Part shown: positions 1 through 64,000 of the stretch, piece after piece
How the letters are laid out: each line of letters starts with the position of its first letter
Position numbering within the stretch: the stretch's first letter is position 1
IMG/VR virus record: IMGVR_UViG_2593339207_000001
From: a virus
Reading direction: 5' to 3' (one strand)
DNA: 64,000 nt
Notes under the pieces: generated by a model
What the model was told of the DNA's origin: nothing
The model's database searches: none
What the model saw: the letters and a program-made list of their open reading frames with translations, nothing else
Position numbers and translations under genes: made by a program

Positions 1-13
1 ATATGTTGCCTCC

Positions 14-367
14 ATGGATGCTGATGAGTTCAAAAATAGAACCAGAACTTTCGCGATCAGGGTGATCCGGTTGGTAGAAGCGTTGCCGAAAAACCAGACC
101 GCGAAAGTGATTGGAAACCAGTTGCTCCGCTGTGGCACCTCGGTTGGTGCGAACTATCGGGCCTCCTGCCGCGCCAAATCCCCTGCCGACTTCATCGCTA
201 AAATGGCCATCGTCGAGGAAGAATGCGATGAATCCATCTACTGGATGGAGCTGATCGCCGAAGCCGGTTTAATGAACGAGAAGCGCTTGACCGATCTGAA
301 AAACGAAGCAAACGAAATCCTTTCCATGGTCGTCGCCTCCATAAAAACCGCCCGCTCCCGCAAGTAA
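14..367 (+). CDS. Four helix bundle protein (23S rRNA IVP / TIGR02436-like)
   Basis: 117 aa with typical QLLRCGTSVGANYRAS...ADFIAKMAIVEEECDESIYWMEL pattern. Confidence 0.9.
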   Translation: MDADEFKNRTRTFAIRVIRLVEALPKNQTAKVIGNQLLRCGTSVGANYRASCRAKSPADFIAKMAIVEEECDESIYWMELIAEAGLMNEKRLTDLKNEANEILSMVVASIKTARSRK

Positions 368-390
368 TCCGCAGTCCGCAATCCGAAATC
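366..390 (+). repeat. Short degenerate tandem repeat after the four-helix-bundle gene
   Basis: aatccgc-agtccgc-aatccga-aatc directly at the stop codon. Confidence 0.6.
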
Positions 391-395
391 ATCAA

Positions 396-1175
396 TCAGC
401 TTGTCCCTTTGCGCTCCTGGGGGATGAAGCGGAATTCGCTGTTTTCGATGGCCCGCACATCCTCGTGGCGGATGGTGAGCATGGTCATGGGCGGCACCTC
501 CAGCTCGCGCCAGCCCTTCTCGTTGTTCACGGCAAAGTCGATAAAGGCGTCGTCCGAGGCGTAGAGCACCACCCGGTGCTGGCGGTGGATGCGCAGGCAG
601 AGTGGCTTGTTGCCCTTGAGTACGGTGATGGTGCTGGGGTCGAGCCGCGAGGCCAGCACGGCGCTCATCTGGCCGCGACAGAGGGCAAGCGCCTTCTTCA
701 GGCCCTCCTGGTCGATGGGGCCTTCGGGCGCGAAGCGGTCGGCCAGGCGGAAGATCAGCTCGCTGTCCACTTCGGCGTAGCGCGGCAGCCCGAGTCGGCG
801 GAACAGATAATCGGCGTTGTAGATGGTGCCGTTGTGCGTGCCGATGATGATCCCGGCCCGGATGGGATGGTTGTTGCGGTTGTTGAACTCGTTGCCCCGG
901 GTGCGCCAGCGGGTGTGGCCCATGAGGATGGTGGTCTCGTTGTCGACCTGCCCGAGCAGCTCCTGAAACGGCTTCTCGTAGACCAGCTCGTGCGCCCGCA
1001 TCGGCCGTTTGAAAATCCGGTGGCTGCCATCGGTCTTGAGCCAGGCCAGACCGGAGGCGTGCGGGCCGCGTTCCTCGCTGTGCAGCAGCATGCGGATGAA
1101 GAGCTCGCGCAGGTAATCCCGCTCGTCGGGCCGTCTGCGCTTGCGGCCGAAGATGATGCCTACTTGTCCGCACAT
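396..1175 (-). CDS. Class II glutamine amidotransferase (GATase_6-like)
   Basis: Start reassigned to MCGQVG (N-terminal nucleophile Cys); GHTRWRT, NNHP and HNGTI motifs. Confidence 0.9.
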   Translation of the reverse strand: MCGQVGIIFGRKRRRPDERDYLRELFIRMLLHSEERGPHASGLAWLKTDGSHRIFKRPMRAHELVYEKPFQELLGQVDNETTILMGHTRWRTRGNEFNNRNNHPIRAGIIIGTHNGTIYNADYLFRRLGLPRYAEVDSELIFRLADRFAPEGPIDQEGLKKALALCRGQMSAVLASRLDPSTITVLKGNKPLCLRIHRQHRVVLYASDDAFIDFAVNNEKGWRELEVPPMTMLTIRHEDVRAIENSEFRFIPQERKGTS

Positions 1176-1681
1176 GGAGCCGGGTCCTCCTTGTCGCCGA
1201 AGTTCTTGCCGAGCGGTCTCGTCCCTTCGAGAACGAAGGCTGCGTATTCCCGCCGGTGGTCCGCCAGCCACGCGGCCACCTCCGGGTAGCCCATCTCGGC
1301 GGTCAGCCGGGTCACCTCCGGGTGGTCGAGCATGTTGGTGCGCCCGGAGAGTCGCACCGTCTCCAGGGCTTCGAGGAAGCGTTCCGGCCAGGGATCGCTG
1401 GCCTTGTCGTCGGGCAGGAACTCGATCAGGCCGTGCCGGGCCAGACGGGTGAGAAACTCGGCGGCCGCAGCGGCGGCTTCCTCCGGCAATGGCTGGGTCG
1501 GACCGCCTTCGATGCCAAAGAGCACCTCGGTCATGTAGTCCCGGGGCGCTCGGCTGGCGGTGAACGGCGTCTGGCCGCGCATCAACTCGACCACCTCAAG
1601 GCAGTCGGCGGCTTGCAGGGTTTCCCCGCTGCCGGGGATCGGTTCGCCGTCCAGCGTGGTGGAGCGGATCAGAATCTTCAT
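1160..1681 (-). CDS. Hypothetical protein with C-terminal DUF5049-like domain
   Basis: C-terminal LETVRLSGRTNMLD...GYPEVAAWL motif; lies between amidoligase and GATase. Confidence 0.65.
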   Translation of the reverse strand: MKILIRSTTLDGEPIPGSGETLQAADCLEVVELMRGQTPFTASRAPRDYMTEVLFGIEGGPTQPLPEEAAAAAAEFLTRLARHGLIEFLPDDKASDPWPERFLEALETVRLSGRTNMLDHPEVTRLTAEMGYPEVAAWLADHRREYAAFVLEGTRPLGKNFGDKEDPAPCADK

Positions 1682-1692
1682 GGGGCACCTCC

Positions 1693-2649
1693 TTAAACAG
1701 TGAGGCCGGGAACTTGCCCGGCCTCGTTGGTGAGAGTGGTGGTTTCGTCCGGAAGGACCTCCTCCGGTTTGGGCCGTCCGTTCTTGAAGGCGGCGTCGCC
1801 GGGCATGTTGGCCATCAGATGCTTGCGGGCGGTCTTGAACTCGTCTCCGATCAGGCCAAGGTGGAGCAGGAAGACCCGGAAGTCGTACTTGGCGCTCTGG
1901 GGATCAAAATCCCGCTTGCGGCTAGAGGCTGCCCGGCCATTGAGCGCCTTGGCGGCGACGGCGAGGCAGAATTGCAGGTAAGCCTTGATCCGCCCCGCGT
2001 GGAGGGTCGCCTCGAACCAGCGGAACTCCACCGTGCCCCGGTACCAGACGTTGTGCAGGTTGACCCCGTGATAGCGGCTGTTGTCGTAGTGCTGGGGCTG
2101 CCGGTTGTGGTAGCCGTACCAGATGCGGTTGAGCTGGTCCTTGGTGCGGGGGCGATGCTGTTCGATGCGCTGGATCAGCTCGTCGCTGACAGGCCGGGTG
2201 TAGCGGTTGAGACGGTCACGGCTGATGCCGAGGGCGTGGAGGATCAGCGGCTCCTGCTTGTAAATGATCTTGGCCAGGTTACCCAGGTGTCTGCCGTCGA
2301 AGGGCGCGGCGTCGATATGGATGTGAATGCCGCACTGGCTGTTGATCTTGCCTCCGGCGCGGCGGATGGCCCGGACCGCCTCCTGCAGTTGCGGGATGTC
2401 GTCGTAGCCGAGCACCGGGCTGACCACCTCGGCCCGCAGATGAGCCGGGACGCTGGTCAGGGAGGCGTCCCCCACCACCTTCCAGACGCGGCCGCGCAGG
2501 TCCTCGATCTCCCAGGGGTCGTAGCTGCTGGGGATGCCGACATGGCGGACCGTGCCGCCCACCACCGAGTGGATGGCCCAAGCGATCTGCTCCCGGGTGC
2601 GTTTTACGGTCTCGATCTCGATCCCGTAGTGGATCTCTTTCAGGTTCAT
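1693..2649 (-). CDS. Putative amidoligase (COOH-NH2 ligase, Amidoligase_2)
   Basis: [39 protein letters not shown] motifs. Confidence 0.9.
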
Positions 2650-2717
2650 GCGTGCCTCCGTCGTTCATGGCGCTTCTAAGTCGTTGTCTGGCAAGGCTTT
2701 TCAGCCTCCGCTTACAC

Positions 2718-2753
2718 CATGAATGAATGCTTCTTTCCGGACACAAATCAAGT
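2718..2753 (-). promoter_or_regulatory. Class-2 promoter-like motif upstream of the amidoligase operon
   Basis: ACTTGATT-N5-CCGGAA-N3-AGCATTCATTCATG; same motif at 61339..61374. Confidence 0.6.
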
Positions 2754-2835
2754 AGAAGAACAGCCGAAGCCGACATTTAACACGTTTATTTTCAATGACT
2801 TGCGAACTAGGCCGGATTGGGCGGCGCACAGGCGG

Positions 2836-2875
2836 CAGAAACCCCGGAACGGGCTGGCCGTATCCGGGGTTTCTG
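2836..2875 (-). terminator. Strong hairpin at the end of the tail operon
   Basis: Perfect 13-bp inverted repeat CAGAAACCCCGGA/TCCGGGGTTTCTG; no clear U-tract. Confidence 0.55.
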
Positions 2876-2898
2876 GGTTGGCGGTGGCAGTGAGCCGG

Positions 2899-3156
2899 TC
2901 AGCCGGAGGCGGTATCAGCGGTGATCAGGCTGGCGTGCAGCTCGAGGTTGCGCGACTCGTCGGCCCGCATCCGCGCCAGCAGCGCCGTGAAGGCCTCCGC
3001 TTCGTCGGCCGGGAGCTTTGATGCCCGTTCCAGCCGCGCCAGGCGCTGGTGCAGGTTTTCGAGCAGGCCCAGGGCATGGTCGCGGATCAGCCCGTCGCGC
3101 TTCTCCTGCGGCGAGGGAATGAACTCGGTCAGGCCGCCTTTGCGTCGAACGATCAT
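2899..3156 (-). CDS. Hypothetical helical protein, last gene of the tail operon
   Basis: 85 aa ORF with GGAGG RBS directly after the DUF4815 gene. Confidence 0.7.
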   Translation of the reverse strand: MIVRRKGGLTEFIPSPQEKRDGLIRDHALGLLENLHQRLARLERASKLPADEAEAFTALLARMRADESRNLELHASLITADTASG

Positions 3157-3168
3157 GGCCGTGCCTCC

Positions 3169-6100
3169 TTAGCTCAGGGTCGCGCCCAGCGAATGGATGC
3201 GCGGGTAGATCAGCGGCGTGCCGGTCATCTCGGCTTTGTAGCGCACCTTGTTGCCGGTGTTGTCGGTGAAGGTGCGCACCAGGGTGTACTCGGTCCAGTT
3301 CTCGTCGATGGGCCGGGTGTCCTGGATGGTCATCGCCTCCCAGGTCAGGCCGCCGTCGTTGCTGGCGAACCATTGCAGGGTGGTGCCACTGGGGATCTGC
3401 ATCTGCACATAGGCTTTGGTCGATTCCACACCCTGGGTCAGCTCGTTCTCGCGGGTCAGGTAGGCCCCGGTGGTCTTGTTGAGGTAGCCCACCAGGTTGA
3501 CGTCGCGAAAGTTGATGGCCGGAGTGTCGTTGGCAAGCGAGCTGCTCAGGCGCACGCGGATCTGGACCCGGGTGGCGAGGTTGGGCAGCCGTTCCTCCTC
3601 GGCGGGAACCATGGCGTCCCAGGTCACGCCGCCGTCGGTGGAGTATTCCCAGTCGAGACCGGTACCCTGGGGGATGGCCGAGTATTCGTCGAGGTTGATG
3701 TCGGAGAACTGCACGCCGGTGATCGGCTGAAAGCGAATCATCCCCTCGGACTGGAAGTTGTAGCCGTAGATCTTCATCGCCAGGTCGGAGCCGTTGAGCG
3801 GCGTCCAGGTCTCGGCGTTGGAGCTCTCCAGCAGCACGCCTTCCATATAGGTCTGCCGGGTGATGATGCCCCAGCGGCCCATCTTGCCCAGGGTGGCGGT
3901 GCGCACCTTGTAATTGGTGCTGTTGGTCAGCAGCACCACGGAATAGCTGGTGTTGGCCTCGGCGTAGAACGGGTCGTCGAAGCGAATGCGGGTCTCGCCG
4001 CTCAGGCTGATCTCGTTCGGGGCCAGCACTTTCTCGGCGAACACCACGCCGTTGGGCAGACCGGTGGTGACGCCGCGAATCTGCACCGTGACCGGAATGC
4101 TCGGGTCCCTGGCGGTGAACTGCAGTCCGATGCTGGAAATCACCTGGTTTTGGGTGAAGCTGAAAGTCTGGGCCAGCGGATCGCGGGGCACGAAGATGGT
4201 CTGGGTGCGCCAGACCACCTGCACCACGGGCACGCGGATGATGCGGTTCTCGATGATGCGCTCGATGCGGGTGATGACCAGCGGATCGTTGATCTGCAGG
4301 CTGGCCCGGGCCGAGTAGACGCCGTCGGCCATCTCCACGATGCGGTTGCCGTTGCGGGCGTTGGTCGGGATGGTGAAGGAGGCGCTGACCCGACCGGCCT
4401 CGTCGCTGATCAGGTTGCTGGCCATCACCTGGCCGTCGCAGCGCAGTACGATGCCGGATTTGCTCGGGGTGAAGTTGATGCCGGTGACGGCGATGCCGGT
4501 CTGGCCGCGCCGCCCGAGGTTGGGCGTGATCTGCAGCATGGCCGGGGGCTTGTCGAACACGGCGTAGGGGTTGATGTTCCGCTCCTCGGACCAGTCGTTC
4601 TGTTCCACCAGCACGGTCTCGTTGCCCGGCAGCAGTGCCAGGCTGCCGAAGAAGCTCGCGTTGCTGCCCGCCTGATCGACCGAGAGCACCGTGGAGTGAG
4701 GAATGCGGTCCGGCGCGACGAAACGGGCGATCTCGTTGACTCGGGCGTCCCATTCGGCGTGGTAGATGTCTGACTGGGCGGTGTTCGAGAAGTCGTCCGA
4801 GTAGATGCCTTTCTTGGTCTGGGCGTCCCGGTTCTGCAGCTCGTTGTTCATCTGGTACTGGGCGTCGTTGTACTTCAGGTCCTCGACGTCTTGGATGATG
4901 TCGTGGATCTGGTCCATGGTGATGCGGGTCAGGCCGAAGTTGCGGATCTCCATGTCGGTGGAGTTGGGCGGGCAGTCGATGCTGCACAGCCCCAGGGCGT
5001 TTTCCGGCACGATGGGCAGCTTCGGAAAATCCGCCGGAGCCCCTTCCAGCCGTTTGATCTCGGTGGTGGTGGCGTAAACGATGTCGCGGCGGCCGAGGTA
5101 ATAGTCGTAGTCCAGGCTGCAGTTGGAGCCGTTCACCGGCTGATCGCCGAGGCTGCCGCGCCCGAAATTGATCACGTTGAGGTTACCCAGCTCGAGCTGC
5201 ACTGGCGACATGGTGAGCCCGGCGGTGTTGGTGGCCGGAGGCGAAACGGTGCCGATCTCCTCGACGCCGTCGTCGACGTAGGATAGCGCCTCGCTGCCCA
5301 GTTCCATCAGGCGCTTGTAGTCGGTGCGTGCGCCGTTGGTGGCGGCCCGGTAGACGCGATAGCCAGTCGCGCCGCTGACCGGCAGCCAGGAGAGCTTGTT
5401 CATCTCCCCGGCGGCGGTTGCCCGGGCGATGACCGCAGCGGCGTTGAAGGCCGTCTCGCCGGTGGCGTTGTAGGCAGTCACCAGATAGAAGTAGTTTCCG
5501 GCCGCCGGATGGTTGGCCTGCCCGAACCAGCCGCTGTCCACGTAGTCGGTGCCCTTGACCATCTGCTTGGTGTAGGTCCAGCGCACCGTGTAGGTGGTGC
5601 CGATGGCCGGTTCGTTGCCGGAGCCGAGCCAGTCGACATGGTTGCCCGACTGTTGCCAGTCCACGCCCTCCTGGAAGATGGTCGCCCCTTGGCTGACCTC
5701 GAGGATGTCCACCACGGGATTGGGGTCGAGCAGGTCTTCGCCGCCGCCCACCGAGCCGCGAGTGACGTTGCGGGTAATCTCGACGATGGCCTCCACCTGG
5801 GTCGTCTCCTTGAGCGGCGTGGAGTTGACCGGATAGCGGTGCTTGTTGATGTCGAAGGTCTTCTGCTCCCCGCGCACCGACTTGGTGGCGATGGATTTGG
5901 GCACCAGGGTCGAAGTGGGCAGATCGCGCTGATGCCGGAAGCCCTGGATGTAGGCGCGTCCGGCGTTGGTGATCGCCTCCACGCTGTCGTCGTCGACGCC
6001 GCCGATGAAGGTGTCGAAGCCCCGCACCAGATAGCTTCCGGCCTGGTCGAAGGTGCGCTCGGCCAGATTCTGAATCAGGGAATTGAGCCCTTCGGCGGCG

Positions 6101-6717
6101 GCGAAGGAGAGCTGGTCCTCGGTGATCGAGGAGACGGTGATCCGGCTGCCCGGCAGCGTGCCCAGCAGATCCCGCAGGTAGAGGTTGGACTTCTCCTGCA
6201 CCGTGGGCGTGACATCGCCGCTCTCCCGGTCGAACTTGTAGATCGGGATCACCCGGCGCTCGGCCACGTTGTTGGGCAGCGTCTGGCCGCTGGTGTCTGT
6301 CGCCTTGAGAGAAAGAACCCATTTTTCCCGTTCGGCGGTGGGCTCGCCGGTGGCCGGATTGATCAGGGCCGGGTCCTGGGTGTAGCCGTAGTTGTACTTC
6401 AGCAGCTCCACATAGACGTAATCGGCCCCGCTGGTGGTGGCCGGATCATAGGTCAGGGTCGCGCCGCTCACCTGTTCCAGATGGCCGTCGATGTAGACCA
6501 CGCCCGGGGCCATGGTCAGGACGTTGGCGGCCGCGCTGACCTCGAGGCCCATGATGATGGAGCCTTCCTTGAACAGGATGTCGGCGATCTTGCGCCGCTC
6601 CAGGTTGATGATGTCCTGCTGCTCGTTGAGTTCGGAATCCAGCAGGTCGCGATCCTGATGGTAGCGGATGCGCTTGTAGTTCTTGGTCGGGTCGAATGTC
6701 TCGCGTGAGATGCTCAT
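3169..6717 (-). CDS. DUF4815-type tail fibre / distal baseplate structural protein
   Basis: 1182 aa; N-terminal FDPTKNYKRIRY...ELNEQQ pattern; beta-rich body; position after baseplate genes. Confidence 0.75.
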   Translation of the reverse strand: MSISRETFDPTKNYKRIRYHQDRDLLDSELNEQQDIINLERRKIADILFKEGSIIMGLEVSAAANVLTMAPGVVYIDGHLEQVSGATLTYDPATTSGADYVYVELLKYNYGYTQDPALINPATGEPTAEREKWVLSLKATDTSGQTLPNNVAERRVIPIYKFDRESGDVTPTVQEKSNLYLRDLLGTLPGSRITVSSITEDQLSFAAAEGLNSLIQNLAERTFDQAGSYLVRGFDTFIGGVDDDSVEAITNAGRAYIQGFRHQRDLPTSTLVPKSIATKSVRGEQKTFDINKHRYPVNSTPLKETTQVEAIVEITRNVTRGSVGGGEDLLDPNPVVDILEVSQGATIFQEGVDWQQSGNHVDWLGSGNEPAIGTTYTVRWTYTKQMVKGTDYVDSGWFGQANHPAAGNYFYLVTAYNATGETAFNAAAVIARATAAGEMNKLSWLPVSGATGYRVYRAATNGARTDYKRLMELGSEALSYVDDGVEEIGTVSPPATNTAGLTMSPVQLELGNLNVINFGRGSLGDQPVNGSNCSLDYDYYLGRRDIVYATTTEIKRLEGAPADFPKLPIVPENALGLCSIDCPPNSTDMEIRNFGLTRITMDQIHDIIQDVEDLKYNDAQYQMNNELQNRDAQTKKGIYSDDFSNTAQSDIYHAEWDARVNEIARFVAPDRIPHSTVLSVDQAGSNASFFGSLALLPGNETVLVEQNDWSEERNINPYAVFDKPPAMLQITPNLGRRGQTGIAVTGINFTPSKSGIVLRCDGQVMASNLISDEAGRVSASFTIPTNARNGNRIVEMADGVYSARASLQINDPLVITRIERIIENRIIRVPVVQVVWRTQTIFVPRDPLAQTFSFTQNQVISSIGLQFTARDPSIPVTVQIRGVTTGLPNGVVFAEKVLAPNEISLSGETRIRFDDPFYAEANTSYSVVLLTNSTNYKVRTATLGKMGRWGIITRQTYMEGVLLESSNAETWTPLNGSDLAMKIYGYNFQSEGMIRFQPITGVQFSDINLDEYSAIPQGTGLDWEYSTDGGVTWDAMVPAEEERLPNLATRVQIRVRLSSSLANDTPAINFRDVNLVGYLNKTTGAYLTRENELTQGVESTKAYVQMQIPSGTTLQWFASNDGGLTWEAMTIQDTRPIDENWTEYTLVRTFTDNTGNKVRYKAEMTGTPLIYPRIHSLGATLS

Positions 6718-6732
6718 GTTTGAATCCTCCAG

Positions 6733-7266
6733 TTAGATCTTGATGATCCCGACCAGCTCCACGCGGGTGTCGGAAATCTTGTTGAAGTCGGGAATGTTCT
6801 TCACCTCGTACAGGTAGCCCGGGCGCAGCACCTCGCCGGTCGGATTGGTGTCCTGATGGAACACGCCGCCTATGGCGAGATCCCCGGTGACGCTTTGCAC
6901 GTACTGCACATTGCCGCCGAAGAAGCCGTATTCGCGGATGGTGATGCCGTTGGCCTCGGCCTCGTCGAAGCGGAAGAAGATGCCGATGGTGTTGGTCTCC
7001 TCGCCGGTTTCCAGGTAGCGCACGCCGTTCACCAGGAGCGCCCCTTCGGCGTCCTCCTTGAGGAAGGTCCGCTTGTAGTAGCGCTTGCGGGCGCGTTCGT
7101 TTCTGAGCCCGGTCTGGCCGAGATCCGGCGCGGGCGGATTCTGCGGGTCGGTGAAGCTGGCATCCCCGTCGCCGATGGCGCAGTGGGTGATGCCGTCCAC
7201 GGCCTGGCCGAGGAGGAGTTTGGCCGTCAGTATCCGGCCGGTTTTGACGATGAGTCCCAGTGCCAT
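6733..7266 (-). CDS. Tail collar / fibre-attachment protein
   Basis: GRILTAKLL...THCAIGDG...EANGITIREYGFFGG, similar to phage tail-collar proteins. Confidence 0.7.
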   Translation of the reverse strand: MALGLIVKTGRILTAKLLLGQAVDGITHCAIGDGDASFTDPQNPPAPDLGQTGLRNERARKRYYKRTFLKEDAEGALLVNGVRYLETGEETNTIGIFFRFDEAEANGITIREYGFFGGNVQYVQSVTGDLAIGGVFHQDTNPTGEVLRPGYLYEVKNIPDFNKISDTRVELVGIIKI

Positions 7267-7278
7267 TGCTGTTCTCCT

Positions 7279-7858
7279 TTAGGTCTGAATTTCGTGGTCT
7301 TGATCGATGAGCACCGCGAACAGGATCTGGCGCGTGTCGGCCAGCAGCCTGGCCGGGATCGCGATGCGCTGAACGGTGTCGGATCGGCTGATGCGTGTAC
7401 CGGATGTCCGGACGCTGGTATCGATGCTCCGCAGCCAGGGGCGCGTCACCCGCACCGCCGTGTCGGCATCGACGCCCAGTCGACCATGGACGACGAGCCA
7501 CAGGTCAGCGCTCCGGTTCAGGCGGTTGTTCACGCGAAGCGCGAGGTCGGATCGACGTTCGAGCCGATGGGCGACCCGCACCGCGCTGTCGGCCCGGACC
7601 ATCACCGTGCGCCTGGCCGGTGCCCCGGAAAACAGCTCGAAAAGCGCTCCGGGTTGCGCCGCGCCGATGGCGAGCAGATCCGGCCGCCGGATGCCTCGGC
7701 GGGTGGTAATGGATGCCAGTTGTCCCTTATGCACGGCCACGGCGAATCCTCCCGCTGAGTTTGAGCGCCTGGCCACGGTTCATGGGCACAAGCGTTTCCG
7801 GACGACGCTGGCCGGTGATCGTAGTGACGGTTTTGAGCTTTCCGTTTCGAGTTGCCAT
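7279..7858 (-). pseudogene. Tail-region gene apparently split by a frameshift near 7727-7760
   Basis: RBS-led 43-aa ORF (7858-7727) and out-of-frame ORF 7279..7776 share a G.L..[VI]TT..G.RRP[ED].L repeat. Confidence 0.5.
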
Positions 7859-7862
7859 GGCA

Positions 7863-8852
7863 TTACTCCTTCACCGCGCACCAGCCGCCGGTGGTCAGGT
7901 TGAACACGCGGTAGCTGTCCGTTCCGATTTGAATGGCGTCTTCCGAGGCGACATTGCCGCCGCCCACGGCGAAGATCTCGATGAGTTCGCCGCGCAGTTC
8001 CTGGTAGACGGCGGAGCCGGACATCGAGGCGAGCCAGGGAAAAAGGATGGTGGTGCCGTAGCGCATCTCCGGATCGGTTTCGCCCTGGAGACCGCCGTGA
8101 GCCGCGCCACAGCGGCCCTGCTGCCCGGACGCGGAGGTCCAGCCGTCGAACTTGTTCACGGCGTAAAATGTGCCCGGCGCGTTGTAGTAGCTGTTGATGA
8201 CCGGCTGCGGGTCCTCGCCGATCTTGGCCCCCGAGGCGTAATCCCGAACGAGGGTTTCGACGGTGATGGTGTTCGGCGTGGCGACGGTGTCGGTGGCGCT
8301 CACCCGCACGCGTTCGATGCCCGCGTCGTCTTTGATCACATAGTCCTGTCCGGGCGTGACCACGGTGGCGTCGTTGACCTGAAGCACCACGCCGCTTCCG
8401 GCGGTGACCGCCGCCTGCGTAAGCGCGACGGCCCCGGACCAGAACCGTTTCAGCAATCCGCTGTAATGGCCGTAGTAGGTGGAGACGAGCTTGGTGACCA
8501 CGAAGACGTGGTCCAGGTCGGCGAACAGCCAGAAGATGAAGTCGGCGCTGTCCTCCACCCGCAGGTATGTGTAACTGGTGTGCGAAGCCTCGTTGACGCC
8601 GGTGTGGGTGGCAGCAATCCAATACTGGAATGCAGCGACGTGAATCCGCCCGGAGGTGGTGCTGATACGGAACTGTAGATAGACGTCCTCGGCCCCGGAT
8701 TCCCCGTGAGACTTGAAGACGAAATACGGCTGTGGGTCGGCCGACTGGTCGTCGTGCAGGGTCCATCCGGTGGTGGTCACCAGAAAGGTCCGCAGTTGAT
8801 TGAGCAGGTCGAGCCGACCGTGGGCGAGTCCTTGAATGCTGTGGTATGCCAT
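7863..8852 (-). CDS. Hypothetical virion (tail fibre/baseplate) protein
   Basis: 329 aa, RBS, co-oriented within the tail operon. Confidence 0.7.
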   Translation of the reverse strand: MAYHSIQGLAHGRLDLLNQLRTFLVTTTGWTLHDDQSADPQPYFVFKSHGESGAEDVYLQFRISTTSGRIHVAAFQYWIAATHTGVNEASHTSYTYLRVEDSADFIFWLFADLDHVFVVTKLVSTYYGHYSGLLKRFWSGAVALTQAAVTAGSGVVLQVNDATVVTPGQDYVIKDDAGIERVRVSATDTVATPNTITVETLVRDYASGAKIGEDPQPVINSYYNAPGTFYAVNKFDGWTSASGQQGRCGAAHGGLQGETDPEMRYGTTILFPWLASMSGSAVYQELRGELIEIFAVGGGNVASEDAIQIGTDSYRVFNLTTGGWCAVKE

Positions 8853-8862
8853 GGCGGCCTCC

Positions 8863-9456
8863 TTAGAGAATCGGGTTTTCCGTGCCGGTCAGGCGCAGCT
8901 TAATGTCGAGTTTGTTTTGCACCGGGGTGCCCGGGAGCACGGTGCAGCGCCGCCAGAAGGACAGCGTCTGCTGAAATGCCTTGTCGCCGAGATTGAGCGG
9001 TGCGCCCTGGGTGGCGGTGTCGAGTCCGGCCTGGGTCAGGGCCAGGCGGTACCAGACCGATTCGTCGGTACCGGTTTCGTCGATGGGATCGAGCACCAGC
9101 CCGGTGTAGTCGTAACCGGAATAGACGGTCGTTCCGGCGTCGTGCGCGGCCGGAGCGGTGTTGGCCACGCCCCGTTGCACGGTGAGATTGACTGTGCCGC
9201 CGCCGCTTTCGACGAGCATCTGCTCGCCGTCGATGATGATGAGTTCGCCGTCGGCAAAGCGCGGTTCTGCCAAGGGGATGGCGGTCTGCGCCGCGTCGAT
9301 GGCCGAGGCGAGGCCCGTCTGCTCGTTGGCGACGTAGAGTTGCCGATCCCTGATGTCGCCGTCGGTGCCGTTGTAGCTCTCGGCCTCGGGACGGCTGAAA
9401 TCCCCCTCGGAAATCTGCTGGGTCAGCGCTTCGTCAAGATAGAGATGTATCGCCAT
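8863..9456 (-). CDS. Hypothetical virion structural protein
   Basis: 197 aa; IDGEQM...LTVQRGVANTAPAAHDAG motif of the kind seen in tail proteins. Confidence 0.7.
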   Translation of the reverse strand: MAIHLYLDEALTQQISEGDFSRPEAESYNGTDGDIRDRQLYVANEQTGLASAIDAAQTAIPLAEPRFADGELIIIDGEQMLVESGGGTVNLTVQRGVANTAPAAHDAGTTVYSGYDYTGLVLDPIDETGTDESVWYRLALTQAGLDTATQGAPLNLGDKAFQQTLSFWRRCTVLPGTPVQNKLDIKLRLTGTENPIL

Positions 9457-9466
9457 GGGTTCTCCT

Positions 9467-11044
9467 TCAGGTGGGCCACTGGGTGGCGCGATAGTTGTTG
9501 GCGGCGGCCTCGAACCCGGCCTGCGTCAGCGCGTGCAGGTCCTGCTGACGGAACAGCCAGCGGTAGGAAGGCCGCGACCAGCGGAATCCGGCCTGGTTGA
9601 GGCGCATGCGGCTGACGCGCATGGGGCGGGTGCGGTCCACGGAGAGACGCAGGCCGGTGGTGTTGAGCGGGCTTGCGCCCAGCTTCATGGTCTCGACCCG
9701 ATGGCGCTGGAGAGAGCCCGTGTCCACATAGACTTCAAGCGAAGCCCGTTCGCCGGTCAGATTCGCATTGCTCAGATACCGGGTGTTCAGGGTGTTCGCG
9801 TTGAGCCGGAACACAGGCCCTCTCCGCCGCCATCGGTCGATCCGGTCGACGGCCAGGGTGACGTCCGCGTCGCAGCCAGCGGTGGAGGCGAGCAGCAGAT
9901 TGCTGATGCCGCCCTGGTTGGCGGTGAGATCGAGACCTTCGTTGAGCCTGGCGCGGCCAAGCTGGAAGCAGAGGCGATGCCGGGATTCCAGAGGCAGGCG
10001 CAGGTCGTACTTGGCCTCCGCCCGCTCGACCGGTTCCGCCTGCGTGTCGAAAAAGAAGTCCTTCTGCCGAAAGCAGTAGCGCAGCTCGGTCTCGCCATGG
10101 GTCAGCGATTTGCGGTTGAGATGGCTCTCGCCCAGCCCAAAGCCGCTTTCCAGCACATCCCCTTCAAAATCGCGGCCGGTGTAGATGGGTGTGCAGAAGG
10201 AAACCCGGTCCTCGCCGACGCGGGTGTACGGCAGTCGCCAGTCGTTGAGGGCCTTGTGGTTCAGGCGCATCCGGTTCTGGCGGCCGTGAAAACGGGAGAC
10301 CTTCACGGCGGCCCGGTCGATCTCCGGGATCATCTCCGTGGTGCTGGTGAGCTGCAGCAGCTCCCAGGCCTTCTGCTTGTTAGTCAAATGACGGCAGGAA
10401 CCGAGCGAGGAGTGGCCAAGGACGAAGGTCTCGTCGAGAAACGCCAGCACGATCCGGCGCACGGCGTTGGCATGCCCGAAGTCGAGCATCGCGCCGCCTT
10501 CGATCCATTCGAGCAGAAACTGGAGCCAGAAACAGCGCGTGCCCGCCGGGTGGTGAAACACCAGGGCGTCGCGCAGCCCCTCGGTCTGGTTGAGACACAG
10601 CACGCGAAACACCCCGAGGCTGAACACCAGCCCGGGCAGCTTGGCTTTGCTGAGTCTGGAACGGGCATTGAGACGCAGAGCCGAGCGGAAGGTCTCCTGA
10701 AGTTCCCCCTGCCAGCCGAGTGTGTTAAAATCGCGTTCGATGGCCGGAATGGTGCCCTTGCGGCGATAGATTTCGACCGCCTCCCGCACGCGGCGTCGCT
10801 GGCAGTCCGGCGAACAGGTGCCGTCCACTTCGAGGCCGACGAGTCTCGCCAGCAGCGGCAGGAAGCGTTCGTCGCAGTGGTCGACGTCAAAAATGGTCGG
10901 GAAGTCGTCGATGGCCTGCTTGAGTTCGTCGAACGTTCCGGCGGGAAGGCTCAGAAAGGTGCGCAGGTCACCGGCCTCGTCGTTGTGCTCGTAAAGCGGC
11001 GGCAGCAGGCCGAGCAGATTGTCCTTGAACCAATCCGACATCAA
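9467..11044 (-). CDS. Baseplate wedge protein (P2 gpI-like) with repetitive C-terminal region
   Basis: N-terminal DVDHCDERFLPLLARLVG...IYRRKGTIPAI; follows baseplate J; repeated F.L[GN]...L[NG] motifs. Confidence 0.8.
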   Translation of the reverse strand: MMSDWFKDNLLGLLPPLYEHNDEAGDLRTFLSLPAGTFDELKQAIDDFPTIFDVDHCDERFLPLLARLVGLEVDGTCSPDCQRRRVREAVEIYRRKGTIPAIERDFNTLGWQGELQETFRSALRLNARSRLSKAKLPGLVFSLGVFRVLCLNQTEGLRDALVFHHPAGTRCFWLQFLLEWIEGGAMLDFGHANAVRRIVLAFLDETFVLGHSSLGSCRHLTNKQKAWELLQLTSTTEMIPEIDRAAVKVSRFHGRQNRMRLNHKALNDWRLPYTRVGEDRVSFCTPIYTGRDFEGDVLESGFGLGESHLNRKSLTHGETELRYCFRQKDFFFDTQAEPVERAEAKYDLRLPLESRHRLCFQLGRARLNEGLDLTANQGGISNLLLASTAGCDADVTLAVDRIDRWRRRGPVFRLNANTLNTRYLSNANLTGERASLEVYVDTGSLQRHRVETMKLGASPLNTTGLRLSVDRTRPMRVSRMRLNQAGFRWSRPSYRWLFRQQDLHALTQAGFEAAANNYRATQWPT

Positions 11045-12450
11045 CCGGCCCTCCGCAGATCGAGGTTGACGCTGCCGAGAACCGGGATTTCGCCGTGGCG
11101 CAGCTCGATGTCCTGCTGGGGCGCGTACAGATGCATGTGGCTGACGCCGCGCACGCCGTCGATCAGGGCGACCAGGTCGGAGAAGTGAATGGTCTGGCCG
11201 AAGGAGACCTGGTCGAAAGAAAAGAAATCGGAAAGTGCGGCTTCGATGCGGCTGCGCACGTTTTCCAGCGGTTCGCCGGGCCAGATGTAGACCTCGGCGT
11301 CGATGGAAACGGGGCGGTAGATCGGGTCGAACAGGTTAATCTCGACCGTGATGACCTTGCGGCGTTCGAGAAACTCGGCGAGGTCCCGCTTGAGCAGCGC
11401 CGAGGGCATTCCGCCGCCATTGGGGGCGATGGACAGTTGGACGTTGTAATAGCGGATGTTCTGACAGGCATTGGTGTCGAGCACCTTGGCCTTGGCGACG
11501 CCGGGGTAACCTTCGGCGAGCGCCTGGTAATCCTCCAGGGTGACGGCTTTCCAGAGACTGCGCAGCTCCGCCGGTGCCTGTCGGCGGGCGTGTTCGAGGG
11601 CTTCCCGCGAAGCGCCGCCGGTGGCAGGCACAGGATTGGTGACGGTCAGGGAAACCTGGCCTCCGTCAAGGTAGATCGGGCTCAGCAGTTGGGTGATCCG
11701 GTTCGGACCGAGGTTTCCCTGGTCCCCGATGGTCTGCAGATAGCTGACGGCAATGGCGCTTCCCTGAGCGGGTACAGCGCCGCTTTGCCCGTCGCCGAAA
11801 ATCAGGGTGGAGATGTCGAGGGCGTCCAGGTCGGCCATGAAATGGCGGCTGTCGGCCAGGCTGTCCTGGAAGTGATCGACCTCGCTCCAGGCGTCGTCCC
11901 CCACCGTAACGGTGATGGTGCCCTGGGCGATGACGTCGCCGGTCAGGCGGATGCGCTGGAATGGCAGCCCCGTCGAAGTGAAGGTCTCGGTGCGGCGCAC
12001 GCCTTGACGGGTCGGGATGTCTACCGAGAGTACGCCTCGCGGGATCAAGCCGTCCTCGACCGTCTCGAAATCCGCCTCGCCGTCACTCAGCAAGGCGCGG
12101 CAGGCTGTCCCCGCCGGAATGGTCAGATCCTTGCCAAGCGGGGCGGAGAGCCGGAAGCGCAGCGTGGTGGTGGAGGCCACCGGCGAATCCAGCCGGTAGC
12201 CGATGAGTTTGCAGAGGTTGATGACGTTCTGGCGCTGGCGGGCCGTGGGCAGAAAGGCCTCCGCCGCCTGGGCGTCCAGGTAATAGGCCAGCATGTCGCC
12301 CACGCCGCAGAACAGATCGAGCAGGACGACGCCGAGATCGGAGTGATTGAAATCGGTCCAGCGGTCGGTGAGCTGCGGGATCTTCGCCAGCAGCTCCTGA
12401 CGGATCGATTCGTAATCCTTGTTGATGTATCCGATGCTTGCGCGGCCCAT
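11041..12450 (-). CDS. Baseplate J/gp47 wedge protein
   Basis: KDYESIRQELL...WTDFNHSDLGVVLL; ATGGASRE; RSLWKAVTLEDY. Confidence 0.92.
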   Translation of the reverse strand: MGRASIGYINKDYESIRQELLAKIPQLTDRWTDFNHSDLGVVLLDLFCGVGDMLAYYLDAQAAEAFLPTARQRQNVINLCKLIGYRLDSPVASTTTLRFRLSAPLGKDLTIPAGTACRALLSDGEADFETVEDGLIPRGVLSVDIPTRQGVRRTETFTSTGLPFQRIRLTGDVIAQGTITVTVGDDAWSEVDHFQDSLADSRHFMADLDALDISTLIFGDGQSGAVPAQGSAIAVSYLQTIGDQGNLGPNRITQLLSPIYLDGGQVSLTVTNPVPATGGASREALEHARRQAPAELRSLWKAVTLEDYQALAEGYPGVAKAKVLDTNACQNIRYYNVQLSIAPNGGGMPSALLKRDLAEFLERRKVITVEINLFDPIYRPVSIDAEVYIWPGEPLENVRSRIEAALSDFFSFDQVSFGQTIHFSDLVALIDGVRGVSHMHLYAPQQDIELRHGEIPVLGSVNLDLRRAG

Positions 12451-12506
12451 GGTCTCTCCGGTTTTCGGTGGTTATGCGAGAGCGCCTGATGCTCTCGCCA
12501 CGCCGG

Positions 12507-12538
12507 TTACTTACCGGAAGGGGCCTGGATGTGTCGGA
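12507..12538 (-). promoter_or_regulatory. Class-1 promoter-like motif upstream of baseplate J
   Basis: TCCGACA-N13-TCCGGTAAGTAA on the minus strand. Confidence 0.8.
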
Positions 12539-12549
12539 GGCGGGACGCC

Positions 12550-13467
12550 TCAGAGCGGGCCGCGCAGTTGCCAGACGGGATTGGGCTGCCCGGATGTGTT
12601 GTTGAGGTAGTGGGATTCCTTTTTGCCCTCGAAATAGAACAGACCGATGCGGCCCGGCTCCAGGGTGGTGATCCGGTGAACGGTGCCAGCGGCGTTGTCT
12701 TCCGCCTGACTCTGGGTGTCGAAGCCCAGACCGCTCGCGGCCAGATAGAGGGCGTGCTCGGCCTGGGGCGCTTCCGTTTCTGGCGCTCCCTCGAATGTCA
12801 GGTAATGGCCGTGGTTGTCACCTGGATCGCTGACGATCCACTTGCCGTTGCGGTCCTGATAGGCTCCCTCGATGTAGGCGACTTCGTATTCCCCGGCTGG
12901 CCAGATCAAGAAGTCGTTCGGATCGGGGCTCATCTCGACCGCGTCGAACCAGAGCAGATTGAACAGCGAGCGCACGTCCGGCGACAGGCGCACGCTGCGC
13001 ACCGGCGGCGGTTCCGGCTCGGGCTCCGGCTGGGGATAGCTGGGCGCGGGATTGTTCGGGTCTTCTCTGTAGAAGGGATAGACCAGGTTGCCGTCCACCT
13101 GGCTCTGGATCACCCGGTAGGCGATATGCACCAGCAGCAGGTTGCCGTCGATGTTCAGCGGCCGGTCGTCGAAGCGCACCTCCGTGATGATCACCCGCTT
13201 TTCCCAGCGCTTGATGGCGTCGATTACGTAATGGCGCAGCAGGCCCTTGAGCACCTCGTCGTTCTGTTCGAACACCAGATCCTTCAGCCGGGAGCCGAAC
13301 TCCGGATTCATGAACCGTTCGCCGATTCGGGTGCCGAGGATCTGCAGGATGCTTTCACGGATATGCTCGTGCTCCCGCGAGGTGGCGGTCGAGACCTGTG
13401 TGCCGCCGGATAGCGACTGAAACCGGAACGGGTAACGCAACCCCTTGCCGAGGAAATCGTAGCTCAT
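12550..13467 (-). CDS. gp25/GPW baseplate protein with Pro-rich linker and extra C-terminal domain
   Basis: MSYDFLGKGLRYPF...ILGTRIGERFMNPEFGSRL...WEKRV, then PQPEPEPEPPP and about 165 further aa. Confidence 0.85.
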   Translation of the reverse strand: MSYDFLGKGLRYPFRFQSLSGGTQVSTATSREHEHIRESILQILGTRIGERFMNPEFGSRLKDLVFEQNDEVLKGLLRHYVIDAIKRWEKRVIITEVRFDDRPLNIDGNLLLVHIAYRVIQSQVDGNLVYPFYREDPNNPAPSYPQPEPEPEPPPVRSVRLSPDVRSLFNLLWFDAVEMSPDPNDFLIWPAGEYEVAYIEGAYQDRNGKWIVSDPGDNHGHYLTFEGAPETEAPQAEHALYLAASGLGFDTQSQAEDNAAGTVHRITTLEPGRIGLFYFEGKKESHYLNNTSGQPNPVWQLRGPL

Positions 13468-14369
13468 CAGGCACGCTCCTCGCAGTCGAGGCCGCACTGT
13501 CCAGAGCAGCCATTTTCCGAAGTGCCGTCGTCAATGGCTTCTCCCTGGAACCGGACCACCAGATCCAGACCATTTTTTAGACCCAGGTGGATGGTTCCGT
13601 CCGCCTCGATCAGCCCGCCGTGGCTGGACTGGCCGCACCGGAATCCCTTGGCTCCGCCGGAGAGCAGACGGACAGCGATGGTTTCGCCGATGCCCTCGAT
13701 ACGGCCGATGCCGATGATGTCGATAGGTCCGGCCGGGTTGATCAGGGTGATGAACCGCTCCCGGTGATCGACGTCGAGGCGGATGCCCTCGGGCAGAACC
13801 ACCGCGAAGCGTTCCGCGCCCATGGCGGTCGGCTCGATCCCTGCGGGCAGTCCGCTGATACCGGCTGCCTCCTGGGTCGAACGCAGTTAGGACTCGACCA
13901 GGGTGTAAAGGCGTCCCGGGGCGACCTCGATGGCCGTGCCGGGTCCGGGGGTGATGACCTGCTGTTCTCCTCCGTCGATAACGCAGATTCGCTGATCGTC
14001 AGTGGTCCGCAGGATCATGCCGTCGGGCAAGGTGAAGAGCCGGTTGCCGTCCGGCAGATCCCGGGGTTCGGTGCCCGCAGGCAGTTCGACGAAGGGATAA
14101 AAATCGGGCTCCGGCTCGATCTGAACCTGGCCCAGGTACTCCTGCGTCCTGGACTGCTGGGCCTCCAGATAGGCTTGGGCCTGGCCGCGCATCGCCTCCG
14201 AGGCGGCGTGACCGGCCTCCAGCAACGTGCGGATGCCGGAAAGCTCTTCACGGATGCCGGACAGGTGATCGCAGAGCGCTCGCAGCACATACTGTTGTTC
14301 GCCGGAATCGGTCTGCTCGATAGTGGCCTGCAATTCGGCGGGTTCTTCGGAAATCATGACAACCTCCAT
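13467..14369 (-). pseudogene. About 300-codon gene interrupted by an in-frame TAA at 13887-13889
   Basis: ORFs 13887..14369 and 13467..13823 are in the same frame; read-through gives LVES*LRSTQE; LPAG[TI]EP repeat on both sides of the stop. Confidence 0.65.
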
Positions 14370-15379
14370 TACATGCCGACATTGGCGGGTTGGGATTGAT
14401 AGCTCATGGCGTTGACCGCCGTCACTGTTCCGGTCGCGCCGTCGATTTCGAATACGGTCCAGACCGTGCCAGGGGCGTTGGGAACGGTGAAGGTCTGCTC
14501 ACGGCCATCGCTCAAGAACACCTTCACCGATGCTCCGGACTGCGCCAGGCCGGTGCTCGGATTGGCGTTGCGGTTGGTGTAGTCGTGGACCGCGTAGCGG
14601 TAGACGCCGGGGATGAGCCGATGGATGGTGATGGTCTCCGGCCCATAGGAGCTGGTGTCGTCCACGTCCAATTCCGCCGCCTCGTTTTCGATGGTGTGGG
14701 AATAGAACACATGGAACCTGCCGCCGGATGGCGTCGGTCCGGTGAGATGGGAATCGAGGTCCCGGGGATTCAGGCCCCACTGCAACACGATGCGGGCTAC
14801 CTGGCCGTCGAGCTCGGGCGAGAGAACGATCTGGATGTCGCCGGAGGTGTTGGGGTCGGCATTCACCCAGCCATGCCAGGCGATGTATCCCGGCGCGGTG
14901 ACCTCCACGTAATAGAACCCCTCGGGTACGGACAGCTCGAACCCGCCATAGGCGTTGGCGAAGGTCTGGTACGCAGCCGGGCCGGTTTCCGAGCGGCGGA
15001 ATTCGATCAGCGCGTTGCCGACGCCGCTGGTGTTGAGGGCGTTGACCACCATGCCGCTGAGGAAGACCGTGGCTCCACTGGCAAAGTCCGGGTGGTCGGC
15101 GAACCAGGACGGATCGCGGACCTCCACCAGAACATGGCGGAGACTGTCCCGGGCCGAGGATCGCCAGACCATGAGCACGGCGTTGCCGATGGTCCAGCCG
15201 CAGCGAATGACACCGTCCGGCCCGATCTCCGCGACTTCCGGGTTGCTGGAGGCAAAGACCGGGGCGTCCACGTCGCCGCGCAGGGAGAGCGGAACCCGTT
15301 GCTCGAACTCGCCAGCGGAGAGGCGGATGGAGCGAGGCTGTACCTCCCAGTGGCTGAAGGCTGCCGGGGCATCCGTCAT
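14369..15379 (-). CDS. Ig-like + carboxypeptidase-regulatory-like + YfaP/DUF2135-like protein
   Basis: SSNPEVAEI Ig motif; LQWGLNPRDLDSH...LDVDDTSSYGPETITI...GVYRYAVHDY. Confidence 0.75.
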   Translation of the reverse strand: MTDAPAAFSHWEVQPRSIRLSAGEFEQRVPLSLRGDVDAPVFASSNPEVAEIGPDGVIRCGWTIGNAVLMVWRSSARDSLRHVLVEVRDPSWFADHPDFASGATVFLSGMVVNALNTSGVGNALIEFRRSETGPAAYQTFANAYGGFELSVPEGFYYVEVTAPGYIAWHGWVNADPNTSGDIQIVLSPELDGQVARIVLQWGLNPRDLDSHLTGPTPSGGRFHVFYSHTIENEAAELDVDDTSSYGPETITIHRLIPGVYRYAVHDYTNRNANPSTGLAQSGASVKVFLSDGREQTFTVPNAPGTVWTVFEIDGATGTVTAVNAMSYQSQPANVGM

Positions 15380-15684
15380 GAAGGGACCTCCACCGGTGCG
15401 GAGACGCCGCCGCCATAGACCTCGACCTGAACGTGCCGCAGGCTGAGCCGCTCGGGCGAATCCCAGACCAGAATCATGGCCGCTCCGGGAACGAAGCCGC
15501 ATTCGACATTGCCGTCCTCATCGACACTGGCCACGTCGGGATTGGACGATTCGAACACCGGCGCTTCGGGCAGACCACGGATCGAGAGCGGAATGCGCTG
15601 AACGAATGGGGATCGCGAGACCCGGATCAGTTTCGGGAAAACATCCCAGTAGTGCGGTTCCGGCGGCTGTTCGAGATTGTTCAT
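15376..15684 (-). CDS. Stand-alone Ig-like (Big_2-like) protein, paralog of the N-terminus of the next gene
   Basis: APVFESSNPDVASVDEDG...LRHVQVEV vs APVFASSNPEVAEIGPDG...LRHVLVEV. Confidence 0.75.
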   Translation of the reverse strand: MNNLEQPPEPHYWDVFPKLIRVSRSPFVQRIPLSIRGLPEAPVFESSNPDVASVDEDGNVECGFVPGAAMILVWDSPERLSLRHVQVEVYGGGVSAPVEVPS

Positions 15685-15694
15685 CGCGTCCCCC

Positions 15695-15958
15695 TCAGTT
15701 GTCGATGGTGTCGGGACTGCCAGTGACGATGATGGCTCCGCAGGCGGTGATGTCGCCGATGCGGGCGTTGGGCAATCCTTCGGTGATGGTGTCGAAGCTG
15801 CCGGTCACGATGGGCGTCACACCATGCCCCGGGATGGGACAGACGTGCAGGTCCCCCATGCGGGCCACCGGCATGCCGTTGTCCAGCGTTCGGCTTGCCC
15901 CGGTGATGATGACGCCGCCGTGACTGCTGATGTCGCCGAGTCGCGCCTGGGAGCTCAT
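15695..15958 (-). CDS. PAAR-domain spike tip protein
   Basis: ARLGDISSHGG, VARMGDLHVCPIPGHG, ARIGDITACGA. Confidence 0.92.
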   Translation of the reverse strand: MSSQARLGDISSHGGVIITGASRTLDNGMPVARMGDLHVCPIPGHGVTPIVTGSFDTITEGLPNARIGDITACGAIIVTGSPDTIDN

Positions 15959-16329
15959 GGGTTCACCTTCAGCAACAGATGGATCAGAAAGCCGACGAGT
16001 CCGCCAATGGTGCTGCCGATGGTCAGCACCAGGCCGACGATCTTCCACATGGTCTCGGTCCCCATCTTGGAGCCGACCCGGGCGTGCAGCCGGTCGATCT
16101 CCTCGGCGTGCCGGTGCAGATCGGAATAGATCGAGCGGACCAGTACCTCGACGTTTTCCTTGTCCGATTTCTTCTCGATTTCACGCTCGATCTTCTCGAG
16201 TCGGTCCTGGATTTCCCGGCGGTGGCTTTCGAGAATGCTGCGGAATTCCTCCCGCCAATGATCGAAAGTCCGGGCCAGCAATTCCTCGCTGGCCGAGAGT
16301 CCGGAGGGCGTTGTTGTTCTTTCTCCCAT
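15955..16329 (-). CDS. Coiled-coil protein with C-terminal transmembrane helix (holin/XhlA-like candidate)
   Basis: Charged coiled coil followed by WKIVGLVLTIGSTIGGLVGFLIHLLL. Confidence 0.55.
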   Translation of the reverse strand: MGERTTTPSGLSASEELLARTFDHWREEFRSILESHRREIQDRLEKIEREIEKKSDKENVEVLVRSIYSDLHRHAEEIDRLHARVGSKMGTETMWKIVGLVLTIGSTIGGLVGFLIHLLLKVNP

Positions 16330-16341
16330 GCGATGCTTCCT

Positions 16342-17391
16342 TCAGGTGTTGATCAAGACGGTGTTCGTCGAGCGAATGATGATGTTTCCGGCCACCCCAT
16401 CCATGAACACGAGACTGCCGGACTTGTCGGTGGCGCTGATGCTCTCCTGGCCGGGCGCGGCGTTCATGCGCACGACCTGACCGGCCTTGTCGGTGAGCCG
16501 GATCTGTTCGGCGGCGGCGGTGGAATCGACGAGGATTTCCTGGGTGCCGTTGAGTCCCCAGATGTGAACCTTTTCCCGGCCCTTGGTGGTGTCGATGAGG
16601 ATCTTCTGCCAGCGGGAGCGGCCCTTGTCGCACGAGAGGATGTGGACCTTCTCCTTGTCCTGCCAGGCTTCGAGGATCACCTGCTGGCGGCAGAGGTCGG
16701 TGAGCTGGATGCGGGCGCGGGAGCCGACAATCTGCGAGGCGATGTCGAGCTGGTCACCTTTCTCGGCGTCCTTCGTGCCTCGCCGCAGGGCGTTGCCGCT
16801 CTGCATTTCCGGCTTCACCTTCCCTTCCATGGTGAGGATCTGACCGGCGCGGTCGATGATCCGTAGCAGTTCGTCGCCGTCGCGGTCATCGGCCAGGATG
16901 GTGTGGCCGGTTTCGGTCTTGAGCAGGACCTTCAGGCGCGGACAGTAATACGGCGGATGGCCGTGGTACTTCTTGTGTTCGAGATCGTCGTGCCGGTTGG
17001 CCTGATGCTCGACCTTGTCCTCACAGTCATGGCAGAAGGCATTCGCGCAGGTGCGCTTGGACTCCTCGGGTTGCTCGCCGGGATTGCTCTTGGCCAGCCA
17101 GACCCCGGTCCAGATCGGATACTGGACTACGCCGCCCTCGAACTCGGCCCAGACCGAGGCCCCTTCCTCGGGGACCAGGAACATGCCGGTGTCGTCGTTG
17201 CCGCCGTAGGGAAAACAGGGCGCGGCCCATTCGGACCAGTTCTCCCGCCCGCTGCCGAGCACGGCGGGGATTTCCAGACGGACCCGGCCGAGGCGTTCGG
17301 GGTCGTTGTTGTCGCGCACGAAGGCCCGGTACTTGCCGTACCAGCGGTTGCGGTAGCGCTCCTCGGATTGACGGTCGCGGGTTTCAAGCAT
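16342..17391 (-). CDS. Baseplate spike protein (gpV / gp5-VgrG-like)
   Basis: YGKYRAFVRDNNDPERLGRVRLEIP...GMFLVPEEGASVWAEFEGG...PIWTG; C-terminal beta repeats. Confidence 0.9.
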   Translation of the reverse strand: MLETRDRQSEERYRNRWYGKYRAFVRDNNDPERLGRVRLEIPAVLGSGRENWSEWAAPCFPYGGNDDTGMFLVPEEGASVWAEFEGGVVQYPIWTGVWLAKSNPGEQPEESKRTCANAFCHDCEDKVEHQANRHDDLEHKKYHGHPPYYCPRLKVLLKTETGHTILADDRDGDELLRIIDRAGQILTMEGKVKPEMQSGNALRRGTKDAEKGDQLDIASQIVGSRARIQLTDLCRQQVILEAWQDKEKVHILSCDKGRSRWQKILIDTTKGREKVHIWGLNGTQEILVDSTAAAEQIRLTDKAGQVVRMNAAPGQESISATDKSGSLVFMDGVAGNIIIRSTNTVLINT

Positions 17392-17812
17392 GCTCCGTCT
17401 CCCGCTTTCGACTGGCGTTCCAGGCCAGCCATCCGCCCAGGCGAACCGCCCAATACATGACCTGGCGTTTCCACAGAGGCACGCCCAGGGCCGCCATCAG
17501 TTCGAGAAAGACGCTGTCGGCAGCAAGCCGCGAGACCTTGCCGGTGTGGTAGAGGTAGTCGTGAACGACGGCCGCCGGGGAATATCGTCCCCAGGGCGGC
17601 ACCACGCGCCAGAACAGGCGCGGCACCGAGGCGAAGTCGGTCTCGAACCCGGCGGGCACTTCGATGATGCGGCCAGCGCCGGTGCGGACACGGAACGGCT
17701 GGGTCAGCCTCGCGGTCATTCCATTGGGCAGGATCTCCACCCGAAGCGGTCCGGAGAGACCCAGCGCGGTGCCGGAAAACAGGGTCTTGGTTTCGGCGCT
17801 CATGACCGCCAC
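17384..17812 (-). CDS. DUF1353 family protein
   Basis: VPAGFETDFASVPRLFW...AAVVHDYLY...YWAVRLGG. Confidence 0.9.
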   Translation of the reverse strand: MAVMSAETKTLFSGTALGLSGPLRVEILPNGMTARLTQPFRVRTGAGRIIEVPAGFETDFASVPRLFWRVVPPWGRYSPAAVVHDYLYHTGKVSRLAADSVFLELMAALGVPLWKRQVMYWAVRLGGWLAWNASRKRETEHA

Positions 17813-18174
17813 CTCGCCTTGCCCGACTGGCGCACGTCGAGATGGACCCAGGAGGCATAGACGCCGATGCCGCCCTCGCGGAAGAGAGGGATCTCCTCGG
17901 CGATGACCGCCAGTTCCTCGGGCGAAACGCCTGCGGGACAGCTCACGTCGGCCGCCATGCCCAGCGTGTGGAAACTCTGCTCCGCGCCGCCCACCGCCTG
18001 GTTGTGCCGGTTGCAGCGGAATCCGCTGGTGATGGACAGCGGTTTGCCTATGCGGTCGCGCAGCGTCCGCAGGGCGTCGACCAGGTCGGGATGGACCGCA
18101 GCCGAATGGCCGCAGCAGTTCTTGCCCTTGCAGGCGAATTCCGAACGGTTGAAATTCTTGCTGAGATCACCCAT
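17800..18174 (-). CDS. Peptidase M15A endolysin candidate
   Basis: LSKNFNRSEFACK...ITSGFRC...SFHTLGMAAD...WVHLDVR. Confidence 0.9.
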   Translation of the reverse strand: MGDLSKNFNRSEFACKGKNCCGHSAAVHPDLVDALRTLRDRIGKPLSITSGFRCNRHNQAVGGAEQSFHTLGMAADVSCPAGVSPEELAVIAEEIPLFREGGIGVYASWVHLDVRQSGKARWRS

Positions 18175-19450
18175 TGCCGCCTCCTTGTGTGACCGCGCCG
18201 GAATCCGCGTCGATGGTCACCATGGCTGGCGGCTCGTTTTGCGGCGTGGGCGGGGCCTCCTTGTCGTTGGGTTTGCCCTGGGACTCGGCGGACTTGTCGC
18301 CCGCGCCCTTGCCGAGGGCGTTCTTCTTGAGTTTGAGTTCGCAGAGATAGCCAGCGCCGCTGATGCTGTGGCGCACCGAGTGGCAGTAATAGATGCCGGA
18401 AAACTTCCGTCCCACGCCCTTGATCTCGACGTTCTTCTTGGCGCGTAGCTGGGGAATGCCGATGGTGGCCGCATCCGCCTCGACCTGGCGCAGCTCGGCC
18501 TCGCGGAATTTGCCTTCGGCGCTGTCCTGGGCGGGCTCCTGGCGCGGCTCTTCATGAAAGCCTTCGGAACGGTCGAAGCTCGGCACGATCTGCCCCGTCT
18601 CCTGTTCCTTGAAGCTGCCTTCGCCGGTGTTGCCGTCGACCAGATAAGTCTGCTTGCCCAAGGCCGTCCGCTCGGGGGTGGTGGCGTTGTTGGCCTTGTG
18701 CTCGACCACGTCCTTCTTGCGCGGGTCGACGCCGACCGTCTTGGTCTCGACACCCGCGCCCTTGGCTCCCTGGGATTGGGTGCTGGGGCGGAACGAGCGC
18801 AGCAGGCCCTTGGTGTCGGTAAAATATTCGAGGGTCAGAAGCGGCGTCTGGTCGAGCTCGCGGGGATGGAAATGGAGTTCGTCGTCCTGGATGTAGAAGA
18901 CATAGCCGCTCACGCCCTCGCCATCGCGGTCACGGGCCTTTTCCGCCAGCTCCTTGAGGAACTGGGCGTCCGAGATGTTGCTTTGGGTGACGCGGAGATG
19001 GGTTCCCTTGGTGGCCGTGACCACCGGGGTGAGGCCGTTGGCAGCGGCGATCTGTTCGGCGATTTCCGAATAGAGGATGCCGGGAGCGGGTTTCTGCCAG
19101 ACTTTCTGGTTCTCCTTGCCCGCGAGTTTGAAGCCCTTGTCGTAGGCCTTGATGCGTATGGTTGGATCGCCGTTTTCCGGGAAGTCGTAATCGATGTCCT
19201 TGATAACCGCCTTCTTGCGCGGAGAGAGGTTCCCCACGTAGCCGAAGCGGGCCACGATCTCGTTGCCTTCCTGGAACAGCGGATCGTCGACGAACTGCAG
19301 GTTGCGGTCGGTCACCGACAGCTCGAGAACATCCAGCTCCTCCTCGTTGTCGGTGAAGACGAACGAAGTGATCTCCTGGGTGATGTCCTTCGAGAGGTCT
19401 TGCCCCTCGATCTGAATCAGAAATGTCGGCTTGAAGGTATCCAGATCCAT
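18167..19450 (-). CDS. Baseplate hub / late control protein D-like
   Basis: gpD-like N-terminus, QSNISDAQFLKELA, GIPQLRAKKNVEIKGVGRKFSGIYY. Confidence 0.88.
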   Translation of the reverse strand: MDLDTFKPTFLIQIEGQDLSKDITQEITSFVFTDNEEELDVLELSVTDRNLQFVDDPLFQEGNEIVARFGYVGNLSPRKKAVIKDIDYDFPENGDPTIRIKAYDKGFKLAGKENQKVWQKPAPGILYSEIAEQIAAANGLTPVVTATKGTHLRVTQSNISDAQFLKELAEKARDRDGEGVSGYVFYIQDDELHFHPRELDQTPLLTLEYFTDTKGLLRSFRPSTQSQGAKGAGVETKTVGVDPRKKDVVEHKANNATTPERTALGKQTYLVDGNTGEGSFKEQETGQIVPSFDRSEGFHEEPRQEPAQDSAEGKFREAELRQVEADAATIGIPQLRAKKNVEIKGVGRKFSGIYYCHSVRHSISGAGYLCELKLKKNALGKGAGDKSAESQGKPNDKEAPPTPQNEPPAMVTIDADSGAVTQGGGNG

Positions 19451-19480
19451 GCGTTTCTCCGGCGGTTCGCAGTTCCCTGC

Positions 19481-19512
19481 TTACTTACCGGAAGGCATGG
19501 CGAGGTGTCGGA
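19481..19512 (-). promoter_or_regulatory. Class-1 promoter-like motif upstream of gpD
   Basis: TCCGACA-N13-TCCGGTAAGTAA. Confidence 0.8.
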
Positions 19513-19516
19513 CGCT

Positions 19517-19807
19517 TCAGTCGAGCAGGCGCATCTGGACGTGTTCGCGGGAGGGAATGCGCAGCGCCAGACCCGGCTCGAGCGCCAACGGGAAAAAGAT
19601 GTCGTTGTAGTCGCAGATGATCCACCAGAGCCGGGCATCACCCAGATAGCGGTGCGCGAGCAGATCCAAACGGTCGCCCTCGACGACGGTGTGCAGGCGG
19701 TCGTCATATCTCGGAGTAGTGTCGATGCGCTGGCGCATGCCGAGGGAAGTGCCGTCGCTGTCCCGGTAGAGAACGCAGCGGGCGTAGCGGGAATCACGGC
19801 CGATCAT
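19517..19807 (-). CDS. LysM / tail protein X-like baseplate protein
   Basis: HTVVEGDRLDLLAHRYLGDARLWWIICDYN. Confidence 0.85.
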   Translation of the reverse strand: MIGRDSRYARCVLYRDSDGTSLGMRQRIDTTPRYDDRLHTVVEGDRLDLLAHRYLGDARLWWIICDYNDIFFPLALEPGLALRIPSREHVQMRLLD

Positions 19808-20274
19808 GAGCGCACCTCCGACCAGTTGATGGACCGATCCACATATTCCTCGAGGACGATGTCCACCTCGGCCCGTTGCGGCAGCAGGTTGTCCCGGTCG
19901 AACAGGCCGAAGAAACGCGCCTTCACCTGCCGGACGATGCAGGTCACGCCCGGGTAGAGATCTCCGAAAATCAGCAGCACACGGTGCGGCGCGTTCTTGA
20001 GCATGGTTCCGGCGTGTTCCGGATATTGCAGCGAGCGGAGCCAGTCGACCTTCTGTTTCACCGGCCCCTTGAACAGCTCGACCTTGAAGGCGATCCGGCG
20101 CGGTTCCCCGGCGACGTATTGGTAGCGCGGGTGGCTCATGCCGGGGATCTTGATCGTCGCGTAGTCGGTCGACTTCTCGTCGCTGATGGAGTTGGGGTTG
20201 TACTGGAATTCGAGCCGCTCCCCCGTGTCGGCGTCCACCAGATATCCCTTGATGGGCTGTTGATCCCAGGCCAT
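19804..20274 (-). CDS. Tail tube initiator (CIS tube-like)
   Basis: LEFQYNPNSISDEKS...PRYQYVAGEPRRIAF. Confidence 0.8.
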   Translation of the reverse strand: MAWDQQPIKGYLVDADTGERLEFQYNPNSISDEKSTDYATIKIPGMSHPRYQYVAGEPRRIAFKVELFKGPVKQKVDWLRSLQYPEHAGTMLKNAPHRVLLIFGDLYPGVTCIVRQVKARFFGLFDRDNLLPQRAEVDIVLEEYVDRSINWSEVRS

Positions 20275-20277
20275 TGC

Positions 20278-20589
20278 TTACACCTCGGCGATCTCGATGA
20301 TCGGCTTGCCCAGTTGTCCGGCCCGGTCGAGTTCCAGCCGCATGCCGCTGGAAATGCCGTTGCCGGTGAACGCCCACACCTCGTCGCAACATTCCATGTA
20401 GGCCAGGCCGCAGGCGATGCCAGTCTCCCGCTGCTCGGGAACGCTGTCATCGGTAAAGGTCGGATACAACAGGTGCGGCGCGAACGGCGCGTGACCGCGT
20501 CTCATGACCCGACGGCAAAGCGCCTCGGCGACCCTGACGTTTCGGGTTATGTCGCCCGCGAACGGGCTGCAGACAAAGATGCGTTTCAT
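20278..20589 (-). CDS. DUF4406-like protein (nucleoside deoxyribosyltransferase-like fold)
   Basis: IFVCSPFAG...PFAPHLLY...CDEVWAF...SSGMRLE. Confidence 0.75.
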   Translation of the reverse strand: MKRIFVCSPFAGDITRNVRVAEALCRRVMRRGHAPFAPHLLYPTFTDDSVPEQRETGIACGLAYMECCDEVWAFTGNGISSGMRLELDRAGQLGKPIIEIAEV

Positions 20590-20597
20590 CGGTCCTC

Positions 20598-23500
20598 TCA
20601 CAGGGTTTCGTAGTTTCTGATCTTCCGCTCCCGCAGGTCCTTGTAGACGGCCTCGGCCACCTTCCGGCCATCGATGTTGGTGGTCACGCTCAGTTCCACC
20701 GGTCGGTCGGCCAAGCCATTGAGGCGCGAGAGCAGCGATTCCAGCAGTTCGCGCAGCCCCGGACCGGCTTCCTCTCCGCGCATGGGTGTCGCGGGAGCGG
20801 TGCGAGCCGGAGCGATCAACCGCTCGGAAGGCACCGTCTCGGCGAGTCCCGATTGCAGGGGCTTCGCTATCGGAGTCGGCGCGGTTGTCTTGGGCCGCTC
20901 GATCCCGGCCGGAGCCAGAGAAGCACTTCCGATTTCCGGTGCCGGTTCCACCGCATACGGCTGGATGTAGCTCTTACTTACCGGCTCGACGGCCGCCGCG
21001 ACGGTCTGCACGGTGCCGTTCATCGGTTGTGGGGGTGGCGCGGCCTTGGCCATGACTGGCTGGAGCATCAGCATGGCGCTCAGGGCCTTGGGCACCAGGC
21101 GTTCGTCCAGACGCGGAACGAGACTGAGCACGCTTTCGATGATGCGTTGCCCAATCGATTCGGCGGGCTGCGCGGTCTTGAGCGGTTGTTTCTGCTCGGC
21201 CACCTGCGGGACCGGGGTCTGGACTCCCAGCATGGCGCGAGCGGAGGAGAGCAAACCGTTGGCGATCCCAGTACTTCTATCCTTGATCGCCTGAATGCCC
21301 GCGCTCGCGCCGCTGGAAAGCCTTTGCCAGAGGGTTTGCCCCTCGGCACCGGCGTTGGTAAAGATTCGACCGACAGCGCCGGGCACGGCCGACAGCGTGG
21401 CAACGATCCGGTCGCGGAGATTGACGGCTCCCGTGGCCAGCGCGTCCCAGGTATTGGCTTGGGGCGGTTTGATCGCCAGCTCGGGCGTGTCGCCAAACAG
21501 GGATTGTTTGAGACCTCCGAAAATGGTACCAGCCTTGGCCGCGACGGTTTGAGCCCCGGAGGTCAACCCATCCCAGAGTTTTCCGGCCATGCGGAAGGGA
21601 GCTGAGGCGGCGTCCATGAGGTTGCCGCCCGCCGTTTTGATCTGCTGCCACGCTCCCGCAGCGGCCGAGAGAATTCCGCGAGCGGCGAAGCCGAACACTT
21701 TCGCGGGCAGCGTCTGGGTAAGGCTCATGCCGTCGGCGAGGGTCTTGAGCAGCGCGGAACCGGAGGCGGTCAGGCTGGCGAGTGGTCCCTCGCGGGCATC
21801 GGAGAACGGCAGCAGATTGCGCAGCTTGCCCAGGGCGTTCTTGAGCATGGTGACGGGATAGGTCACCGCCGACCAGATCCCTTCGCCCAGGGTGATCAGC
21901 AGCTTTTTGCCCGCCTCGAAGAAGGTGGTGTCCCCGGCGAAGAAAGAGCGCACGGTGGCAAACAGCTCCCGCAGTGTGCTGATGATCGGCAGATTCAGAA
22001 TCGCCTGGCCGATCTGTCCGGCGGCGTCGGCCACCAGGCGTCCGATGGAGGTAAAGATGCCGGAAATGAAATCCCAGACACCGACCATCACATCCCGCGC
22101 CCAGCGGAACGGGGTGGCAAGAAAATCGTAGACCGCACCGCCGATGGCCTTGAGCCCGTCCAGCAGGGAGATGTCACCGGTCAGCACCTGCCAGACCGCA
22201 TAGACGATCTTCCCGGCGGCCATGAAGGCCTCGCCGATCATGCGCACGGGCAACAGGAACTTGTAGATGAACTTGGTCGCTCCGATCAGGGACCCGACGA
22301 TGGCCTTGCCGACCCAGACCACGCTGCGCACCACCACCGCCAGGGCTCGGACGATGAGCGACAGGTTCCAGGCCACGATCTTCAGCGCGAATGCCAGCCC
22401 CTGCAGAAGCACACCGGCGACGGTGCCGATAACCGTGCCGAAGGTGCGCCAGGACGACCCATCGGTGGCGCTGGCGGCCACGCCGAAGATTTCCACCACT
22501 GAAAAGACCGCGCTGGCCAGCGCCGCGTAGGCACTCATCAGGGTGCGGACGGTCGGTTCGAGGATGGCGCGGATGCGGCCAAAGGCATGGGAGAACGCGC
22601 CCCACAATCCGGCCAGGGCCTCACGAACGCGGTAATAGGCTTTGAAGACGGTGACCACGAAGCCCAGCAGTCCGGCGGATTCGAGCTTCTGGGCCAGTTC
22701 GGCCGACATCTGCCCGACGCCGCCGCTGAGCGAACCCACCAGCTCTCTGATCCCCTGGAAGACCAGCGAGACCTTGTTCCAGGCCCCGGTGATGATCTCC
22801 TGAATGCCGCCGAAGTTGGTTTCCCAGGCGCGTTTGAGCAGATACACCGAGAGGATCACGCCCGCGATGATCGCGGTGACGGGCAGAAAATAGGTCGCGA
22901 CCGCCGAACCCACCCCGGCCAGCGCGGCGCTGATGGCCACGAACCCGGCCTTGATGGCGGGAAGCATGAGTCCCACCATGCCCACGGCGGCGGTGACGGC
23001 TCCGGCCACGACCAGAATGGTGCCGAGGGCCATGGACAGCCCCAGTACCACTCGGGTCACGCCCGGCATCGATTTGGCCATGCGTTGCAGGAATAGAATG
23101 AAGCGGGAGACGCCGTTGATCACCGGCGTGACCACCGGCAGCAGAGTGCGGCCCAGGATTTCGCTGAGGTTGGCCATCTGCTGGCGCAGAAGCAGGAACC
23201 GGGCTCCGATGTCCTGGTTCATGGCGTCGGCCATCTGTTCGGTGACCGCCGTGCCTGTCTTCATGGCCCGGCCTACCGACTGGATATTGCCTTCGAGGCT
23301 CTCCATGCCCGCCGACATCTGCAGCAGGAACTTGACCGCCTCGTCGGAGCCGAAGGCCTTCTTCAGCTTCACCTGGGCGGCGGCGTTGGAGAGGTCGGGG
23401 AACTGGCGCTTGATCTCTTGCAGGATAGGAACCACGCCCTTGAGGCGGCCGCTGGTGTCGGTGAAGGACAGCCCCAGCTCGTCCCCGGCCTCGGCCGCCT

Positions 23501-24233
23501 TCATGATGAACGCCTTGTACAGCGTGCCCGCCTCGGAGCCGGGCATGGTGGTCTGGAGCTGGCCGAGCACGGCGAGCTGTTCGTTCAGGGGAATGTTGCT
23601 CGCCGCCGCCACCGCGCCGATGTTCTTGATGGCGTCGGCCATCTGGGTGCCATTGGTCTTGAACGAGGCCACGGTCTGCGCCATGGCTCCGGAAAAGGCG
23701 GTCGCCCATTCCATGTCGTTCATGTCGGCCATGATGGGCTTGAAGATCCCGTAGGCCGTGGTGAAGGTGCCGACCATTTCCTGGGTGGTGGCCTTGGTCG
23801 CCTTGGCCGTCATGGCTGCCATGGAGGTGAAGACGCCCACCGCCTCGTCGCTTAGGTTGGACAGGGCCGATTTCACATCGTAGGTGGCGGTGATGAAGGC
23901 GGCCTTGTCGGCACCGGACCATTGGTTGGTGAAGGATTCTGCGGCGTCCTCGATGGCCCGGAGGTCCTGCACGCCAAGGGACGCCAGCTCGCCCAAGGCC
24001 TTCTGGGTCGCGGCGGTGGAGGCGACCAGTGCGGCGGGCACGGCCATCAGGGCCAATCCAGCCCCCAGCATCATGGTGCCTTGCTGGATGCGATCCAGAT
24101 TGCAGGTCATCCGCTCGCTGGCATCGGCCACGGTGGAGTCCAGATCCATCATGGAACCACGGACGCGCTGCGCGTTCTGCGAAAACGCATCCTTCATCGA
24201 TACCACTATGCCCAGTCCGAGATCGCCGTTCAT
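20598..24233 (-). CDS. Tape measure protein (TP901 family)
   Basis: 1211 aa, Ala/Gly-rich; GSEAGTLYKA and FGSDEAV motifs; follows the tail chaperones. Confidence 0.92.
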   Translation of the reverse strand: MNGDLGLGIVVSMKDAFSQNAQRVRGSMMDLDSTVADASERMTCNLDRIQQGTMMLGAGLALMAVPAALVASTAATQKALGELASLGVQDLRAIEDAAESFTNQWSGADKAAFITATYDVKSALSNLSDEAVGVFTSMAAMTAKATKATTQEMVGTFTTAYGIFKPIMADMNDMEWATAFSGAMAQTVASFKTNGTQMADAIKNIGAVAAASNIPLNEQLAVLGQLQTTMPGSEAGTLYKAFIMKAAEAGDELGLSFTDTSGRLKGVVPILQEIKRQFPDLSNAAAQVKLKKAFGSDEAVKFLLQMSAGMESLEGNIQSVGRAMKTGTAVTEQMADAMNQDIGARFLLLRQQMANLSEILGRTLLPVVTPVINGVSRFILFLQRMAKSMPGVTRVVLGLSMALGTILVVAGAVTAAVGMVGLMLPAIKAGFVAISAALAGVGSAVATYFLPVTAIIAGVILSVYLLKRAWETNFGGIQEIITGAWNKVSLVFQGIRELVGSLSGGVGQMSAELAQKLESAGLLGFVVTVFKAYYRVREALAGLWGAFSHAFGRIRAILEPTVRTLMSAYAALASAVFSVVEIFGVAASATDGSSWRTFGTVIGTVAGVLLQGLAFALKIVAWNLSLIVRALAVVVRSVVWVGKAIVGSLIGATKFIYKFLLPVRMIGEAFMAAGKIVYAVWQVLTGDISLLDGLKAIGGAVYDFLATPFRWARDVMVGVWDFISGIFTSIGRLVADAAGQIGQAILNLPIISTLRELFATVRSFFAGDTTFFEAGKKLLITLGEGIWSAVTYPVTMLKNALGKLRNLLPFSDAREGPLASLTASGSALLKTLADGMSLTQTLPAKVFGFAARGILSAAAGAWQQIKTAGGNLMDAASAPFRMAGKLWDGLTSGAQTVAAKAGTIFGGLKQSLFGDTPELAIKPPQANTWDALATGAVNLRDRIVATLSAVPGAVGRIFTNAGAEGQTLWQRLSSGASAGIQAIKDRSTGIANGLLSSARAMLGVQTPVPQVAEQKQPLKTAQPAESIGQRIIESVLSLVPRLDERLVPKALSAMLMLQPVMAKAAPPPQPMNGTVQTVAAAVEPVSKSYIQPYAVEPAPEIGSASLAPAGIERPKTTAPTPIAKPLQSGLAETVPSERLIAPARTAPATPMRGEEAGPGLRELLESLLSRLNGLADRPVELSVTTNIDGRKVAEAVYKDLRERKIRNYETL
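20974..21005 (-). promoter_or_regulatory. Degenerate class-1 motif inside the tape measure gene
   Basis: ACCGTCG-N13-GCCGGTAAGTAA with correct spacing. Confidence 0.4.
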
Positions 24234-24404
24234 CTATCGCCGTTCCGTTTGCTCACGTTCAAAATCAAGTTGCCGCTCGAGGGCCTCGACGAACTGACGC
24301 CGGACCCTGAGCGGTAGCGAGCGGGTTTCCAACCAGCCCCAGTGCAGTCCGCCGTAAGCGAGAAAGAATGCGTCGCTTACAAGCGAACTCCGGGGAACAA
24401 AAAA
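24234..24404 (-). CDS. -1 frame extension of the tail chaperone (GT-like)
   Basis: Open -1 frame FFVPRSSLVSDAFFLAYGGLHW...RR* ends directly before the TMP ATG. Confidence 0.75.
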   Translation of the reverse strand, partial: FFVPRSSLVSDAFFLAYGGLHWGWLETRSLPLRVRRQFVEALERQLDFEREQTERR

Positions 24405-25054
24405 GCCGGTTCGGCCTCCAGGCGGGTACGGATCTTGGTGCCGCAGCCATCGCATTCGGTCTCGACCGAGGTGTCGATTCCCGCGTCGACCCGCGACATC
24501 TCCTGCCGCAGCGCGTTGCGGTCGCGCATCGACATTTCCGCCAGGCTCTTCTTGGAGGGAGCCTTGCCGTCGATGTCGAGGACGCGGATGAGCATGGCCG
24601 AGGTGATGTTGGGCTCGCGCAGGCTGGCCAGACGCTTTTCCTTGTGGCCGTCGAGATATCCGAAGCGCACGGTTTTTTTCGAGCCGGGCAGCTTGAAAGC
24701 GAACTCGCGCTCCTCGCCGTAGGGGGTGACCTTGAGATCCTCGAGATTGATGGTCACAAAGTTGCTCATGCGGCAGGCGCTGTTCGGGCAGCTCAGCTCC
24801 AGTTCAACCTCGTCGCCGAGGGAAATCTGGCGCAGGCGGACCAGGGCGAACAACCGGTCACCCGAGAGCAGGTTCATCACCTCGGAAAGATCGGGGTCGG
24901 TCTTCTCGCCCAGCCGGACGAAACAGTTGCGGAGCACCTGGTTGATCGCCTCTCCGGAACGGATCAGGCGCTGGTTGGTAAGCAGTTCTTCCTCGGCCCC
25001 GGTCATTTCCCGAAGCTCGAGTTCAGTGCCGCTTGGCAGTTCAAAGCTGTACAT
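24377..25054 (-). CDS. Tail assembly chaperone (G-like)
   Basis: Between tube and tape measure genes; LLSGDRLFALVRLRQIS, two CxxC-like pairs. Confidence 0.8.
   Translation of the reverse strand: MYSFELPSGTELELREMTGAEEELLTNQRLIRSGEAINQVLRNCFVRLGEKTDPDLSEVMNLLSGDRLFALVRLRQISLGDEVELELSCPNSACRMSNFVTINLEDLKVTPYGEEREFAFKLPGSKKTVRFGYLDGHKEKRLASLREPNITSAMLIRVLDIDGKAPSKKSLAEMSMRDRNALRQEMSRVDAGIDTSVETECDGCGTKIRTRLEAEPAFLFPGVRL
24398..24404 (-). other. Programmed -1 ribosomal frameshift slippery site T TTT TTG
   Basis: GCT TTT TTG in the zero frame near the chaperone 3' end. Confidence 0.8.
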
Positions 25055-25069
25055 GGTCGATCCTCCGGT

Positions 25070-25531
25070 TTAGGTCCAGTATTGGAAGCAGATGGTGAGC
25101 TTCTCGATGGTGTTCTCGGTGTTGCCGCCCTCGAGCTCGTCGTATTCGAGCGCCTTCACCCAGGCCCCGTGCAGGGTCCAGCGGCGGGTCTCGTTGCCGG
25201 TGCGGTCGTAGCGGACAACGTCGATGTCGCGCATGTAGTCGGCCGGAAGACCGCCGGTGACGGCGTTCACGTCCACCTGTTTCTTGATCCATTCGCGTGC
25301 CGCCTCGTCGGAGCCGTCCTGCAGGGTGCCTTTCTCGAGGGTGATGTCCTCGAACTTGACCCGCCCCGCCACCTTTTGGTCGAACATCGAACCGGCCGGG
25401 GCAAAGGCCACTTCCTCGAATTCGGTTTTTGGCTCCTGTCCCTTGTGGAACAGGGCCACGTCGAAGCCATTTACCTCGATGGCGAATTGCCAGTTCTGGT
25501 AAAGGCTCTTGGGCATGTTTCCGCTTCTCAT
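25070..25531 (-). CDS. Tail tube protein (T4 gp19-like)
   Basis: KVAGRVKFEDITLEKG...RDIDVVRYD...WTLHGAWVKALEYDELEGG. Confidence 0.93.
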   Translation of the reverse strand: MRSGNMPKSLYQNWQFAIEVNGFDVALFHKGQEPKTEFEEVAFAPAGSMFDQKVAGRVKFEDITLEKGTLQDGSDEAAREWIKKQVDVNAVTGGLPADYMRDIDVVRYDRTGNETRRWTLHGAWVKALEYDELEGGNTENTIEKLTICFQYWT

Positions 25532-25546
25532 AGCCGTGTTCTCCCG

Positions 25547-27076
25547 TTAGATGATTTCTTTGAAGTCCGCAGAGGTAGCGGTCAGGATGAAGTTCAGCTC
25601 GATGAACTCCGCCGTCTTGGTCGGCTTGACGAACACGCGGGCCACCATTTCGTTGCGGTCGATGACCGCCGGGGTATTGGTCTCCTCGTCGCACTGGAAG
25701 GCGAAGTCGTAGAGGCCGCCCTTGTCCTTGATGTCCTGCAGGAAGGGGTTGATCAGGCGGCCGAGGGCACGCCAGGTCTGGGGATGGTTCGGCTCGAACA
25801 CCACGAAGCGGGAGGATTCCGAGATGGCTTCCTCCATGAACATCATCAGACGGCGGACGTTGATGCGGTCCACGGCCGAGGGCTGGCTTTGCAGCGTCTT
25901 CTGGCCCCAAATGTTGATGCCGGTGTCGGGGAACACGGCGATGACGTTGACCCCTTCCGGATAGAGCACATCGCGCTCGCCACGGCTGGTCTTGTAGGCC
26001 AGGGAGAGCGTGTTGAAGATGCGGCCACGGTCGATACCGGCGGGCGCGTTCCAGACGTTGGTCTTCTGGTCGCTGCGGGCGATGCATCCCGCCACCGCGC
26101 CGCAGGGCGGCACCAGCTTCTTGCGCGAGTTGACCGGATCGCTGATCTCCAGCCAGGGGTAGTAAAGCGCCGCGTAGGAGGAGTTGAAGGCCGCGTGGCT
26201 GTACAGCCCTTGTCCCTTGCGGAAGTCGACCGCTTCGAGCGGCTCCAGGTGCATGGGCGTGTCGGCGATGAACAGCAGATCCTTGCGCCCCTCGGCATAG
26301 GCGATTCCGGCGTTGATCACCGGCACTGTGGTGACGCCGGGGACCATCAGCAGGTTCAGGGCGTCGATCTCGTCAAAGCCATAGAGGCCGGTATGCTGCG
26401 AGGGATCGCCGATGAAGTCCGCATCGGCCAGATCGGTCAGACCATTGTCGCCGCCGCTGAGCGTGAACACGCCCAATGCCGGACGGTCGCTGGGCGTTCC
26501 CATTGCTGCGGCCAGATCCTGGACCAAGATGAAATCCGAGCGGTCGTTGATCGCCAGCTCCACATGGTTCGGCAGCGTCTCGTCCATGCTCAGATCCTTG
26601 AGCACCTCGACCACATCGCCTTTGTGCCGGACCACCAGGTTGAAATGGTTGGCCGGATCGAGAGAACCGTCCTCGATGGAGATGGAGAGTCGGTCGCCCC
26701 AGACGCCTTCGTTCACTGCTTCTATCCGCAGGGTGTCGGCGGGCGTGGCCTCCCGGTTCTGGAGGACGACGGATGCCTTGAGCGCCGTCAGTGTGTCCCG
26801 GTCGGTGGGGTCGGTGAGATGGGCGATGCGGGTGACGTAGAGGACCGAGCCGCCGTTGTCGAAAAACGCCCGTGCGGCGTAGGCCAGATAGCTTTCATTG
26901 ATGTAGGAGCCGAAACGGTTGATGAACTGTTCCCAGCTCGTCACCAGCACGGGCTTGTTGATCGGGCCTTTCTCGGCCACTCCGACCATGGCGGCCATTG
27001 ATGTCGAGATCTGCTTCACATAGAAACTGAAGTCCGTTTCCCGGGTGTAAATCCCGGGCGATAGATAGGTCGGCAT
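25547..27076 (-). CDS. Contractile tail sheath protein
   Basis: MPTYLSPGIYTRE...AALYYPWL...VWNAPAG...INVRRL...FVVFEPN...KTAEFI. Confidence 0.96.
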   Translation of the reverse strand: MPTYLSPGIYTRETDFSFYVKQISTSMAAMVGVAEKGPINKPVLVTSWEQFINRFGSYINESYLAYAARAFFDNGGSVLYVTRIAHLTDPTDRDTLTALKASVVLQNREATPADTLRIEAVNEGVWGDRLSISIEDGSLDPANHFNLVVRHKGDVVEVLKDLSMDETLPNHVELAINDRSDFILVQDLAAAMGTPSDRPALGVFTLSGGDNGLTDLADADFIGDPSQHTGLYGFDEIDALNLLMVPGVTTVPVINAGIAYAEGRKDLLFIADTPMHLEPLEAVDFRKGQGLYSHAAFNSSYAALYYPWLEISDPVNSRKKLVPPCGAVAGCIARSDQKTNVWNAPAGIDRGRIFNTLSLAYKTSRGERDVLYPEGVNVIAVFPDTGINIWGQKTLQSQPSAVDRINVRRLMMFMEEAISESSRFVVFEPNHPQTWRALGRLINPFLQDIKDKGGLYDFAFQCDEETNTPAVIDRNEMVARVFVKPTKTAEFIELNFILTATSADFKEII

Positions 27077-27078
27077 GG

Positions 27079-27336
27079 TTATTTCCTCCGCTTGCTGGTG
27101 GTCTTGGCCTCATCGTTTCCGGCGTCCTCGGTTGCCGTGGGCTTTTCCGGTTCCGGTTCCGCGCCGCCGGTCAGGTCGGTGATGCGCACCAGGCCGCGTT
27201 TTCCGGCGGTCTTGATCTCGGCGGAGAGGTCCTTGCGGGCGATGCTCTTGCGCTCTCGCGGCCCGAGGTGGAGAGTTCCCTGGCCGGAGAGGTTGAACGT
27301 CAGGGGTTGGAACTGCAGGTTTCTGATCTCGATCAC
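27079..27336 (-). CDS. Small hypothetical tail-associated protein
   Basis: 85 aa with RBS, upstream of sheath. Confidence 0.7.
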   Translation of the reverse strand: MIEIRNLQFQPLTFNLSGQGTLHLGPRERKSIARKDLSAEIKTAGKRGLVRITDLTGGAEPEPEKPTATEDAGNDEAKTTSKRRK

Positions 27337-27348
27337 GGTAGTTCTCCT

Positions 27349-27972
27349 TTACGGTTGAATGGTTCGTTGCTCTGTCACGTCGCCGTAACCAACCGGCAGG
27401 ACAGCCGGTTGGCACGACCGAAGGTCGCCCCGCAGGGGTGGAGCACAGGGATGTGCGACATGAAACTGGAAGGTCCGGTCCCGGATCAGCCGACCGTCGC
27501 GCAGGTCGCCGTCGTACACCGGGCAGGATTCGATGCGGATGCGTCCGGAGCTTTGCCGGAGGTTGGAGAGGTTCACTCGGGCCAGGCCGCCCAGAGGAAC
27601 CAGTTCGGTAAGGTTCAGGCTGCCCTGGTCGGCGATGGCGATCTCCGGGTAAAGCTGGAGGAACCGCGATACCGACTCGTGAAAACCGAGCAGTTCGGCC
27701 TCCCGATCCACGGTTACCACCAGGTCGAAATCGAGGTGATAGAGCCGGGGAAGCCGGCACTCCTCGAAACTCAGCTCCGCGACATTCTTCTCGAACAGGC
27801 GGCTCTGGCTGCGGCGGAAACGGTCTTCCGTCAGCTTCGGCCCCTGGAGGATGACGCTGGGGGTACGCTGGACCTCGAACAGGTCATCCGGGAACACCAG
27901 CACGGTGTCCGGGTGGATGGCCTGCTTGGCCAGGCGGATCAGGGTTTCTGTGACGGTCTGTATCGTGCTCAA
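27349..27972 (-). CDS. Tail terminator / sheath terminator-like protein
   Basis: Position before sheath; PSVILQGP, LYHLDFDLVVT; carries a 25-aa repeat-derived insert. Confidence 0.6.
   Translation of the reverse strand: MSTIQTVTETLIRLAKQAIHPDTVLVFPDDLFEVQRTPSVILQGPKLTEDRFRRSQSRLFEKNVAELSFEECRLPRLYHLDFDLVVTVDREAELLGFHESVSRFLQLYPEIAIADQGSLNLTELVPLGGLARVNLSNLRQSSGRIRIESCPVYDGDLRDGRLIRDRTFQFHVAHPCAPPLRGDLRSCQPAVLPVGYGDVTEQRTIQP
27387..27460 (+). repeat. Multi-hairpin palindromic element copy C (antisense, in frame in its host gene)
   Basis: CCAACCGGC-AGGACA-GCCGGTTGG, CGACC-GAA-GGTCG, CCCC-GCA-GGGG, GCACA-GGGA-TGTGC. Confidence 0.75.
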
Positions 27973-27996
27973 GGGACGCCTCCGTTTTCTGCCTGG

Positions 27997-28028
27997 TTAC
28001 TTACCGGAAGCGCTGGCGATGTGTCGGA
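27997..28028 (-). promoter_or_regulatory. Class-1 promoter-like motif upstream of the terminator/sheath genes
   Basis: TCCGACA-N13-TCCGGTAAGTAA. Confidence 0.8.
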
Positions 28029-28031
28029 GGC

Positions 28032-28517
28032 TCAAAGCGCGGAGCGGATCGCCTCGCGATAGTTCTGGAGGATCTGCTCGCGGTACTTCTCCATCACCGG
28101 ATGCAGAAATGGTCTGGCGGGGATGATGATGGTCGCGCCGCTCGGATGTTTGATGGTGGCCCCGTACTCCATGACGGCACCGATGTTCACCATGTCTTCC
28201 CCGTCCTTGTTGACGGTGCCGCGCAGCAGGCCGACGAACGCCTTGTCGGTCATGATCTTCTGGGTGATGGCGTTGACGAGAAAGCCAGTGTCGATGAGCG
28301 CCTTGCTTGAGCCTTTGCGCTCGATGGTGCTTTCGGCGAGTTTCACGAAGGCCTGTCCGCCCGGGGCCTGGGAGCGAATCCCCCGCTGAATCTCACGCAC
28401 CAGAAAAAGGGCGTTGCGGATCGTGGCCTGACGCAGGGCCGTGGCCAGGCGCGGCCCCATGCCGGTGGTCAGCTTGGCGCGGGCCTTGTCCCAGTCACCG
28501 GTTCGCCTAACGCCCAT
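28032..28517 (-). CDS. Virion morphogenesis / tail completion protein
   Basis: LAESTIERKGSSKALIDTG...IPARPFL. Confidence 0.85.
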   Translation of the reverse strand: MGVRRTGDWDKARAKLTTGMGPRLATALRQATIRNALFLVREIQRGIRSQAPGGQAFVKLAESTIERKGSSKALIDTGFLVNAITQKIMTDKAFVGLLRGTVNKDGEDMVNIGAVMEYGATIKHPSGATIIIPARPFLHPVMEKYREQILQNYREAIRSAL

Positions 28518-28866
28518 TGAGCTTCACCAGTTGCAGGTTCTTGTGAGTGACGGTGCCGAAGAAGTGTTCTTCTTCCACACTCTGTATGCGATAGGTTTCC
28601 CGGTCTGCGTCCAGGCGGTCTTCACCCCGGACGTCGGCATCCGGAAGGACGCAGGCGAGCGCATCGATCTTGCCGCTCAGCTCCTCCGGCGGGGTTTCGT
28701 TCAGTTCGAGGGGGATGACAGAAACTTCTGAGTATTCGGCATCATCGGTGCCGTAGAGCCGCTCGCCGGGAACCACGCGCAGGATGCGTGCAGTCTGGCC
28801 CGAGGAGAGGATCAGCCGGGCGACGTCGGCCACGGCTTCGGCGCGTTCCCGGTCATTCAACAACAT
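28507..28866 (-). CDS. Head closure / stopper-like protein
   Basis: Size and neck-module position; C-terminal DRL..DRETYRIQSV pattern. Confidence 0.6.
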   Translation of the reverse strand: MLLNDRERAEAVADVARLILSSGQTARILRVVPGERLYGTDDAEYSEVSVIPLELNETPPEELSGKIDALACVLPDADVRGEDRLDADRETYRIQSVEEEHFFGTVTHKNLQLVKLNGR

Positions 28867-29317
28867 CGAGATCGATCCCTTGTTCGTAGATGACCGGCGC
28901 AAGTCCGCTCGGAGTCAGGATGTAGGCTTCCTGGTCGAGCTGGGTGGCCGGACGCAACTCGGTGAGCCGCTGCCGGTAGTCGGCGAGCAGATCGGCCTCG
29001 AGCTTGGCCCAGTGGCCGGGCTGGCCGGTTTTGTCCACCCTCTTGTCGCCGCTGGAAAAGGAGAAGGCGTTGGCGGTGGCCGAACGCATGACCTGGCAGG
29101 CGTGGATCTGCGCCATGATCACCAGGAGCTCGCGGACCTCGCCGGTGGGATCGGGGGTGATCTCTCCGGCCGTGATCGTCAGCGATTGGTCGAGGTCGCG
29201 GCCGACCCGGAAAACGGCCTTCCGGACGCATCTCTCCAGAGTCTGGTCCTCGAAGAGAGATGCGCCCGGATCGGACAGGTCGAGCCGCAGGTCGGCGATC
29301 AGGTCACTCAGCAGCAC
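28853..29317 (-). CDS. Head-tail adaptor-like protein
   Basis: LIADLRLDLSD...LFEDQTL...FSFSSGDKRVDK. Confidence 0.65.
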   Translation of the reverse strand: MLLSDLIADLRLDLSDPGASLFEDQTLERCVRKAVFRVGRDLDQSLTITAGEITPDPTGEVRELLVIMAQIHACQVMRSATANAFSFSSGDKRVDKTGQPGHWAKLEADLLADYRQRLTELRPATQLDQEAYILTPSGLAPVIYEQGIDLDVVE

Positions 29318-29738
29318 CTTGCAGGCCCTCCAGACGGCTCTTGAGCGCGTCGATCACCGTGCGGCGTTTCTCGGTATCCATGTAGCCCTTGAGGGTCTCC
29401 GGATTGGCCTCCTCGTTGACCCTGGAGATGGCGTCGGTGGCGGAGAGCTTGCTCAGGTCCACCGGTTCCGCGTCCTGGTCGGGCTCTGGAGGGGCGAGCG
29501 GTTCCTGTTTCGGTTTGTGTTCGCCCTCATCCATGGTGCTCACTCCTTCGGGGCCAGCCTTCGGCTGTCCAAATCCGCTCCCGGCGGATTTGTCGGCCAT
29601 GGCCAGGCGTCCGTTTTTCAGGGCAGCCTGGATTTGTTTGGTAAAGTGTTCCACCTCGACGACCTGTCCGGGCTTGAGTTTCAGCCCGGCGTCGGGGATC
29701 ACCAGAACGCCGGGACGGATGTTCTTGATTCGATTCAT
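29304..29738 (-). CDS. Capsid-adjacent accessory protein with a 25-aa repeat-derived insert
   Basis: Directly after MCP; C-terminal helical LSKLSATDAI...RRTVIDAL. Confidence 0.7.
   Translation of the reverse strand: MNRIKNIRPGVLVIPDAGLKLKPGQVVEVEHFTKQIQAALKNGRLAMADKSAGSGFGQPKAGPEGVSTMDEGEHKPKQEPLAPPEPDQDAEPVDLSKLSATDAISRVNEEANPETLKGYMDTEKRRTVIDALKSRLEGLQGAAE
29519..29594 (-). repeat. Multi-hairpin palindromic element copy A (in frame)
   Basis: GACAAATCCGCCGGGAGCGGATTTGGACAGCCGAAGGCTGGCCCCGAAGGAGTGAGCACCATGGATGAGGGCGAAC; ACAAA direct repeats 75 bp apart. Confidence 0.85.
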
Positions 29739-29757
29739 CTCACGTCACCTCCTAAGA

Positions 29758-30621
29758 TTACGGAACCAGTTTGACCTTGGCCATGATGTCGGGGCGGGTA
29801 ATGCCCTGGCCGATCTCGGACCACACCAGCCAGCCGGTCTTGAAGCGGGTCTTCTGGTCGATGGATTCCGTCTTCAGGTTTTCACGCACCGGCATCTTCC
29901 CGACCTCTTCATCCGGGACGATGATGATCTCGTCCAGCGGCATGGAGGCGGTCAGCAGAATGCCGCCGGTGCCGTAGTTCTTGATGACACCCTTCTGGCG
30001 CAGCTCGAGCTTGGTCTGGGGATCGAGGTTCCAGCCGCGCATGTCGTTGAACCGACGGCCACGCATGACGATGTACTTCACCGACAGCTCCAGGTCCTCG
30101 ATGATCGAGATGGCCTCGTTCAGTGCCTCTTCGGTGAGCAAATCGCCGGTGACCTCGATGATATTGGACGCCGGGATGGCTGAGGACAGCACCGAGATGG
30201 TGCGGCGGTCCATCTCCTTGCGGATGGCGTCGGCGGCGCTGGTCTGGATGTCCATCAGCGTGCCGATGTTGCCGTTCTTGAGAACGGAAACGTCCACCAT
30301 CGGGTTGGAGTGAATGCGGTTGGTGGGGAACTCGACCTCATCATTGCCCACCTCCTGCTCCTGGGCGTCGCCGTCCTTGCTGATCCAGTGGGCCTTGACG
30401 GTCGGTTTCTTCTGGTAGACCGGACGTTCGCCCTTGGGCAGCGTGTGCTTGGTGAGCAGCAGCGAGGAGATCTCCTTGCGCTTGATCTCCTGTTCGATGG
30501 GCGCGGCGATGGCGGCGGCAAGCGCCCGCATGCCTTCGGGCGACTCGAGAGCCTCGCTCATGAGCCGCGCCATGGTTTCCATGTATTCCTGGGAATGGAT
30601 CTTCAACTGATTGGTTTTCAT
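29758..30621 (-). CDS. Major capsid protein (HK97-like fold, inferred)
   Basis: 287 aa after protease and decoration genes; EVEFPTNRIHSNPMV...AIRKEMD pattern. Confidence 0.85.
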   Translation of the reverse strand: MKTNQLKIHSQEYMETMARLMSEALESPEGMRALAAAIAAPIEQEIKRKEISSLLLTKHTLPKGERPVYQKKPTVKAHWISKDGDAQEQEVGNDEVEFPTNRIHSNPMVDVSVLKNGNIGTLMDIQTSAADAIRKEMDRRTISVLSSAIPASNIIEVTGDLLTEEALNEAISIIEDLELSVKYIVMRGRRFNDMRGWNLDPQTKLELRQKGVIKNYGTGGILLTASMPLDEIIIVPDEEVGKMPVRENLKTESIDQKTRFKTGWLVWSEIGQGITRPDIMAKVKLVP

Positions 30622-30639
30622 GTGCGTTGGCTCCTTGGG

Positions 30640-31002
30640 TTAGACGAGCAGGCGGAATTTGAGGACGCCGCTCTGTACGGAAATGGCGTGGGCGACCACG
30701 TGCTCTCCGGCCGCGACGCCGTTGGTCAGCCGACCGCTCGCCGAAACTTTCAGGTCGTCTCCGGCGACGACGGTCCCTTCGAAGGCGTCGGTCTCGTAAA
30801 CGCCGCCGTCGCAGTAGATGCCGGGCATTTCGCCACCGGCGTAATCCTTGATCAGGATGCCGAAGGAGCGCTTGGTGGGATCGGTGTTGACGGCGAACAG
30901 GTCGTCGCCGACCACGCGAACCACCTGGCCGAGCTGGCCGTCGCCCTGGATGTGGCCGTCGCCATAGGCGAGGCTGCGGTGACACGGATTGATGAATGAC
31001 AT
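30640..31002 (-). CDS. Capsid decoration / cement protein
   Basis: 120 aa between scaffold and MCP; GGVYETDAF...GDDLKVSASGRL. Confidence 0.7.
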   Translation of the reverse strand: MSFINPCHRSLAYGDGHIQGDGQLGQVVRVVGDDLFAVNTDPTKRSFGILIKDYAGGEMPGIYCDGGVYETDAFEGTVVAGDDLKVSASGRLTNGVAAGEHVVAHAISVQSGVLKFRLLV

Positions 31003-31014
31003 GGTGTTTCCTCC

Positions 31015-33426
31015 TTATGCGTTGATTTGCGAGTGTTCGGGAGAGTCCTCGCCGACACGGTTGCGGTAAGCGGCCATGAGCCCGTCGCGCAGACGGTCCT
31101 CGAGCGACACCTTGCGGTCGTCTACATCGTGGGGCCGAACACCGGCGTCGCTGCGCAGCGGGGTTTCCGTCGATGCCTTGGCGGCGGGCTTGCCGCCCTG
31201 GTCGCTGTCAGCGGGTTTCTCTTCCTTGTCCTTGTCCGCCTTGGCCGACTTGGGCAGGCGCTCATAAGCGGCTTCGGTGGCGGCGAAGGCTTCGTCGGAC
31301 AGTTCGGCCAGGCGTTTCAGCTCGGCTTCCCGGTCCTCATCGGACGCAAAGGAGAGCCCCTGCTTCTCCAGCCGGGTGAGCAGTTTCTTGGCGCGGGAAC
31401 GGCAAGCGGCCGCCTTTTGTTCGGCTTCCAGTTCCTGGACGCGCTTCTGCAGCTCGGCGACCTGGGCCTTGAGCTGCCGGTTTTCCTTTTCCAGGTCGGT
31501 AACGCGAGCGGGATCGCCTTCCTGCTGGGCCGGTTTCTTCTTGGCCGCGTCTGATTCGGTCTTGGCGGCCTGGTCATCGGTGGGTTTGGTTTTGTCTTCC
31601 ATCGTGGAATCTCCTTCGGGTTGGGATTGGTCGGGCTGGCTCTGAAGGGACGCCACCTGCAGAATCCTGGCGTTCTCGTCCGCGCCTTTGCGGTCGAGCA
31701 GTCCCAGTCCAGTGAAAGTGACGCCGTGCAGAATCTCGAAAACGGGTTGGCCGTTGAAATCACGGCCCTTGAATTTGCGCAGGTGGGTGCAGTAGTCGGC
31801 CTTGTTCTGGAAGCGCTTGTGGCAGACCGAGCATTCGCCCTCCTGGTAGTCGCATTCCATGGAGACCTGGGAGATGATCCCGCGCTTCATCAGCTTGTAG
31901 GCCAGCCGGGCGGCCGGGGTGTCGTGGACGTACAGCTCGCCGACGCATTCCACGCGGCCGCCGTTGTCGTCCTCCAGGTAGTCGGCGGCGACGATGCCGC
32001 CCACGATGTCGTTGAACTCCTGCGAATGCTGCAGATCGACCTTCTTGTTCACGGCCGTCATGTGCCGACCGGACAACTCCTCGGCGGTGAAGTGATCGCC
32101 GTTCTTGTTGGTCCCGGTGCGGCAGAGCACGAAGCTGAACTGGGGGTCGCCCGCCGAACCGACATCCATGGCCTCGGTCGCGAGGCGTTCGCCTTCGCCC
32201 AGCCGGATGTCCACGGGAATGCTGGTGTGGAAGTTCGCGGCGGCGGCCATCGGAACGGGTTTCTCCTCCCGCTCGGCGCTGGCCTTGGCCCCGGGAGCGC
32301 AGACGAACAGACGCTCCTTGGCGTTGGAAGCCTCGCCGTGCTTGGAGGTGATGGCGTAGTGGTGATCCTTGGACTTCATCCGGCTCTGCTTGCCGAAGGA
32401 GCCGATGATCCGCTTCATCTCCTGCTCGTTGGGATAGGCGTGATCGCGGTAGGAAATCAGCCAGTGCGGAATGTGTTTGGCGTTGCCGAGAAAGGTCTGG
32501 AAGAACTCGTTGGCGTTAGCCTTGGTGACGGTCTTGTGGTCGGTCTCGTAATACTTGACCTTGGTGTCGGCCTTGATTTCGAGCCCTTCCCAATAGGTCA
32601 TGAGCCCCTCCACGAAGTGGTAGGCCCGCTCGTAGTTGGTGGTCGAAAACTCGGTGGCGTAGGGCGGATCGAAGTAGGCCAGATCCGCCTTGGCTTTCGG
32701 CAGCAGGTCGTTGATGTCCTGCCGGTATGCCTTGTTCTCCTTGTCGTTGTCGAAAACCAGGGCGTTGATACGCTGCAGGTTCTTGCGCAAGCGATCCTTG
32801 AACTCGTCTGGGGTGTCCTGGCGGCGGCCATAATCGGTGGACGACGAGAAGTGGCCGAAACCGCCCTTGCCGCTCATGCAGGTCTTGCCGAGGCCGAACA
32901 GGGCGATGTCTTTCTTGAAGCCGGAGAGCTTGTCGCAGTTGGCGCGGATGGTGTCGATCAGCGCATGGACGCCCTTTGCGAAGAAGATGCCCTTGAAGTT
33001 GTCCTGAACGAAGCTGCCCGCCTTGGCGTTGTCGGCCAGGAGTGCCTCGATCTCGTCCTCGCTCAGGCGAACCGAGTTATTCTCGATGATCGCCTTGGCG
33101 GCGTGGTGGCAGTAGCGGAGCCGGTCATTGGCGATGACCTGCAGGCCCTTGGTCTTGTACATGTAGGCCACGACCGCAGACCCCGAAAAGGCGTCCAGCA
33201 CCGTGCCAGCGCCTTCCGGGGTATGCTTCCAGATCCAGTCGACGAGCTTCTGCTTACTGCCGATGTAGTTGGTGATGTACTTGGGGCGTTTCTCGGGAGG
33301 GAGCTCTTCAGGAGCGGACTGTTCGGCGGCCTCGGTCCCGAGCGCATCGGGATCGAGAGTCAGCGCCGCATCGGCCTCCAGTAGAAACGCCAGCCTTTCC
33401 AGGTCTGTGGCGAACAGTTCCATCAA
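31015..33426 (-). CDS. Fusion of D12/Dam-class DNA adenine methyltransferase, predicted prohead protease and scaffold
   Basis: NYIGSKQKL, VLDAFSGS, YFDPPY (MTase); DLQH and QVSMEC (protease-like); acidic coiled-coil tail. Confidence 0.85.
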   Translation of the reverse strand: MMELFATDLERLAFLLEADAALTLDPDALGTEAAEQSAPEELPPEKRPKYITNYIGSKQKLVDWIWKHTPEGAGTVLDAFSGSAVVAYMYKTKGLQVIANDRLRYCHHAAKAIIENNSVRLSEDEIEALLADNAKAGSFVQDNFKGIFFAKGVHALIDTIRANCDKLSGFKKDIALFGLGKTCMSGKGGFGHFSSSTDYGRRQDTPDEFKDRLRKNLQRINALVFDNDKENKAYRQDINDLLPKAKADLAYFDPPYATEFSTTNYERAYHFVEGLMTYWEGLEIKADTKVKYYETDHKTVTKANANEFFQTFLGNAKHIPHWLISYRDHAYPNEQEMKRIIGSFGKQSRMKSKDHHYAITSKHGEASNAKERLFVCAPGAKASAEREEKPVPMAAAANFHTSIPVDIRLGEGERLATEAMDVGSAGDPQFSFVLCRTGTNKNGDHFTAEELSGRHMTAVNKKVDLQHSQEFNDIVGGIVAADYLEDDNGGRVECVGELYVHDTPAARLAYKLMKRGIISQVSMECDYQEGECSVCHKRFQNKADYCTHLRKFKGRDFNGQPVFEILHGVTFTGLGLLDRKGADENARILQVASLQSQPDQSQPEGDSTMEDKTKPTDDQAAKTESDAAKKKPAQQEGDPARVTDLEKENRQLKAQVAELQKRVQELEAEQKAAACRSRAKKLLTRLEKQGLSFASDEDREAELKRLAELSDEAFAATEAAYERLPKSAKADKDKEEKPADSDQGGKPAAKASTETPLRSDAGVRPHDVDDRKVSLEDRLRDGLMAAYRNRVGEDSPEHSQINA

Positions 33427-33479
33427 CGTCTCCGGTCAGTTTGCTGTGCTCTCCGCGACCTGCGGGGAGCGTTCAGCGG

Positions 33480-33511
33480 TTACTTACCGGAAGCGTCGTT
33501 GATGTGTCGGA
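33480..33511 (-). promoter_or_regulatory. Class-1 promoter-like motif upstream of the MTase-protease/capsid operon
   Basis: TCCGACA-N13-TCCGGTAAGTAA. Confidence 0.8.
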
Positions 33512-33651
33512 GGGTGACGGAGAATTTCAGCGGGTGGGGTTCAGCTGGAAATTTCCTGGAAGTTGCCGAGATTTGGCTTGAAAATCGGATTGCTATTCGC
33601 TATCTTGTGTTATCATGTTTTATTACGGAATCCAGAAAAGCGGTGACTGAC

Positions 33652-33861
33652 ATGGAACCACAAGACAAATGGCTGACCATCGAGGAGCTTTCCGGCTATC
33701 TGAAAATGAGCCGCAGCAAGCTCTATCAGATGGCCCAAAAAGGTGAGTTGCCCGGTTCCAAGATCGGAACCCAGTGGCGGTTCGACCGGGATGAGGTTGA
33801 CGACTGGATGAAAAGCCTTCGACAGACGGCACCGCAAAAGGCATCGGTCAACAATGGATAG
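33652..33861 (+). CDS. HTH_17 / excisionase-family DNA-binding protein leading the R-M operon
   Basis: WLTIEELSGYLKMSRSKLYQMAQKGELPGSKIGTQWRF. Confidence 0.88.
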   Translation: MEPQDKWLTIEELSGYLKMSRSKLYQMAQKGELPGSKIGTQWRFDRDEVDDWMKSLRQTAPQKASVNNG

Positions 33862-33882
33862 CCACAACAAAAAGGGATTACC

Positions 33883-35622
33883 ATGCCGAGCCTGATACAG
33901 CCAACATTATTCGACCTGCTTGATGTTCCGGCTTTTCCGAGACCTGCGGCGGTCACGAACGCGATTGAAACACTGGCTTCAAACAGTGGCATCGAGGCGC
34001 GAGGAGCAGTCTTTACGCGCATCGAGGTCGTTGATTTTATTCTCGATCTGGTTGGCTACGTCGCCAATGAGCCACTGCACCACCGTCGCATTCTGGAGCC
34101 ATCTTTTGGCGAGGGCGATTTCCTTCTTCCGATTGTTGAACGACTCATTTCTGCATGGCGGGAAAATGGCGGGAATGTTTCTTCCGCTGGTGCTGAATTA
34201 GGAGAAGCCATTCGTGGCGTGGAGTTACATAGGGAAACCTTTATCTCAACACGCAAGGCCGTCATTAACCGGCTGAAAGCGGAAGGATTATCGTCATCTG
34301 TGGCCTCAGAGCTCGCCGACCAATGGCTGACTCAGGGGGATTTCCTTCTTGAGCGGCAAAACGCTCGCTTTGACTTTGTTGTCGGCAATCCACCGTATGT
34401 CCGTCAAGAACTGATTCCTGCACCACTGTTGACTGAATACCGCCATCGTTACCAGACGATGTACGACCGCGCCGACCTTTACATTCCTTTCATCGAACGT
34501 TCGCTGTCTCTTCTCGACGAAGGCGGGACTCTGGGTTTTATTTGTGCCGACCGATGGATGAAAAACCGCTACGGCGGCCCATTGCGGGAGTTCATCGCAA
34601 GAAATTTCCATCTCAAAGCCTATGTCGATATGGTGGATACCAACGCTTTTCATTCCGAAGTCAGCGCCTATCCCGCGATCACCGTCATTGAGAAGACGAA
34701 AGCAGGTGCAACCCGGATTGCCCACAGGCCCAAGATTGAAAAGAAGGCGTTATCTGCTGTTGCAGCAGAAATCAGGTCTGAAGCCCTGTCCAAAGACTCA
34801 TCTGTCCGAGAAATGGTTGGAGTGGTAAGCGGTTCAGAGCCTTGGCTTTTGGAATCGTCGGATCAAATGTCGCTGATCCGACGTATCGAAAGCCAATTTC
34901 CCGCGCTGGAACAAGCTGGTTGTAAGATCGGGATTGGTGTGGCCACTGGCGCTGATAAGGCGTTCATCGGGAATTTCGAATCTCTTGACGTCGAGTCCGA
35001 CCGAAAAATTCCACTTGTGGCGACCCGTGACATTCAATCCGGTGAGGTCGTCTGGCAAGGTCAAGGAGTTATCAATCCGTTCGCAGATGACGGTGGCCTT
35101 GTCGATTTGCGGGATTACCCCAAGCTGGCCAGCTACCTTGAAGAACGAAAGTCGGTGATAGCAAAGCGTCATTGTGCACAGAAAGCACCGTCAAATTGGT
35201 ACCGGACGATTGACCGGATATGGCCGGGGCTGACCAGCAAGCCGAAGTTGCTGATACCAGATATCAAGGGCGAGGCTCACATTGTTTTTGAGCCGGGCAA
35301 ACTTTATCCGCACCACAACCTTTACTATGTCGTCTCAGACACTTGGGATTTGCGTGCCTTGCAGGCGGTATTGCTATCCAGCATCGCCAAGCTATTTGTG
35401 GCGACCTATTCAACGAAAATGCGCGGAGGTTACCTGCGTTTTCAGGCGCAGTACCTGCGGCGCATCCGCATTCCCTTCTGGCAGCACGTATCCGAGAATC
35501 TCCGGCGGGAGTTGATCCATGCCGCGACCAACCGCGATCTTGACGCTTGTAACAGAGCGGTTTTCAAACTTTACAAACTGAACCAAGAAGAACGATCCGC
35601 TCTTGGCGGCAATGGAGAATAA
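33883..35622 (+). CDS. Type II N6-adenine DNA methyltransferase (PaeR7I/XhoI-like, Eco57I/TaqI-type domains)
   Basis: [38 protein letters not shown] motifs. Confidence 0.9.
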
Positions 35623-35624
35623 TA

Positions 35625-36365
35625 ATGGCAATTGACCTTGTAGATTATGAGCGGAAGGCTCGTGAAGCTGTGCAGGCGTTTTGGGAAAACCGGGAAGCAG
35701 CCAGGCAGAAGCAAATTGAATCAGGCAAGGCCGACCAGGGGGAGCGTGCTAGTGTGACCTCTGGCAAAAACATGGATGGGTTTATCGCCTTAATACTCGA
35801 CATCATCCATGCCAACGGGCTCACCCATGCCGACATCCACCAGAAACGCGCCGTCCTGACGCTGCCCGGTTTCTTTCGGCCAACCAAGCTCTGGGATCTG
35901 CTAGTCATCCACAAAGGCGAGCTGATTGCGGCCATTGAACTGAAAAGCCAGGTGGGACCTTCGTTCGGCAACAATTTCAACAACCGGACGGAAGAGGCCA
36001 TCGGCACAGCTCATGACTTGTGGACCGCCTATCGCGAAGGGGCGTTCGGCAAACAGCCTCGTCCGTTTGTTGGCTGGCTGATGTTGGTTGAGGATGCGCC
36101 TGAGTCCCGTTCTCCAGTCAAATACAACTCACCTCATTTCCCCGTGTTTAAGGAATTCAAGAGCGTATCTTATCTCCAGCGGTACGATTTGCTTTGCCAG
36201 AAGTTGACACAGGAACAACTCTACACATCCGCTTCGCTTATCGCCTCTCCGAGATCCGCCGCTGCTGGTGGTAATTTTTGCTCGTTGTCATCAATGACCA
36301 GTCTCAAGACCTTCGTCGCCTCTCTTGCCGGACACATCGCAGGCGAGTCGGCAAGACTTGAGTAG
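35625..36365 (+). CDS. Type II restriction endonuclease, PaeR7I/XhoI family
   Basis: [12 protein letters not shown]...[24 protein letters not shown]...RPFVGWL. Confidence 0.88.
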
Positions 36366-36368
36366 TTC

Positions 36369-37931
36369 TCAGGAACTCGCCTTCACCTGATGGAGAATCC
36401 ACTTCCTGAGCGTTTCCTCGGTCGCCAGCCGGATCAGCGCCTCGACGAGCTGCTGTTTGTTCTTGAGGATGCCGATGCCGTGCTTCTGTTTGGCCGCCGC
36501 GAGTTCCTTGCCCATCAGGCCGCTGTGGTCCACACCGGGCTCCAGCTTATCCAGCAGCTCGATGGTCTCCTGTTTGGTCATGTTGAGGGAGATGCCGTTC
36601 TCCTTCGCCATCTCCTTGAGCTGCTGGGCAGTCATGCCCCCCAGCCCCTCGGCGGGAGGGATCTTCGCCATCTGGGCGGCGAGCAGCTTGGCCTGTTTGA
36701 GTTCCGTCTGCTTCAGTCCGAGCAACTCGACCAGTTCTTCCTTGGTCCGCAGCAGACCGATCTTGTGTTCCTTGAGCTTGGCGCTGAGCGCCGCTCCGGC
36801 CAGGTCGCCGTGATCGATCCCCGGTTCAGCCAGATCGAGCAGCTTGATGAAATCGGCCTTGGTCCGGGCAATGGCCACGCCGTTCTGTTTCGCCAGGGTC
36901 TGGAGCTGTTTGACCGTCAGCGAGCCGAGGTCGGCGATGTCGCCGTTTTCAAAGGCGCTCTTGATCTTGGCGTTCTCCTTGGCCTGGGCGTCGGCCATGC
37001 CTTCCAGCACATGGGGCGGGAGAATGCAGGCGTCCCCCTGCGATGCCTGGGCGGCTGCCTGGGCGGCCATCTCGCTGCCGCAGACGGTCATCGGCCAGGC
37101 CACGATGTTGGTGCAGCGGCAGTGCGGATGCGCGGGTTGCTGAGGGAACTTGTCGATGGGAAAGGTCTTGCCGTCCAGGCCGCCGCAGACCGGGCACATG
37201 CGCTCGTCCTCCATGGCCAGCCATTCCAGCTTCTGGATGCCGACCCGCTCGTGGAACTTGAGCCTGCCCATGTTGTGGGCGCGGAGTACCTCGGTGCGGG
37301 CGATCATCTCCATGCGGTACTGCGCCTTGCTGAACACCCGGCTTCCGGCCTGGCGAAAGGAGTCCTTGTCGACGATCACCTTGCCCATGTCCCGGACGAT
37401 GTCGTCGGCTCCCTTGCCTGTGGCGACGCCGTTCAGGATGGTGCGCTTGATGCCGTCTGCGAGTTCGCGGTGGACGTCACCGGCGAGCGTGAGGTTGTAC
37501 TGCGCCATGAAGTCGAGGGCATTGGTGTCGACGATGGTGAACACCTTGGTGGCCAACTTGTCGATGCCCTCGGGCTTCAGGTCGGCGTAGAACGGCAGCG
37601 CCACGTCGGCGAGCTCTCCGATTCCCTGCTGGATGCCGAGCTTGAAGGAGTCCTTGGTCGTCTTGCGAAAGACCAGGGTCTGCTCCCGTTTGAGCCGCTT
37701 CATGGTGTCGTCGAGTTCGAGCTGGAGCTTTTCCAGCCCCTTGAGAGCGGCGAGCTTGTTGTCCGGCAGGGAGCCGAGGGAGCGGTACTGGAGGATGGCG
37801 CGGGCGACCTCGTCTTCGGCCTGTTTCAGCGCCTGGGTGAGCTGGGCCGTGACCTGGTCGTTGTAGCGGTTGCGAGCCGTCAGACTCTTCAGTGTGGCCG
37901 CCTGGATGCGCTGCTTGAGGTCCGACGGCAT
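36369..37931 (-). CDS. MuF / SPP1 gp7-like head morphogenesis protein with HeH/SAP-like repeats
   Basis: EMIARTEVLRAHN...EDERMCPVC...QPAHPHCRC, then two tandem double-helix-pair repeats. Confidence 0.88.
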   Translation of the reverse strand: MPSDLKQRIQAATLKSLTARNRYNDQVTAQLTQALKQAEDEVARAILQYRSLGSLPDNKLAALKGLEKLQLELDDTMKRLKREQTLVFRKTTKDSFKLGIQQGIGELADVALPFYADLKPEGIDKLATKVFTIVDTNALDFMAQYNLTLAGDVHRELADGIKRTILNGVATGKGADDIVRDMGKVIVDKDSFRQAGSRVFSKAQYRMEMIARTEVLRAHNMGRLKFHERVGIQKLEWLAMEDERMCPVCGGLDGKTFPIDKFPQQPAHPHCRCTNIVAWPMTVCGSEMAAQAAAQASQGDACILPPHVLEGMADAQAKENAKIKSAFENGDIADLGSLTVKQLQTLAKQNGVAIARTKADFIKLLDLAEPGIDHGDLAGAALSAKLKEHKIGLLRTKEELVELLGLKQTELKQAKLLAAQMAKIPPAEGLGGMTAQQLKEMAKENGISLNMTKQETIELLDKLEPGVDHSGLMGKELAAAKQKHGIGILKNKQQLVEALIRLATEETLRKWILHQVKASS

Positions 37932-39511
37932 CAGCGGGGCTCCCGGCGGTCGATGAAACGACAGGCCGGGGCGTCGAAAGTGCGCTCGCTGTTGTGGACC
38001 CGGCAGTGGTTGGTGTCAGCAATAAAGTGGCTGCACTCGTCGCACACGGCAGCATCGCCGGTGGACTCCAGGTCGCCCGACCAGACTAATGCCGCCTCCG
38101 CCGTGGGTTCATCGTCCTCGGCCGGAATCCCGAGCATCTTCCGGGCGCGAGGCACGCTGAGGATGCCGGAGACGACCATATCCACCACCGGCTTCACCTG
38201 TTTCTCGTCCATCAGGTCGATCTGTTTACGTTCGGTCTCGCGGTTGGCGGCCTCGATGTCCGGGTCCAGGTCCATCTTGAGCTGAAGGCTGGAGCGGCTG
38301 ATGAGTTTGCGGTCGTAGAGTTCGATGAGGAGCTTCTTGAAATCGACCGCGTCGCTGGGGTCGAGGTCGTTGAAGATAAACTGGATGCTTTTGTCGCCGT
38401 GGCCATTCAGCTCCATCCAGTCGTCGAACACCCAGTCGAGGAGCTTGCGTGCGGCCTGTTTGATCTCGCGGATCATGACCATCATCTTCTGCATGCTCAC
38501 CGAGGCGGTGGCGAAATTCGGGCCGTCGCCGGTCACCAGCGAGCGTGACAGGCCCAGGGCCACCACGATGTCTTCCTTCACCTCCTTGACCTTGTCCTCG
38601 ACGTTGAGGACCTGACCGTCGGTGCCGTGGGTTTCGACATTGACGTAGAACGGGACCACCAGACCGCTTTTCATATCCATCTTGTTGACCATGTCGCGGA
38701 CCTGTTCGAGCATCCGCTGGTCCGGCATCACCATCTTCTGGCCAAACGCGCCGCCCACCTTGAGCAGACGAAAGGGCGTTGCCCAGCGCTTGGCGATGGC
38801 CTGTTCGGCCCGGCGGTAGTCGCGCAGCAGTTCGATGGCCTGAAAGGCGGGAAGCACGAGGGAGTTACCCCGGGGCGAAAAGGCCGGAGCATCCCATTTA
38901 AGGTGGAGCACCTGTTCGACGGGCAGAGGAATGGATTCCCCGCCGCCGGGGGTGTCCTCGGGAAATTGCCGGGCCTCGATCAGCTCGCCCTGGGCGTATT
39001 TGACCTTGACCGAGACCGGGTTGACGCAGACCAGCTCCTCGATGTCCTGGCCGGACTTGGTGAAGCGCTTGAAGCCGATGGCATCACCTTTCACCAGGAG
39101 CTGAAGAACCATGTCCTTGATGAATTGCGTGATGTTCAACCGCCAGGCGGCCTCCAGTGCCTGCTCCTTGAGGGTCTCGTCATCGCTGGTGATTTTGATC
39201 TCGTCGCCCACGGCGAAGGTGCGCCAGGAGTTGACACAGTTCTTTACCAGCGGCTCCTCGACGTAGTATTCCCAGGCCTTACGGGCGCGTTCTTCCCAGG
39301 TGGTAGGAATCGCTTCGGCGGCGTTCACCTTGGCGAAGGCGGCCGAGTCGAGCGCTGCCGCTGCGGCCAGCGGCGCGATGACAAAGCCGGTGGTGTCCAG
39401 GCTTTGATGGAAACCATCCTTGGTTTCCACCCTTCGGGCAGCCTGCGGCTGTCCAAATCCGCTCCCAGCGGATTGGTCGGGTTGTTCGTCCTGATGGGCG
39501 GTGCTTTCCAC
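37931..39511 (-). CDS. Portal protein
   Basis: About 526 aa between terminase and MuF; GTG start with GAGGA RBS; VNPVSV, HLKWDAPAFSPRG. Confidence 0.8.
   Translation of the reverse strand: MESTAHQDEQPDQSAGSGFGQPQAARRVETKDGFHQSLDTTGFVIAPLAAAAALDSAAFAKVNAAEAIPTTWEERARKAWEYYVEEPLVKNCVNSWRTFAVGDEIKITSDDETLKEQALEAAWRLNITQFIKDMVLQLLVKGDAIGFKRFTKSGQDIEELVCVNPVSVKVKYAQGELIEARQFPEDTPGGGESIPLPVEQVLHLKWDAPAFSPRGNSLVLPAFQAIELLRDYRRAEQAIAKRWATPFRLLKVGGAFGQKMVMPDQRMLEQVRDMVNKMDMKSGLVVPFYVNVETHGTDGQVLNVEDKVKEVKEDIVVALGLSRSLVTGDGPNFATASVSMQKMMVMIREIKQAARKLLDWVFDDWMELNGHGDKSIQFIFNDLDPSDAVDFKKLLIELYDRKLISRSSLQLKMDLDPDIEAANRETERKQIDLMDEKQVKPVVDMVVSGILSVPRARKMLGIPAEDDEPTAEAALVWSGDLESTGDAAVCDECSHFIADTNHCRVHNSERTFDAPACRFIDRREPR
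39406..39478 (-). repeat. Multi-hairpin palindromic element copy B (in frame in the portal N-terminus)
   Basis: GACCAATCCGCTGGGAGCGGATTTGGACAGCCGCAGGCTGCCCGAAGGGTGGAAACCAAGGATGGTTTCCATC. Confidence 0.85.
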
Positions 39512-39585
39512 GTGATCCTCTCGGTAGTTTCGGCCATGACAGCCGCACATCCGGCCCGTGTGGGCCGAACCCGGCTCGATGCCGG

Positions 39586-39617
39586 TTACTTACCGGAGCG
39601 GGGTGGAAAGCGTCGGA
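39586..39617 (-). promoter_or_regulatory. Class-1 promoter-like motif upstream of portal
   Basis: TCCGACG-N13-TCCGGTAAGTAA. Confidence 0.8.
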
Positions 39618-39810
39618 GGATGAGTTTGGCGGGTGGTCAATATGCAAAACCTCTTCATTTGAGAAGAAGTAAAGATGTTTTGCATCAGACTGCATTGAGG
39701 CGGCCGAGGCCGAAACCAGAAATTTTCCTTGCCATTTAAAGCCTAAACTGGCAATAATTATTTCCGGCTGTTATGTTGACCGGAAAAATTGATAGCCGGA
39801 GGTTTTCGCG

Positions 39811-41121
39811 ATGATTGACATGCTTAAAGAAATAATCCTCGATTTTCAGGAGATTGACCTTCCGACGGGTGTGCCCAGGCGGGTTGCTGTTTCGCCAGTG
39901 CCGGGAAAAGCCACGGTTTGCATCGGTGTGCGCCGCAGCGGTAAATCGACTTTCATGTTCCAGCTTATGAAGAAGCTGCAGGACACTGGCGTTGCCCGTC
40001 AGAACATCCTCTATCTGAACTTTTTCGATGATCGTCTGCATAGTCTGCAACACGACAATCTGGGTGTGATTCTGGAAGCCTACTTTTCGCTCTATCCGGA
40101 AAAAAAGAATGCCGAGAAGGTTTATTGCTTTTTCGATGAGATCCAGGTCGTACCTGGCTGGGAGCCCTTCGTTGACCGCTTGATGCGCATGGAAAAGTGC
40201 GAGGTGTACATTACCGGGTCGTCGGCTCAGATGCTCTCACGAGAGATAGCGACCCAGATGCGCGGCCGGGCACTCTCCTGGGAAATGTTCCCGTTTTCAT
40301 TCCGGGAGTTTCTCGACTACAAGGGGATCGAGAGCGACGGTCCACTCTCGACCAAAAAACGTCTGACTGTCCAGAAGGCATTCGAGGAGTACTGGGAAAC
40401 CGGTGGCTTCCCCGAGGTTGCAGGCCTTAACCGTATGCTGCGAATCAAGACCCACCAAGAGTATTTCAACGCAATGCTGTTCCGGGACCTTGTTGAACGC
40501 CATGATATCTCTCACCCCAAGGCGGTCACGGATCTGGCGCATTGGCTGGTGGACAATACGGGTTCCCTCTATTCCATCAACAACCTGACCGGCTACCTGA
40601 AATCCCTGGGGCACAAAGCGCCGAAACCCGCCGTCTCCGATTATCTCGAATGGTTCGAGGATGCCTACGTTCTGTTCACGGTGCGCATCTTTGACGCCTC
40701 GCTGGCCCGGGCCAACACCAACCCCAAGAAGATTTACTGCGCCGATCACGCGCTGGTGACGTCGATCAGCTCCGGCATTCTGGTCAACTCGGGCCATCTT
40801 CTGGAGAACCTGGTGTTCACCGCGCTGCGTCGGGTCACGCCGGATATCTTTTACTACAAGACCAAGGCGGGCCGGGAGGTTGATTTCATCGCCGGACGAC
40901 AAGGCCCGTCCCGCATGCTTGTTCAGGTTTGTGAATCGATGGCCGACCAGCAAACCCGCAAGCGGGAAACCACCGCGCTTGCCGAAGCCATGACCGAACT
41001 GAAACTGTCGCATGGCATTATCGTGACGCGTAACGAGGAAGAGCAGATACAGGTAGATTCCGGAAAAATTGACGTGGTGCCCGCCTGGCGGTTTCTGCTG
41101 AACATGCCGGAAAGCGCCTGA
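39811..41121 (+). CDS. AAA_14 + DUF4143 ATP-binding protein (moron)
   Basis: GVRRSGKST, FFDEIQ, ITGSS, TGGFPE, NPKKIY...LENLV, EVDF motifs. Confidence 0.92.
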   Translation: MIDMLKEIILDFQEIDLPTGVPRRVAVSPVPGKATVCIGVRRSGKSTFMFQLMKKLQDTGVARQNILYLNFFDDRLHSLQHDNLGVILEAYFSLYPEKKNAEKVYCFFDEIQVVPGWEPFVDRLMRMEKCEVYITGSSAQMLSREIATQMRGRALSWEMFPFSFREFLDYKGIESDGPLSTKKRLTVQKAFEEYWETGGFPEVAGLNRMLRIKTHQEYFNAMLFRDLVERHDISHPKAVTDLAHWLVDNTGSLYSINNLTGYLKSLGHKAPKPAVSDYLEWFEDAYVLFTVRIFDASLARANTNPKKIYCADHALVTSISSGILVNSGHLLENLVFTALRRVTPDIFYYKTKAGREVDFIAGRQGPSRMLVQVCESMADQQTRKRETTALAEAMTELKLSHGIIVTRNEEEQIQVDSGKIDVVPAWRFLLNMPESA

Positions 41122-41205
41122 CATCCAAGCCACGGCCTTTCCCTGGCCCTCGGGCATCAGACCTATTGTTGCCACTTCCACAAAACTGGTAACGATTTGT
41201 CTGGT

Positions 41206-42729
41206 TCAGATAAAAATCGGGTTGGTGAGCACCGGCTTGAGTGAGACCACCTCTTCGCCGACCGGGTCGAGGTTGCCTTCCTCCCGGATCAGCATGGCGC
41301 AGCGCACCGCGTCGATGATGTGGTCGTTGCCCTTGGAATAGATGATCTTGCCGTCCCGCAGGGTGTAGGTGTGGGTGGTGAACTGGTCTTCCACTTCCAG
41401 GTCGTCCGAGGGGAAAATGAGCTGCTTGCGTTGCAGGGCTCCGTTGATGAGGCTGGTCATCAGCTCCTTGGTCCGCTTCTTGATTTCCTTACCGTCCCGC
41501 ACCGCCAGCCGGGTCATGCCGCCGAAGTCGTATCCCTTGAGCCTGCCTTCCAGCTCCAGCCCTTTGTACTTGTCCAGGGTGAGCAACTCCTGAACCACGG
41601 CCAGACCGTTGCCGCCGTTGTCCACGCCGATGCCCGCCGGGGTGTAGTAACGCTCCAGCAGCGCGATGATCTGGGCGATGTGCGGATAGGAAACGTGTTC
41701 AAGATGTACGCGCAAGATCATCTTCAACAGCGTCCGCTCGCCGATCTCCATCTCCTGGAATACGACGATCTCGGTGGGATCGTTGGTGTAGCCCAGGTCG
41801 CCGCCGACCCAGAACTGCCCGCTGCGGGGAGTGAGGTTGAGCAGCATCTCCAGCCGGTCGTGGGCCGCTTCCTCGGTGTCGCAGTCGCGCAGCTCGGAAT
41901 CGGTGATGACGATCTTCTGGTACTCCAGCAGATCCTGCCGACAGAGGTTGAACTGTTCGACATTGAAGGCCCCATAGGAGGGTTTTCCGTGTTCACCGGC
42001 CACCTCGTGTTGCCAGCCGGAGCTGTCGCGGCCGCCGTAGAACTCCAGCAGTTCGGCCTCGCGATCCTCGGTCCACAGGGGGTTGAGCCAGGACGGCCAG
42101 CGGAACACATGGAACTGATCAGACGAGGTGAGCCGGTAATAGGTGGTGTCGCGCAGGCCGTTGGGCGTGGAGTAGATGCGTAGCGTCCCCCCGGCCTTGA
42201 GGCACTGGCGCAGCGCCTTCCAGGCCCGTTCGGTCAGCCAGGCTCCTTCATCGACCCAGACACGGCCAACATGCAGGGACCGAAAGGCGTCACCATAGGC
42301 CCCGGCCGGGCGGAAATAGAGCACCGAACCGTTGGTGAACTCCAGCCGGAAATAGGGTTTGCGGTGGATCTTTGGCTTGCCGTACTTGGTCAGAGCGATG
42401 CTGTTCATCAGATCCGGGTTGGTGTCGAGCTGGAACTCGATCTCCTCGATGATGGTGTCGAGGTGCCCCTGGTGCGGAGCCGCGATGAGGCCCTGGCCAC
42501 CCCGGGTGGTGAAGGCGTAATGGAGCGCGTCGGTCGAGAGCACGATGGACTTGCCCACGTCCCGGCCGTCGAGGTGGATGATGTTCTTGGCCGGGCAGCG
42601 CAGGTCCTCCACCTGGTGCGGCCAGTAGTCGCGGCCTGAGCCATCCCGGTTGTAGAGGTAGGCTTGCCCCCACAACACGGGATCGCTCAGGGTCGCCGCA
42701 AGTTTGCGCTCCTTGTCGGTTACCGCCAT
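41206..42729 (-). CDS. Terminase large subunit
   Basis: GRDVGKS Walker A, VWVDE Walker B, YSTP coupling motif, GGDLG, GVDNGG, DHIIDA nuclease motifs. Confidence 0.9.
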   Translation of the reverse strand: MAVTDKERKLAATLSDPVLWGQAYLYNRDGSGRDYWPHQVEDLRCPAKNIIHLDGRDVGKSIVLSTDALHYAFTTRGGQGLIAAPHQGHLDTIIEEIEFQLDTNPDLMNSIALTKYGKPKIHRKPYFRLEFTNGSVLYFRPAGAYGDAFRSLHVGRVWVDEGAWLTERAWKALRQCLKAGGTLRIYSTPNGLRDTTYYRLTSSDQFHVFRWPSWLNPLWTEDREAELLEFYGGRDSSGWQHEVAGEHGKPSYGAFNVEQFNLCRQDLLEYQKIVITDSELRDCDTEEAAHDRLEMLLNLTPRSGQFWVGGDLGYTNDPTEIVVFQEMEIGERTLLKMILRVHLEHVSYPHIAQIIALLERYYTPAGIGVDNGGNGLAVVQELLTLDKYKGLELEGRLKGYDFGGMTRLAVRDGKEIKKRTKELMTSLINGALQRKQLIFPSDDLEVEDQFTTHTYTLRDGKIIYSKGNDHIIDAVRCAMLIREEGNLDPVGEEVVSLKPVLTNPIFI

Positions 42730-43007
42730 CAGTGCATTCCCGTCCTCAAGGCGCTGCCGAGGATGGTGCCCACCAGTTCCGTCAGGATCTGCTGCACGGC
42801 CAGGGTGTTCTTCCGGTCATGGACAGCCTCCTGAATGTCGATGATGGCCTGGTCCAACTCCGCCCAGGCCCGGTATTGCTGCTGGGCCGCTTCCAGACGG
42901 CCGAGGGCGTTCTCGATCCGTCCCGCCGCCAGTTCGGTGCCGATTTCAACCAGGGCCTCACCGGCCTGGCGGACGGCATCGCTGTTTTCCTGAAGGATCT
43001 CTTTCAT
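42729..43007 (-). CDS. Small helical hypothetical protein
   Basis: Translationally coupled to the lipoprotein gene and TerL. Confidence 0.7.
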   Translation of the reverse strand: MKEILQENSDAVRQAGEALVEIGTELAAGRIENALGRLEAAQQQYRAWAELDQAIIDIQEAVHDRKNTLAVQQILTELVGTILGSALRTGMH

Positions 43008-43276
43008 TGACCTGCCTCCTGATTCGAGCCGTTGGCCCACTGGTCAAGGGCGTCCACGGCGGTCTGCAGGCGCAGGCCGACACCGGTCAGGCGTTCGGCG
43101 TCCGGGTGGCCAACCTCGCGCAGCGCCTTGTTGGCCTCGGTCACGTACTCGGGCGTGTGGCGGTTGACGGTGGCCACCGCCGACTGGATCTGGGCCGGTG
43201 GCCGGTAGGTGGCGCAGCCGGTCATGATCCCGGCCAGGGCCAGCGGGATGGTCCATTCGAGGGTCTTCTTCAACAT
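43004..43276 (-). CDS. Small lipoprotein
   Basis: MLKK + hydrophobic stretch + lipobox IMTG-C. Confidence 0.75.
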   Translation of the reverse strand: MLKKTLEWTIPLALAGIMTGCATYRPPAQIQSAVATVNRHTPEYVTEANKALREVGHPDAERLTGVGLRLQTAVDALDQWANGSNQEAGQ

Positions 43277-43331
43277 GTTGATCTCCTTTGGGTTATGGGT
43301 TTGGGGTACATGCAGAAAGATCTCTGCAACC

Positions 43332-43367
43332 ACTTGATTTCCAACGAAATAGAAGCGTCATTGGATG
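43332..43367 (+). promoter_or_regulatory. Divergent class-2 motif copy upstream of the tyrosine recombinase operon
   Basis: ACTTGATT-N14-AGCGTCATTGGATG, same length as the other copies. Confidence 0.45.
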
Positions 43368-43416
43368 TGACGCGGGATGGTCCCGCATCCACGAAAACCG
43401 GAACCGGAGGCAGGCC

Positions 43417-43611
43417 ATGACCTACGACAGAAACCGCCAGCAGGCACTCAAGGCGTACCGAGAAAAGCAGGAGAACATCGCCCGGCTGATCGAGGGCATT
43501 CGCGGCAAGCTCGAAGCGGACGCGAAGCAGCCGGACATCACCTGGGCGAGCGTCGGCTCCCTCGGCCACGTCGAGGAACTGCTGCGGGAGCTGGACGAGT
43601 TCCTGTCCTGA
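43417..43611 (+). CDS. Small helical hypothetical protein
   Basis: GGAGG RBS; 64 aa, WASVGSLGHVEELL. Confidence 0.7.
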   Translation: MTYDRNRQQALKAYREKQENIARLIEGIRGKLEADAKQPDITWASVGSLGHVEELLRELDEFLS

Positions 43612-43644
43612 ACACACGGGGCCACCGACAAAGGAGACATCGAC

Positions 43645-44019
43645 ATGACCGAATGCACCGTGCATCAAGCCGCCGAGGCTTTCATCGGCTACCTGCGGGA
43701 ATCCGGAAAGAAAGAGCGGACCCTTTACACCTACCGGAAGGACCTCGACGCGGTTGAGGCCTTCTTCGGCGCGGATCGCCAGCTCGCCGAGATCCGGCTC
43801 CCCCAGGTCGGCAAGTTCTACAAGTCCGACCTGCTGCTCAAACTCCCCGATGGCAAGGAGCGAGCCGAACGCACCGTCGCCAAGACCGTCCGGGTGTTCC
43901 GCATGATGATGGTCTGGGCCAGGGAGTCGGGGCGCATCGAGGAGCTGCCGCTGCCCAAGAGCACACCCATGGGCCACAGCCGGGTGAAGGAGTCCAGCGA
44001 TGAGCAACCGAACGGCTGA
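43645..44019 (+). CDS. Stand-alone integrase N-terminal SAM-like (core-binding) domain
   Basis: AEAFIGYLRESGKKERTLYTYRKDL...AERTVAKTVRVFRMMMVW; no catalytic domain. Confidence 0.75.
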   Translation: MTECTVHQAAEAFIGYLRESGKKERTLYTYRKDLDAVEAFFGADRQLAEIRLPQVGKFYKSDLLLKLPDGKERAERTVAKTVRVFRMMMVWARESGRIEELPLPKSTPMGHSRVKESSDEQPNG

Positions 44020-44914
44020 CCTCGACCTGACGGGCGCGATAGAGGCGTTCTGTGCCCGCCTGTCGGCCGAAGGACGCTCCCCGGCGACCATAGCCGCATA
44101 CCGCCGGGACCTCGCCCTGGTGGCCCGCGTGGCCGGGGAGCTGGCCCCGGGTATCGTCTGCCGGGCGGTCACGGCCGGGCTCCTCGACAAGGTGTTCTCC
44201 GCCGGGGCGGTCACCGAGAGCGGGCGCGGCCCACGCTCGGCGGCCTCGCTCCATCGGATGAAGGCGGCGGTGCGGGCCTTTTTCTCCTGGGCCGTCGAGG
44301 CAGGCGTGGTCGATGACAATCCGGCTCGGTCCATCCGCATGCATCGGCTGCCGAGAAAGCTGCCGGTGTTCCTGACCGCCGCCGAAAAGAAACGCCTGCT
44401 CAAGGAGCTCAAGGGGCGGACCGACTTCTCCACGCTGCGCGACCGCGCCATGATCGAGGTGCTGCTGGGCACCGGGATCAGGCTTGGCGAGCTGGCCGCG
44501 CTCGACATGGATGACATCGACCTCGACGCCAAGCATCTGCGGGTGCGAGCCAAGGGGAATGTGCCGCAGGTCAAGTTCATCAAGACCGACCTCCGCACAT
44601 TGCTGCGCCGTTACCTGGCCGAGCGCCGTCGACACGGCCGCCCGGAAATGGAAGCCCTGTTCCTGTCGAACCGGGACGGCAGACTCTGCCAGCGGCAGAT
44701 AGCCAACCGGCTCGCCCACTGGCTGCGGAAGGCCGGGATCGAAAAGGAACTGACGCCGCACGGGCTGCGGCATACCTTCGCCACCCACCTCTACGGCGCG
44801 ACCAATGACCTGCTCGTAGTGCAGCGGGCCTTGGGGCACCGGGACGTGTCCACCACCCAGATCTACACCCACCTCGTGGACGGCCAGCTCGAGGAAGCCC
44901 TCGAACGCCTCTGA
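44000..44914 (+). CDS. XerC/D-like tyrosine recombinase
   Basis: SAM domain plus catalytic R (GIRLGE), K, HGLR, LGH, TQIY. Confidence 0.95.
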   Translation: MSNRTADLDLTGAIEAFCARLSAEGRSPATIAAYRRDLALVARVAGELAPGIVCRAVTAGLLDKVFSAGAVTESGRGPRSAASLHRMKAAVRAFFSWAVEAGVVDDNPARSIRMHRLPRKLPVFLTAAEKKRLLKELKGRTDFSTLRDRAMIEVLLGTGIRLGELAALDMDDIDLDAKHLRVRAKGNVPQVKFIKTDLRTLLRRYLAERRRHGRPEMEALFLSNRDGRLCQRQIANRLAHWLRKAGIEKELTPHGLRHTFATHLYGATNDLLVVQRALGHRDVSTTQIYTHLVDGQLEEALERL

Positions 44915-44933
44915 TCCTTCCGGACCCGACGAT

Positions 44934-44960
44934 GGGAGCGGCCTCTGCTGCTCCCGTTTT
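44934..44960 (+). terminator. Intrinsic terminator after the recombinase gene
   Basis: GGGAGCGG-CCTCTG-CTGCTCCC-GTTTT. Confidence 0.7.
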
Positions 44961-44970
44961 CGTTGGGCGA

Positions 44971-44999
44971 GACAGTGTCGAAGACAGTGAATGACAGTG
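44971..44999 (+). repeat. Three direct GACAGTG heptamers
   Basis: At 44971, 44983 and 44993. Confidence 0.7.
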
Positions 45000-45114
45000 C
45001 CCGCAGAAGAACACATCCGCCGATGATGAATGATCATGACGCCGGACCTGAATCTCCCGGGTGGGGCGGGAAATATCGATTGACCGGAATTTCTCCTTCG
45101 CTGTCTGTCGGCCG

Positions 45115-45363
45115 CACATCGCCATAACTGCTTGGCTTGTGCGCTCCGGGCGCGGAACACACATGGCAATATCTGCTTGGCATGTGCGAGGGCCGCTGCC
45201 GATGGAATGGCTATTTGCGGGGCTTGGCCGGTTCTGCCTGGGGTTCGACATGCCAATATCTACTTGGGTTATGTGAGAGAGCTCCGGCGTGAACGTGTCA
45301 ATATCTACTTGGGTTATGCGGTTCGGCTTATGCACACACATGCCAAGCGGATATCGAGAGCTG
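45115..45363. repeat. Array of ~27-bp imperfect dyad sites with ~45-bp period
   Basis: Consensus CACATGCCAA-TATCTRC-TTGGCATGTG; copies at 45115, 45160, 45247, 45292 and inverted at 45337. Confidence 0.8.
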
Positions 45364-45514
45364 CAGGAAGAAATAGAGGAGTGGAAATGATGATCGGCGG
45401 CCGAAGAATGCCGATTCCGAAAGTGCAAGGAACACGTCTTATCCGCAATTCCTGGTGTAGCTGTCTGCCGCAAGTCGCCGTGTGCCGGGGTCATCGGAAA
45501 AGCCCTCCATGGTG

Positions 45515-46015
45515 TTATCCGCAATTCTTTCCGCGTTTCTTGCGGCCGGAGGTTTTCGTTGCCGGGGCGTTGGCGGCCTCGGCCACCTTCTCGAGCAGCG
45601 CCGCCGCCCATTCCGCCGGAGAGGTCTGCGGGCCTTTCGGCTCCTCACCCTCGCGGGCGATCTTGGTGGTCTTGAGATCCTTCATGTGGCAGCGGATCAT
45701 CCGGTCGAGGCTCTCGGCCGCTTGGGTGTTCCCTTCGATCTGGGCGCGGACAAGCTTGACGGAGTAGACGCCCACCAGTTCGACTTGAAGGAAGTCACTG
45801 GACTTGTTGAACACGAAGTCCTGGTTGAGGCGGTCGATGATCGCGTCGAACATGACCTTCTCTTCCGGAGTCAGACAGCGGTCGGCGAAGATGCCGTGCG
45901 TAAGCCGATACTGGTTGCCTTCGGGTGCTCCGGCCCCGCGCTTGGGCGGTTCGGTCTTGCCCTCGTTGCGATGCCAGCGGTCCAGAATAGCTTTGTCGGG
46001 TTTGCTCAAAGGCAT
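45515..46015 (-). CDS. Terminase small subunit candidate
   Basis: GAPEGNQYRLTHGIF motif; helical; upstream of TerL. Confidence 0.65.
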   Translation of the reverse strand: MPLSKPDKAILDRWHRNEGKTEPPKRGAGAPEGNQYRLTHGIFADRCLTPEEKVMFDAIIDRLNQDFVFNKSSDFLQVELVGVYSVKLVRAQIEGNTQAAESLDRMIRCHMKDLKTTKIAREGEEPKGPQTSPAEWAAALLEKVAEAANAPATKTSGRKKRGKNCG

Positions 46016-46105
46016 ATCGATGTCCTGCCAAAACTGTTTTTTTATACCGGTTTGCGGGGCGGGAGGCCGATTTAGCCTCCAAACGCGCTCCCGCCGGTTC
46101 AGGGG

Positions 46106-46137
46106 TTACTTACCGGAAGCGGCGGCCAACTGTCGGT
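46106..46137 (-). promoter_or_regulatory. Class-1 promoter-like motif upstream of TerS, overlapping the upstream stop codon
   Basis: ACCGACA-N13-TCCGGTAAGTAA. Confidence 0.75.
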
Positions 46138-46384
46138 CCCGGTCCTGTTTTCGTTCGGCGGCGATGATCTGGTTGACCCGGCGGGTGGTCACTCCAGCGA
46201 GGTTGGAGATCTCCTGGCTGCTGATCCCCTGCAGATGAAGGGCAAGCACCAGGTCGCGGCGTTCCTGGTAAAACCGGCTCGGTGCTGAAACCCAGAGAAT
46301 CCCGGTGTAGTGCTTCTGGATCTGCTCGAACAGTTCCTCGGGCAGGACATCCTTGGCGTTGGCGTAGCGTTTCTTTTTCTTCAC
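46106..46384 (-). CDS. Mor/CD3324-like HTH transcriptional regulator
   Basis: YANAKDVLPEELFEQIQKHY...ISSQEISNLAGVTTRRVNQII. Confidence 0.75.
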   Translation of the reverse strand: MKKKKRYANAKDVLPEELFEQIQKHYTGILWVSAPSRFYQERRDLVLALHLQGISSQEISNLAGVTTRRVNQIIAAERKQDRDRQLAAASGK

Positions 46385-46387
46385 GGC

Positions 46388-47161
46388 TCAATCCTCCACT
46401 TTCTTCATCCACGGCTGTGGCACGTCCGGGTTGTAGAACCGCAGCGTGCTGGGACGCCCGGATTTCGGCCCATGGATAATTTCGATAGAACGCTCGGTGA
46501 CCTCGCCAATCTCCTGATCGCCATCGACGAAGCAGACCAGGCCGTAGTCCTCGCCGCAGGGAAACCGGAAGCGGCCCTGGTTCTGATAGAGGCGTGCCTC
46601 GGACCAGCCCTTGGCCATGGCCTCCTCACGGATGGCGTCGACCTTGGCGACTGCCTGGGAAGTCACCGGCTGCCTATGGCGTCCGGCTGCGTGTTGAGGG
46701 TAAATCCAGACCTTTCTGGGAACTTCGACGGGTTTCTTCTGGGGTTCGGGACGAAGCGCGGGTGGCCGGTAGTTCTTCGGGGAAAAGGACTGCAGTACAT
46801 CCTGGAGGCTTTCCTTGCCGAACTCCCGGATGGCCAGCTCCTGCAGGGCGTTGAATCGCTGCCGCAGCGTGTTCCAGGCAGCCTCGGGGAGCTTTCCGGC
46901 CTTGTGCGCGGCTTGGGCGGTGACCATGCGGGAACGTAGCCAGGCGAAGTATTCAGGCGACAGACGGCGGAACACTTTGCCGTCGCGCTCGAAGTCAGTC
47001 TCTTTGGTTCGAACCCAGGCGAGTTCTTTGATTTCAAGATCTGTGGCGACGAAGACCACATGGCAGGATTCTGGTGACGAAAGGATGTCTGGGCTTGTTC
47101 GATTTGCGGATTGGGCGGCATCCGTGCAGAGGTGACGGATCATGGTGGTCAACAGGCTCAT
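46388..47161 (-). CDS. Hypothetical protein
   Basis: 257 aa downstream of a class-1 motif; plausible composition. Confidence 0.7.
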   Translation of the reverse strand: MSLLTTMIRHLCTDAAQSANRTSPDILSSPESCHVVFVATDLEIKELAWVRTKETDFERDGKVFRRLSPEYFAWLRSRMVTAQAAHKAGKLPEAAWNTLRQRFNALQELAIREFGKESLQDVLQSFSPKNYRPPALRPEPQKKPVEVPRKVWIYPQHAAGRHRQPVTSQAVAKVDAIREEAMAKGWSEARLYQNQGRFRFPCGEDYGLVCFVDGDQEIGEVTERSIEIIHGPKSGRPSTLRFYNPDVPQPWMKKVED

Positions 47162-47199
47162 GGTAAATCTCCGGAAACGTTGGTAGTCATCGTTTCCCG

Positions 47200-47231
47200 T
47201 TACTTACCGGAGCCTGACCATGGGTGTCGGA
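47200..47231 (-). promoter_or_regulatory. Class-1 promoter-like motif
   Basis: TCCGACA-N13-TCCGGTAAGTAA. Confidence 0.8.
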
Positions 47232-47233
47232 TA

Positions 47234-47553
47234 GCCGAAAGCGCCGAAAGGGGTTTCGGCGCTCGACGACCTTTCGGCATCCCCTTTCGGCATCACTAAA
47301 CAATAGAAGTATCAGTTAGTTATATATATTTTTCCGAAAGAGTAGAAAGATATGAGAATATTACTCTCGCATGGGCCAAAATTTTCTATACCCTGTTCCG
47401 AGAGGAGTATTGAAAAAAATACAAAGGAGGGGGAGTAATCTCTGAAACCTTTCGGCACTTTCGGCGCTTGCATCACAAATCCAACAAAAACATATAGTTG
47501 CACTGCCGAAAGGTACCCTTGGGACTTTCGGCAATGCCGAAACCCCTTTCGGT
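47234..47553. repeat. Putative replication origin: about 12 GCCGAAAG/CTTTCGGC iterons around AT-rich tracts
   Basis: Copies at 47234, 47243, 47253, 47271, 47284, 47334, 47449, 47458, 47505, 47525, 47536, 47546; next to the primase gene. Confidence 0.7.
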
Positions 47554-47650
47554 ATCTCCGATTTCGTAACGATTTTTCCAGCCAAAGGCCGTTTTGTAAT
47601 CGTTTTTCAAGCCGGATAACTGTTTTGCCAAAGGACCGCGTGGATATAAA

Positions 47651-47689
47651 CAAGAAAAGCCCGCAGAAATGAATCCACGGGCCGGGCTT
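47651..47689 (-). terminator. Possible terminator after the primase gene
   Basis: AAGCCCG/CGGGCTT stem followed on the minus strand by TTCTTGTTT; large loop. Confidence 0.4.
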
Positions 47690-47713
47690 GGGTGATGATA
47701 TGGGTGATGCGAT

Positions 47714-50700
47714 CTATTTTGCTGATTGAATCGTATAGAGTTTGGTTCCGCGATGGTTCTGCCCTATTTCAATCTCGAACCCTGCCCCCCGGATGGTCTC
47801 CAGATCATTCACCAGCCGCTGTGCGAATTGCCGGGATGAGTCCATCTCGAAACGCAGACCGAAATCCCGAGCAACTCGCTTGAGGGCCACGAACAGGTCC
47901 CGGGAAAGAACCTCCCGCAAACTTCCATCGTCTTCAAAGCGGATCTGATACCGTTGGACGAACTCCTGAAGAGGGTCCGTCCGGCGGTCTCCGTAAACAT
48001 CCCGCGCATTGGTTTCGGTCGCGGTGCGCCACGCGTTGAACAAGGTCGCCAGCGCCGTCGCCGTATGATTTGAATCCCGGGCCGTATCCCGGCTGGTCCG
48101 GTTGAGCGACTCGATCTGCCGGGCGAATGCCGGTGCCAGCTCTCCCAACCCCTGTTCCATCTCTTCACGGCTCGATCCGGCCAGCATCATCAGGTACATC
48201 AAGCTGAGATATTCGTTGCAGCGGCGCTTGTCGTGGCTCCCCAGTGCCTCGTGCAAAAGCTTCATGGCATGGCGTCTCATGCCGTCTCGCATCATCGCCA
48301 GCACCACCCGGGTCCGCTTAATGATGGCCGAAATGATGAGGTCGCGATGCTGCTGGATGCCTGCGACGACCTCGGATTCGATGAAACAGTCATTGCCCTG
48401 GTTGGCGACATCGAAGTTGATCACAAAACTGCGTGATTGGATCTCCGAAAGCTCCCCGCACAGTGGTTCGATGCCGGTGGTGTTCAGCAAGCATTTGGTC
48501 CGCTCGGTGATGGTCTCGCTGTCGGTGCCGCTCTTGCGTTTCTCCTTGGCGATGCCGGTGATGCTGGTCAGCATGAAGGTGGTCAGATCCTCGGTCATCT
48601 GCTTGACCTCGATGTTGTCGAGGACGATGAGCGGGTTCTGCGAGCCATCGGTGTAGTTCGCCGCGTCGGTGGCCTTCTTGTGCTGGGGCTCGCCGTAAAG
48701 CAGCGTCGACGTGATCTTGCTGGCGGTGGTCTTGCCCGATCCGGCCGAGCCCTCGAAGCGGGTCATGGGCCGCGTCCCGGCGAAGTCGATCAGCAGGAAA
48801 CAGGAGAGCCAGGAAAGGATGAGAAAGCGATCTCCCTGCGGACAGGTCATGTTGCCCACCAGCAGATCGACCAGGAGCCGGTCCGCCTCTTCGAGGTCGG
48901 CGTCGGGCAGGAATTTCAGCGGCTTCATCTTCCGCGAGCCGTCCAGGATGATGCCGTCCTCGTTGCCGCCGTTCTTCATGATCTGAATTTCGTCCGGGGT
49001 GATCTTGGCGATCTCGTGCTCCGGATTGTTCAGGTTGAAATAGACGGTGTAGGAAGCCACATCCGTGTGCAGCCAGGAAAAATGATCGCGCACCTGGCCA
49101 CGGATCATCGCCAGGCTTGGCAACACCTCGAAAAATGTCCGTCCGCCGTTGGAGGTCGGCACCATGCCCGTGTGCTTATAGAGCATGGCCGCGTAATGGC
49201 GCTTGCGGCCCCGGTCCGGCGAATCCATCCAGTAGATGGCGTTGTCGAAATACATGAACGGCTCGCCCTGCAGGGTGTGAAAGAACTGGGCACCGTTGGC
49301 GGTAAACCAGTCGTAGGCGGCCTCGGCGGCCAGTGTGTAGTCGGGAGCGCCGTTCTCCAGTTCCGTGTCGATTAGCACCTCGTCGACCCGGGCGCGGCAT
49401 GATCCGGGCATCGCGCCGGACATCCGCTTGGCCTTCTTCTTTTCGTTACGGAACTCGACCTTGCGGTCCTTCTGGATGGCGCGGATCTGCTCTTTCAGGG
49501 TGGCCATCGAAACGCCACCGCCGATGCGCTCCTGCACCAGCTTCAGCAGGCGGGACTGTTCCAGCGGCGACTGCTCGGAAATCTCCCCCAGGATCGGTTC
49601 GAGCAGGCGGTTGCGTTCCTCCTCTTCAGCGCCCTCGGGCAGCGAGCGCACGCCGAACTCGATGGGCGTGCTGGCTTCGGCGAGCAGACGTTCGAAATCT
49701 TCACGGGTATGCCCGGCGGCAATGTAATCGTTGACGTCGATCTTGGCGGTGGCGAGAAGCGCCTCGGCCGACTTGATTTCCTCGGCGGGCCGTCCAGCCA
49801 GCAGCTTGGCCAGTTCCTTCGGCCCCACGCTCGCCGTCAGGCTGAACTGTTCGGTCAGCTCCTGCCGGGCCGAGATCTGTGTCTCCGACAAAGGCAGCGT
49901 CACCAGGCGGGTGTCGATCTTGTGTTCGGCCAGGGTACGAGCGGTTTGCAGCGCCCCTTTGAGACCGGCCTGGGAGAGTTCGTTGTCCTGGCAGATGTAG
50001 ACGGTTTCGACGCCGCGCAGTTTGGGGATCAGGCGCTCCCAATCGGCGGCCCGGATGCGGACGGTGACCGGCGATACGGTGGGCAGGCCCAGTTGCATCA
50101 GCGCCAGGCAATCGGTCACCCCCTCGGTGATGATCACCTTGCCGGGCCTGGCCAGCAGGCAGTCCTCGTTGAACAGCAGCGCGTTGTTGATGAAATCGGC
50201 GACGTAGGGCCGCTGGTGTTCGTCGTGAACCGGCAGTTTCTTGTATTTCCCTTGCTCCCAGCCCACGTCCGGGGTCCACGGCGTCTTGCGGCCGATCATG
50301 AACACCACCCGGCCACGGCTCCAGTAGGGAAAGACGATCCGGCGCTCGAAAAATGGCGTCAGGCCGTCCTGGCTGGTGGGACGGAAAGCGCCGGTCGCGG
50401 CGAGCTCCCGCTTGGAAAAGCCGTCTTCTCCCCCGGTCAGTTGGGCGACCGCGCCGGACGCGTTGTCCGCGTAGCCGATCAGGAGATCGTCGATGGTCTC
50501 CTCGCTCAGGGCGTATTTGGATTTCAGCCAGTCGAGGACCTCCGGCGACTCTTTGAGTCTGGCGTGGTAAAGCCTGGCCAGCGAGGTCAGCGCGTCCTTG
50601 ACCCGCAGTTCGAAGGCGCGGTCGGCCTCCGTCTGGGCCAGACGCTCCTGGCTGAGGCCATAGCGCGACAGCGGCGGCAAGCCCGCCTTCTTGGCGAGAT

Positions 50701-51016
50701 AGTCCCGGGCCTGACGGTGGCTGTCCGGCATCGGACCGGATTGCCCGGCGGTGACCGAGCCCGTCTGAATGAACTCAACGAGCTGCAGCACATCACCGCC
50801 GACTCCGCAGCCGAAGCAGTACCAGCCCTGCTTGTCGAGCATCACGTGCAGCGACAGACGCGACTGGCTCTGATGGTTGGGGCAGTCGCACATCAAGCGC
50901 TGGCCGGTCTCCTGGGTGATCCGTCCCGGCAGGAGTTCCCGGGCCACGTCACCGATGTCCATCTCGGTGACGTGCCGGTAATACTCCCTGACGTTATCCG
51001 TTCCGCCCATACTCAT
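47714..51016 (-). CDS. DNA primase (CHC2 zinc finger + Toprim) fused to a P-loop helicase domain
   Basis: CPNH...WYCFGC; TEGVTDC and CQDNE Toprim motifs; GSAGSGKTT. Confidence 0.9.
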   Translation of the reverse strand: MSMGGTDNVREYYRHVTEMDIGDVARELLPGRITQETGQRLMCDCPNHQSQSRLSLHVMLDKQGWYCFGCGVGGDVLQLVEFIQTGSVTAGQSGPMPDSHRQARDYLAKKAGLPPLSRYGLSQERLAQTEADRAFELRVKDALTSLARLYHARLKESPEVLDWLKSKYALSEETIDDLLIGYADNASGAVAQLTGGEDGFSKRELAATGAFRPTSQDGLTPFFERRIVFPYWSRGRVVFMIGRKTPWTPDVGWEQGKYKKLPVHDEHQRPYVADFINNALLFNEDCLLARPGKVIITEGVTDCLALMQLGLPTVSPVTVRIRAADWERLIPKLRGVETVYICQDNELSQAGLKGALQTARTLAEHKIDTRLVTLPLSETQISARQELTEQFSLTASVGPKELAKLLAGRPAEEIKSAEALLATAKIDVNDYIAAGHTREDFERLLAEASTPIEFGVRSLPEGAEEEERNRLLEPILGEISEQSPLEQSRLLKLVQERIGGGVSMATLKEQIRAIQKDRKVEFRNEKKKAKRMSGAMPGSCRARVDEVLIDTELENGAPDYTLAAEAAYDWFTANGAQFFHTLQGEPFMYFDNAIYWMDSPDRGRKRHYAAMLYKHTGMVPTSNGGRTFFEVLPSLAMIRGQVRDHFSWLHTDVASYTVYFNLNNPEHEIAKITPDEIQIMKNGGNEDGIILDGSRKMKPLKFLPDADLEEADRLLVDLLVGNMTCPQGDRFLILSWLSCFLLIDFAGTRPMTRFEGSAGSGKTTASKITSTLLYGEPQHKKATDAANYTDGSQNPLIVLDNIEVKQMTEDLTTFMLTSITGIAKEKRKSGTDSETITERTKCLLNTTGIEPLCGELSEIQSRSFVINFDVANQGNDCFIESEVVAGIQQHRDLIISAIIKRTRVVLAMMRDGMRRHAMKLLHEALGSHDKRRCNEYLSLMYLMMLAGSSREEMEQGLGELAPAFARQIESLNRTSRDTARDSNHTATALATLFNAWRTATETNARDVYGDRRTDPLQEFVQRYQIRFEDDGSLREVLSRDLFVALKRVARDFGLRFEMDSSRQFAQRLVNDLETIRGAGFEIEIGQNHRGTKLYTIQSAK

Positions 51017-53241
51017 TCGGCCTCCGCGACACGGGCGAAATCGGCCTCCGCGTGCTGGGCGGCGTCCAGAAACAGGGGCAGAAAGGTCCGACGGTCATCC
51101 ACCTGGCAACGCTTGGCGCAGTTTTGGATGCCCCAATGGTCGCCCAGGACAATGGCGGTGCGCCGGGCGCGGGTCACCCCGGTGTAGAGCAGATTACGGT
51201 GGTGCATGAAGGAATGCGCCTTGTGGACCACCACCACGGCGCAGGGGAATTCGGACCCCTGGGTTTTGTGGATGGTGAGCGCATAGGCGAGCTGCAGGTC
51301 CTGAAGGTCGGGCGAACCCTTTTCCATCTCCACGGGCATGCCGTCGAAGTCGATGACCAGGGTGCCGTTCGCGAGGACATCGACCACATAGCCGATGGCA
51401 CCGTTCATCACATTCAGGTCGTAATTGTTCCGGGTCTGGATGACCTTGTCGTGTTTGAGAAACGGAGCGCGGCGGCCCATAGCGACCGGCGGTACCTCGG
51501 CGTTCCAGAGCTTGCGCTGGATGAGCCGCTGCAGTTCCTCGTTCAGTTCCTTGGTGCCGAGCGGCCCCTTGTGGGTCGGCGTCAGCACCTGCACGTCCTT
51601 GATGATGTCGAACCCCAGGGCGTCGAGCCGCTCCTGAAACAACTCCAGCAGGAACGAGCGTGCCGCCATCGGATCTGTGAACTGATCCACCAGATACCAA
51701 TCCCGGCATCCAGATACCGACGCCTCGCTGGTCTTGCGCACTTCGCCCTTGAGAACGGCGGTGCAGTTCTCCTTGAGGACGCCCGCCTGGCGCACGACCT
51801 TGTCGAGGATGACCGTGGGGATGGCGCGTGTCTGGATCAGATCGCGCAGGATGTTCCCTGGTCCCACCGGCGGAAGCTGGTTGTGGTCCCCGACCAGCAG
51901 CACCGTGGTCCGCGACAGGTCGACCGCCTCGAACAAGTGCCAGGCCAGGGGCACGTCCACCATCGAAAACTCGTCGACCACCAAGACGTCGGCATCGATG
52001 GGATTCTCCTTGCTGCGCGAGAAACCCTTGCCGTCATAGCCGAGCAGGCGGTGAATGGTGGTGCCGCTACGGCCGCTGACTTCCTCCAGGCGCTTGGCGG
52101 CCTTGCCGGTCGGCGCGGCGAGCACGACCTCCAGGTCGCTCTCCTCGCAGATAGTGTTGATGACCGAAATGGTGTAGCTCTTGCCCGAACCGGCTCCACC
52201 CGAAATCAGGCTGATGCTGTGGTGGAGGGCCGAGTGCACCGCTTCGAGCTGCTTCTCGTTCAGCGTTGATGCGCAGCGCCGAATCAGGGCATCGAGTTTC
52301 TTGACGGACTGGAAATGCGGGTTGGGTGTTTCGGCTTGGCCGAACAACGAGGCCAGCTCCCGCTCCATGCGGACGATCTCGGGCAGAGCGACCACGAAAC
52401 GCCCGCCGTGGGAATCGCAGGCAAGCGCCTGTTCTTCGATGAGCGCGTCGAGGGCGCTCTCGATACGAACCCGGCTATCCAGGGCATCCATGACCAGCAG
52501 CAAATTGGCCTGGTCCACCAGATCCTCGTATTCGATCCAGCAGTGACCATTGTCCAGGGCTTCACGGACGCAGAAATTCAACCCAGCGCGGATGCGAGGG
52601 GTATGGTCCTTGGGGGTACCCAGCTTGCGGGCGATCTTGTCGACCTTCTTGAAGCCGAATCCCCGGATCTCCCGAATGAGGATGTACGGGTCTTCCTTCA
52701 GGATATCGAGGCAGTTGCCGCCGAGTCTTTCGACCAGGGTGGTGACCTGATGATGGGTCAGGCCGAATGCCGACAGCCAGGCCATGACGGTGTTAACGCT
52801 ACGGTTCTTCAACCATTCGTCACGCAACCGCCGGGCCGCTTCCAGGGGCAGTCGAGCCTTGAGCGCAATGCGCTCGGGGTCGTTCAGAAGGGTTTCTTCA
52901 AAGGCGTCGCCGAAACTCTCGACGATCAATCTGGCCTTGGCCGGACCAATGCCCTTGATCTCCGGATGGTTGGCCAGATAGTGGATCAGCCCCTCCGGAT
53001 CGAGTTCGAGGTCGTGCTCCATCCCGTCGACCTTGAACTGACGGCCGTATTTGGGATGGGTGGCCCACGACCCGAGCAGGACCACAGGCTGATTTTCCCG
53101 GGCGAACAAATTGCCCGCGAACTGGACTTCCTCACCGGTCGGGGTAAGCAGTCGCCCTGCGGAAAACTTGGGTCCGGCATAGTAAACGCGCTCTATTCTT
53201 CCCCGGAGTCGCGCCGGGTTACTCTCATTTCTTTTTGGCAT
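51013..53241 (-). CDS. RecD2-like SF1B helicase
   Basis: HhH IKGIG, GGAGSGKS, APTGKAA, VDEFSM, LAYALTIHKTQGSEF, YTGVTRA. Confidence 0.93.
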   Translation of the reverse strand: MPKRNESNPARLRGRIERVYYAGPKFSAGRLLTPTGEEVQFAGNLFARENQPVVLLGSWATHPKYGRQFKVDGMEHDLELDPEGLIHYLANHPEIKGIGPAKARLIVESFGDAFEETLLNDPERIALKARLPLEAARRLRDEWLKNRSVNTVMAWLSAFGLTHHQVTTLVERLGGNCLDILKEDPYILIREIRGFGFKKVDKIARKLGTPKDHTPRIRAGLNFCVREALDNGHCWIEYEDLVDQANLLLVMDALDSRVRIESALDALIEEQALACDSHGGRFVVALPEIVRMERELASLFGQAETPNPHFQSVKKLDALIRRCASTLNEKQLEAVHSALHHSISLISGGAGSGKSYTISVINTICEESDLEVVLAAPTGKAAKRLEEVSGRSGTTIHRLLGYDGKGFSRSKENPIDADVLVVDEFSMVDVPLAWHLFEAVDLSRTTVLLVGDHNQLPPVGPGNILRDLIQTRAIPTVILDKVVRQAGVLKENCTAVLKGEVRKTSEASVSGCRDWYLVDQFTDPMAARSFLLELFQERLDALGFDIIKDVQVLTPTHKGPLGTKELNEELQRLIQRKLWNAEVPPVAMGRRAPFLKHDKVIQTRNNYDLNVMNGAIGYVVDVLANGTLVIDFDGMPVEMEKGSPDLQDLQLAYALTIHKTQGSEFPCAVVVVHKAHSFMHHRNLLYTGVTRARRTAIVLGDHWGIQNCAKRCQVDDRRTFLPLFLDAAQHAEADFARVAEAE

Positions 53242-53675
53242 TTCGCGATCCTCCGGTGAAAACGTGTCAGGTACTCCTCGACAAAACGGCAGGCGGCCTG
53301 CCGGTCCGAGCAGAAGTAGACTGGGACACCGAAGTCGACGACGATGGAGGCGACCGTTCCGATCAGCGCGTGCGGGTGGGCATCGCTGCGGTAGCGGCCA
53401 TCGACCAGATCGCGAAAGTTGCACTCGACAACCACGCAGGCGGCTTCATAGGCGGAGAGCTTTTCCAGCTCGCGGTGGAACCGCTTTCGGCCCCGGATGA
53501 CGGTGGAGACGAAATCCGTCAGGGATTTGCGCTCCACCGCCACCCGTTCCTCGAGGCCAACCAGCGAGTAATCACCGACGGGCAGCGCCTTGCGAACCGC
53601 CGAAACCTTGTCGCAATCGAAGCTGTAGGGCTCCTGTTCGCGGGTGTCGACGACAACGGTGATCCGGTCCATCAT
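53193..53675 (-). CDS. ERCC4-domain nuclease
   Basis: VVDTREQ...LPVGDY...VERKS. Confidence 0.92.
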   Translation of the reverse strand: MMDRITVVVDTREQEPYSFDCDKVSAVRKALPVGDYSLVGLEERVAVERKSLTDFVSTVIRGRKRFHRELEKLSAYEAACVVVECNFRDLVDGRYRSDAHPHALIGTVASIVVDFGVPVYFCSDRQAACRFVEEYLTRFHRRIAKCQKEMRVTRRDSGEE

Positions 53676-54148
53676 CAGAACGGGATCATGTCGTCCATCG
53701 CCGCGCCGGGAGCCCCGGCATCGTCGGCCATGACAATGCGACGGTTGAAGTAGATGTTCTCGTTTTCACCGCGAGTGCGTTTGGTCACCTCCAGCTTGAT
53801 GTTGAGAAGCTGCTCGAGGTGGCCCGGCAGGTCGGAGAGCTTCTGAAGCTGCAGCCCGCAGGTGTAGAGGTCCTGCTTGAGCCACTTGATGTTCTCGTTG
53901 CTGGCCATGACGTTGTTGCGCCAGAGCAGACGGCCCTTGTGGGTCGGAGCGAGAATGCGCAGGGTCCACTTGAGCATGGGGTTGCCCGAAGTCTGGGCGC
54001 GGGTCAGTTCGACCCGGTCGACGTTGACCTGGTACTTGCCGTCGGGGACGGCCTCGAACTCGCGTTCCTCGACTTCGGCGGTTTCAAAGGCGTCGTCGAA
54101 CTGCGCCAGGTCGAGGTTGCTGCTGGATTGGTTTTCGTAGTGTTCCAT
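53675..54148 (-). CDS. DUF669 single-stranded DNA-binding-like protein
   Basis: VPDGKYQV...TSGNPMLKWTL; acidic DDMIPF tail. Confidence 0.85.
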   Translation of the reverse strand: MEHYENQSSSNLDLAQFDDAFETAEVEEREFEAVPDGKYQVNVDRVELTRAQTSGNPMLKWTLRILAPTHKGRLLWRNNVMASNENIKWLKQDLYTCGLQLQKLSDLPGHLEQLLNIKLEVTKRTRGENENIYFNRRIVMADDAGAPGAAMDDMIPF

Positions 54149-54160
54149 GGTCGGATCTCC

Positions 54161-54931
54161 TTACTGTTGAGGTTTCGCCGCCGCACTCGCGGTCGGCTCC
54201 GGCTTCGGCCGGGCGGCACTCGCCGCAGCTCCGGCTGCCGTGTTGTTGAAGGCTTTAACGAAGCTCGAAAAATCGAGGGGGATGACTTCGGGGAGTCGGC
54301 CGGTGCGGTCACCGGCGTCGTAGTTGGGACTGGGCTTGGTGCGCATCACGCGCTGCCAGACCGGCTTGCCGTCATCGCCGGTTTTCATGTCCAGATCGCA
54401 GAACAGGATCAGATCCACCAGGCCGGTGACCAGCTTCCGCGCCTTTTCCGGCAGCGTCGGCACGATGCGGGTGTGTTTGCCGGTCCGGGTCTCGATGTCC
54501 CGCTCCTGGGAGTGGGAAATCAGGATCAGCCCGTAGGGCAGGAAGGCCAGCTTGTTGATGACGCGCTGGAACTCGTTGTTGATCAGCGCGTAGCCCTTGC
54601 CGTAGCCCAGGTCAGATTCGTGCTCGATCTTGAATTTCTTGCAGACGTAGTCCGAGCACATCTTGTAGGCGTTATCCACCGTATCGACGACGATGGTCTT
54701 GAACTCGTGCTTGCCCTCGGCGATTTCGGCACAGGCCTGCAGAAGGTCGTCCCAGCAGGTGATCGGGGTCTGGAACACCTCCAGGGCATTCAGGCCCGGC
54801 TCGGTCGCCAGGAACAGTGCGTCATCGGCCTTGGAGCACCAGGTGCTCTTGCCGATCTTGCTCGGGCCGTACACCAGGGCGGTGAGATCCGAGAGCGTGT
54901 GTTTGGGTTTGCTTTTGGTCTTGGGAAGCAT
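54161..54931 (-). CDS. AAA_24 (Sak4-like) ATPase
   Basis: YGPSKIGKST, TIVVDTVD, LISHSQ. Confidence 0.9.
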   Translation of the reverse strand: MLPKTKSKPKHTLSDLTALVYGPSKIGKSTWCSKADDALFLATEPGLNALEVFQTPITCWDDLLQACAEIAEGKHEFKTIVVDTVDNAYKMCSDYVCKKFKIEHESDLGYGKGYALINNEFQRVINKLAFLPYGLILISHSQERDIETRTGKHTRIVPTLPEKARKLVTGLVDLILFCDLDMKTGDDGKPVWQRVMRTKPSPNYDAGDRTGRLPEVIPLDFSSFVKAFNNTAAGAAASAARPKPEPTASAAAKPQQ

Positions 54932-54957
54932 GGCTTCGTCTCCTTATGGTTGGGATT

Positions 54958-55974
54958 TCAGAACACCGGAGCGGCGTCTTCACCGGCTCCGTCCCGCAGC
55001 TCTTCGTGCGGGGCGATCCGTTGGAAATGGTTTTCGATGACGTTGGGGTTGCCGCCCGAGCGGCAGAGCTGGAAGTAGGCGCAGGGCCTTCCGTACTGGA
55101 AGCAGTAGCTGGTGTTGCGGTAGAAGATGTTGCGCCGACGGGCGTCGAGCATGGCCTTGGAGAGTTCCCACAGCTCCGCCCGCAGTTCCTCGAACTGGTC
55201 GCGGGAGATGTAGAGCACCTCGCGGTGGAACATGCCCGGCTCGAGGTACTTCTCCTGGAGCCGTTGCTGGAAGGTGTCGTCGTCCTCCGGCAACTTGCGC
55301 TTGGCGCTGCTCTTGCCGGTTTTCGACTTGGCGATCAGCTCCGCCCGGCGGGCCTCGAATTCGGCTTCGGTCTCACCCTTTCCCTGGCGCAACTTGGCCT
55401 TGACCAGGACGTTGTAGATGATGCCGCTGACCGTGATGCCGAGGGTCTGCTCCAGGTACCAGGCGTAGAGGATGATCTGGAAATCGGTCCACAGCCGCTC
55501 CAGGTAGCTGGCGTCGATCTGCGAGGCGGTTTTGTGTTCCAGCAGGAAATACTGGCCATCCTGACGGACGATGCCGTCCACCTTCCCGGCGAGAATAAAA
55601 CTGCGTGAGGTCGCCCCGGTCGCCGGGTTGACGATGGGACCTTCGAAGGTCTTTTCGAGCGCGACGACCTCGAACGCTTCGGCCGGGTAGTGTTCCGCAT
55701 AGGCGCTCATCATGGCCCGGGCGAGATGCCAGTCGGCCTGTTGATGATCGTCCTGCGCCCGGTTTGGATAGGTCCGGTCGATGTGGTCGAGGACCTTGGC
55801 CAGCTCCCGCTCGCTGTGCCAGCACTCCAGGCAGTCGTGGATGACCGAGCCGAAGGCCAGATTGGGGTCGCGCTCGAGCGGCACCAGCTCGTCGATATAG
55901 CGCCACTTGCAGGCCATGCGGCAGTTGCGGAACAGCCGCCACATGGAATAGGTGGTGGTCATCAGCTCGCTCAT
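54958..55974 (-). CDS. PD-(D/E)XK Cas4-like exonuclease
   Basis: CRMACKW, GSVIH, GKVDG, LLEHKT, CFQYGRPCAYFQLC. Confidence 0.9.
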   Translation of the reverse strand: MSELMTTTYSMWRLFRNCRMACKWRYIDELVPLERDPNLAFGSVIHDCLECWHSERELAKVLDHIDRTYPNRAQDDHQQADWHLARAMMSAYAEHYPAEAFEVVALEKTFEGPIVNPATGATSRSFILAGKVDGIVRQDGQYFLLEHKTASQIDASYLERLWTDFQIILYAWYLEQTLGITVSGIIYNVLVKAKLRQGKGETEAEFEARRAELIAKSKTGKSSAKRKLPEDDDTFQQRLQEKYLEPGMFHREVLYISRDQFEELRAELWELSKAMLDARRRNIFYRNTSYCFQYGRPCAYFQLCRSGGNPNVIENHFQRIAPHEELRDGAGEDAAPVF

Positions 55975-56306
55975 ACCGCCACCCCCGCTTCGGCGGCGGG
56001 CGCTACGCGATGCTTGGAGGCACAGGCGCAACCCGACGGTTGGGATCGTTCGATCAGGACCGAGCGTTCACCGTATTCCTTGGTGGCGAAGCCAGTGAAG
56101 ATGCGGGCAAGGTCACTGCCGACATCGGTGGAGGCGTCGATCACGCAGGTACGTCGGGCCTTGTCCAAATTGAACCGGCTCTCCATCCGCACACGGGAAC
56201 GGCCATGCAGGCTTTCGACGGCCAGCATCGCCAGCATGAAAGTGTCTTCCAGTTCCTGGGCCGGGACCGACTCGTCAAAACGGTACTTGTAAGTGTCGTG
56301 AGTCAT
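55971..56306 (-). CDS. Hypothetical protein, first gene of the replication operon
   Basis: MTHDTYKYRF with GAGGAG RBS after a class-1 motif. Confidence 0.75.
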   Translation of the reverse strand: MTHDTYKYRFDESVPAQELEDTFMLAMLAVESLHGRSRVRMESRFNLDKARRTCVIDASTDVGSDLARIFTGFATKEYGERSVLIERSQPSGCACASKHRVAPAAEAGVAV

Positions 56307-56376
56307 GGTTGAACTCCTCTTTTGTTCAGGTTCTGATTTCCGAGGCCCCGGATAGCCGCACCATGCGGCACGGTGC

Positions 56377-56408
56377 TTACTTACCGGAGGCGGAGCCGAT
56401 GCGTCGGA
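56377..56408 (-). promoter_or_regulatory. Class-1 promoter-like motif directly after the sigma gene
   Basis: TCCGACG-N13-TCCGGTAAGTAA. Confidence 0.8.
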
Positions 56409-56410
56409 GA

Positions 56411-56995
56411 TCACAGGTAGTCCTCGAGCCCGGCCTCGCGGAATGCGTCCCTCAGCTTGCTCAGCCGGTCGTAGAGGGTGGTTCTGGGAATGCCCATCTC
56501 CCGGGCGACTTCGGCCATGGTGCTGTCGTGCAGACGCAAGCACAGATCCCGGAGCTCTTCCGGCAGCGAGGCGATGGCCTGGCCGAGATCCATGCGGATC
56601 TCATGGGCGAGACGCTCTCTTGTTTCGCGGGTGCCGCTTCCCAGAGAGCCTTCGCTATCCAGGAAGTCGATCCGCTCGGCGGTGTCGCCTTCGCCGTTGT
56701 CGAGGGGTTCGTTGAGTGAGGTTTGGCAGAGCCGCCAGTCCCGGCATTGGGCGAACCGTGCCTCCAGGATGGTGGAGATGTGACGTTCGACGATCCGGGC
56801 CATGAAGGTGGTCTTCTTGGCCTTGGCGGGATTGAAATGCCGCATCCGCTGCAGCAGATCGATCATCAGTTCCTGTTCGAGGTCGGGTCTGTCGTCCTCG
56901 GTGAATCCGGCCTTGCCTACGAGTTGACGTGCTTTGTGCCGAATGAGGTCGGCGGCATACTTGTCGATGCCGTCGTAAGAATTCTGTGAAACCAT
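56411..56995 (-). CDS. Phage sigma-70 family (ECF-like) sigma factor
   Basis: DLEQEL...FNPAKAKKTTF region 2; region 4 HTH STMAEVAREMGIPRTTLY. Confidence 0.88.
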   Translation of the reverse strand: MVSQNSYDGIDKYAADLIRHKARQLVGKAGFTEDDRPDLEQELMIDLLQRMRHFNPAKAKKTTFMARIVERHISTILEARFAQCRDWRLCQTSLNEPLDNGEGDTAERIDFLDSEGSLGSGTRETRERLAHEIRMDLGQAIASLPEELRDLCLRLHDSTMAEVAREMGIPRTTLYDRLSKLRDAFREAGLEDYL

Positions 56996-57000
56996 CGGGG

Positions 57001-57128
57001 CCTCCTCGGAGCGAGGAGGAGGTCCGCGTGGGTGTCGGCACGGGCCAGATCACAGGACAAAGCTGTCGCGTGGGCGAAGGGGTCGCAGGTACGCCGCCAA
57101 TTGCCGTATTCGGCTCGGCGACACCCAC
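57001..57128 (-). promoter_or_regulatory. Structured 5' leader of the sigma gene with SD-sequestering hairpin
   Basis: CCTCCTCG-CTC-CGAGGAGG covers the SD; 10-bp long-range stem GTGGGTGTCG/CGACACCCAC. Confidence 0.6.
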
Positions 57129-57190
57129 AACAGCCTCCGCCATGCGTCCAGCTTGTTGTCCAGTGTCTAAGGGTTCAGGTCGTTACGTGT

Positions 57191-57517
57191 TCAGGCTGCC
57201 CGTTCCTCGATGCGCATCAGGAACGGGAGACCGTGCTTGATCTCGAGCAGGCAGACTTTTCCGCTGCCCATCTGCGCGAGGTGCTCCAGCAGCGCCACGA
57301 CCTCTTGCTTGAGAATGAAGTCATCCTGGTCGCGCTCGGGCCGGGGACCGCTTTGTCCGCCCAGCTTGATCTCGCGCTCGATGACCGTGTCAGGGGTGAG
57401 TTCCGGCTCGCCTTCGCGGACCGGAATGTTGGTGATGCGGCCGAAGTTGATGTCCTGCATCAACTCGATGAGTCGCCGCTTCGGTGGGGTGAGGTGTGCT
57501 TTGTTGACTTGTGCCAC
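57191..57517 (-). CDS. Hypothetical protein upstream of sigma
   Basis: 108 aa, GGAG RBS, GTG start. Confidence 0.7.
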   Translation of the reverse strand: MAQVNKAHLTPPKRRLIELMQDINFGRITNIPVREGEPELTPDTVIEREIKLGGQSGPRPERDQDDFILKQEVVALLEHLAQMGSGKVCLLEIKHGLPFLMRIEERAA

Positions 57518-57574
57518 TGCCAGTCTCCTTGTTCGGAAGTTCTGGCACGCCCGGTGGCCAACCCTGTGCTGACC

Positions 57575-57626
57575 AATAAAAAACGCCGGATCGCGCCTTC
57601 ATTGGGGAAGGCGCTACATCCGGCGT
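57575..57626 (-). terminator. Terminator-like hairpin after the QueC-like gene
   Basis: ACGCCGGAT/ATCCGGCGT outer stem, GCGCCTTC/GAAGGCGC inner stem, then TTTTTTATT on the minus strand. Confidence 0.7.
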
Positions 57627-57690
57627 CGCAATGGCTACATTTGGCGTAGCGGAAATTTTTTTTAGTTTTTTCTTCCTGGGTGGTCCCGGG

Positions 57691-59793
57691 TCACTCGTTG
57701 ACTATCGGGCGGACCTCCCAAACGATCTCCTCTTCGGTCCGGTAGACCGGTTCGTTGCCGCACTTGATGGACTCCTTCAGGTGGGCGGCCAGCGGCTTGT
57801 CATACTTCTCCAGATACGTGATGGCCCGGTTCACGGCGTTCCGGAAGGCGTCGCGGATGTTCTTCCGCTTGTCGTTGGATTTCCGGAGTTTGCCACCCAG
57901 ACCAACCGCCTCGTTGATTGCTGTGGTCACCTTTGCCATTTCTTCTTCAAGCCGCTGAATCTCGGCAGCGTTGTTTTCTGCTCGTGCGTCTTCAATTTCT
58001 CGAAGAAGATCGTGAGCCGCCTCCCGGTACTGCTCGATAGCCTTGCGGTCGGCGACGAAGCCGGTATCGCCCAACGGAACCCCCTGGGTGACCTGAAAAC
58101 CGTCTTCGGTTTCATCAGAGTTCAGAAACGTGTTGCAGGTATTGATGGCCAACCCGCAGACGATCTCGTAGACCGAGGTTTCCTTGTTGGGCCTCGCCAG
58201 AAGGAAGTTGATGTACTCGGCTCCTTTGTCGACACCCGTCACGAGCACCTCGGCATTGCCGTTAAAGCGTGCGGCCCAGACACCCCCGCGCTTCCTGAAG
58301 TAGTTGTCCGGCTGCTTCTGCTCGACCGGAATAGCTGGGACAGAGATCACCGATCCCGATTCATAGACCGTCCGAAGCAAACAGTCTCCCGGCAAGGTGC
58401 GCTGACGGATGGCCGTGATGTTGCGGGCGACCATGGTGTCCATCGCTTCGCAGACCTCCTTGGCGTGGCGTTTGTAAAGGTCATAGACCTTCTGGGCCAC
58501 GCTTCCGGGGTTCCCATTCAAGTAGCGGAAGACCCGACTTACCTCGCTGAATCGAGCGATAAACTGGGTGATGTCATCCTGATCACGGACCTGGTTGGCT
58601 CGCTCCAGGTACGCGGCAGCCATGATCTTGTCCTCGTCCTTGCTTCGACTTTGGGTGAAGATATCGGCCTTATAGTCTTCCACGGGGTCATGCTGATCCG
58701 CTTTTGCCGCAATCATGGCAAAACGCCTGTCGATGCACTGCGAACACGTTCCGCAATGCGTATGGTGATTGGTCATCTCCCAGGTATGGGTGCAGGTGGT
58801 CGATGCCGCGATCATGTCCTGGCATCCGGCCTTGGTGATCACCTCGATAACACCGGCCTTGGTTTTCCAGATGTAGGGATTCTCAATCGTGAACGGTTCG
58901 CCAGCCACCAGGCTGATGATTTCCTGAAAGCCTCGGATCACCCTGGGGTGGGTGGTGCGTGTTGCCCGGCCGCCGACTACCTGAGCGCAGACCGGCAGAT
59001 TCAAACTGATGACCCCGTTTTCGTAAAAACGGACGCTTTTCAGATTGAGCATTTTTGCGATGGTCGCCCCGATAGACACATAAAGGAAGGATCGGCTGCG
59101 CTGGGTGTACTCGTAGTTCAGGCCCTTGTTCTTGTTGACCCGGACGCCGATGTGTAGCGGGGCGTTTTCCCCAGCCTTGTCGGCAATCATCTTTTCCAGG
59201 CGGCGGTGGCGCTTGTTGAGTTTCGGGGTTGACTTGTGGGTCACCAGGACGACCCGGTGCTTTTCGTTCAACACCTCGTCGATAGCTCCGGCCAGCGAAT
59301 CCAGGCCGCCTGAAAACATCACCACCTGTTCCGGATAACCGAGAAGACGCCCGTCATCGTTGAAGTCCAGATAGCCCTGGAATGCCTGAGCCTCTTTCAG
59401 TTTGACGAACTCGAAGTGATAGTTGTCGTCAGACAAGAAACCAAGCGTGGAGCGCAGCGCCTGGTGGATATCGTCTCCGTTCCAAAAATCTGGCTTCCGC
59501 ACCGGGATGATGAAGTGCAGATCCCTGCGCCAGCCATGGCCAAAAGAATCGACGTCGTCGGCCCCTCGTGGGATGGCCTGATCGGCACTGTAAACGTAGG
59601 TGGCGATTTCGAGCAGGTCCTGGAAAGAATCAGGCACGTCCTTGCTCATCTTTTTGTGGATGTCTTCAATGCGTAGGGTGATCTTGTCCGGCCCATCCTT
59701 ACCCCAAAGGCGCAGGCGCAGATCACGGTCAGGATTTTCTTCAATCCCATCGGTCGGTGCGTTCCCACAGATGATATATCGTTTATCTTGCAT
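57691..59793 (-). CDS. QueC/QatC-like PP-loop enzyme with C-terminal predicted DNA-binding domain
   Basis: DLLEIATYVYSAD...WRRDL N-domain, SGGLDS, TQRSRSF, CTH...HCGTCSQC; about 190-aa extension. Confidence 0.85.
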   Translation of the reverse strand: MQDKRYIICGNAPTDGIEENPDRDLRLRLWGKDGPDKITLRIEDIHKKMSKDVPDSFQDLLEIATYVYSADQAIPRGADDVDSFGHGWRRDLHFIIPVRKPDFWNGDDIHQALRSTLGFLSDDNYHFEFVKLKEAQAFQGYLDFNDDGRLLGYPEQVVMFSGGLDSLAGAIDEVLNEKHRVVLVTHKSTPKLNKRHRRLEKMIADKAGENAPLHIGVRVNKNKGLNYEYTQRSRSFLYVSIGATIAKMLNLKSVRFYENGVISLNLPVCAQVVGGRATRTTHPRVIRGFQEIISLVAGEPFTIENPYIWKTKAGVIEVITKAGCQDMIAASTTCTHTWEMTNHHTHCGTCSQCIDRRFAMIAAKADQHDPVEDYKADIFTQSRSKDEDKIMAAAYLERANQVRDQDDITQFIARFSEVSRVFRYLNGNPGSVAQKVYDLYKRHAKEVCEAMDTMVARNITAIRQRTLPGDCLLRTVYESGSVISVPAIPVEQKQPDNYFRKRGGVWAARFNGNAEVLVTGVDKGAEYINFLLARPNKETSVYEIVCGLAINTCNTFLNSDETEDGFQVTQGVPLGDTGFVADRKAIEQYREAAHDLLREIEDARAENNAAEIQRLEEEMAKVTTAINEAVGLGGKLRKSNDKRKNIRDAFRNAVNRAITYLEKYDKPLAAHLKESIKCGNEPVYRTEEEIVWEVRPIVNE

Positions 59794-60571
59794 CGGCTCG
59801 CGCTCCTTCTTTTAGCTCGTCCTTCATCTTTTTCAGCGCGTAAGAGGCGAAGCCATTGGAAGACTCCCTGGAGATGTCACCACCTTCTTCGTACCTGTGC
59901 TTCGAAAACCAATCTGCTGAAAACTGCTCGACGATCAGGGACGCCTCTTTACAGTGCGTGTTCAGAGCCTTCTCGAATTGTTCCATTTCATTCATGGTGG
60001 CAAAGCGCTGGCCCTCGCCAAGATGGGTAGCCAGCGTTTTTGAAAGGAAGTAGTTCATGCTCTCGTTGGTCAGCTTGGCGAAGAAAGTCCGCGACAGCTC
60101 TCCGAACTCTCGCTTTTTACCGAGCGCCGCCAGTGCGGCCCGAACATCATCTGGCCCGGGGGCGAAGAGAGACGGCAGTTTTGGTGAGATGTGCTCTACC
60201 AGGGCTCCGACCAATGCACGCTGAGACATTTCACCGAGGTCGGATCGGCCACCGTTGGACTCCAATTTGTTATCCAGGGCCTCGGAGACTGCGGCGGCAA
60301 GATCGGGAAGGGATGTATCCTGCGGCAGGTTGACGCCGAGGGATTGGAGATGCTCGCCGAGGTTCTCCTTTTTTGCGGCAATGGCGAGCTGCGTCATCAA
60401 CCAGACCGCCTCGGTGAACCCCTCATCGTTGAGCACGAAGGTGAATGCTTTATCGGCTGCCCGGATTGTTGCGTTTGCGATTTGGGACACGTCGGCACCG
60501 GCCGTGATCAGGCCGACCACCTCTTTCCATGCCCTCGACCTCGGAAGGCTTCCAAGTCTGACGTGCCCCAT
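59783..60571 (-). CDS. QatB-like helical protein with N-terminal Gly
   Basis: 262 aa, all-helical composition, starts MG, overlaps the QueC-like start. Confidence 0.55.
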   Translation of the reverse strand: MGHVRLGSLPRSRAWKEVVGLITAGADVSQIANATIRAADKAFTFVLNDEGFTEAVWLMTQLAIAAKKENLGEHLQSLGVNLPQDTSLPDLAAAVSEALDNKLESNGGRSDLGEMSQRALVGALVEHISPKLPSLFAPGPDDVRAALAALGKKREFGELSRTFFAKLTNESMNYFLSKTLATHLGEGQRFATMNEMEQFEKALNTHCKEASLIVEQFSADWFSKHRYEEGGDISRESSNGFASYALKKMKDELKEGARADAR

Positions 60572-60604
60572 GTCGATCTCCTTATTTTTCGCGACCCAGC
60601 ATCG

Positions 60605-60838
60605 TTACTCGGGCCTCCTGATGACGACGATGCTTCGGGCCTTACGAGCTTCTTTCTTCAGATAGCCTTTCCGTACCAGTTGAGCGATCTGCTCGTGGGC
60701 GCTCGCGTGGCTGATACCAAGGACTTCCGACAATTCTTTCACCGTTGGCGGCAACCCCTTTTCATCGATGATTTGGCAAATGACCCTCAGCGTGTTTGCT
60801 TGTGGGTCGGTTATTTCCGATACCTTTCCCTTTCCCAA
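60605..60838 (-). CDS. LexA DNA-binding-domain-only repressor candidate
   Basis: GLPPTVKELSEVLGIS...LVRKGYL..EARKARSI; no peptidase domain. Confidence 0.85.
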   Translation of the reverse strand: MGKGKVSEITDPQANTLRVICQIIDEKGLPPTVKELSEVLGISHASAHEQIAQLVRKGYLKKEARKARSIVVIRRPE

Positions 60839-60903
60839 GGCGATTGCTCCGTGTCGTAGCCACTGAGCGGATTAAGCCCAATTTATGACCACAAAATATA
60901 CGA

Positions 60904-60919
60904 CCTGATGAACATCAGG
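60904..60919. promoter_or_regulatory. Palindromic operator candidate in the divergent control region
   Basis: CCTGATG-AA-CATCAGG. Confidence 0.5.
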
Positions 60920-60949
60920 CCAATAAAAAAACAGGACTTCTCGTCTGAT

Positions 60950-60981
60950 TCCGTCATCTTGCACGTCCCTCCGGTAGGTAA
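60950..60981 (+). promoter_or_regulatory. Class-1 motif on the plus strand facing the recombinase module
   Basis: TCCGTCA-N13-TCCGGTAGGTAA. Confidence 0.65.
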
Positions 60982-61045
60982 CGAACGCAAGTCCGGTTCA
61001 AGCCGGATGTAACCAGATAACCGACCAGAGGCGGAGCTGAGGCGG

Positions 61046-61375
61046 TTGTGGGTGCCATCGAACGCGCATCCCGACCGCCGCCGTTTTCTGGCATCCACGC
61101 CATCCAGCCCCCGGTCCAACCGGAGGTGTTCGATGTTGGATGTACAGGAAATGAATGATGGGCCAGGGACGGATGACCTTGGCAAAAACGGCAAACCCGG
61201 CCGCCTGTCGGGTGAGGCGAGGCTCCAGTCAGCCGCCTCCATTCTGGCCACGGCGATCCTGCGCCGAAAGGCAAAAAACGCATGTGTGGGCAATGAGTTA
61301 GATGCTTTCGAAGATTCTTCCCCTGTGCTCGGAGAAGGACTTGATTCATTGCCGGAACAGAGCATTCATTCATGA
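61046..61375 (+). CDS. Possible small hypothetical protein (start uncertain)
   Basis: C-terminal helical RLQSAASILATAILRRK; lies between the class-1 motif and DUF2924. Confidence 0.4.
   Translation: MWVPSNAHPDRRRFLASTPSSPRSNRRCSMLDVQEMNDGPGTDDLGKNGKPGRLSGEARLQSAASILATAILRRKAKNACVGNELDAFEDSSPVLGEGLDSLPEQSIHS
61339..61374 (+). promoter_or_regulatory. Class-2 promoter-like motif upstream of DUF2924
   Basis: ACTTGATT-N5-CCGGAA-N3-AGCATTCATTCATG. Confidence 0.6.
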
Positions 61376-61409
61376 CAACTCGTCCGGAAACCAAAATAAG
61401 GAGTTGAAA

Positions 61410-61934
61410 ATGAATGAGTTACACAACGCCGCCACCGGCGGCAAGAATCAGGACCGAACCCGAAACTCGGTCCTTCGGCAGATGGCCCTGCTGCAATCCA
61501 TGTCCCTGGAGCAGCTCCGGGAAAAATGGCTCGACCTCTACGGCGAAGAGCCGCCCCAGTACAAAAAGCAATTCCTCATCAAGCGGCTGGCCTATCGCAT
61601 CCAGGAGCTTTTCTACGGCGGGCTGTCCGAGCAGGCCAAGGTCCATCTCCAGCAGGCCGCCAAGGAGGACCCGGTAGCCACTGTCAATCGACGCATCCCA
61701 GAAGAGCGGAAATCGAACGAGGCGCTCCTGCCCGGGACCAGACTGGTGCGGGTCTGGAACGACCGGCGCTATGAGGTGATCGTCCTTGCCGATGGCTATG
61801 AGTTCGAAGGCCGCACCTTCCGGTCGCTCAGCGCGGTGGCCAGGGAGATCACCGGGACGCGCTGGAACGGCAAGGTCTTTTTCGGGCTGAAGAAGGTTTA
61901 CGGCAGAAAAGCCGAAGGAGGTTCGGATGCTTGA
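61410..61934 (+). CDS. DUF2924 family protein
   Basis: LREKWLDLYG...LAYRIQELFYGGL...PGTRLVRVW...SLSAVAREITGTRWNG. Confidence 0.92.
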   Translation: MNELHNAATGGKNQDRTRNSVLRQMALLQSMSLEQLREKWLDLYGEEPPQYKKQFLIKRLAYRIQELFYGGLSEQAKVHLQQAAKEDPVATVNRRIPEERKSNEALLPGTRLVRVWNDRRYEVIVLADGYEFEGRTFRSLSAVAREITGTRWNGKVFFGLKKVYGRKAEGGSDA

Positions 61935-63513
61935 TAACAGCAATGTAGCGCCGGGCAAAAACAAGACCCTGCGCTGCGCCATCTACACCCGCAAGAGTCA
62001 TGAGGAAGGGCTCGAACAGGAGTTCAACTCGTTGGATGCGCAACGGGAGTCGGCGGAACACTATATCGAATCCCAGAGGATGCGGGGCTGGACGGCTCTG
62101 CCGGATCGCTACGACGATGGTGGTTTCTCGGGTGGGAACATGGAGCGCCCGGGGCTGCGCCGCCTGCTGGAGGACATCGATGCCGGGAAGATTGACGTGA
62201 TCGTGGTCTACAAGGTCGACCGGCTGTCCCGCTCGCTGCTGGACTTCATGAAGATGATCGACCTCTTCAACGAGAAGGGTGTCAGCTTCGTCTCGGTCAC
62301 CCAGCACTTCAGCACCACCGACCCCACCGGCCGGATGTTTCTCGGCATCCTGATTACCTTCGCCCAGTACGAGCGGGAGGTCATCGCTGAACGTATCCGG
62401 GACAAGGTGGCGGCCGCCAAGCGCCGGGGGAAATACTGCGGCGGCGTGCCCATCATCGGATATGACGTCGACCGGGAGAACAAGAAGCTGCTGGTCAACC
62501 CCGATGAGGCCAGGACGGTGCAGTACATCTTCCGCCGCTTCATCCAGATCGGCTCGGCCAAGAAGCTGGGCCAGGAATTGAACGAACAGGGATACCGGAC
62601 CAAGGCCTGGACCACCAAGAAAGGCAAGGTGCGCGAGGGCTCCGAATGGAACACCGCCCACATCTACCGGCTGCTCAACAACCGGATCTATATCGGCGAG
62701 ATCGCCCACAAGGATCGCAGCTACCCCGGGGAGCACGATGGGATCATTGACCGGGCGACCTGGGACAAGGTGCAGGTCATCCTGGAGGACAACAAACCGG
62801 TCAAGATTTCCATGGCCAGAACCAAAATGGTCGCCCCGCTGAAGGGCGTCATCCGCTGCGGCCACTGCGGATGCTCGATGGGACCGACCTACGCCCGCAA
62901 GAACGGCCGCCACTACACCTATTACATCTGCCAGAAGGACAGCAAGCGGACCGTGAGCCGGTGTCCGCTCAAACGGATTCCCGCCGGGGACATCGAGCAG
63001 GCCGTGGTCGAGCAGTTGAGCGCGGTGTTCCGCACACCGACGCTGGTGGCCAAAACCTTCTTTGCGGCCCGGGACATCGAGCAGGTGGAGCGGGAGCGGC
63101 TGTTCAAGCAGAAAGCCCAACTCGAGATGGAGCTGTCGCAGGCGCGGGAGCAAGCCCTCGAACTGATGAGGCCCGGCAACGATCAGCCGGGCAAGGCCGA
63201 GATGCTGACAACCGTCAACCGCCAGGCGGTCGAGCTCTCGAAACAACTGACGCACGTGAACGAGCGATGCAGAGCCTACCAGGGGAACAGCATCACGGAA
63301 CAGGATGTTTCGGAGGCCTTCCAGAATGTCGAAGGCTTCTGGGAAGACCTTTTCCCGGTGGAGCGAAACCGGCTCATCCGCCTCCTGGTGGATAAGGTCG
63401 AGATCCGCGAGACCGGAATCGACATGGAGTTGCGCACCAACGGGCTGACAACGCTCATCGCCGAACTGGCTGGGCTGGCATGCGAAGTCACCGAACGGAG
63501 GGCAATTCGATGA
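61927..63513 (+). CDS. Large serine recombinase (resolvase + recombinase + zinc ribbon)
   Basis: CAIYTRKS, DGGFSGG...RPGL, VDRLSRS, CGHCG...YYIC...C. Confidence 0.96.
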   Translation: MLDNSNVAPGKNKTLRCAIYTRKSHEEGLEQEFNSLDAQRESAEHYIESQRMRGWTALPDRYDDGGFSGGNMERPGLRRLLEDIDAGKIDVIVVYKVDRLSRSLLDFMKMIDLFNEKGVSFVSVTQHFSTTDPTGRMFLGILITFAQYEREVIAERIRDKVAAAKRRGKYCGGVPIIGYDVDRENKKLLVNPDEARTVQYIFRRFIQIGSAKKLGQELNEQGYRTKAWTTKKGKVREGSEWNTAHIYRLLNNRIYIGEIAHKDRSYPGEHDGIIDRATWDKVQVILEDNKPVKISMARTKMVAPLKGVIRCGHCGCSMGPTYARKNGRHYTYYICQKDSKRTVSRCPLKRIPAGDIEQAVVEQLSAVFRTPTLVAKTFFAARDIEQVERERLFKQKAQLEMELSQAREQALELMRPGNDQPGKAEMLTTVNRQAVELSKQLTHVNERCRAYQGNSITEQDVSEAFQNVEGFWEDLFPVERNRLIRLLVDKVEIRETGIDMELRTNGLTTLIAELAGLACEVTERRAIR

Positions 63514-64000
63514 AAAAATCGTCTGGAACTATTTTTGACGCCCGACAGGGCGGCCCCGAAGGGGTTAGCCTCAGGGATGGGGCGAACAAAATGAAGCCGA
63601 CCATTACCGTAGCCGACAACGGCAACCTGCAGATCCACATCCCGATGCTGATCCGGCGCATGCGCGGCCGCAAGACGGTCATCGCTCCCCAGACCCTGGA
63701 TGGAGAAATCACCGGAGCGCAGGAACCGGTGCAGTCCGCCGTCCTCCAGGCGCTGGGCAGGGCCTTTTCCTGGGCCGACATCCTCGAATCCGGCCAGATC
63801 AAGTCCATCAGCGAGCTTGCCCGTACCCTCGACGTCGATGGCTCGTATGTGGCCCGCATTCTCAAGCTGACGACCCTGGCCCCCGACATCGTCGAAGCCC
63901 TGATCAACGGTGAGGAACCCAACGGGCTCTCGCTGGCCAAACTGACCCAGACCTTCCCGGAGGACTGGGCCGAGCAGCGCCGCCAGTTCGGCTTTGCCAC
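63510..64000 (+). CDS. Recombinase-associated HTH-like protein (3' end cut by the window edge)
   Basis: Open frame from ATG 63510 (or 63591): RAFSWADILESG...SISELARTLDVDGSYVARILKLTTLAPDIVEA. Confidence 0.85.
   Translation, partial: MKKSSGTIFDARQGGPEGVSLRDGANKMKPTITVADNGNLQIHIPMLIRRMRGRKTVIAPQTLDGEITGAQEPVQSAVLQALGRAFSWADILESGQIKSISELARTLDVDGSYVARILKLTTLAPDIVEALINGEEPNGLSLAKLTQTFPEDWAEQRRQFGFA
63512..63587 (+). repeat. Multi-hairpin palindromic element copy D (in frame)
   Basis: GAAAAAATCGTCTGGAACTATTTTTGACGCCCGACAGGGCGGCCCCGAAGGGGTTAGCCTCAGGGATGGGGCGAAC. Confidence 0.75.

What the first reader, a model, noticed from the sequence alone, without database searches (positions are those of the whole stretch)
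12507..60981. Prophage-wide regulon: 9-10 fixed-length 32-bp motifs probably read by the phage sigma factor
Seen: TCCGACR-N13-TCCGGTAAGTAA with invariant spacing at 12507, 19481, 27997, 33480, 39586, 46106, 47200 and 56377 (all -), plus 60950 (+, two mismatches) and a degenerate copy at 20974. Each sits in front of an operon: baseplate, hub, sheath, capsid, portal, TerS, Mor-like, replication and recombinase. One overlaps the stop codon of the upstream gene (GGT AAG TAA). Inference: bipartite -35/-10 promoters for the ECF-like sigma at 56411..56995, which would couple excision, replication and morphogenesis to one switch. The Mor-like protein is an alternative activator. This could provide an orthogonal sigma/promoter pair.
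Basis: partly seen in the sequence, partly recalled or inferred. Interest (0 to 1): 0.75.

Follow-up and report, generated by a model that had tools for sequence, protein, structure and literature searches.

The report
Prophage sigma factor and its promoters
A 60-kb prophage carries nine near-identical 32-bp promoter-like sites, one in front of almost every operon, that are most likely read by the phage's own small (ECF-type) sigma factor; the same sigma/site pair recurs in related prophages of many bacterial groups and, in drifted form, in Wolbachia phage WO.

Summary
TCCGACR-N13-TCCGGTAAGTAA occurs 9 times strongly and once weakly in the window, against 0 expected. Outside the prophage, the 3.7-Mb genome holds it at only one other locus.

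All strong copies lie in gene gaps, point the same way as the next gene, and sit 24-90 nt before its start. The two boxes and their spacing are fixed, while the spacer sequence is free.

The 194-aa protein at 56411-56995 is an ECF-type sigma. It passes NCBIfam's sigma70-ECF cut-off, matches a PHROG sigma family, and its model matches solved ECF sigmas.

Across 80 related loci (sigma identity 44-99%) the motif sits just after the sigma stop codon. Two divergent prophages keep it at matching gaps. Among 401 genomes of the phylum, the 8 with four or more motif copies are exactly the 8 with this sigma.

Phage WO (sigma 25% identical) has a parallel motif at the same position.

No transcription start data could be obtained, so the promoter function and the sigma dependence are inferred. 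They are not shown.

This is a new member of a known kind: a phage sigma with its own promoters.

The parts
56411..56995 (-). Phage sigma factor, 194 aa, ECF-type (sigma2 + linker + sigma4)
   Evidence: NCBIfam TIGR02937 sigma70-ECF scores 57.3 bits against a cut-off of 42.9. PHROG 1740 'RNA polymerase sigma factor' has E 3.5e-25. Pfam Sigma70_r2 and r4_2 fall just under their cut-offs. The best PDB profile hit is ECF RpoE 2q1z, E 9.6e-6. The AF2 model shows two helical domains, and the top 20 Foldseek hits are all ECF sigmas.
56377..56408 (-). Promoter-like site 2 nt after the sigma stop codon, in front of the replication/recombination operon (111-aa gene, PD-(D/E)XK nuclease, AAA_24, DUF669, RecD-like helicase, primase)
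   Evidence: 40.1 bits. The position is conserved in nearly all of the 80 sigma loci.
60950..60981 (+). Promoter-like site (TCCGTC / GGTAGGTAA variant) in front of the DUF2924 + large serine recombinase operon
   Evidence: 33.9 bits. The same site precedes DUF2924 in relatives, even where that operon has the opposite orientation relative to the sigma.
47200..47231 (-). Promoter-like site in front of the 257-aa gene and the 92-aa HTH gene
   Evidence: 34.0 bits. A hairpin followed by a T-run lies just upstream.
46106..46137 (-). Promoter-like site overlapping the last codons and the stop of the 92-aa HTH gene, in front of the packaging region (166-aa gene ... TerL)
   Evidence: 37.5 bits. TerL is at 41206-42729 by Pfam.
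39586..39617 (-). Promoter-like site in front of the portal gene
   Evidence: 41.9 bits.
33480..33511 (-). Promoter-like site in front of the head operon (803-aa D12 methylase/protease-like fusion ... major head protein 29758-30621)
   Evidence: 42.5 bits.
27997..28028 (-). Promoter-like site in front of the tail operon (207-aa gene, 85-aa gene, tail sheath 25547-27076, tape measure)
   Evidence: 43.0 bits.
19481..19512 (-). Promoter-like site in front of the 427-aa tail protein and the following baseplate genes
   Evidence: PHROG 52, E 9.8e-48; 39.7 bits.
12507..12538 (-). Promoter-like site in front of baseplate J and the tail-fibre genes
   Evidence: 43.0 bits.
20974..21005 (-). Degenerate copy inside the 1211-aa tape-measure ORF; a weak internal promoter or a relic
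   Evidence: It has 3 mismatches and scores 16.3 bits against a null maximum of 9.8. It is kept in near-identical relatives but has no counterpart in the divergent prophages SynB and DalkA.
57191..57517 (-). 108-aa gene always found just upstream of the sigma; a candidate partner (anti-sigma or co-factor), function unknown
   Evidence: Synteny holds across the loci at 36-99% identity (alignment A2). The AF2 model has pLDDT 89.4. There are no Pfam, PHROG or NCBIfam hits and no PDB fold match.
55971..56306 (-). 111-aa gene, the first gene behind the sigma-adjacent site; conserved across the family
46106..46384 (-). 92-aa HTH protein, weakly Mor/C-like ('late transcriptional activator')
   Evidence: PHROG 836 has E 5.9e-4. 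There is no Pfam Mor hit.

Best explanation
The 32-bp sites are promoters of a prophage-wide regulon read by host core RNA polymerase carrying the phage's own ECF-type sigma (56411-56995). CCGAC(A/G) would be the -35 box, read by sigma4. CCGGTA(A/G)GTA(A/T) would be the -10 and melting region, read by sigma2. The rigid 15-nt gap reflects the short sigma2-sigma4 linker. Transcription would start about 5-9 nt after the motif. The sigma gene and the conserved 108-aa gene before it have no such site, so they must be expressed first from a host-read, presumably repressor-controlled, promoter. Once made, the sigma would turn on replication, the recombinase operon (excision), packaging, head, tail and baseplate operons together. 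Shown here: the sites, their geometry and placement, the sigma's identity, and their co-conservation. Inferred: the binding, the start sites, and the order of events.
For: 1. There are nine strong sites against 0 expected. All lie in gene gaps, are co-oriented with the next gene, sit 24-90 nt before its start, and often follow the previous stop codon by only 2-11 nt.
2. The logo from 70 non-redundant sites is bipartite. Positions 1-11 and 20-32 carry information, the 8 nt between them carry none, and the flanks carry none. The gap is invariant in 31 of 31 sites.
3. If G25-T26-A27 is taken as -12 to -10, then CCGAC falls at -35 to -31. This is the geometry of ECF promoters (AAC ... CGT), judged from general knowledge of that family.
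4. The protein is an ECF-type sigma.
5. In the 3.7-Mb host genome the motif is confined to the prophage plus one small module, so no host sigma regulon uses it.
6. The site follows the sigma stop codon in nearly all of 80 loci with 44-99% sigma identity. The boxes are kept while the spacer changes.
7. Five other genomes each hold 7-13 clustered copies on one strand. The divergent prophages SynB and DalkA (sigma 51% and 47% identical) keep sites at syntenic gaps.
8. Among 401 genomes of the phylum, the 8 with four or more motif hits are exactly the 8 with a sigma-family hit at E<=1e-20. The reversed-pattern control never exceeds 1 hit per genome.
9. Phage WO (sigma 25% identical) has GGAC-N14/15-CCGTGTATATAT just after its sigma gene, before its AAA24 replication module, and before two structural modules. 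A wMel WO has GGACGAATT...TCGTACATAT.
Against: There are no transcription start or expression data. Only assembled contigs of metatranscriptomes were available, and they cannot show 5' ends. Co-occurrence with the sigma is also co-occurrence with every other conserved gene of the same prophage lineage. Within the family the boxes do not vary, so no sigma/promoter covariation could be scored; only the drift seen in WO speaks to it. The 12-nt conserved '-10' part is longer than usual for ECF promoters, and its core is GGTA rather than CGT. Unlike many ECF sigmas, this one has no copy of its own promoter upstream.
Confidence: 0.8

Rival explanations
1. The sites are binding sites of a phage activator that recruits a host sigma holoenzyme, as at Mu late promoters. 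Candidates are the 92-aa Mor/C-like HTH protein or the 257-aa protein.
For: The 92-aa protein has a weak hit to PHROG 836 'late transcriptional activator' (E 5.9e-4). TCCG recurs 20 bp apart (TCCGAC ... TCCGGT), which could suit two tandem protomers.
Against: There is no Pfam Mor hit. The motif has no sigma70-like -10 hexamer and no dyad. The site that drives the replication genes lies directly after the sigma gene in all relatives. The activator gene itself lies behind one of the sites, so something else must fire first. A host sigma would differ between the phyla that carry near-identical copies.
Confidence: 0.07
2. The sites are operator-like sites of a phage repressor spread through the genome, like the 'stoperators' of cluster A mycobacteriophages. 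They would block transcription in the lysogen rather than start it.
For: The distribution is the same as for stoperators: many asymmetric sites, one orientation relative to transcription, in short intergenic gaps. A LexA-type HTH gene lies at 60605-60838.
Against: Stoperators are single 13-14-bp boxes, whereas these are two boxes with a fixed free spacer in -35/-10 geometry. No site lies at the sigma or repressor control region itself. The WO counterpart looks like a classical ECF promoter, GGAC ... CGTA.
Confidence: 0.05
3. The motif acts in RNA, for example as a processing site or a translational-coupling or stop signal (TAAGTAA closes two reading frames) at operon junctions.
For: The motif is co-oriented with transcription. 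It lies between co-directional genes. In one case it supplies the real stop codon.
Against: The two boxes have no internal complementarity. The conserved part includes a box about 20 nt upstream with a sequence-free spacer of fixed length, which fits a protein reading double-stranded DNA. The 60950 and 47200 copies lie downstream of non-coding stretches, the 47200 copy just after a terminator-like hairpin.
Confidence: 0.03

Closest known systems
Coliphage phiEco32 sigma gp36 with its middle/late promoters and the co-factor gp79
   Same: A small phage-encoded sigma redirects host core polymerase to a phage-specific conserved element (AATGTA centred at -11.5). A small phage protein, gp79, helps it (PMC12276001). 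Here too a small conserved gene (108 aa) accompanies the sigma.
   Different: phiEco32 is a virulent podophage with early, middle and late classes. Its promoter element, as described, is a -10-type box only. The element here is temperate. The site is bipartite and 32 bp long. It covers the replication, recombinase and all structural operons. No sequence relation to gp36 or gp79 was tested.
Cellular ECF (group 4) sigma factors and their promoters, e.g. E. coli sigmaE, M. tuberculosis SigH/SigE/SigL, P. aeruginosa AlgU
   Same: The fold and domain set are the same. The promoter is bipartite with a rigid spacer, and the distance between the -35 'AC' and the -10 'GT' is comparable.
   Different: The boxes are CCGAC / CCGGTAnGTA rather than GGAAC / CGT. 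The conserved -10 part is much longer. No recognisable anti-sigma gene lies downstream. No auto-regulatory promoter was found. The sigma is encoded by and serves a prophage.
Wolbachia phage WO 'sigma-70 family' gene (gwv_1123 in KX522565.1)
   Same: It is a distant homologue (25% identity). The synteny is the same: sigma, then a site, then an AAA24 replication module. It has a parallel bipartite site with the same GAC-to-CCG distance.
   Different: The genome is AT-rich. Only three copies were found in that record, and the box sequences have drifted. No paper on promoters of this sigma was found in the library searched.
Mu Mor/C activators; SPO1 gp28 and T4 gp55 late sigmas (general knowledge, not tested here)
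   Same: They are phage-encoded factors that switch polymerase to phage promoters.
   Different: Mor and C are activators of sigma70 holoenzyme at promoters that keep a -10 hexamer. gp28 and gp55 belong to virulent phages and recognise other, mostly single-box, elements.

Membership tests
Sigma-70 family, group 4 (ECF-type) sigma factor | A sigma2 domain (regions 2.1-2.4) is present | tested here: met
   NCBIfam TIGR02937 scores 57.3 bits against a cut-off of 42.9 over residues 16-187. Pfam Sigma70_r2 scores 22.8 bits, just under its 24-bit cut-off. The PDB RpoE 2q1z alignment covers residues 21-74.
Sigma-70 family, group 4 (ECF-type) sigma factor | A sigma4 domain with a helix-turn-helix is present | tested here: met
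   Pfam Sigma70_r4_2 scores 21.1 bits (cut-off 25.7) at residues 135-180. PDB matches to SigE, sigmaE and AlgU cover residues 102-188. R165, G168, R171, T173 and Y175 are conserved in alignment A1.
Sigma-70 family, group 4 (ECF-type) sigma factor | Only two domains and about 200 aa, with no region 1.1 and no sigma3 domain | tested here: met
   The protein is 194 aa. The AF2 model shows helices 12-84 and 123-187 joined by a low-confidence linker of about 35 residues. The top 20 Foldseek hits are all ECF sigmas.
Sigma-70 family, group 4 (ECF-type) sigma factor | Binds core RNA polymerase and directs initiation | not testable with these tools
   This needs in vitro transcription or reporter assays.
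Sigma-70 family, group 4 (ECF-type) sigma factor | A cognate anti-sigma is encoded next to it (usual, not obligatory) | tested here: inconclusive
   A 108-aa gene is always found upstream. It has no family or fold match.
Sigma-70 family, group 4 (ECF-type) sigma factor | Auto-regulation from its own promoter type (usual, not obligatory) | tested here: not met
   No site of 8 bits or more lies between 56996 and 60949.
ECF-type bipartite promoter | Two conserved boxes separated by a non-conserved spacer of fixed length | tested here: met
   Shown by the logo of 70 non-redundant sites. All 31 sites have the same gap.
ECF-type bipartite promoter | Upstream of and co-oriented with the genes it serves | tested here: met
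   All nine strong sites lie 24-90 nt before the next start codon. Syntenic sites occur in SynB, DalkA and DalkB.
ECF-type bipartite promoter | Transcription starts a few nt downstream of the -10 box | not testable with these tools
   Only contigs of RNA runs were available. There is a weak purine preference at motif positions 38-40.
ECF-type bipartite promoter | Activity depends on the cognate sigma | not testable with these tools
   The evidence is indirect only: 8 of 8 genomes with the sigma have four or more sites, and 0 of 393 without it do.
Mor/C-dependent late promoters (Mu-like) | A Mor/C family activator is encoded | tested here: inconclusive
   Only PHROG 836 at E 5.9e-4 for the 92-aa protein. 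Pfam gives no Mor hit.
Mor/C-dependent late promoters (Mu-like) | A sigma70-type -10 hexamer with a dyad activator site upstream | tested here: not met
   The conserved sequence has no TATAAT-like hexamer and no dyad symmetry.
Stoperators (cluster A mycobacteriophages) | A single asymmetric 13-14-bp repressor site repeated in one orientation in intergenic gaps | tested here: not met
   Orientation and placement match. However, the site is bipartite and 32 bp long with a free spacer.

The most novel reading that the evidence does not exclude
The phage's self-supplied sigma/promoter pair makes its whole lytic and excision programme independent of host promoter recognition. This would be what lets 92-98%-identical copies live in bacteria of different phyla. 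Hosts, or other mobile elements, have in turn wired their own genes to it. A small module of two tandem copies of the promoter plus a ~330-nt terminated transcript travels with type I restriction-modification islands, also in genomes that lack the phage. It could act as a phage sensor, a decoy or a satellite switch.
Probability: 0.3. Interest if true: 0.85.

Novelty: new member of a known kind. Interest (0 to 1): 0.64.

Why it matters
It defines, from sequence alone, a complete and simple control circuit for a widespread and so far undescribed family of temperate tailed phages: one sigma and nine promoters.

It offers a natural sigma/promoter pair that may work in many bacterial groups, which would be useful as an orthogonal expression part.

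It gives a testable reason for an unusually broad host distribution.

It points to candidate promoters of the sigma in Wolbachia phage WO. No paper on these was found in the library searched.

It also turns up a chromosomal module outside the prophage that carries the phage's promoter type.

Tried and rejected
- **RNA evidence.** All 20 runs that hold the stretch are kept as assembled contigs. Four of them, laid on 39300-59299, gave no places where molecules begin and no strand information, so nothing can be said on transcription starts.
- **Fold search of the 108-aa protein in the PDB.** No match reached E<=0.001.
- **Covariation of motif and sigma within the family.** The boxes are invariant from 44 to 99% sigma identity, so there is nothing to correlate. 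Only WO shows drift.
- **Literature.** The motif strings turned up only in unrelated papers. Searches for phage ECF sigmas, cross-phylum prophages, and WO sigma promoters found no description of this family.
- **Rfam on the extra-prophage module.** Only chance hairpin hits below threshold.
- **Gapped-dyad enumeration in WO.** It was swamped by ankyrin repeats, and the WO motif was found by eye next to the sigma gene.
- **A third WO record (MW788656).** It showed no obvious counterpart near its sigma.
Rejected because the host genome has no copies outside the prophage and the small module.
- **My own crude gene caller.** It mis-called some opposite-strand ORFs, for example over the sheath gene, so gene limits rest on family hits.
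Full report
**1. Observation.**
No match was found in 100 shuffles.

A weight matrix built later from 70 non-redundant family sites gives nine sites of 34-43 bits. The copy at 20974 scores 16.3 bits. Nothing else in the window reaches 8 bits, and the highest score in 30 simulated windows was 9.8.

The window is G000:C1:2144381-2208380 of a 3.72-Mb genome with 57% GC, against 61.5% in the window. A genome-wide scan finds the motif only in the window and at one further locus 77 kb to the left.

**2. Anatomy of the sites.**
All nine strong sites lie between genes and point the same way as the next gene. They end 24-90 nt before a start codon that has a Shine-Dalgarno-like sequence.

Four of them begin only 2-11 nt after the stop codon of the preceding gene (56377, 19481, 27997, 12507). 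One (46106) contains the last codons and the stop codon of the 92-aa gene 46106-46384.

The non-redundant logo has two informative blocks: tCCGACR..T at positions 1-11 and yTCCGGTArGTAw at positions 20-32. The 8 nt between them and the flanks carry no information. There is a weak purine preference at positions 38-40.

The distance between CCGAC and CCGGTA is 15 nt in 31 of 31 sites of four prophages. No site has any other gap from 12 to 18 nt.

The two boxes are not complementary to each other, so a hairpin is not the conserved feature (read directly from the sequence).

If G25-T26-A27 is taken as -12 to -10, CCGAC falls at -35 to -31. That is the layout of ECF-type promoters (AAC ... CGT). 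This comparison rests on general knowledge of that family, not on a test made here.

**3. The genes behind the sites.**
- Site 12507 precedes baseplate J.
- Site 19481 precedes a PHROG 'tail protein'.
- Site 27997 precedes the operon that holds the tail sheath (25547-27076) and the tape measure.
- Site 33480 precedes an 803-aa D12-methylase/protease-like fusion and the major head protein (29758-30621).
- Site 39586 precedes the portal gene.
- Site 46106 precedes the packaging region, which ends in TerL (41206-42729).
- Site 47200 precedes a 257-aa gene and the 92-aa HTH gene.
- Site 56377 precedes a 111-aa gene, a PD-(D/E)XK nuclease, AAA_24, DUF669, a RecD-like helicase and a primase.
- Site 60950 (+ strand) precedes DUF2924 and a large serine recombinase.

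The operons without a site are these:
- the sigma operon itself;
- the QueC-like operon upstream of it;
- the + strand inserts;
- the left-end amidoligase operon.

**4. The candidate reader.**
The 194-aa protein at 56411-56995 passes NCBIfam's curated cut-off for the sigma70-ECF superfamily: 57.3 bits against 42.9, over residues 16-187. It matches PHROG 1740 'RNA polymerase sigma factor' at E 3.5e-25.

It gives ordered Pfam hits to Sigma70_r2 and r4_2 just below their cut-offs. Its best profile match among solved structures is the ECF sigma RpoE 2q1z, E 9.6e-6, with both domains aligned.

The AlphaFold model (pLDDT 72.6) has two helical domains joined by a disordered linker of about 35 residues. 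Its top 20 Foldseek matches in the PDB are all ECF sigmas: M. tuberculosis SigE, SigH and SigL, AlgU, E. coli sigmaE and a Bartonella RpoE. Probabilities are 0.99-1.00. The TM-scores are low, probably because the two domains of the free model are placed differently (my reading).

It is the only prophage protein found that has two DNA-reading domains suited to a rigid bipartite site.

**5. Relatives.**
The sigma has more than 200 homologues in the protein collection. Eighty loci were fetched from species-representative genomes.

In nearly all loci that extend past the gene, the motif begins 2-30 nt after the sigma stop codon. This holds across sigma identities from 99% down to 44%. The boxes are kept (CCGAC; CCGGTA-A/G/T-GTA-A/T), the gap is kept, and the spacer letters differ.

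The 108-aa gene upstream and the 111-aa gene downstream are conserved with it.

Whole-genome scans of five carriers found 7-13 copies each, on one strand and clustered in 45-55 kb around the sigma gene.

Two divergent prophages were fetched in full: Syntrophus buswellii (sigma 51% identical) and the second prophage of Desulfosarcina alkanivorans (47%). Both keep sites at the corresponding gene gaps, with unrelated spacers and flanks. They have no counterpart of the 20974 copy.

The recombinase operon keeps its site even in relatives where that operon lies in the other orientation relative to the sigma.

**6. Co-occurrence.**
In 401 genomes sampled from the host's phylum, 25 have at least one exact match to CCGAC-N15-CCGGTA-N-GTA. 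Eight of them have 4-11 matches. The reversed-pattern control never gives more than one match per genome.

A profile search for the sigma family at E<=1e-20 finds it in 8 genomes, and they are the same eight.

Two caveats apply. The sigma and the sites belong to one prophage lineage, so this does not single out the sigma among the conserved phage genes. The E-value limit may also hide very divergent sigmas in genomes that have only 1-3 sites.

**7. A distant replicate.**
The only phage records with a relative of the sigma are Wolbachia WO phages, at 24-27% identity.

In KX522565.1 the sigma gene (56080-56571) is followed by an AAA24 replication module, as it is here. A parallel bipartite sequence, TTGGACGAATT-N8/9-ACCGTGTATATAT, occurs three times:
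- just after the sigma gene;
- divergently, in front of the genes that lead into the tail module;
- at the record's end, reading into the terminase/head module.

The GAC-to-CCG distance is 14-15 nt, against 15 nt here.

A wMel WO record has GGACGAATT...TCGTACATATAT on both sides of its sigma gene. Its CGTA core is the classical ECF -10 core. A third WO record showed no clear counterpart.

**8. Mechanism proposed.**
Host polymerase first makes the 108-aa protein and the sigma, from the control region between 57518 and 57690. That region has a terminator-like hairpin and repeated ATGTAGC words. How this step is gated is unknown.

The sigma then directs core polymerase to the nine sites. This turns on replication, the recombinase operon, packaging, head, tail and baseplate genes together. 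The variant boxes at 46106, 47200 and 60950 probably tune their strength.

These steps are inferred. No transcript ends could be obtained.

The closest characterised case I could document is coliphage phiEco32. Its sigma gp36 reads a conserved AATGTA element at middle and late promoters, and the small protein gp79 displaces sigma70 and stabilises gp36 (PMC12276001). The always-adjacent 108-aa protein might play such a role or be an anti-sigma. Its confident model has no known fold relative.

**9. Rivals.**
- **A Mor/C-type activator working with a host sigma.** It is supported only by a weak PHROG hit for the 92-aa protein. It fits poorly with the lack of a -10 hexamer and of a dyad. It also fits poorly with the activator gene lying behind one of the sites, and with near-identical phages living in hosts of different phyla.
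- **A 'stoperator'-like repressor system.** It shares the placement and orientation of the sites but not the bipartite form.
- **An RNA-level signal.** It does not explain a box 20 nt upstream across a sequence-free spacer of fixed length.

**10. Verdict.**

Phage-encoded sigmas with their own promoters are a known kind. This family, its 32-bp site, its reach over the recombinase and replication genes, and the link to WO appear undescribed in the library searched.

Noticed in passing
G000:C1:2067520-2067990 (= L081:9920-10372), 77 kb left of the window: Two tandem copies of the motif lie about 70 bp apart and are followed by a ~330-nt conserved stretch. It ends in a hairpin plus T-run that is supported by compensatory changes. 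The module is 83-93% identical in six other genomes, three of which lack the sigma (G269, G063, G225). Its short ORF (MDINDLFD...) is cut at different places in most copies, so an RNA or a tiny peptide is more likely than a 62-aa protein. In three genomes it travels with an XRE gene and a type I R-M methylase, and in Ectothiorhodospira it sits beside HsdR and a HerA-like gene. It has no Rfam family.
   Followed up: partly
L098/L099 (Wolbachia phage WO KX522565.1) 55728-55754, 56599-56631, 65190-65220; L100 (MN180251.1) around its sigma gene: Phage WO has its own bipartite site (TTGGACGAATT ... CCGTGTATATAT, or TCGTACATATAT in wMel WO). It lies next to WO's distant sigma homologue and in front of the replication, tail and head modules. 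These are candidate WO promoters.
   Followed up: partly
Loci L001-L031 against window 46000-64000: By their record titles, the carriers include isolates of Desulfobacterota (Desulfofustis, Desulfobulbus, Desulfocarbo, Desulfosarcina) and of Gammaproteobacteria (Ectothiorhodospira shaposhnikovii DSM 243). They also include long MAG contigs labelled Hydrogenedentales (1.16 Mb), Verrucomicrobiota, Omnitrophota, Pedobacter and Anaerolineales. Identity to the window is mostly 92-98% at nucleotide level (two loci 86-90%). Host assignments were not checked independently, and MAG binning errors are possible for short contigs. The stretch is also held by aquatic, wastewater and sludge runs of 7 studies.
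   Followed up: partly
47232-47713: An AT-richer gap (45% GC) between the primase gene and the 47200 site holds 10 of the window's 20 CCGAAAG/CTTTCGG heptamers, in both orientations. These look like iterons of a replication origin or a packaging site.
   Followed up: no
57122-57140 (-), 61030-61054 (+), 2702-2711 (-): A shared leader element, GCGGAGGCTG...GTTGTGGGTG, lies in the 5' leader of the sigma gene and, downstream of the 60950 site, in the leader of the recombinase operon. Part of it recurs before the amidoligase operon. It may be an SD plus GTG start of short upstream ORFs, or an RNA element.
   Followed up: partly
39623-41205: Contigs of two runs join 39622 directly to 41206. Variants of the phage therefore lack the + strand 436-aa gene (39811-41121), which is inserted just upstream of the portal site, and it is probably a cargo gene.
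   Followed up: no
46121 and 28013: One metagenome contig runs from the -10 box of the 46106 site into the sequence upstream of the 27997 site. This is either an assembly crossing through the shared box or recombination between promoter copies.
   Followed up: no
31015-33426 (-): An 803-aa protein joins a D12 N6-adenine methyltransferase domain to a coiled-coil region and a weak prohead-protease-like region. It is the first gene of the head operon.
   Followed up: no
57191-57517 (-): The 108-aa partner gene of the sigma folds confidently (pLDDT 89.4) into an alpha/beta domain. It has no family and no PDB fold match.
   Followed up: partly

Follow-up and report, generated by a model that had tools for sequence, protein, structure and literature searches.

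Precise in-frame insertions of a four-hairpin repeat in the genes of a prophage

Introduction

How does a structured repeat come to lie, in several copies, inside the coding sequences of working phage genes? The question is raised by a 64,000-nucleotide stretch of DNA, hereafter the window, taken from the IMG/VR virus record IMGVR_UViG_2593339207_000001, which is a prophage in a 3.7-Mb bacterial genome (G000). A first-pass annotation of the window, made from the letters alone, described four multi-hairpin elements of about 75 bp, and took them for a non-autonomous structured repeat that had inserted in frame. The locus offers an unusually clean before-and-after case, a natural insertion experiment: the same phage is found with and without each insert, so that direction, precision, target and tolerated positions can be read directly. 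Portal, head-associated, tail-module and recombination-partner proteins each take 24-25 extra residues at ends or linkers, a tolerance that bears on phage engineering and on the origin of protein novelty from repeats.

Results

A covariance model (CM) was built from five copies and searched against the whole 3.7-Mb genome, which contained six copies only (Table 1). The four copies of the first-pass annotation (c1-c4) were all recovered in their places, with 80-88 bits and E-values of 1e-17 to 1e-19. Such a model and a genome scan had been proposed by the annotation; the genome contains two further copies, c5 and c6, and covariation is strong. Pairwise identity among the copies was 60-83%. The exact bounds of c1-c4 were read from empty sites in near-identical prophages. 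The length of c5 was about 73 nt: anchor counting gave 73 nt against G004 and 70-72 nt against others, a spread due to variable runs of C and A in the flanks, and BLAST overlap gave 72 nt. The element does not have its reservoir in the host genome, which holds one copy besides those of the prophage; this copy, too, is in horizontally mobile DNA.

Table 1. Positions of the element copies, their host genes and neighboring genes (window coordinates unless stated otherwise).
Feature	Position	Strand	Length	CM score	Profile match	Remarks
c1	27386..27460	+	75 nt	87.6 bits		antisense to host gene
c1 host gene	27349..27972	-				unnamed tail/neck module protein; coding-type GC3 on the - strand
Tail-completion/Neck1 gene	28032-28523					adjoins c1 host gene
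c2	29518..29592	-	75 nt	80.5 bits		sense
c2 host gene	29304..29738	-	144 aa			directly 3' of major head protein gene
Major head protein gene	29758-30639				phrog_2522, E 2.5e-97	neighbor of c2 host gene
c3	39405..39476	-	72 nt	86.1 bits		sense
c3 host gene, portal protein	37931..39550	-			phrog_2739 portal, E 1.8e-81	
c4	63514..63588	+	75 nt	82.5 bits		sense
c4 host gene	63510..64000 (on to 64007, beyond the window)	+			phrog_14161, E 2.8e-55	small 'recombinase' family
Large serine integrase of the prophage	61927..63513	+			phrog_95 integrase, E 3e-127	
c5	window-equivalent 64057-64129	-				just beyond window end; non-coding site
c6	G000:C1:961563-961644	-				inside PglZ defence gene, elsewhere in the chromosome

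Copies c1-c5 were absent, with clean empty sites, from 94-99% identical prophages of five genomes (G101, G058, G004, G209 and G233), and a clean empty site for c3 was also present in a prophage of G195. Two of these empty-site prophages carry no copy anywhere. The alignment to homologs that the first-pass annotation had suggested, as a check for indels of about 25 aa, thus yielded relatives without the segments. The empty sites read GCCGT|GAAACTGG for c1 (7 related loci, difference 75 nt), GGCCGACAAA|CCGAAAC for c2 (6 related loci, difference 75 nt, the junction being ambiguous by 5 nt), AACCCGA|AAGCCTGG for c3 (related prophages), and CGATGAAAA|TGAAGCC for c4 (10 related loci and the IMG/VR contig L037, difference 75 nt). 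In four public runs, contigs join position 27385 to 27461 at c1 and 39404 to 39477 at c3. Contig L037 contains c5 but lacks c4, and these two copies therefore represent separate insertion events. Copy c6 is absent from PglZ orthologs at 91-93% identity. The phage DNA flanking the copies is 94-98% identical to that of copy-free phages, though the copies differ by 17-40% among themselves.

Comparison of empty and filled sites at the six loci showed no consistent target duplication. The junction ambiguity was 1 nt at four sites, and the 5 bases at c2 and 4 bases at c4 are chance A-rich identity. The target was GA|A at 5 of the 6 sites, a motif which also occurs in T-loop-like TTCGA|AT sites and in the backbone of a larger MITE (see below). 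The element begins with C/A and ends with (A/G)(T/A)CA, and has no terminal inverted repeats, the ends of the six junction-defined copies not being mutual inverted repeats. Each copy in this genome is thus a precise insertion relative to very close homologs.

The inserts of c1-c4 all keep the host reading frame, as the first-pass annotation had claimed, and in-frame residence in a coding gene was observed for 5 of the 6 copies in this genome and for one in Desulfobulbus. The added peptides differ between copies because frame and strand differ. Copy c1 adds 25 aa, twelve codons upstream of the stop; its host gene has no PHROG or Pfam match, which leaves the name 'tail terminator' given earlier without support there. 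Copy c2 adds 25 aa in a low-complexity linker of a small protein. In the portal protein, c3 lengthens the N-terminal tail by 24 aa, ahead of the conserved domain: the phrog_2739 match begins at residue 74 of the stop-to-stop frame, past the insert, and this frame is 552 aa here compared with 528 aa in 98-99% identical homologs. Copy c4 is placed after the second codon of a small gene 3' of the serine integrase gene; the stop of the integrase gene and the start codon of the small one overlap. The phrog_14161 profile starts near the second ATG at 63591, and relatives begin with MKMKPT, as does the product of the empty site. The product of this gene is probably the directionality partner of the integrase. 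A reading of GGATG as Shine-Dalgarno sequence plus start codon of an intergenic leader was rejected, since the frames that hold c1-c4 run on uninterrupted in relatives, as the empty sites show, and the loop ATG of c3 is not in frame.

One strand of the 72-75 nt element forms four consecutive hairpins, with stems of 9 bp (H1), 5 bp (H2), 3-4 bp (H3, CCC/GGG) and 5-7 bp (H4). The repeated hairpin unit of the first-pass annotation is retained, but not its count of three hairpins followed by GGATG, as GGAUG is the loop of a fourth hairpin and not an unpaired tail (in c1, CACAGGGAUGUG). Three GGA-containing stretches are near-invariant: one is the loop of H1, one is the linker GGAC between H1 and H2, and one is the stem-closed loop of H4, A-N-GGAUG. 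Of 86 full-length family members, 70 have all three. The compensatory stem changes noted earlier among four copies hold across the family. In an alignment of 93 distinct sequences, which was fitted to the model and so favors the structure, 91.6% of cells were paired, compared with 30-43% when the partners were slid, and 21 of 26 pairs were changed on both sides, values reached by 0 of 500 shuffles. Covariation was seen in H1, H2 and H4. A G-U pair occupies the outer H4 position in 78 of the 93 sequences, and an inner position in 14.

The family was found in 18 of 151 genomes of the order, and at more than 120 loci in named genomes of many groups, including Gammaproteobacteria, Desulfuromonadales, Desulfobulbales and Zetaproteobacteria. 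Its copies are mostly intergenic, and many lie at contig ends. They occur singly, as head-to-head pairs (in G413 and G414, with 13-18 nt between them), as tandem arrays of 3-6 units with a period of 74 nt, and nested in a larger MITE. In one complete gammaproteobacterial chromosome, at least 50 copies are dispersed, some of them as head-to-head pairs or direct tandems. In Desulfuromonadales, the same 240-bp MITE backbone carries the element at two different places, with the other site empty. The in-frame copy in Desulfobulbus sp. Tol-SR lies at the C-terminus of an HTH_17 protein, adjoining a type I methylase gene. Pattern scans of IMG/VR returned one contig only, a relative of the window phage. 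No Rfam 15 family matched the window at gathering thresholds; the best matches at E-value thresholds, sX7, AaHKsRNA22 and RsmY (15.4 bits), scored 15-19 bits, below gathering thresholds of 40-57. Among the readable Geobacter and Pelobacter genome papers, no 'multicopy nucleotide sequences' matched the element, and a motif search of the Pelobacter supplements was empty. Literature searches for palindromic elements in frame within prophages, and for RsmA sponges of Xanthomonas, turned up no description of this unit.

The length of the coding inserts is a multiple of three in all cases (75, 75, 72, 75 and 75 nt, n = 5), while the single non-coding insert is about 73 nt. Family lengths range over about 71-77 nt with no 3n excess, by a CM-column measure that is off by 1-3 nt per copy and was used only for the shape of the distribution. 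Given this, together with the tandem period of 74 nt and the non-coding length of about 73 nt, 3n is not a trait of the family but a survival filter: in coding DNA, these are the lengths left by selection. The earlier proposal that a 3n length lets the element colonise essential genes is therefore kept for the coding inserts, and given up as a property of the family.

The prophage contains no transposase, in agreement with the first-pass annotation. Three segments are specific to the window, comprising a DruA-like gene, an XhoI-type restriction-modification pair and an AAA_14/DUF4143 gene; this cargo was rejected as a transposase source, as none of its genes is a transposase. A RAYT/IS200-type transposase beside the copies, which the annotation had suggested looking for, was not found, and no recognisable partner enzyme adjoins any copy in this genome. 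The surroundings of 18 Y1_Tnp loci from eight genomes (G000, G010, G048, G090, G104, G413, G414 and G415) were searched with the CM, filters off, and the element was not beside any of them; one of these loci is the sole Y1 gene in a genome that has at least 50 copies. No autonomous relative with the same ends and a TnpA was present near the Y1 genes examined, and none of the IS200/IS605 copies of G000 was among the CM matches. An element that targets the lagging strand is expected to switch strand around dnaA. In G413 (dnaA at 1.045 Mb), a hand count of 50 listed copies, from an incomplete list and with origin and terminus assumed, gave about 16 minus and 10 plus on one side and 8 minus and 8 plus on the other, with no clear switch.

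Discussion

The empty sites, the further copies and the covariation bear out the inference of a structured, non-autonomous repeat inserted in working phage genes, and we think it rather likely that the copies are a small mobile element moved in trans. They may have come from a diverse donor pool in earlier hosts, and not from a burst within this genome. Insertions would strike anywhere, and in essential phage genes only stop-free copies of 3n length at tolerant spots would survive, the spots here being the second codon, an N-terminal tail, an interdomain linker and a C-terminal tail. Such survivors would add peptides of 24-25 residues without conserved sequence. Several features suggest a single-stranded cut-and-rejoin mechanism, of the HUH/Y1 kind as in REP/RAYT and IS200/IS605: targets are not duplicated, the ends are not inverted repeats, the fold is specific to one strand (only this strand has the G-U/G-T pairs), C(GNA)G mini-hairpins are present, and arrays run head to tail.

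The empty sites by themselves give no direction, since peel-and-paste elements excise precisely (PMC5027513), and the segments could then be ancestral to the phage genes and lost from the relatives by precise deletion or excision. We regard this as highly improbable: it needs five clean losses in each of at least five prophages and in four metagenomic populations, L037 holds one copy only, the portal and recombinase profiles start past the inserts, and the same family is present in unrelated genes and phyla. A MITE of the classical kind, the derivative of an insertion sequence with a DDE transposase, would also be small, non-coding and multicopy, and would break short-read assemblies, as the many copies at contig ends suggest. 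It is the least probable of the readings, as the ends, C(A/C)AAT... and ...(A/G)TCA, are not inverted repeats, target duplication was seen at 0 of 6 sites with empty-site controls, and the inverted termini of the Desulfuromonadales 240-bp MITE are those of the outer element, not of the hairpin element.

It is also possible, though unlikely, that the element is primarily an RNA module, for example a binding platform for CsrA/RsmA, which has spread by selection for function; this would be compatible with mobility. The three GGA motifs stand at fixed places, and a role at the RNA level could account equally well for the conserved GGA loops. The H4 loop on its stem is near the high-affinity CsrA hairpin of SELEX work. 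The G-U pairs point to one functional strand, the tandem arrays look like sponges of the CsrB/RsmZ type, csrA was present in 5 of 5 element-bearing genomes tested, and the sub-threshold Rfam matches include RsmY and the RNA-seq sRNAs sX7 and AaHKsRNA22. However, these scores are all far under the gathering thresholds, csrA is in any case widespread in these groups, and no promoter or terminator belongs to the element unit. Copy c1 is antisense to its mRNA, and a regulator site would have no obvious use within portal and defence gene coding regions. C(GNA)G triloops are classic stable DNA mini-hairpins, and an RNA function would not account for precise insertion at GA|A.

Returning to a mobile element moved in trans, a bolder joint reading is doubtful but conceivable. 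The copies would represent an undescribed cross-phylum class of miniature mobile elements, in which the four-hairpin single strand is recognised by an enzyme other than an adjoining RAYT/IS200-type TnpA and inserts at GA|A, including the T-loop-coding DNA of duplicated tRNA/tmRNA ends, and the three GGA loops might make each copy a portable CsrA/RsmA binding site. Finding the mobilising enzyme could add a new small DNA-insertion system, and, should CsrA bind the GGA loops, mobile DNA would seed regulator sites across genomes.

By analogy, the closest counterparts are REP/REPIN and the Rickettsia palindromic elements (RPE). A REP consists of one imperfect palindrome, about 20-40 nt long, with a conserved tetranucleotide of the GTAG type, and REPs flank a RAYT gene (PMC3116915, PMC2817692, PMC8266576). 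The present element resembles REP/REPIN in being short, GC-rich and conserved in structure with freely covarying stems, in lacking terminal inverted repeats and target duplications, in its putative movement in trans (by a Y1 HUH transposase in REP/RAYT), and in occurring as singlets, inverted doublets and clusters, here the head-to-head pairs, tandems and 74-nt arrays. Unlike REPs, it has four different hairpins within 72-75 nt, no GTAG, and conserved unpaired letters (GGAC and A-N-GGAUG); it is not beside any Y1 gene examined, and its sequence is recognisable across several phyla.

IS200/IS605 elements move by single-strand 'peel and paste' and have miniature derivatives (PMC3201880, PMC5027513). 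Like the present element, they insert precisely, 3' of a short specific sequence and with no duplication, and have strand-specific subterminal hairpins; the right end of the element (TCA) resembles the target (GA), which would explain the head-to-tail arrays. The differences are that no cognate TnpA with these ends was found among the Y1 genes examined, that the end hairpins H1 and H4 are dissimilar and two extra hairpins lie between them, that H1 lies 0-3 nt from the left junction, whereas the left hairpin lies about 19 nt inside in IS200/IS605 (IS608), and that one 50-copy genome, by its listed copies and an assumed origin, has no clear replication-strand bias.

RPE occur in Rickettsia alone, measure about 100-150 bp and code for conserved peptides (PMC10969869). 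Like RPE, the element lies in frame within protein-coding genes and adds a peptide without loss of function (PMC10969869); unlike RPE, it is half the size, occurs in many bacterial groups, is mostly intergenic, and encodes variable peptides. It also shares several GGA motifs, three per unit, with CsrA-sequestering RNAs of the CsrB/RsmZ type, CsrA binding here being putative. A comparable run of small hairpins is seen in sX7 of Xanthomonas, AaHKsRNA22 of Aggregatibacter and RsmY, a likeness of architecture only, given the sub-threshold scores above; sX7 ends in a GGCGCC-ACGGAC-GGCGC hairpin that resembles H4.

Copies of the element and their fold

All four copies reported for the window in the first-pass annotation were found where it had placed them (c1–c4, table below), and when aligned they have ~73% of columns in common. 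Each copy contains four consecutive hairpins, not the three followed by GGATG that had been described, and GGAUG forms the loop of the fourth. H1 has 9 bp, H2 has 5 bp and a loop of 3–4 nt, H3 is CCC/GGG, and H4 has 5–7 bp and a conserved A-N-GGAUG loop. A BLAST search with one copy against the whole host genome revealed a fifth copy (c5) 60 nt past the window end. A covariance model was built from these five copies, which scored 80–88 bits in the 3.7-Mb genome; scanning the host genome with it yielded one further copy, c6, which lies elsewhere in the chromosome (47 bits). Beyond these six, the genome contained no match better than E 0.04. A chance origin of the copies is excluded. Pairwise identity among the six is just 60–83%, and all lie within horizontally mobile DNA (the prophage and a defence gene), which suggests that they were acquired in earlier hosts holding a diverse, active pool.

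The compensatory stem changes noted earlier extend across the family, with double changes in 21 of 26 pairs among 93 distinct sequences. In the alignment of these sequences, which was fitted to the model, 91.6% of cells in the four helices are paired, and slid-partner controls bring pairing down to 30–43%. The stems vary freely, whereas the loops and linker do not, and G-U/G-T pairs are strand-specific.

Positions of the element copies and associated features (window coordinates unless a contig or genome is named; G000, host genome; ^, insertion point)
Feature	Position (strand)	Insert length	Empty site	Host gene or content	Place in host gene
c1	27386-27460 (+)	75 nt	GCCG(T)^GAAAC	Unnamed protein adjoining tail-completion gene; no PHROG or Pfam match	Twelve codons ahead of stop
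c2	29518-29592 (-)	75 nt	GCCGA^CAAAC	Small protein after major head gene; neighbour phrog_2522	Pro/Glu/Asp-rich linker
c3	39405-39476 (-)	72 nt	CCCGA^AAGCC	Portal; phrog_2739, E 2e-81	N-terminal tail, before conserved portal domain
c4	63514-63588 (+)	75 nt	GATGA^AAATG	Small 'recombinase' family protein after serine integrase; phrog_14161	After codon 2
c5	window-equivalent 64057-64129 (-)	73 nt	GAAGA^AAAGC	Non-coding	
c6	G000:C1:961563-961644 (-)		CCGGA^ATACG	735-aa PglZ-domain protein; copy in frame	Before PglZ domain
tmRNA gene	L001 4499-4855 = window-equivalent 64499-64855 (-)			Tag ADNDVSYALAA	
Prophage	402-64500			~64 kb	
Segments without counterpart in related prophages	33883-36365; 39811-41121; L208 1780-3138 (just left of window start)				
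~240-bp MITE	L023 1390-1640; many loci (L011-L013, L016-L018, L111, L116)			Nested element	
Composite units	L086 5480-6020; L095 1940-2240; L115 5600-5960; L113			3' of tRNA/tmRNA genes	
Tandem 166-nt units	L220 (G413:C1:2848980-2849330)			Element in would-be D-loop	

Insertion sites in close relatives

A six-frame search revealed portal homologs with 98–99% identity in other genera, other families and one other order. The portal open frame is 528 aa in these homologs versus 552 aa with c3, and at the DNA level the relatives align with a clean gap of 72 nt that coincides exactly with c3. The same five genomes also lack c1, c2, c4 and c5. The expected ~25-aa indels are thus present, the relatives being 75, 75, 72 and 75 nt shorter at c1–c4 when counted between fixed anchors. 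For c5 the length in the table follows the convention that the element ends in CA, and ranges over 70–73 nt by the relative used because the adjoining C and A runs vary. PglZ orthologs with 91–93% identity lack exactly 75 nt at the c6 site. Two of the related prophages lacking c1–c5, read end to end, contained no copy of the element anywhere, and an IMG/VR contig related to the window phage (L037) contains c5 together with an empty c4 site, indicating separate insertion events.

Empty c1 and c3 sites also appear in public sequencing data: contigs of four runs, one each from a bioreactor, an electrolysis cell and an oil field plus one labelled by organism, read straight across both sites and leave out exactly 75 nt at c1 and 72 nt at c3. 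Three of these runs additionally have short contigs covering window 27425-27433, inside c1, at a depth below that of the empty-site contigs; the site may be filled in some phages there, or a sequence closely related to c1 may occur elsewhere in those samples.

No target duplication was found at any of the six filled/empty sites. The junction can be shifted by one base at c1, c3, c5 and c6, and by 4–5 bases at c4 and c2, where the identity is A-rich. With every element written to end in CA, five of the six sites follow the target rule ...GA^A..., and the element starts with C/A and ends with (A/G)(T/A)CA. Insertion is precise, duplication-free and sequence-biased.

Host genes and reading frame

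Third-position GC places the real genes on the minus strand at 24.4–57.6 kb and on the plus strand from 61.3 kb, so that c2, c3 and c4 are sense and c1 is antisense to their host genes. c5 is located beyond the last phage gene, ~365 nt from the tmRNA gene 3' end. The prophage, whose integrase is a large serine recombinase, is integrated at the tmRNA gene and ends at its 3' end; similarity to the IMG/VR relative ends at 64507.

The lengths of all five coding inserts (c1–c4, c6) are multiples of three, and the non-coding c5 is ~73 nt. Were lengths free, five of five would be expected at a frequency of ~0.4%. The copies are in frame in the phage genes, as the first-pass annotation had it, but its view of a 3n length as a trait of the element did not hold. 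Lengths in the family range over 71–77 nt with no 3n excess (~90 members; a rough measure, off by 1–3 nt per copy), and tandem arrays have a period of 74 nt, indicating that the 3n length is a filter set by the coding sequence and not a design feature of the element. The insert positions are all tolerant ones. The added peptides lack peptide-level conservation, and strand and register vary among copies.

Occurrence and arrangement of the family

None of the other six genomes in the host's family has the element. In the host's order as a whole, 18 of 151 genomes carry it, 13 of them from a single family represented by 17 genomes. Pattern scanning across named genomes gave at least 120 element loci; the matches listed include Thermomonas and other Xanthomonadaceae, Aeromonas, Pseudaeromonas, Pseudomonas, Saccharospirillum, Acidiferrobacterales, Competibacteraceae, Desulfuromonadales, Desulfobulbus, Desulfatiglandales, Zetaproteobacteria, Bacteriovoracaceae and Rhodobacteraceae. 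The element occurs singly, as six units head-to-tail and, in the complete gammaproteobacterial chromosome G413, which has at least 50 copies, as head-to-head pairs and direct tandems. One copy lies in frame at the C-terminal end of an HTH_17 protein whose gene adjoins one for a type I methylase.

Repeated composite units occur downstream of tRNA and tmRNA genes in Xanthomonadaceae, Aeromonadaceae and Saccharospirillum. Each contains a terminator, the gene 3' end in inverted copy and, in direct orientation, a T-arm-like copy; the element splits the T-loop-like TTCGA^AT of this duplicated gene end. Two tandem units in G413 (L220) start like a class II tRNA 5' half, GGAGAGGTGGCAGAGCGGTTGA, each with the element in the would-be D-loop.

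The element is also nested, at a fixed place, in a ~240-bp MITE that is bounded by inverted termini of its own (CATCCGGAAAC/GTTTCCGGATG). In one Desulfuromonadales family each genome has 10–15 or more copies of this MITE, at which many assemblies break. The MITE flanks are identical between genomes of the host's order and Desulfuromonadales records, which suggests that the host is a member of Desulfuromonadales. In one locus (L019) and in Desulfatiglandales copies, the element is elsewhere in the same backbone and the usual place is empty, indicating that it nested into the MITE independently.

Proposed mobilisation and possible RNA binding

We propose that the element is recognised as a folded single strand by a protein, which cuts and rejoins it. 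Such handling would equal that of REPs and IS200/IS605 ends by Y1 HUH enzymes, which act by single-strand cut-and-rejoin (PMC3201880, PMC5027513, PMC3116915), although the element differs in geometry from IS608. Head-to-tail arrays would then arise because the right end (TCA^) resembles the target (GA^). The window lacks a cognate transposase, as first noted, and the prophage itself carries none. The suggested RAYT/IS200-type transposase beside copies did not materialise, as no Y1 gene in eight genomes is flanked by the element. Y1_Tnp (IS200/IS605-type) matches number 26 in the host genome, seven of them identical copies on the chromosome and several others on the second replicon (242 kb); none of the 26 is associated with the element. 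Together with the differing geometry, these negatives argue against outright membership of either group, as does, more weakly, the lack of a clear strand switch of copies around dnaA in one 50-copy genome. Rickettsia is known to have palindromic repeats that lie in frame within genes (PMC10969869). Rfam 15 contains no family for the four-hairpin element and a literature search found no paper describing it. There is a real chance that its mobilising system is new.

A function that is compatible with mobility is also conceivable, in that the H4 loop and the three GGA stretches, which are invariant, look like CsrA/RsmA binding hairpins and resemble the CsrA SELEX consensus. An array of elements would be reminiscent of a sponge RNA, and the element-bearing genomes that were tested have csrA; however, Rfam support for a CsrA-type reading is far under threshold, and c1 is antisense to its own mRNA.

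Spread and cargo of the prophage

The prophage occurs near-unchanged (94–99% identity; relatives L171-L207) in at least four families of two orders, and its portal region was found in public runs of 17 studies, covering bioreactors, sludge, an oil field, sediment and soil. This spread is unusually wide for a single temperate phage. Three segments of the window prophage are without counterpart in related prophages, and its specific content comprises an Eco57I-type methylase with an XhoI-family endonuclease, an AAA_14/DUF4143 gene inserted immediately 5' of the portal gene, and a DruA-like protein that includes a DDE_Tnp_1-associated domain.

What the first reader, a model, noticed from the sequence alone, without database searches (positions are those of the whole stretch)
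43417..45363. Tyrosine recombinase + stand-alone SAM domain + periodic array of core-type dyad sites between TerS and TerL
Seen: an operon of a 64-aa protein, a catalytic-less integrase SAM-like domain and an intact XerC-like enzyme. It is followed by a terminator, three GACAGTG heptamers and five 27-bp sites with ~10-bp imperfect inverted arms around a 7-bp core (CACATGGCAA-TATCTGC-TTGGCATGTG). Core starts are at 45125, 45170, 45257, 45302 and 45347 (45, 87, 45, 45 bp apart), the last copy is inverted, and a degenerate copy lies near 45214. Known: tyrosine recombinase core sites have two inverted arms around a 6-8-bp overlap. The prophage already has a serine recombinase for integration. Inference: a dedicated multi-site system, such as dimer resolution of the excised circle, an inversion switch or control of packaging initiation, with the SAM-only protein as an architectural or directionality factor.
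Basis: partly seen in the sequence, partly recalled or inferred. Interest (0 to 1): 0.8.

Follow-up and report, generated by a model that had tools for sequence, protein, structure and literature searches.

The report
Phage Xer recombinase module; repeats optional
A family of temperate phages keeps an intact Xer-type DNA recombinase and a small helper made only of its DNA-clamp domain between its packaging genes; the striking 45-bp repeat array next to it is real but is an optional, lineage-specific add-on, and the enzyme's likely target is a conserved 28-bp dif-like site about 60 bp further on.

Summary
The three-gene operon, its terminator, the three GACAGTG heptamers and the 45-bp-phased repeats are all present and non-random. 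Two details fail. Only one repeat copy is a good dyad, and the 'TerS' label for the 166-aa gene could not be confirmed.

Evidence comes from about 120 related loci.
- The pair SAM-only protein + Xer sits between the TerS-like gene and TerL in every relative, down to 53% Xer identity. It is core equipment, not a moron.
- The array occurs only in two sister lineages. Near-identical phages carry 1 to 4 direct copies. It is not coding and has no significant RNA fold.
Its arms covary. A direct copy of its right arm lies exactly 75-76 bp away, over the stop codon of the TerS-like gene.
- Three natural recombinant types have their junction in or at the 6-bp core.

My reading is a Cre/loxP- or TnpI/IRS-like internal recombination system that turns redundant or multimeric phage DNA into monomer circles. 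The array is an optional accessory or regulatory element.

This scan met the same module before on other DNA (e1-1202213), and that follow-up reached a similar verdict.

The parts
43332..43367 (+). Promoter-like 'class 2' motif ahead of the recombinase operon (ACTTGATT ... AGC.TCATT)
Evidence: The sequences are printed. By my count only about 18 of 36 positions match the copy ahead of the serine-integrase operon, so this is weak.
43417..43611 (+). 64-aa helical protein (p64), function unknown
   Evidence: ORF. It matches phrog_14596, unknown function, at 3.3e-5. By tblastn it is found only in the two lineages that also have the array.
43645..44019 (+). Stand-alone core-binding (SAM-like) domain protein, 124 aa, with an acidic tail
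   Evidence: Sequence hints are weak, and it is 26% identical to the N-domain of its own Xer. The family is tight: 348 homologues of 119-134 aa, with 63% mean column identity. The fold is confirmed.
44000..44914 (+). Intact Xer-family tyrosine recombinase, 304 aa
   Evidence: Pfam. NCBIfam scores for XerC (224.6 bits) and XerD (207.7 bits) are both below the equivalog cut-offs. PDB XerD matches at 5.8e-37, with R, K, H-x-x-R, H and Y aligned.
44933..44964 (+). Intrinsic terminator of the recombinase operon
   Evidence: It is conserved in relatives.
44971..44999 (+). Three GACAGTG heptamers, 12 and 10 bp apart; binding partner unknown
   Evidence: They are conserved in the 95% group. ACAGT-type repeats sit at the same place in L141 and L149.
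45115..45364 (+). 45-bp-phased repeat array: 4 direct copies, one degenerate copy and an 18-nt inverted half copy. Each unit also carries a TTATGYG-type half-site-like motif
   Evidence: Copy number varies in relatives. A public contig joins 45136 to 45314. It is non-coding. RNA fold z-scores are -1.9 and -1.7.
45422..45449 (+). Site 1: candidate recombination core site, 11-6-11 (AGTGCAAGGAA CACGTC TTATCCGCAAT)
   Evidence: Present in all lineages, with covarying arms. Positions 45414-45443 are invariant in 18 distinct intergenic sequences of the 95% group. Recombinant junctions fall here. It is unique in the host genome.
45515..45525 (+). Site 2: direct copy of the right arm of site 1, 76 bp away, overlapping the stop codon of the 166-aa gene; candidate accessory site
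   Evidence: The spacing is 75-76 bp in all lineages. It evolves in concert with the right arm of site 1.
45515..46015 (-). 166-aa conserved gene ('TerS-like'), identity not established
   Evidence: It has its own phage-type promoter motif at 46106-46137.
41206..42729 (-). Large terminase (TerL)
   Evidence: Terminase_6N and Terminase_6C. phrog_2 at 1.1e-29.

Best explanation
The SAM-only protein and the Xer recombinase form a conserved, phage-internal site-specific recombination module.

The recombinase most likely acts at the 28-bp dif-like site at 45422-45449. A copy of the right arm 76 bp away (45515-45525) probably serves as an accessory site. This resembles Cre at loxP, or TnpI at the Tn4430 resolution site.

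Recombination between two copies of the site would yield monomer circles. Two copies would exist on a terminally redundant, concatemeric or dimeric phage genome. The position next to the packaging genes fits the phage P1 logic, in which the site falls inside the terminal redundancy of the first headful.

The 45-bp array is not the crossover site. It is a lineage-specific, copy-number-variable set of phased repeats that travels with the recombinase side. It is most likely an optional accessory or regulatory binding platform for p64, the SAM-only protein or Xer.

Shown: gene content, fold, conservation, site architecture, covariation, and junctions of natural recombinants. Inferred: who binds what, and the biological role.
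For: 1. The module is core.
- 58 of 59 loci seeded with the TerS-like gene alone carry SAM-only + Xer.
- The same gene order holds in every relative.

2. Xer is catalytically intact and belongs to the Xer family, whose known sites are 28-bp 11-6-11 dyads (dif sequences in PMC3025954).

3. Site 1 has that architecture in all lineages.
- 77.8% of arm positions are complementary, against 26-48% when the partner arm is slid.
- 13 cells show double-sided changes, and 0 of 500 shuffles reach that.
- One variant matches the Bacillus subtilis dif arms at 18 of 22 positions.

4. Site 2 keeps a 75-76 bp spacing and tracks the right arm of site 1. Mean identity is 9.5 of 11 against 8.58 when shuffled, with 0 of 10000 shuffles as high.

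5. Site 1 is the most invariant stretch of the intergenic region.

6. Natural recombinants break at the core.
- L130 is 100% identical to an A-type phage on the left and 100% identical to a B-type phage on the right.
- G029 and L062/L073 carry foreign DNA up to the core.

7. The array is found only in the A and B lineages, and its copy number varies. In L130 it stays with the recombinase side.

8. None of the genome-borne relatives I inspected is interrupted at the site. Integration is therefore not its job.
Against: - No binding, cleavage or recombination has been observed.
- Site 1 and site 2 abut the TerS-like gene, so they could instead be packaging (pac) recognition sites.
- The junctions fall in the only 15 bp shared by otherwise diverged flanks. 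Short-homology recombination by the phage's own recombination genes would map there too.
- The covariation counts come from related sequences and overstate independence.
- In this window the left arm matches the right arm at only 6 of 11 positions.
- The phage encodes a PD-(D/E)XK exonuclease. It may therefore not need a site-specific route to circularise.
- The role of the SAM-only protein is entirely inferred.
Confidence: 0.5

Rival explanations
1. One reading: the array itself is the multi-site target where Xer exchanges strands, by resolution, inversion or packaging control, with the SAM-only protein as architectural factor.
For: - Copy 2 is a 10-7-10 near-perfect dyad, a legal core-site geometry.
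- The copies are phased at 45 bp, and copy-number changes come in whole units. That pattern would fit recombination between copies.
- Each unit holds a TTATGYG motif that resembles the inner part of Xer arms.
Against: - The array is absent from most lineages that keep SAM-only + Xer.
- Only 1 of 5 copies is a good dyad.
- The arms are unlike those of the conserved site and do not covary with it between the A and B lineages.
- Whole-unit changes are equally expected from replication slippage.
Confidence: 0.1
2. Site 1, site 2 and possibly the array are the packaging recognition (pac) region bound by the small terminase. The recombinase then has another target, or none nearby.
For: - Site 2 overlaps the 3' end of the TerS-like gene in all lineages, and the fixed spacing suggests a nucleoprotein complex.
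- By established knowledge, pac sites often lie in or next to terS, and DNA ends made there are recombinogenic. That could explain the junctions.
Against: - The 11-6-11 geometry with ...GAA/TAA-N6-TTAT... is that of Xer-family sites.
- The junctions are precise to the core.
- The TerS identity of the 166-aa protein is unproven.
- In L130 an A-type left arm sits beside a B-type right arm and a B-type TerS-like gene.
Confidence: 0.15
3. The module is mainly regulatory. Either the SAM-only protein, and perhaps Xer, act as DNA-binding regulators, as the recombinase-derived repressors MrpR and SroF do in SPbeta-type phages. Or the antisense operon gates read-through from the TerS-like promoter into TerL.
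For: - The phage-type promoter motif stands before the TerS-like, p257 and portal genes but never before the TerL operon. This holds here and in relatives. TerL may therefore depend on transcription running antisense through the cassette.
- MrpR and SroF appear among the structural neighbours of the SAM-only model, at Z 7.6 and 8.9.
Against: - Xer keeps every catalytic residue across the clade, which argues for real catalysis.
- No repeated operator for either protein was found elsewhere in the prophage.
Confidence: 0.12
4. Xer is a second integrase that uses site 1 as attP in other hosts, or a dif-type hijacker that uses the host's XerCD site.
For: The site is dif-like.
Against: - All prophage copies I inspected are continuous across the site.
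- The host genome has no second match.
- The candidate host dif at G000:C1:1983142 has a different central region, GATATA against CACGTC.
Confidence: 0.04

Closest known systems
Cre/loxP of phage P1
   Same: A phage-encoded tyrosine recombinase with one dyad site beside its own gene and close to the packaging genes. It is not used for chromosomal integration. Recombination at the site would exchange flanking markers between phages, as seen in L130. The P1 biology is stated from my own knowledge.
   Different: - This enzyme is nearest to XerD, XerC and XerA, not to Cre. Cre's N-domain reaches only Z 5.2 against the SAM-only model.
- The site is 11-6-11, not 13-8-13.
- There is an extra half-site at 75-76 bp and a separate core-binding-domain protein, neither of which P1 has.
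- This phage integrates with a serine integrase and is not a plasmid prophage.
TnpI and the internal resolution site of Tn4430 (PMC2847244)
   Same: A core of two inverted motifs, plus directly repeated accessory motifs of the same sequence family on one side. In Tn4430 these give resolution selectivity. Here site 2 is a direct copy of the right arm of site 1 and evolves with it.
   Different: - This is not a transposon.
- There is one accessory copy at 75-76 bp, not two adjacent ones.
- Binding of the accessory copy is untested, and it may involve the SAM-only protein instead of the recombinase.
XerCD/dif and single-recombinase Xer systems (XerA, XerH, XerS)
   Same: The protein family and the 28-bp site geometry, with conserved inner arm bases.
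   Different: - The scores are below the XerC and XerD equivalog cut-offs.
- The module is phage-borne.
- The central region differs from the candidate host dif.
- There is no sign of an FtsK link.
MrpR (SPbeta) and SroF (phi3T), recombinase-derived phage regulators
   Same: Proteins with the tyrosine-recombinase fold that have lost catalysis and act by binding DNA (PDB titles). This is a possible model for the SAM-only protein.
   Different: Those proteins keep both domains. This one is the N-domain alone and is always paired with an active recombinase.

Membership tests
Xer-family tyrosine recombinases | Core-binding domain plus catalytic domain | tested here: met
   SAM_1 at 1.1e-10 and Phage_integrase at 1.4e-42.
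Xer-family tyrosine recombinases | Catalytic R, K, H-x-x-R, H/W, Y | tested here: met
   All are aligned with XerD in 1a0p.
XerC or XerD orthologue | Score above the NCBIfam equivalog cut-off | tested here: not met
   224.6 bits against a cut-off of 335 for XerC. 207.7 bits against 329.6 for XerD.
Xer-family tyrosine recombinases | 28-bp target with two 11-bp inverted arms around 6 bp | tested here: met
   Site 1 has this architecture in 18 variants, with covarying arms. Binding is not testable here.
dif-hijacking elements (IMEX) | Site matches the host dif central region and integrates there | tested here: not met
   The candidate host dif has a different centre. No prophage is split at the site.
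Cre/loxP-type cyclisation or resolution | Site lies in the terminal redundancy; recombination circularises or resolves phage DNA | not testable with these tools
   This needs virion end mapping and genetics. Public runs gave contigs only.
TnpI/IRS-type site | Core inverted motifs plus same-family direct accessory motifs on one side | tested here: met
   Site 2 lies at a fixed 75-76 bp and evolves in concert with the right arm of site 1. Its function is untested.
Integron (IntI with attC array) | Integron-integrase signature, and cassettes between the sites | tested here: not met
   100.9 bits against a cut-off of 265. The 45-bp units hold no ORFs.
Core-binding (SAM-like) domain of tyrosine recombinases, for the 124-aa protein | Helical-bundle fold of the N-domain, and no catalytic domain | tested here: met
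   Z 14.4 (rmsd 1.8 A over 97 aa) to 3nrw. Z 12.4 to the lambda Int core-binding domain. Z 11.3 to XerD. Unrelated rows score 6.7 or less. The protein is 124 aa long.
Small terminase (TerS), for the 166-aa protein | Family or fold match to a known TerS | tested here: inconclusive
   No Pfam, PHROG, NCBIfam or PDB hit. The model is weak at pLDDT 61.6, with no clear fold match. There is an Atlas lead of 0.83-0.86 only.
CRISPR array | Repeats separated by unique spacers of about 30 bp or more | tested here: not met
   The gaps are 16-18 bp and partly alike. There is no Rfam hit.

The most novel reading that the evidence does not exclude
The stand-alone core-binding domain is an obligatory non-catalytic subunit. 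It would occupy one arm of the dif-like site or the accessory half-site; the arms differ at one fixed position, GAGAA against GATAA, in 16 of 18 variants. In that role it would gate a single Xer recombinase. The cassette sits antisense inside the terminase transcription unit, which would couple genome circularisation or resolution to the switch into late packaging. That would be a new way to build and control a tyrosine-recombinase synapse.
Probability: 0.15. Interest if true: 0.75.

Novelty: new variant of a known kind. Interest (0 to 1): 0.58.

Why it matters
Temperate phages that integrate with a serine integrase are not expected to keep a second, active recombinase in the middle of the packaging module. 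Here a whole clade does, always together with a free core-binding domain.

If the 28-bp site is its target, this is a compact natural recombinase-and-site pair with a possible built-in helper. That is of interest for phage genome mechanics (circularisation, multimer resolution, modular exchange between phages) and as a candidate orthogonal recombination tool.

It also corrects the obvious reading. The eye-catching repeats are not the conserved element.

Tried and rejected
- Coding in the array. A 343-aa minus-strand frame (44580-45611) stays open across the intergenic region. However, variable sites fall 19/24/29 over the three phases, with no third-position excess, and one relative breaks the frame. 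A 24-aa ORF at 45388 with a good ribosome-binding site is not conserved at the protein level.
- RNA element. There is no Rfam match. Fold z-scores are -1.9 and -1.7.
- Operator set. The array motifs and the site arms occur nowhere else in the prophage.
- Physical ends. Metagenomic contig ends do not pile up at any one place in the intergenic region.
- Public reads. Only assembled contigs were available, so they give no starts, ends or expression. One contig shows a 177-bp array contraction.
- Phage GenBank records gave no relative.
- Profile searches of the SAM-only and TerS-like alignments against PDB sequences found nothing.
- Prophage ends. The nearest relative also carries related phage DNA, so attB could not be read.
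- Pairwise flank comparison inside the 95% group did not reveal further breakpoints.

Full report
**Context.** The window is a 61.5% GC prophage of a myovirus type, read almost entirely on the minus strand.
- Its genes include a primase, a RecD-like helicase, a PD-(D/E)XK exonuclease, TerL, a portal, a MuF-like protein, a capsid, a sheath and a large serine recombinase at 61927-63510.
- The finding lies in one of the few plus-strand blocks.
- The 600-bp stretch 44915-45514 lies between two convergent 3' ends. On one side is the recombinase operon, on the other a conserved 166-aa minus-strand gene.

**Checking the observation.**
- The three ORFs are as described.
- The 304-aa protein is an intact Xer-family recombinase. 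It has Phage_integrase at 1.4e-42 and matches XerD at 5.8e-37 with all catalytic residues aligned. It scores below the XerC and XerD equivalog cut-offs.
- The 124-aa protein gives only weak sequence hints, but its fold is clear. The AF2 model of the family has pLDDT 83.7.
- The 24 best solved-structure matches to that model are all N-terminal core-binding domains of tyrosine recombinases, Z 14.4 to 7.3. Unrelated chains score 6.7 or less.
- The terminator, the heptamers and the repeats are real and far above chance. The repeat motif is unique in the 3.7-Mb genome.
- Two details do not hold. Only copy 2 is a good dyad, and the last copy is an 18-nt inverted half copy.
- The 'TerS' name rests on position only.

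**Relatives.**
- Searches seeded with the SAM-only protein, the 166-aa protein and a family alignment returned about 120 distinct loci. They came from viral contigs, isolate or MAG genomes and assemblies.
- Every one has the same order: TerL (minus), SAM-only and Xer (plus), an intergenic region, then the 166-aa gene, p92 and p257 (minus).
- The TerS-like search does not presuppose the cassette. In it, 58 of 59 loci with enough flank carry the cassette.
- The exception, L108, is a deletion that also removes the start of TerL.
- The SAM-only family is tight: 348 homologues of 119-134 aa, with 63% mean column identity.
- The module is therefore core equipment of a phage clade found in Thermodesulfobacteriota and beyond. 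It is not a moron and not decay.

**The array.**
- Among phages about 95% identical to this one, the intergenic region is 606, 561, 474 or 429 bp long, with 4, 3, 2 or 1 direct copies plus the half copy.
- A public contig joins 45136 to 45314, which is the same contraction.
- A sister lineage with Xer about 71% identical has diverged units, again phased at 45 bp.
- All other lineages lack it. One has an unrelated 32-bp tandem repeat.
- Variation shows no codon periodicity, and RNA folding is not significant.
- The array co-occurs with p64. The two lineages that have both are sisters, so this is one observation and not two.

- In every lineage an 11-6-11 dyad lies just before the 166-aa gene. 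Here it is at 45422-45449.
- A direct copy of its right arm lies 75 or 76 bp further on, over that gene's stop codon.
- Across 18 variants, 77.8% of arm positions are complementary, against 26-48% when the partner arm is slid.
- 13 cells show changes on both sides, and 0 of 500 shuffles reach that. For example C:G, A:T and G:C all occur at arm position 6.
- Arm position 9 is asymmetric in 16 of 18 variants, which gives the site a polarity.
- The distal half-site tracks the right arm. Mean identity is 9.5 of 11 against 8.58 for shuffled pairs, with 0 of 10000 shuffles as high.
- These sequences are related, so the counts overstate independence.
- Within the 95% group, 45414-45443 is invariant in 18 distinct intergenic sequences.
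- The geometry and inner bases (...GAA/TAA, six bases, TTAT...) are those of dif sites. One variant matches the arms of the Bacillus subtilis dif at 18 of 22 positions.
- It is not a copy of the host site. A candidate host dif lies near the GC-skew maximum and has a different centre. The phage site has no second match in the genome.

**Natural recombinants.**
- L130 is 100% identical to an A-type phage over the 300 bp left of the core. It is 100% identical to a B-type phage over the 250 bp to the right.
- In G029, foreign DNA replaces 45327-45429 and ends exactly at the core. It carries an AbrB/Doc toxin-antitoxin pair and a 239-aa gene.
- L062 and L073 carry a related gene at the same place in the B lineage.
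- L072 combines one left type with another right type.
- This is what exchange at a recombination site would leave. It is not proof, because the core region is also the only 15 bp that these diverged flanks share.

**Reading.**
- The best-supported mechanism is a phage-internal recombinase-and-site pair built like Xer/dif, with an accessory half-site as in TnpI/IRS.
- It would be used as Cre/loxP is used by P1, to make monomer circles from redundant or multimeric DNA. The position beside the packaging genes fits that use. The P1 comparison rests on my own knowledge.
- The array is an optional element linked to the recombinase side, since in L130 it stays with that side. Its function is unknown.
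- The units contain TTATGYG motifs in the same orientation as the site arms. Binding by the SAM-only protein, Xer or p64 is therefore possible but untested.

**Transcription.** The prophage's own promoter motif (TCCGACAC, 15 bases, TTCCGGTAAGTAAC) precedes the 166-aa gene, p257 and the portal gene. It never precedes the TerL operon, here or in relatives. TerL may depend on transcription that runs antisense through the cassette. That keeps a regulatory role for the cassette open.

**Earlier notes of this scan.** After I had formed this reading, I found that a follow-up on other DNA (e1-1202213) had reached a similar verdict, with the repeats optional and Cre/loxP as the nearest model. The promoter motif leads came from notes on this window, and I checked them here.

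Noticed in passing
L016:2626-4100 (G029), replacing window 45327-45429: An AbrB-type antitoxin, a Doc/Fic toxin and a 239-aa minus-strand gene are inserted between the array and site 1. The 239-aa gene may be endonuclease-like, but I judged that by eye and did not test it. A related gene sits at the same place in L062 and L073. L149 has a PIN toxin-antitoxin pair next to site 2, and L173 has an AbrB-type gene just after Xer. This intergenic region is a hot spot for small defence or addiction cassettes.
   Followed up: partly
window 46106-46137, 47200, 39586 and six more (minus strand): A phage-specific promoter-like motif (TCCGACAC, 15 bases, TTCCGGTAAGTAAC) stands before nine operons. None stands before the TerL operon at 43333-41206, here or in relatives.
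   Followed up: partly
G005, G029, G058, G077, G295, G363: Phages 95-99% identical in this region occur in genomes that the genome tool assigns to five different families of one phylum. This suggests either a very wide host range or recent spread.
   Followed up: no
window 45392-45414: A hairpin (ATCGGC ... GCCGAT) whose stem is conserved while its loop varies among close relatives. It lies between the array and site 1.
   Followed up: no
L108:5400-6100: A defective relative in which a deletion runs from the heptamers into TerL. It removes Xer, the SAM-only gene, p64 and the start of TerL but keeps the array and both sites.
   Followed up: partly
G000:C1:1983142-1983169: Candidate chromosomal dif site (GAGTCGCATAA GATATA TTATGTAAACT) next to the cumulative GC-skew maximum at about 1.96 Mb.
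   Followed up: partly
L149:2567-4513: The TerL of one distant relative carries an intein with a LAGLIDADG domain, according to precomputed Pfam hits.
   Followed up: no
window 33883-36365 and 39811-41121: Two other plus-strand, lower-GC3 inserts lie in the late region. One is an Eco57I-type methylase with an XhoI-family endonuclease. The other is an AAA_14/DUF4143 ATPase between the portal gene and TerL.
   Followed up: no
L162 intergenic region (positions 287-397 of the extracted stretch): A different tandem repeat, 32-bp period and 3.5 copies, occupies the same intergenic region in another lineage.
   Followed up: no
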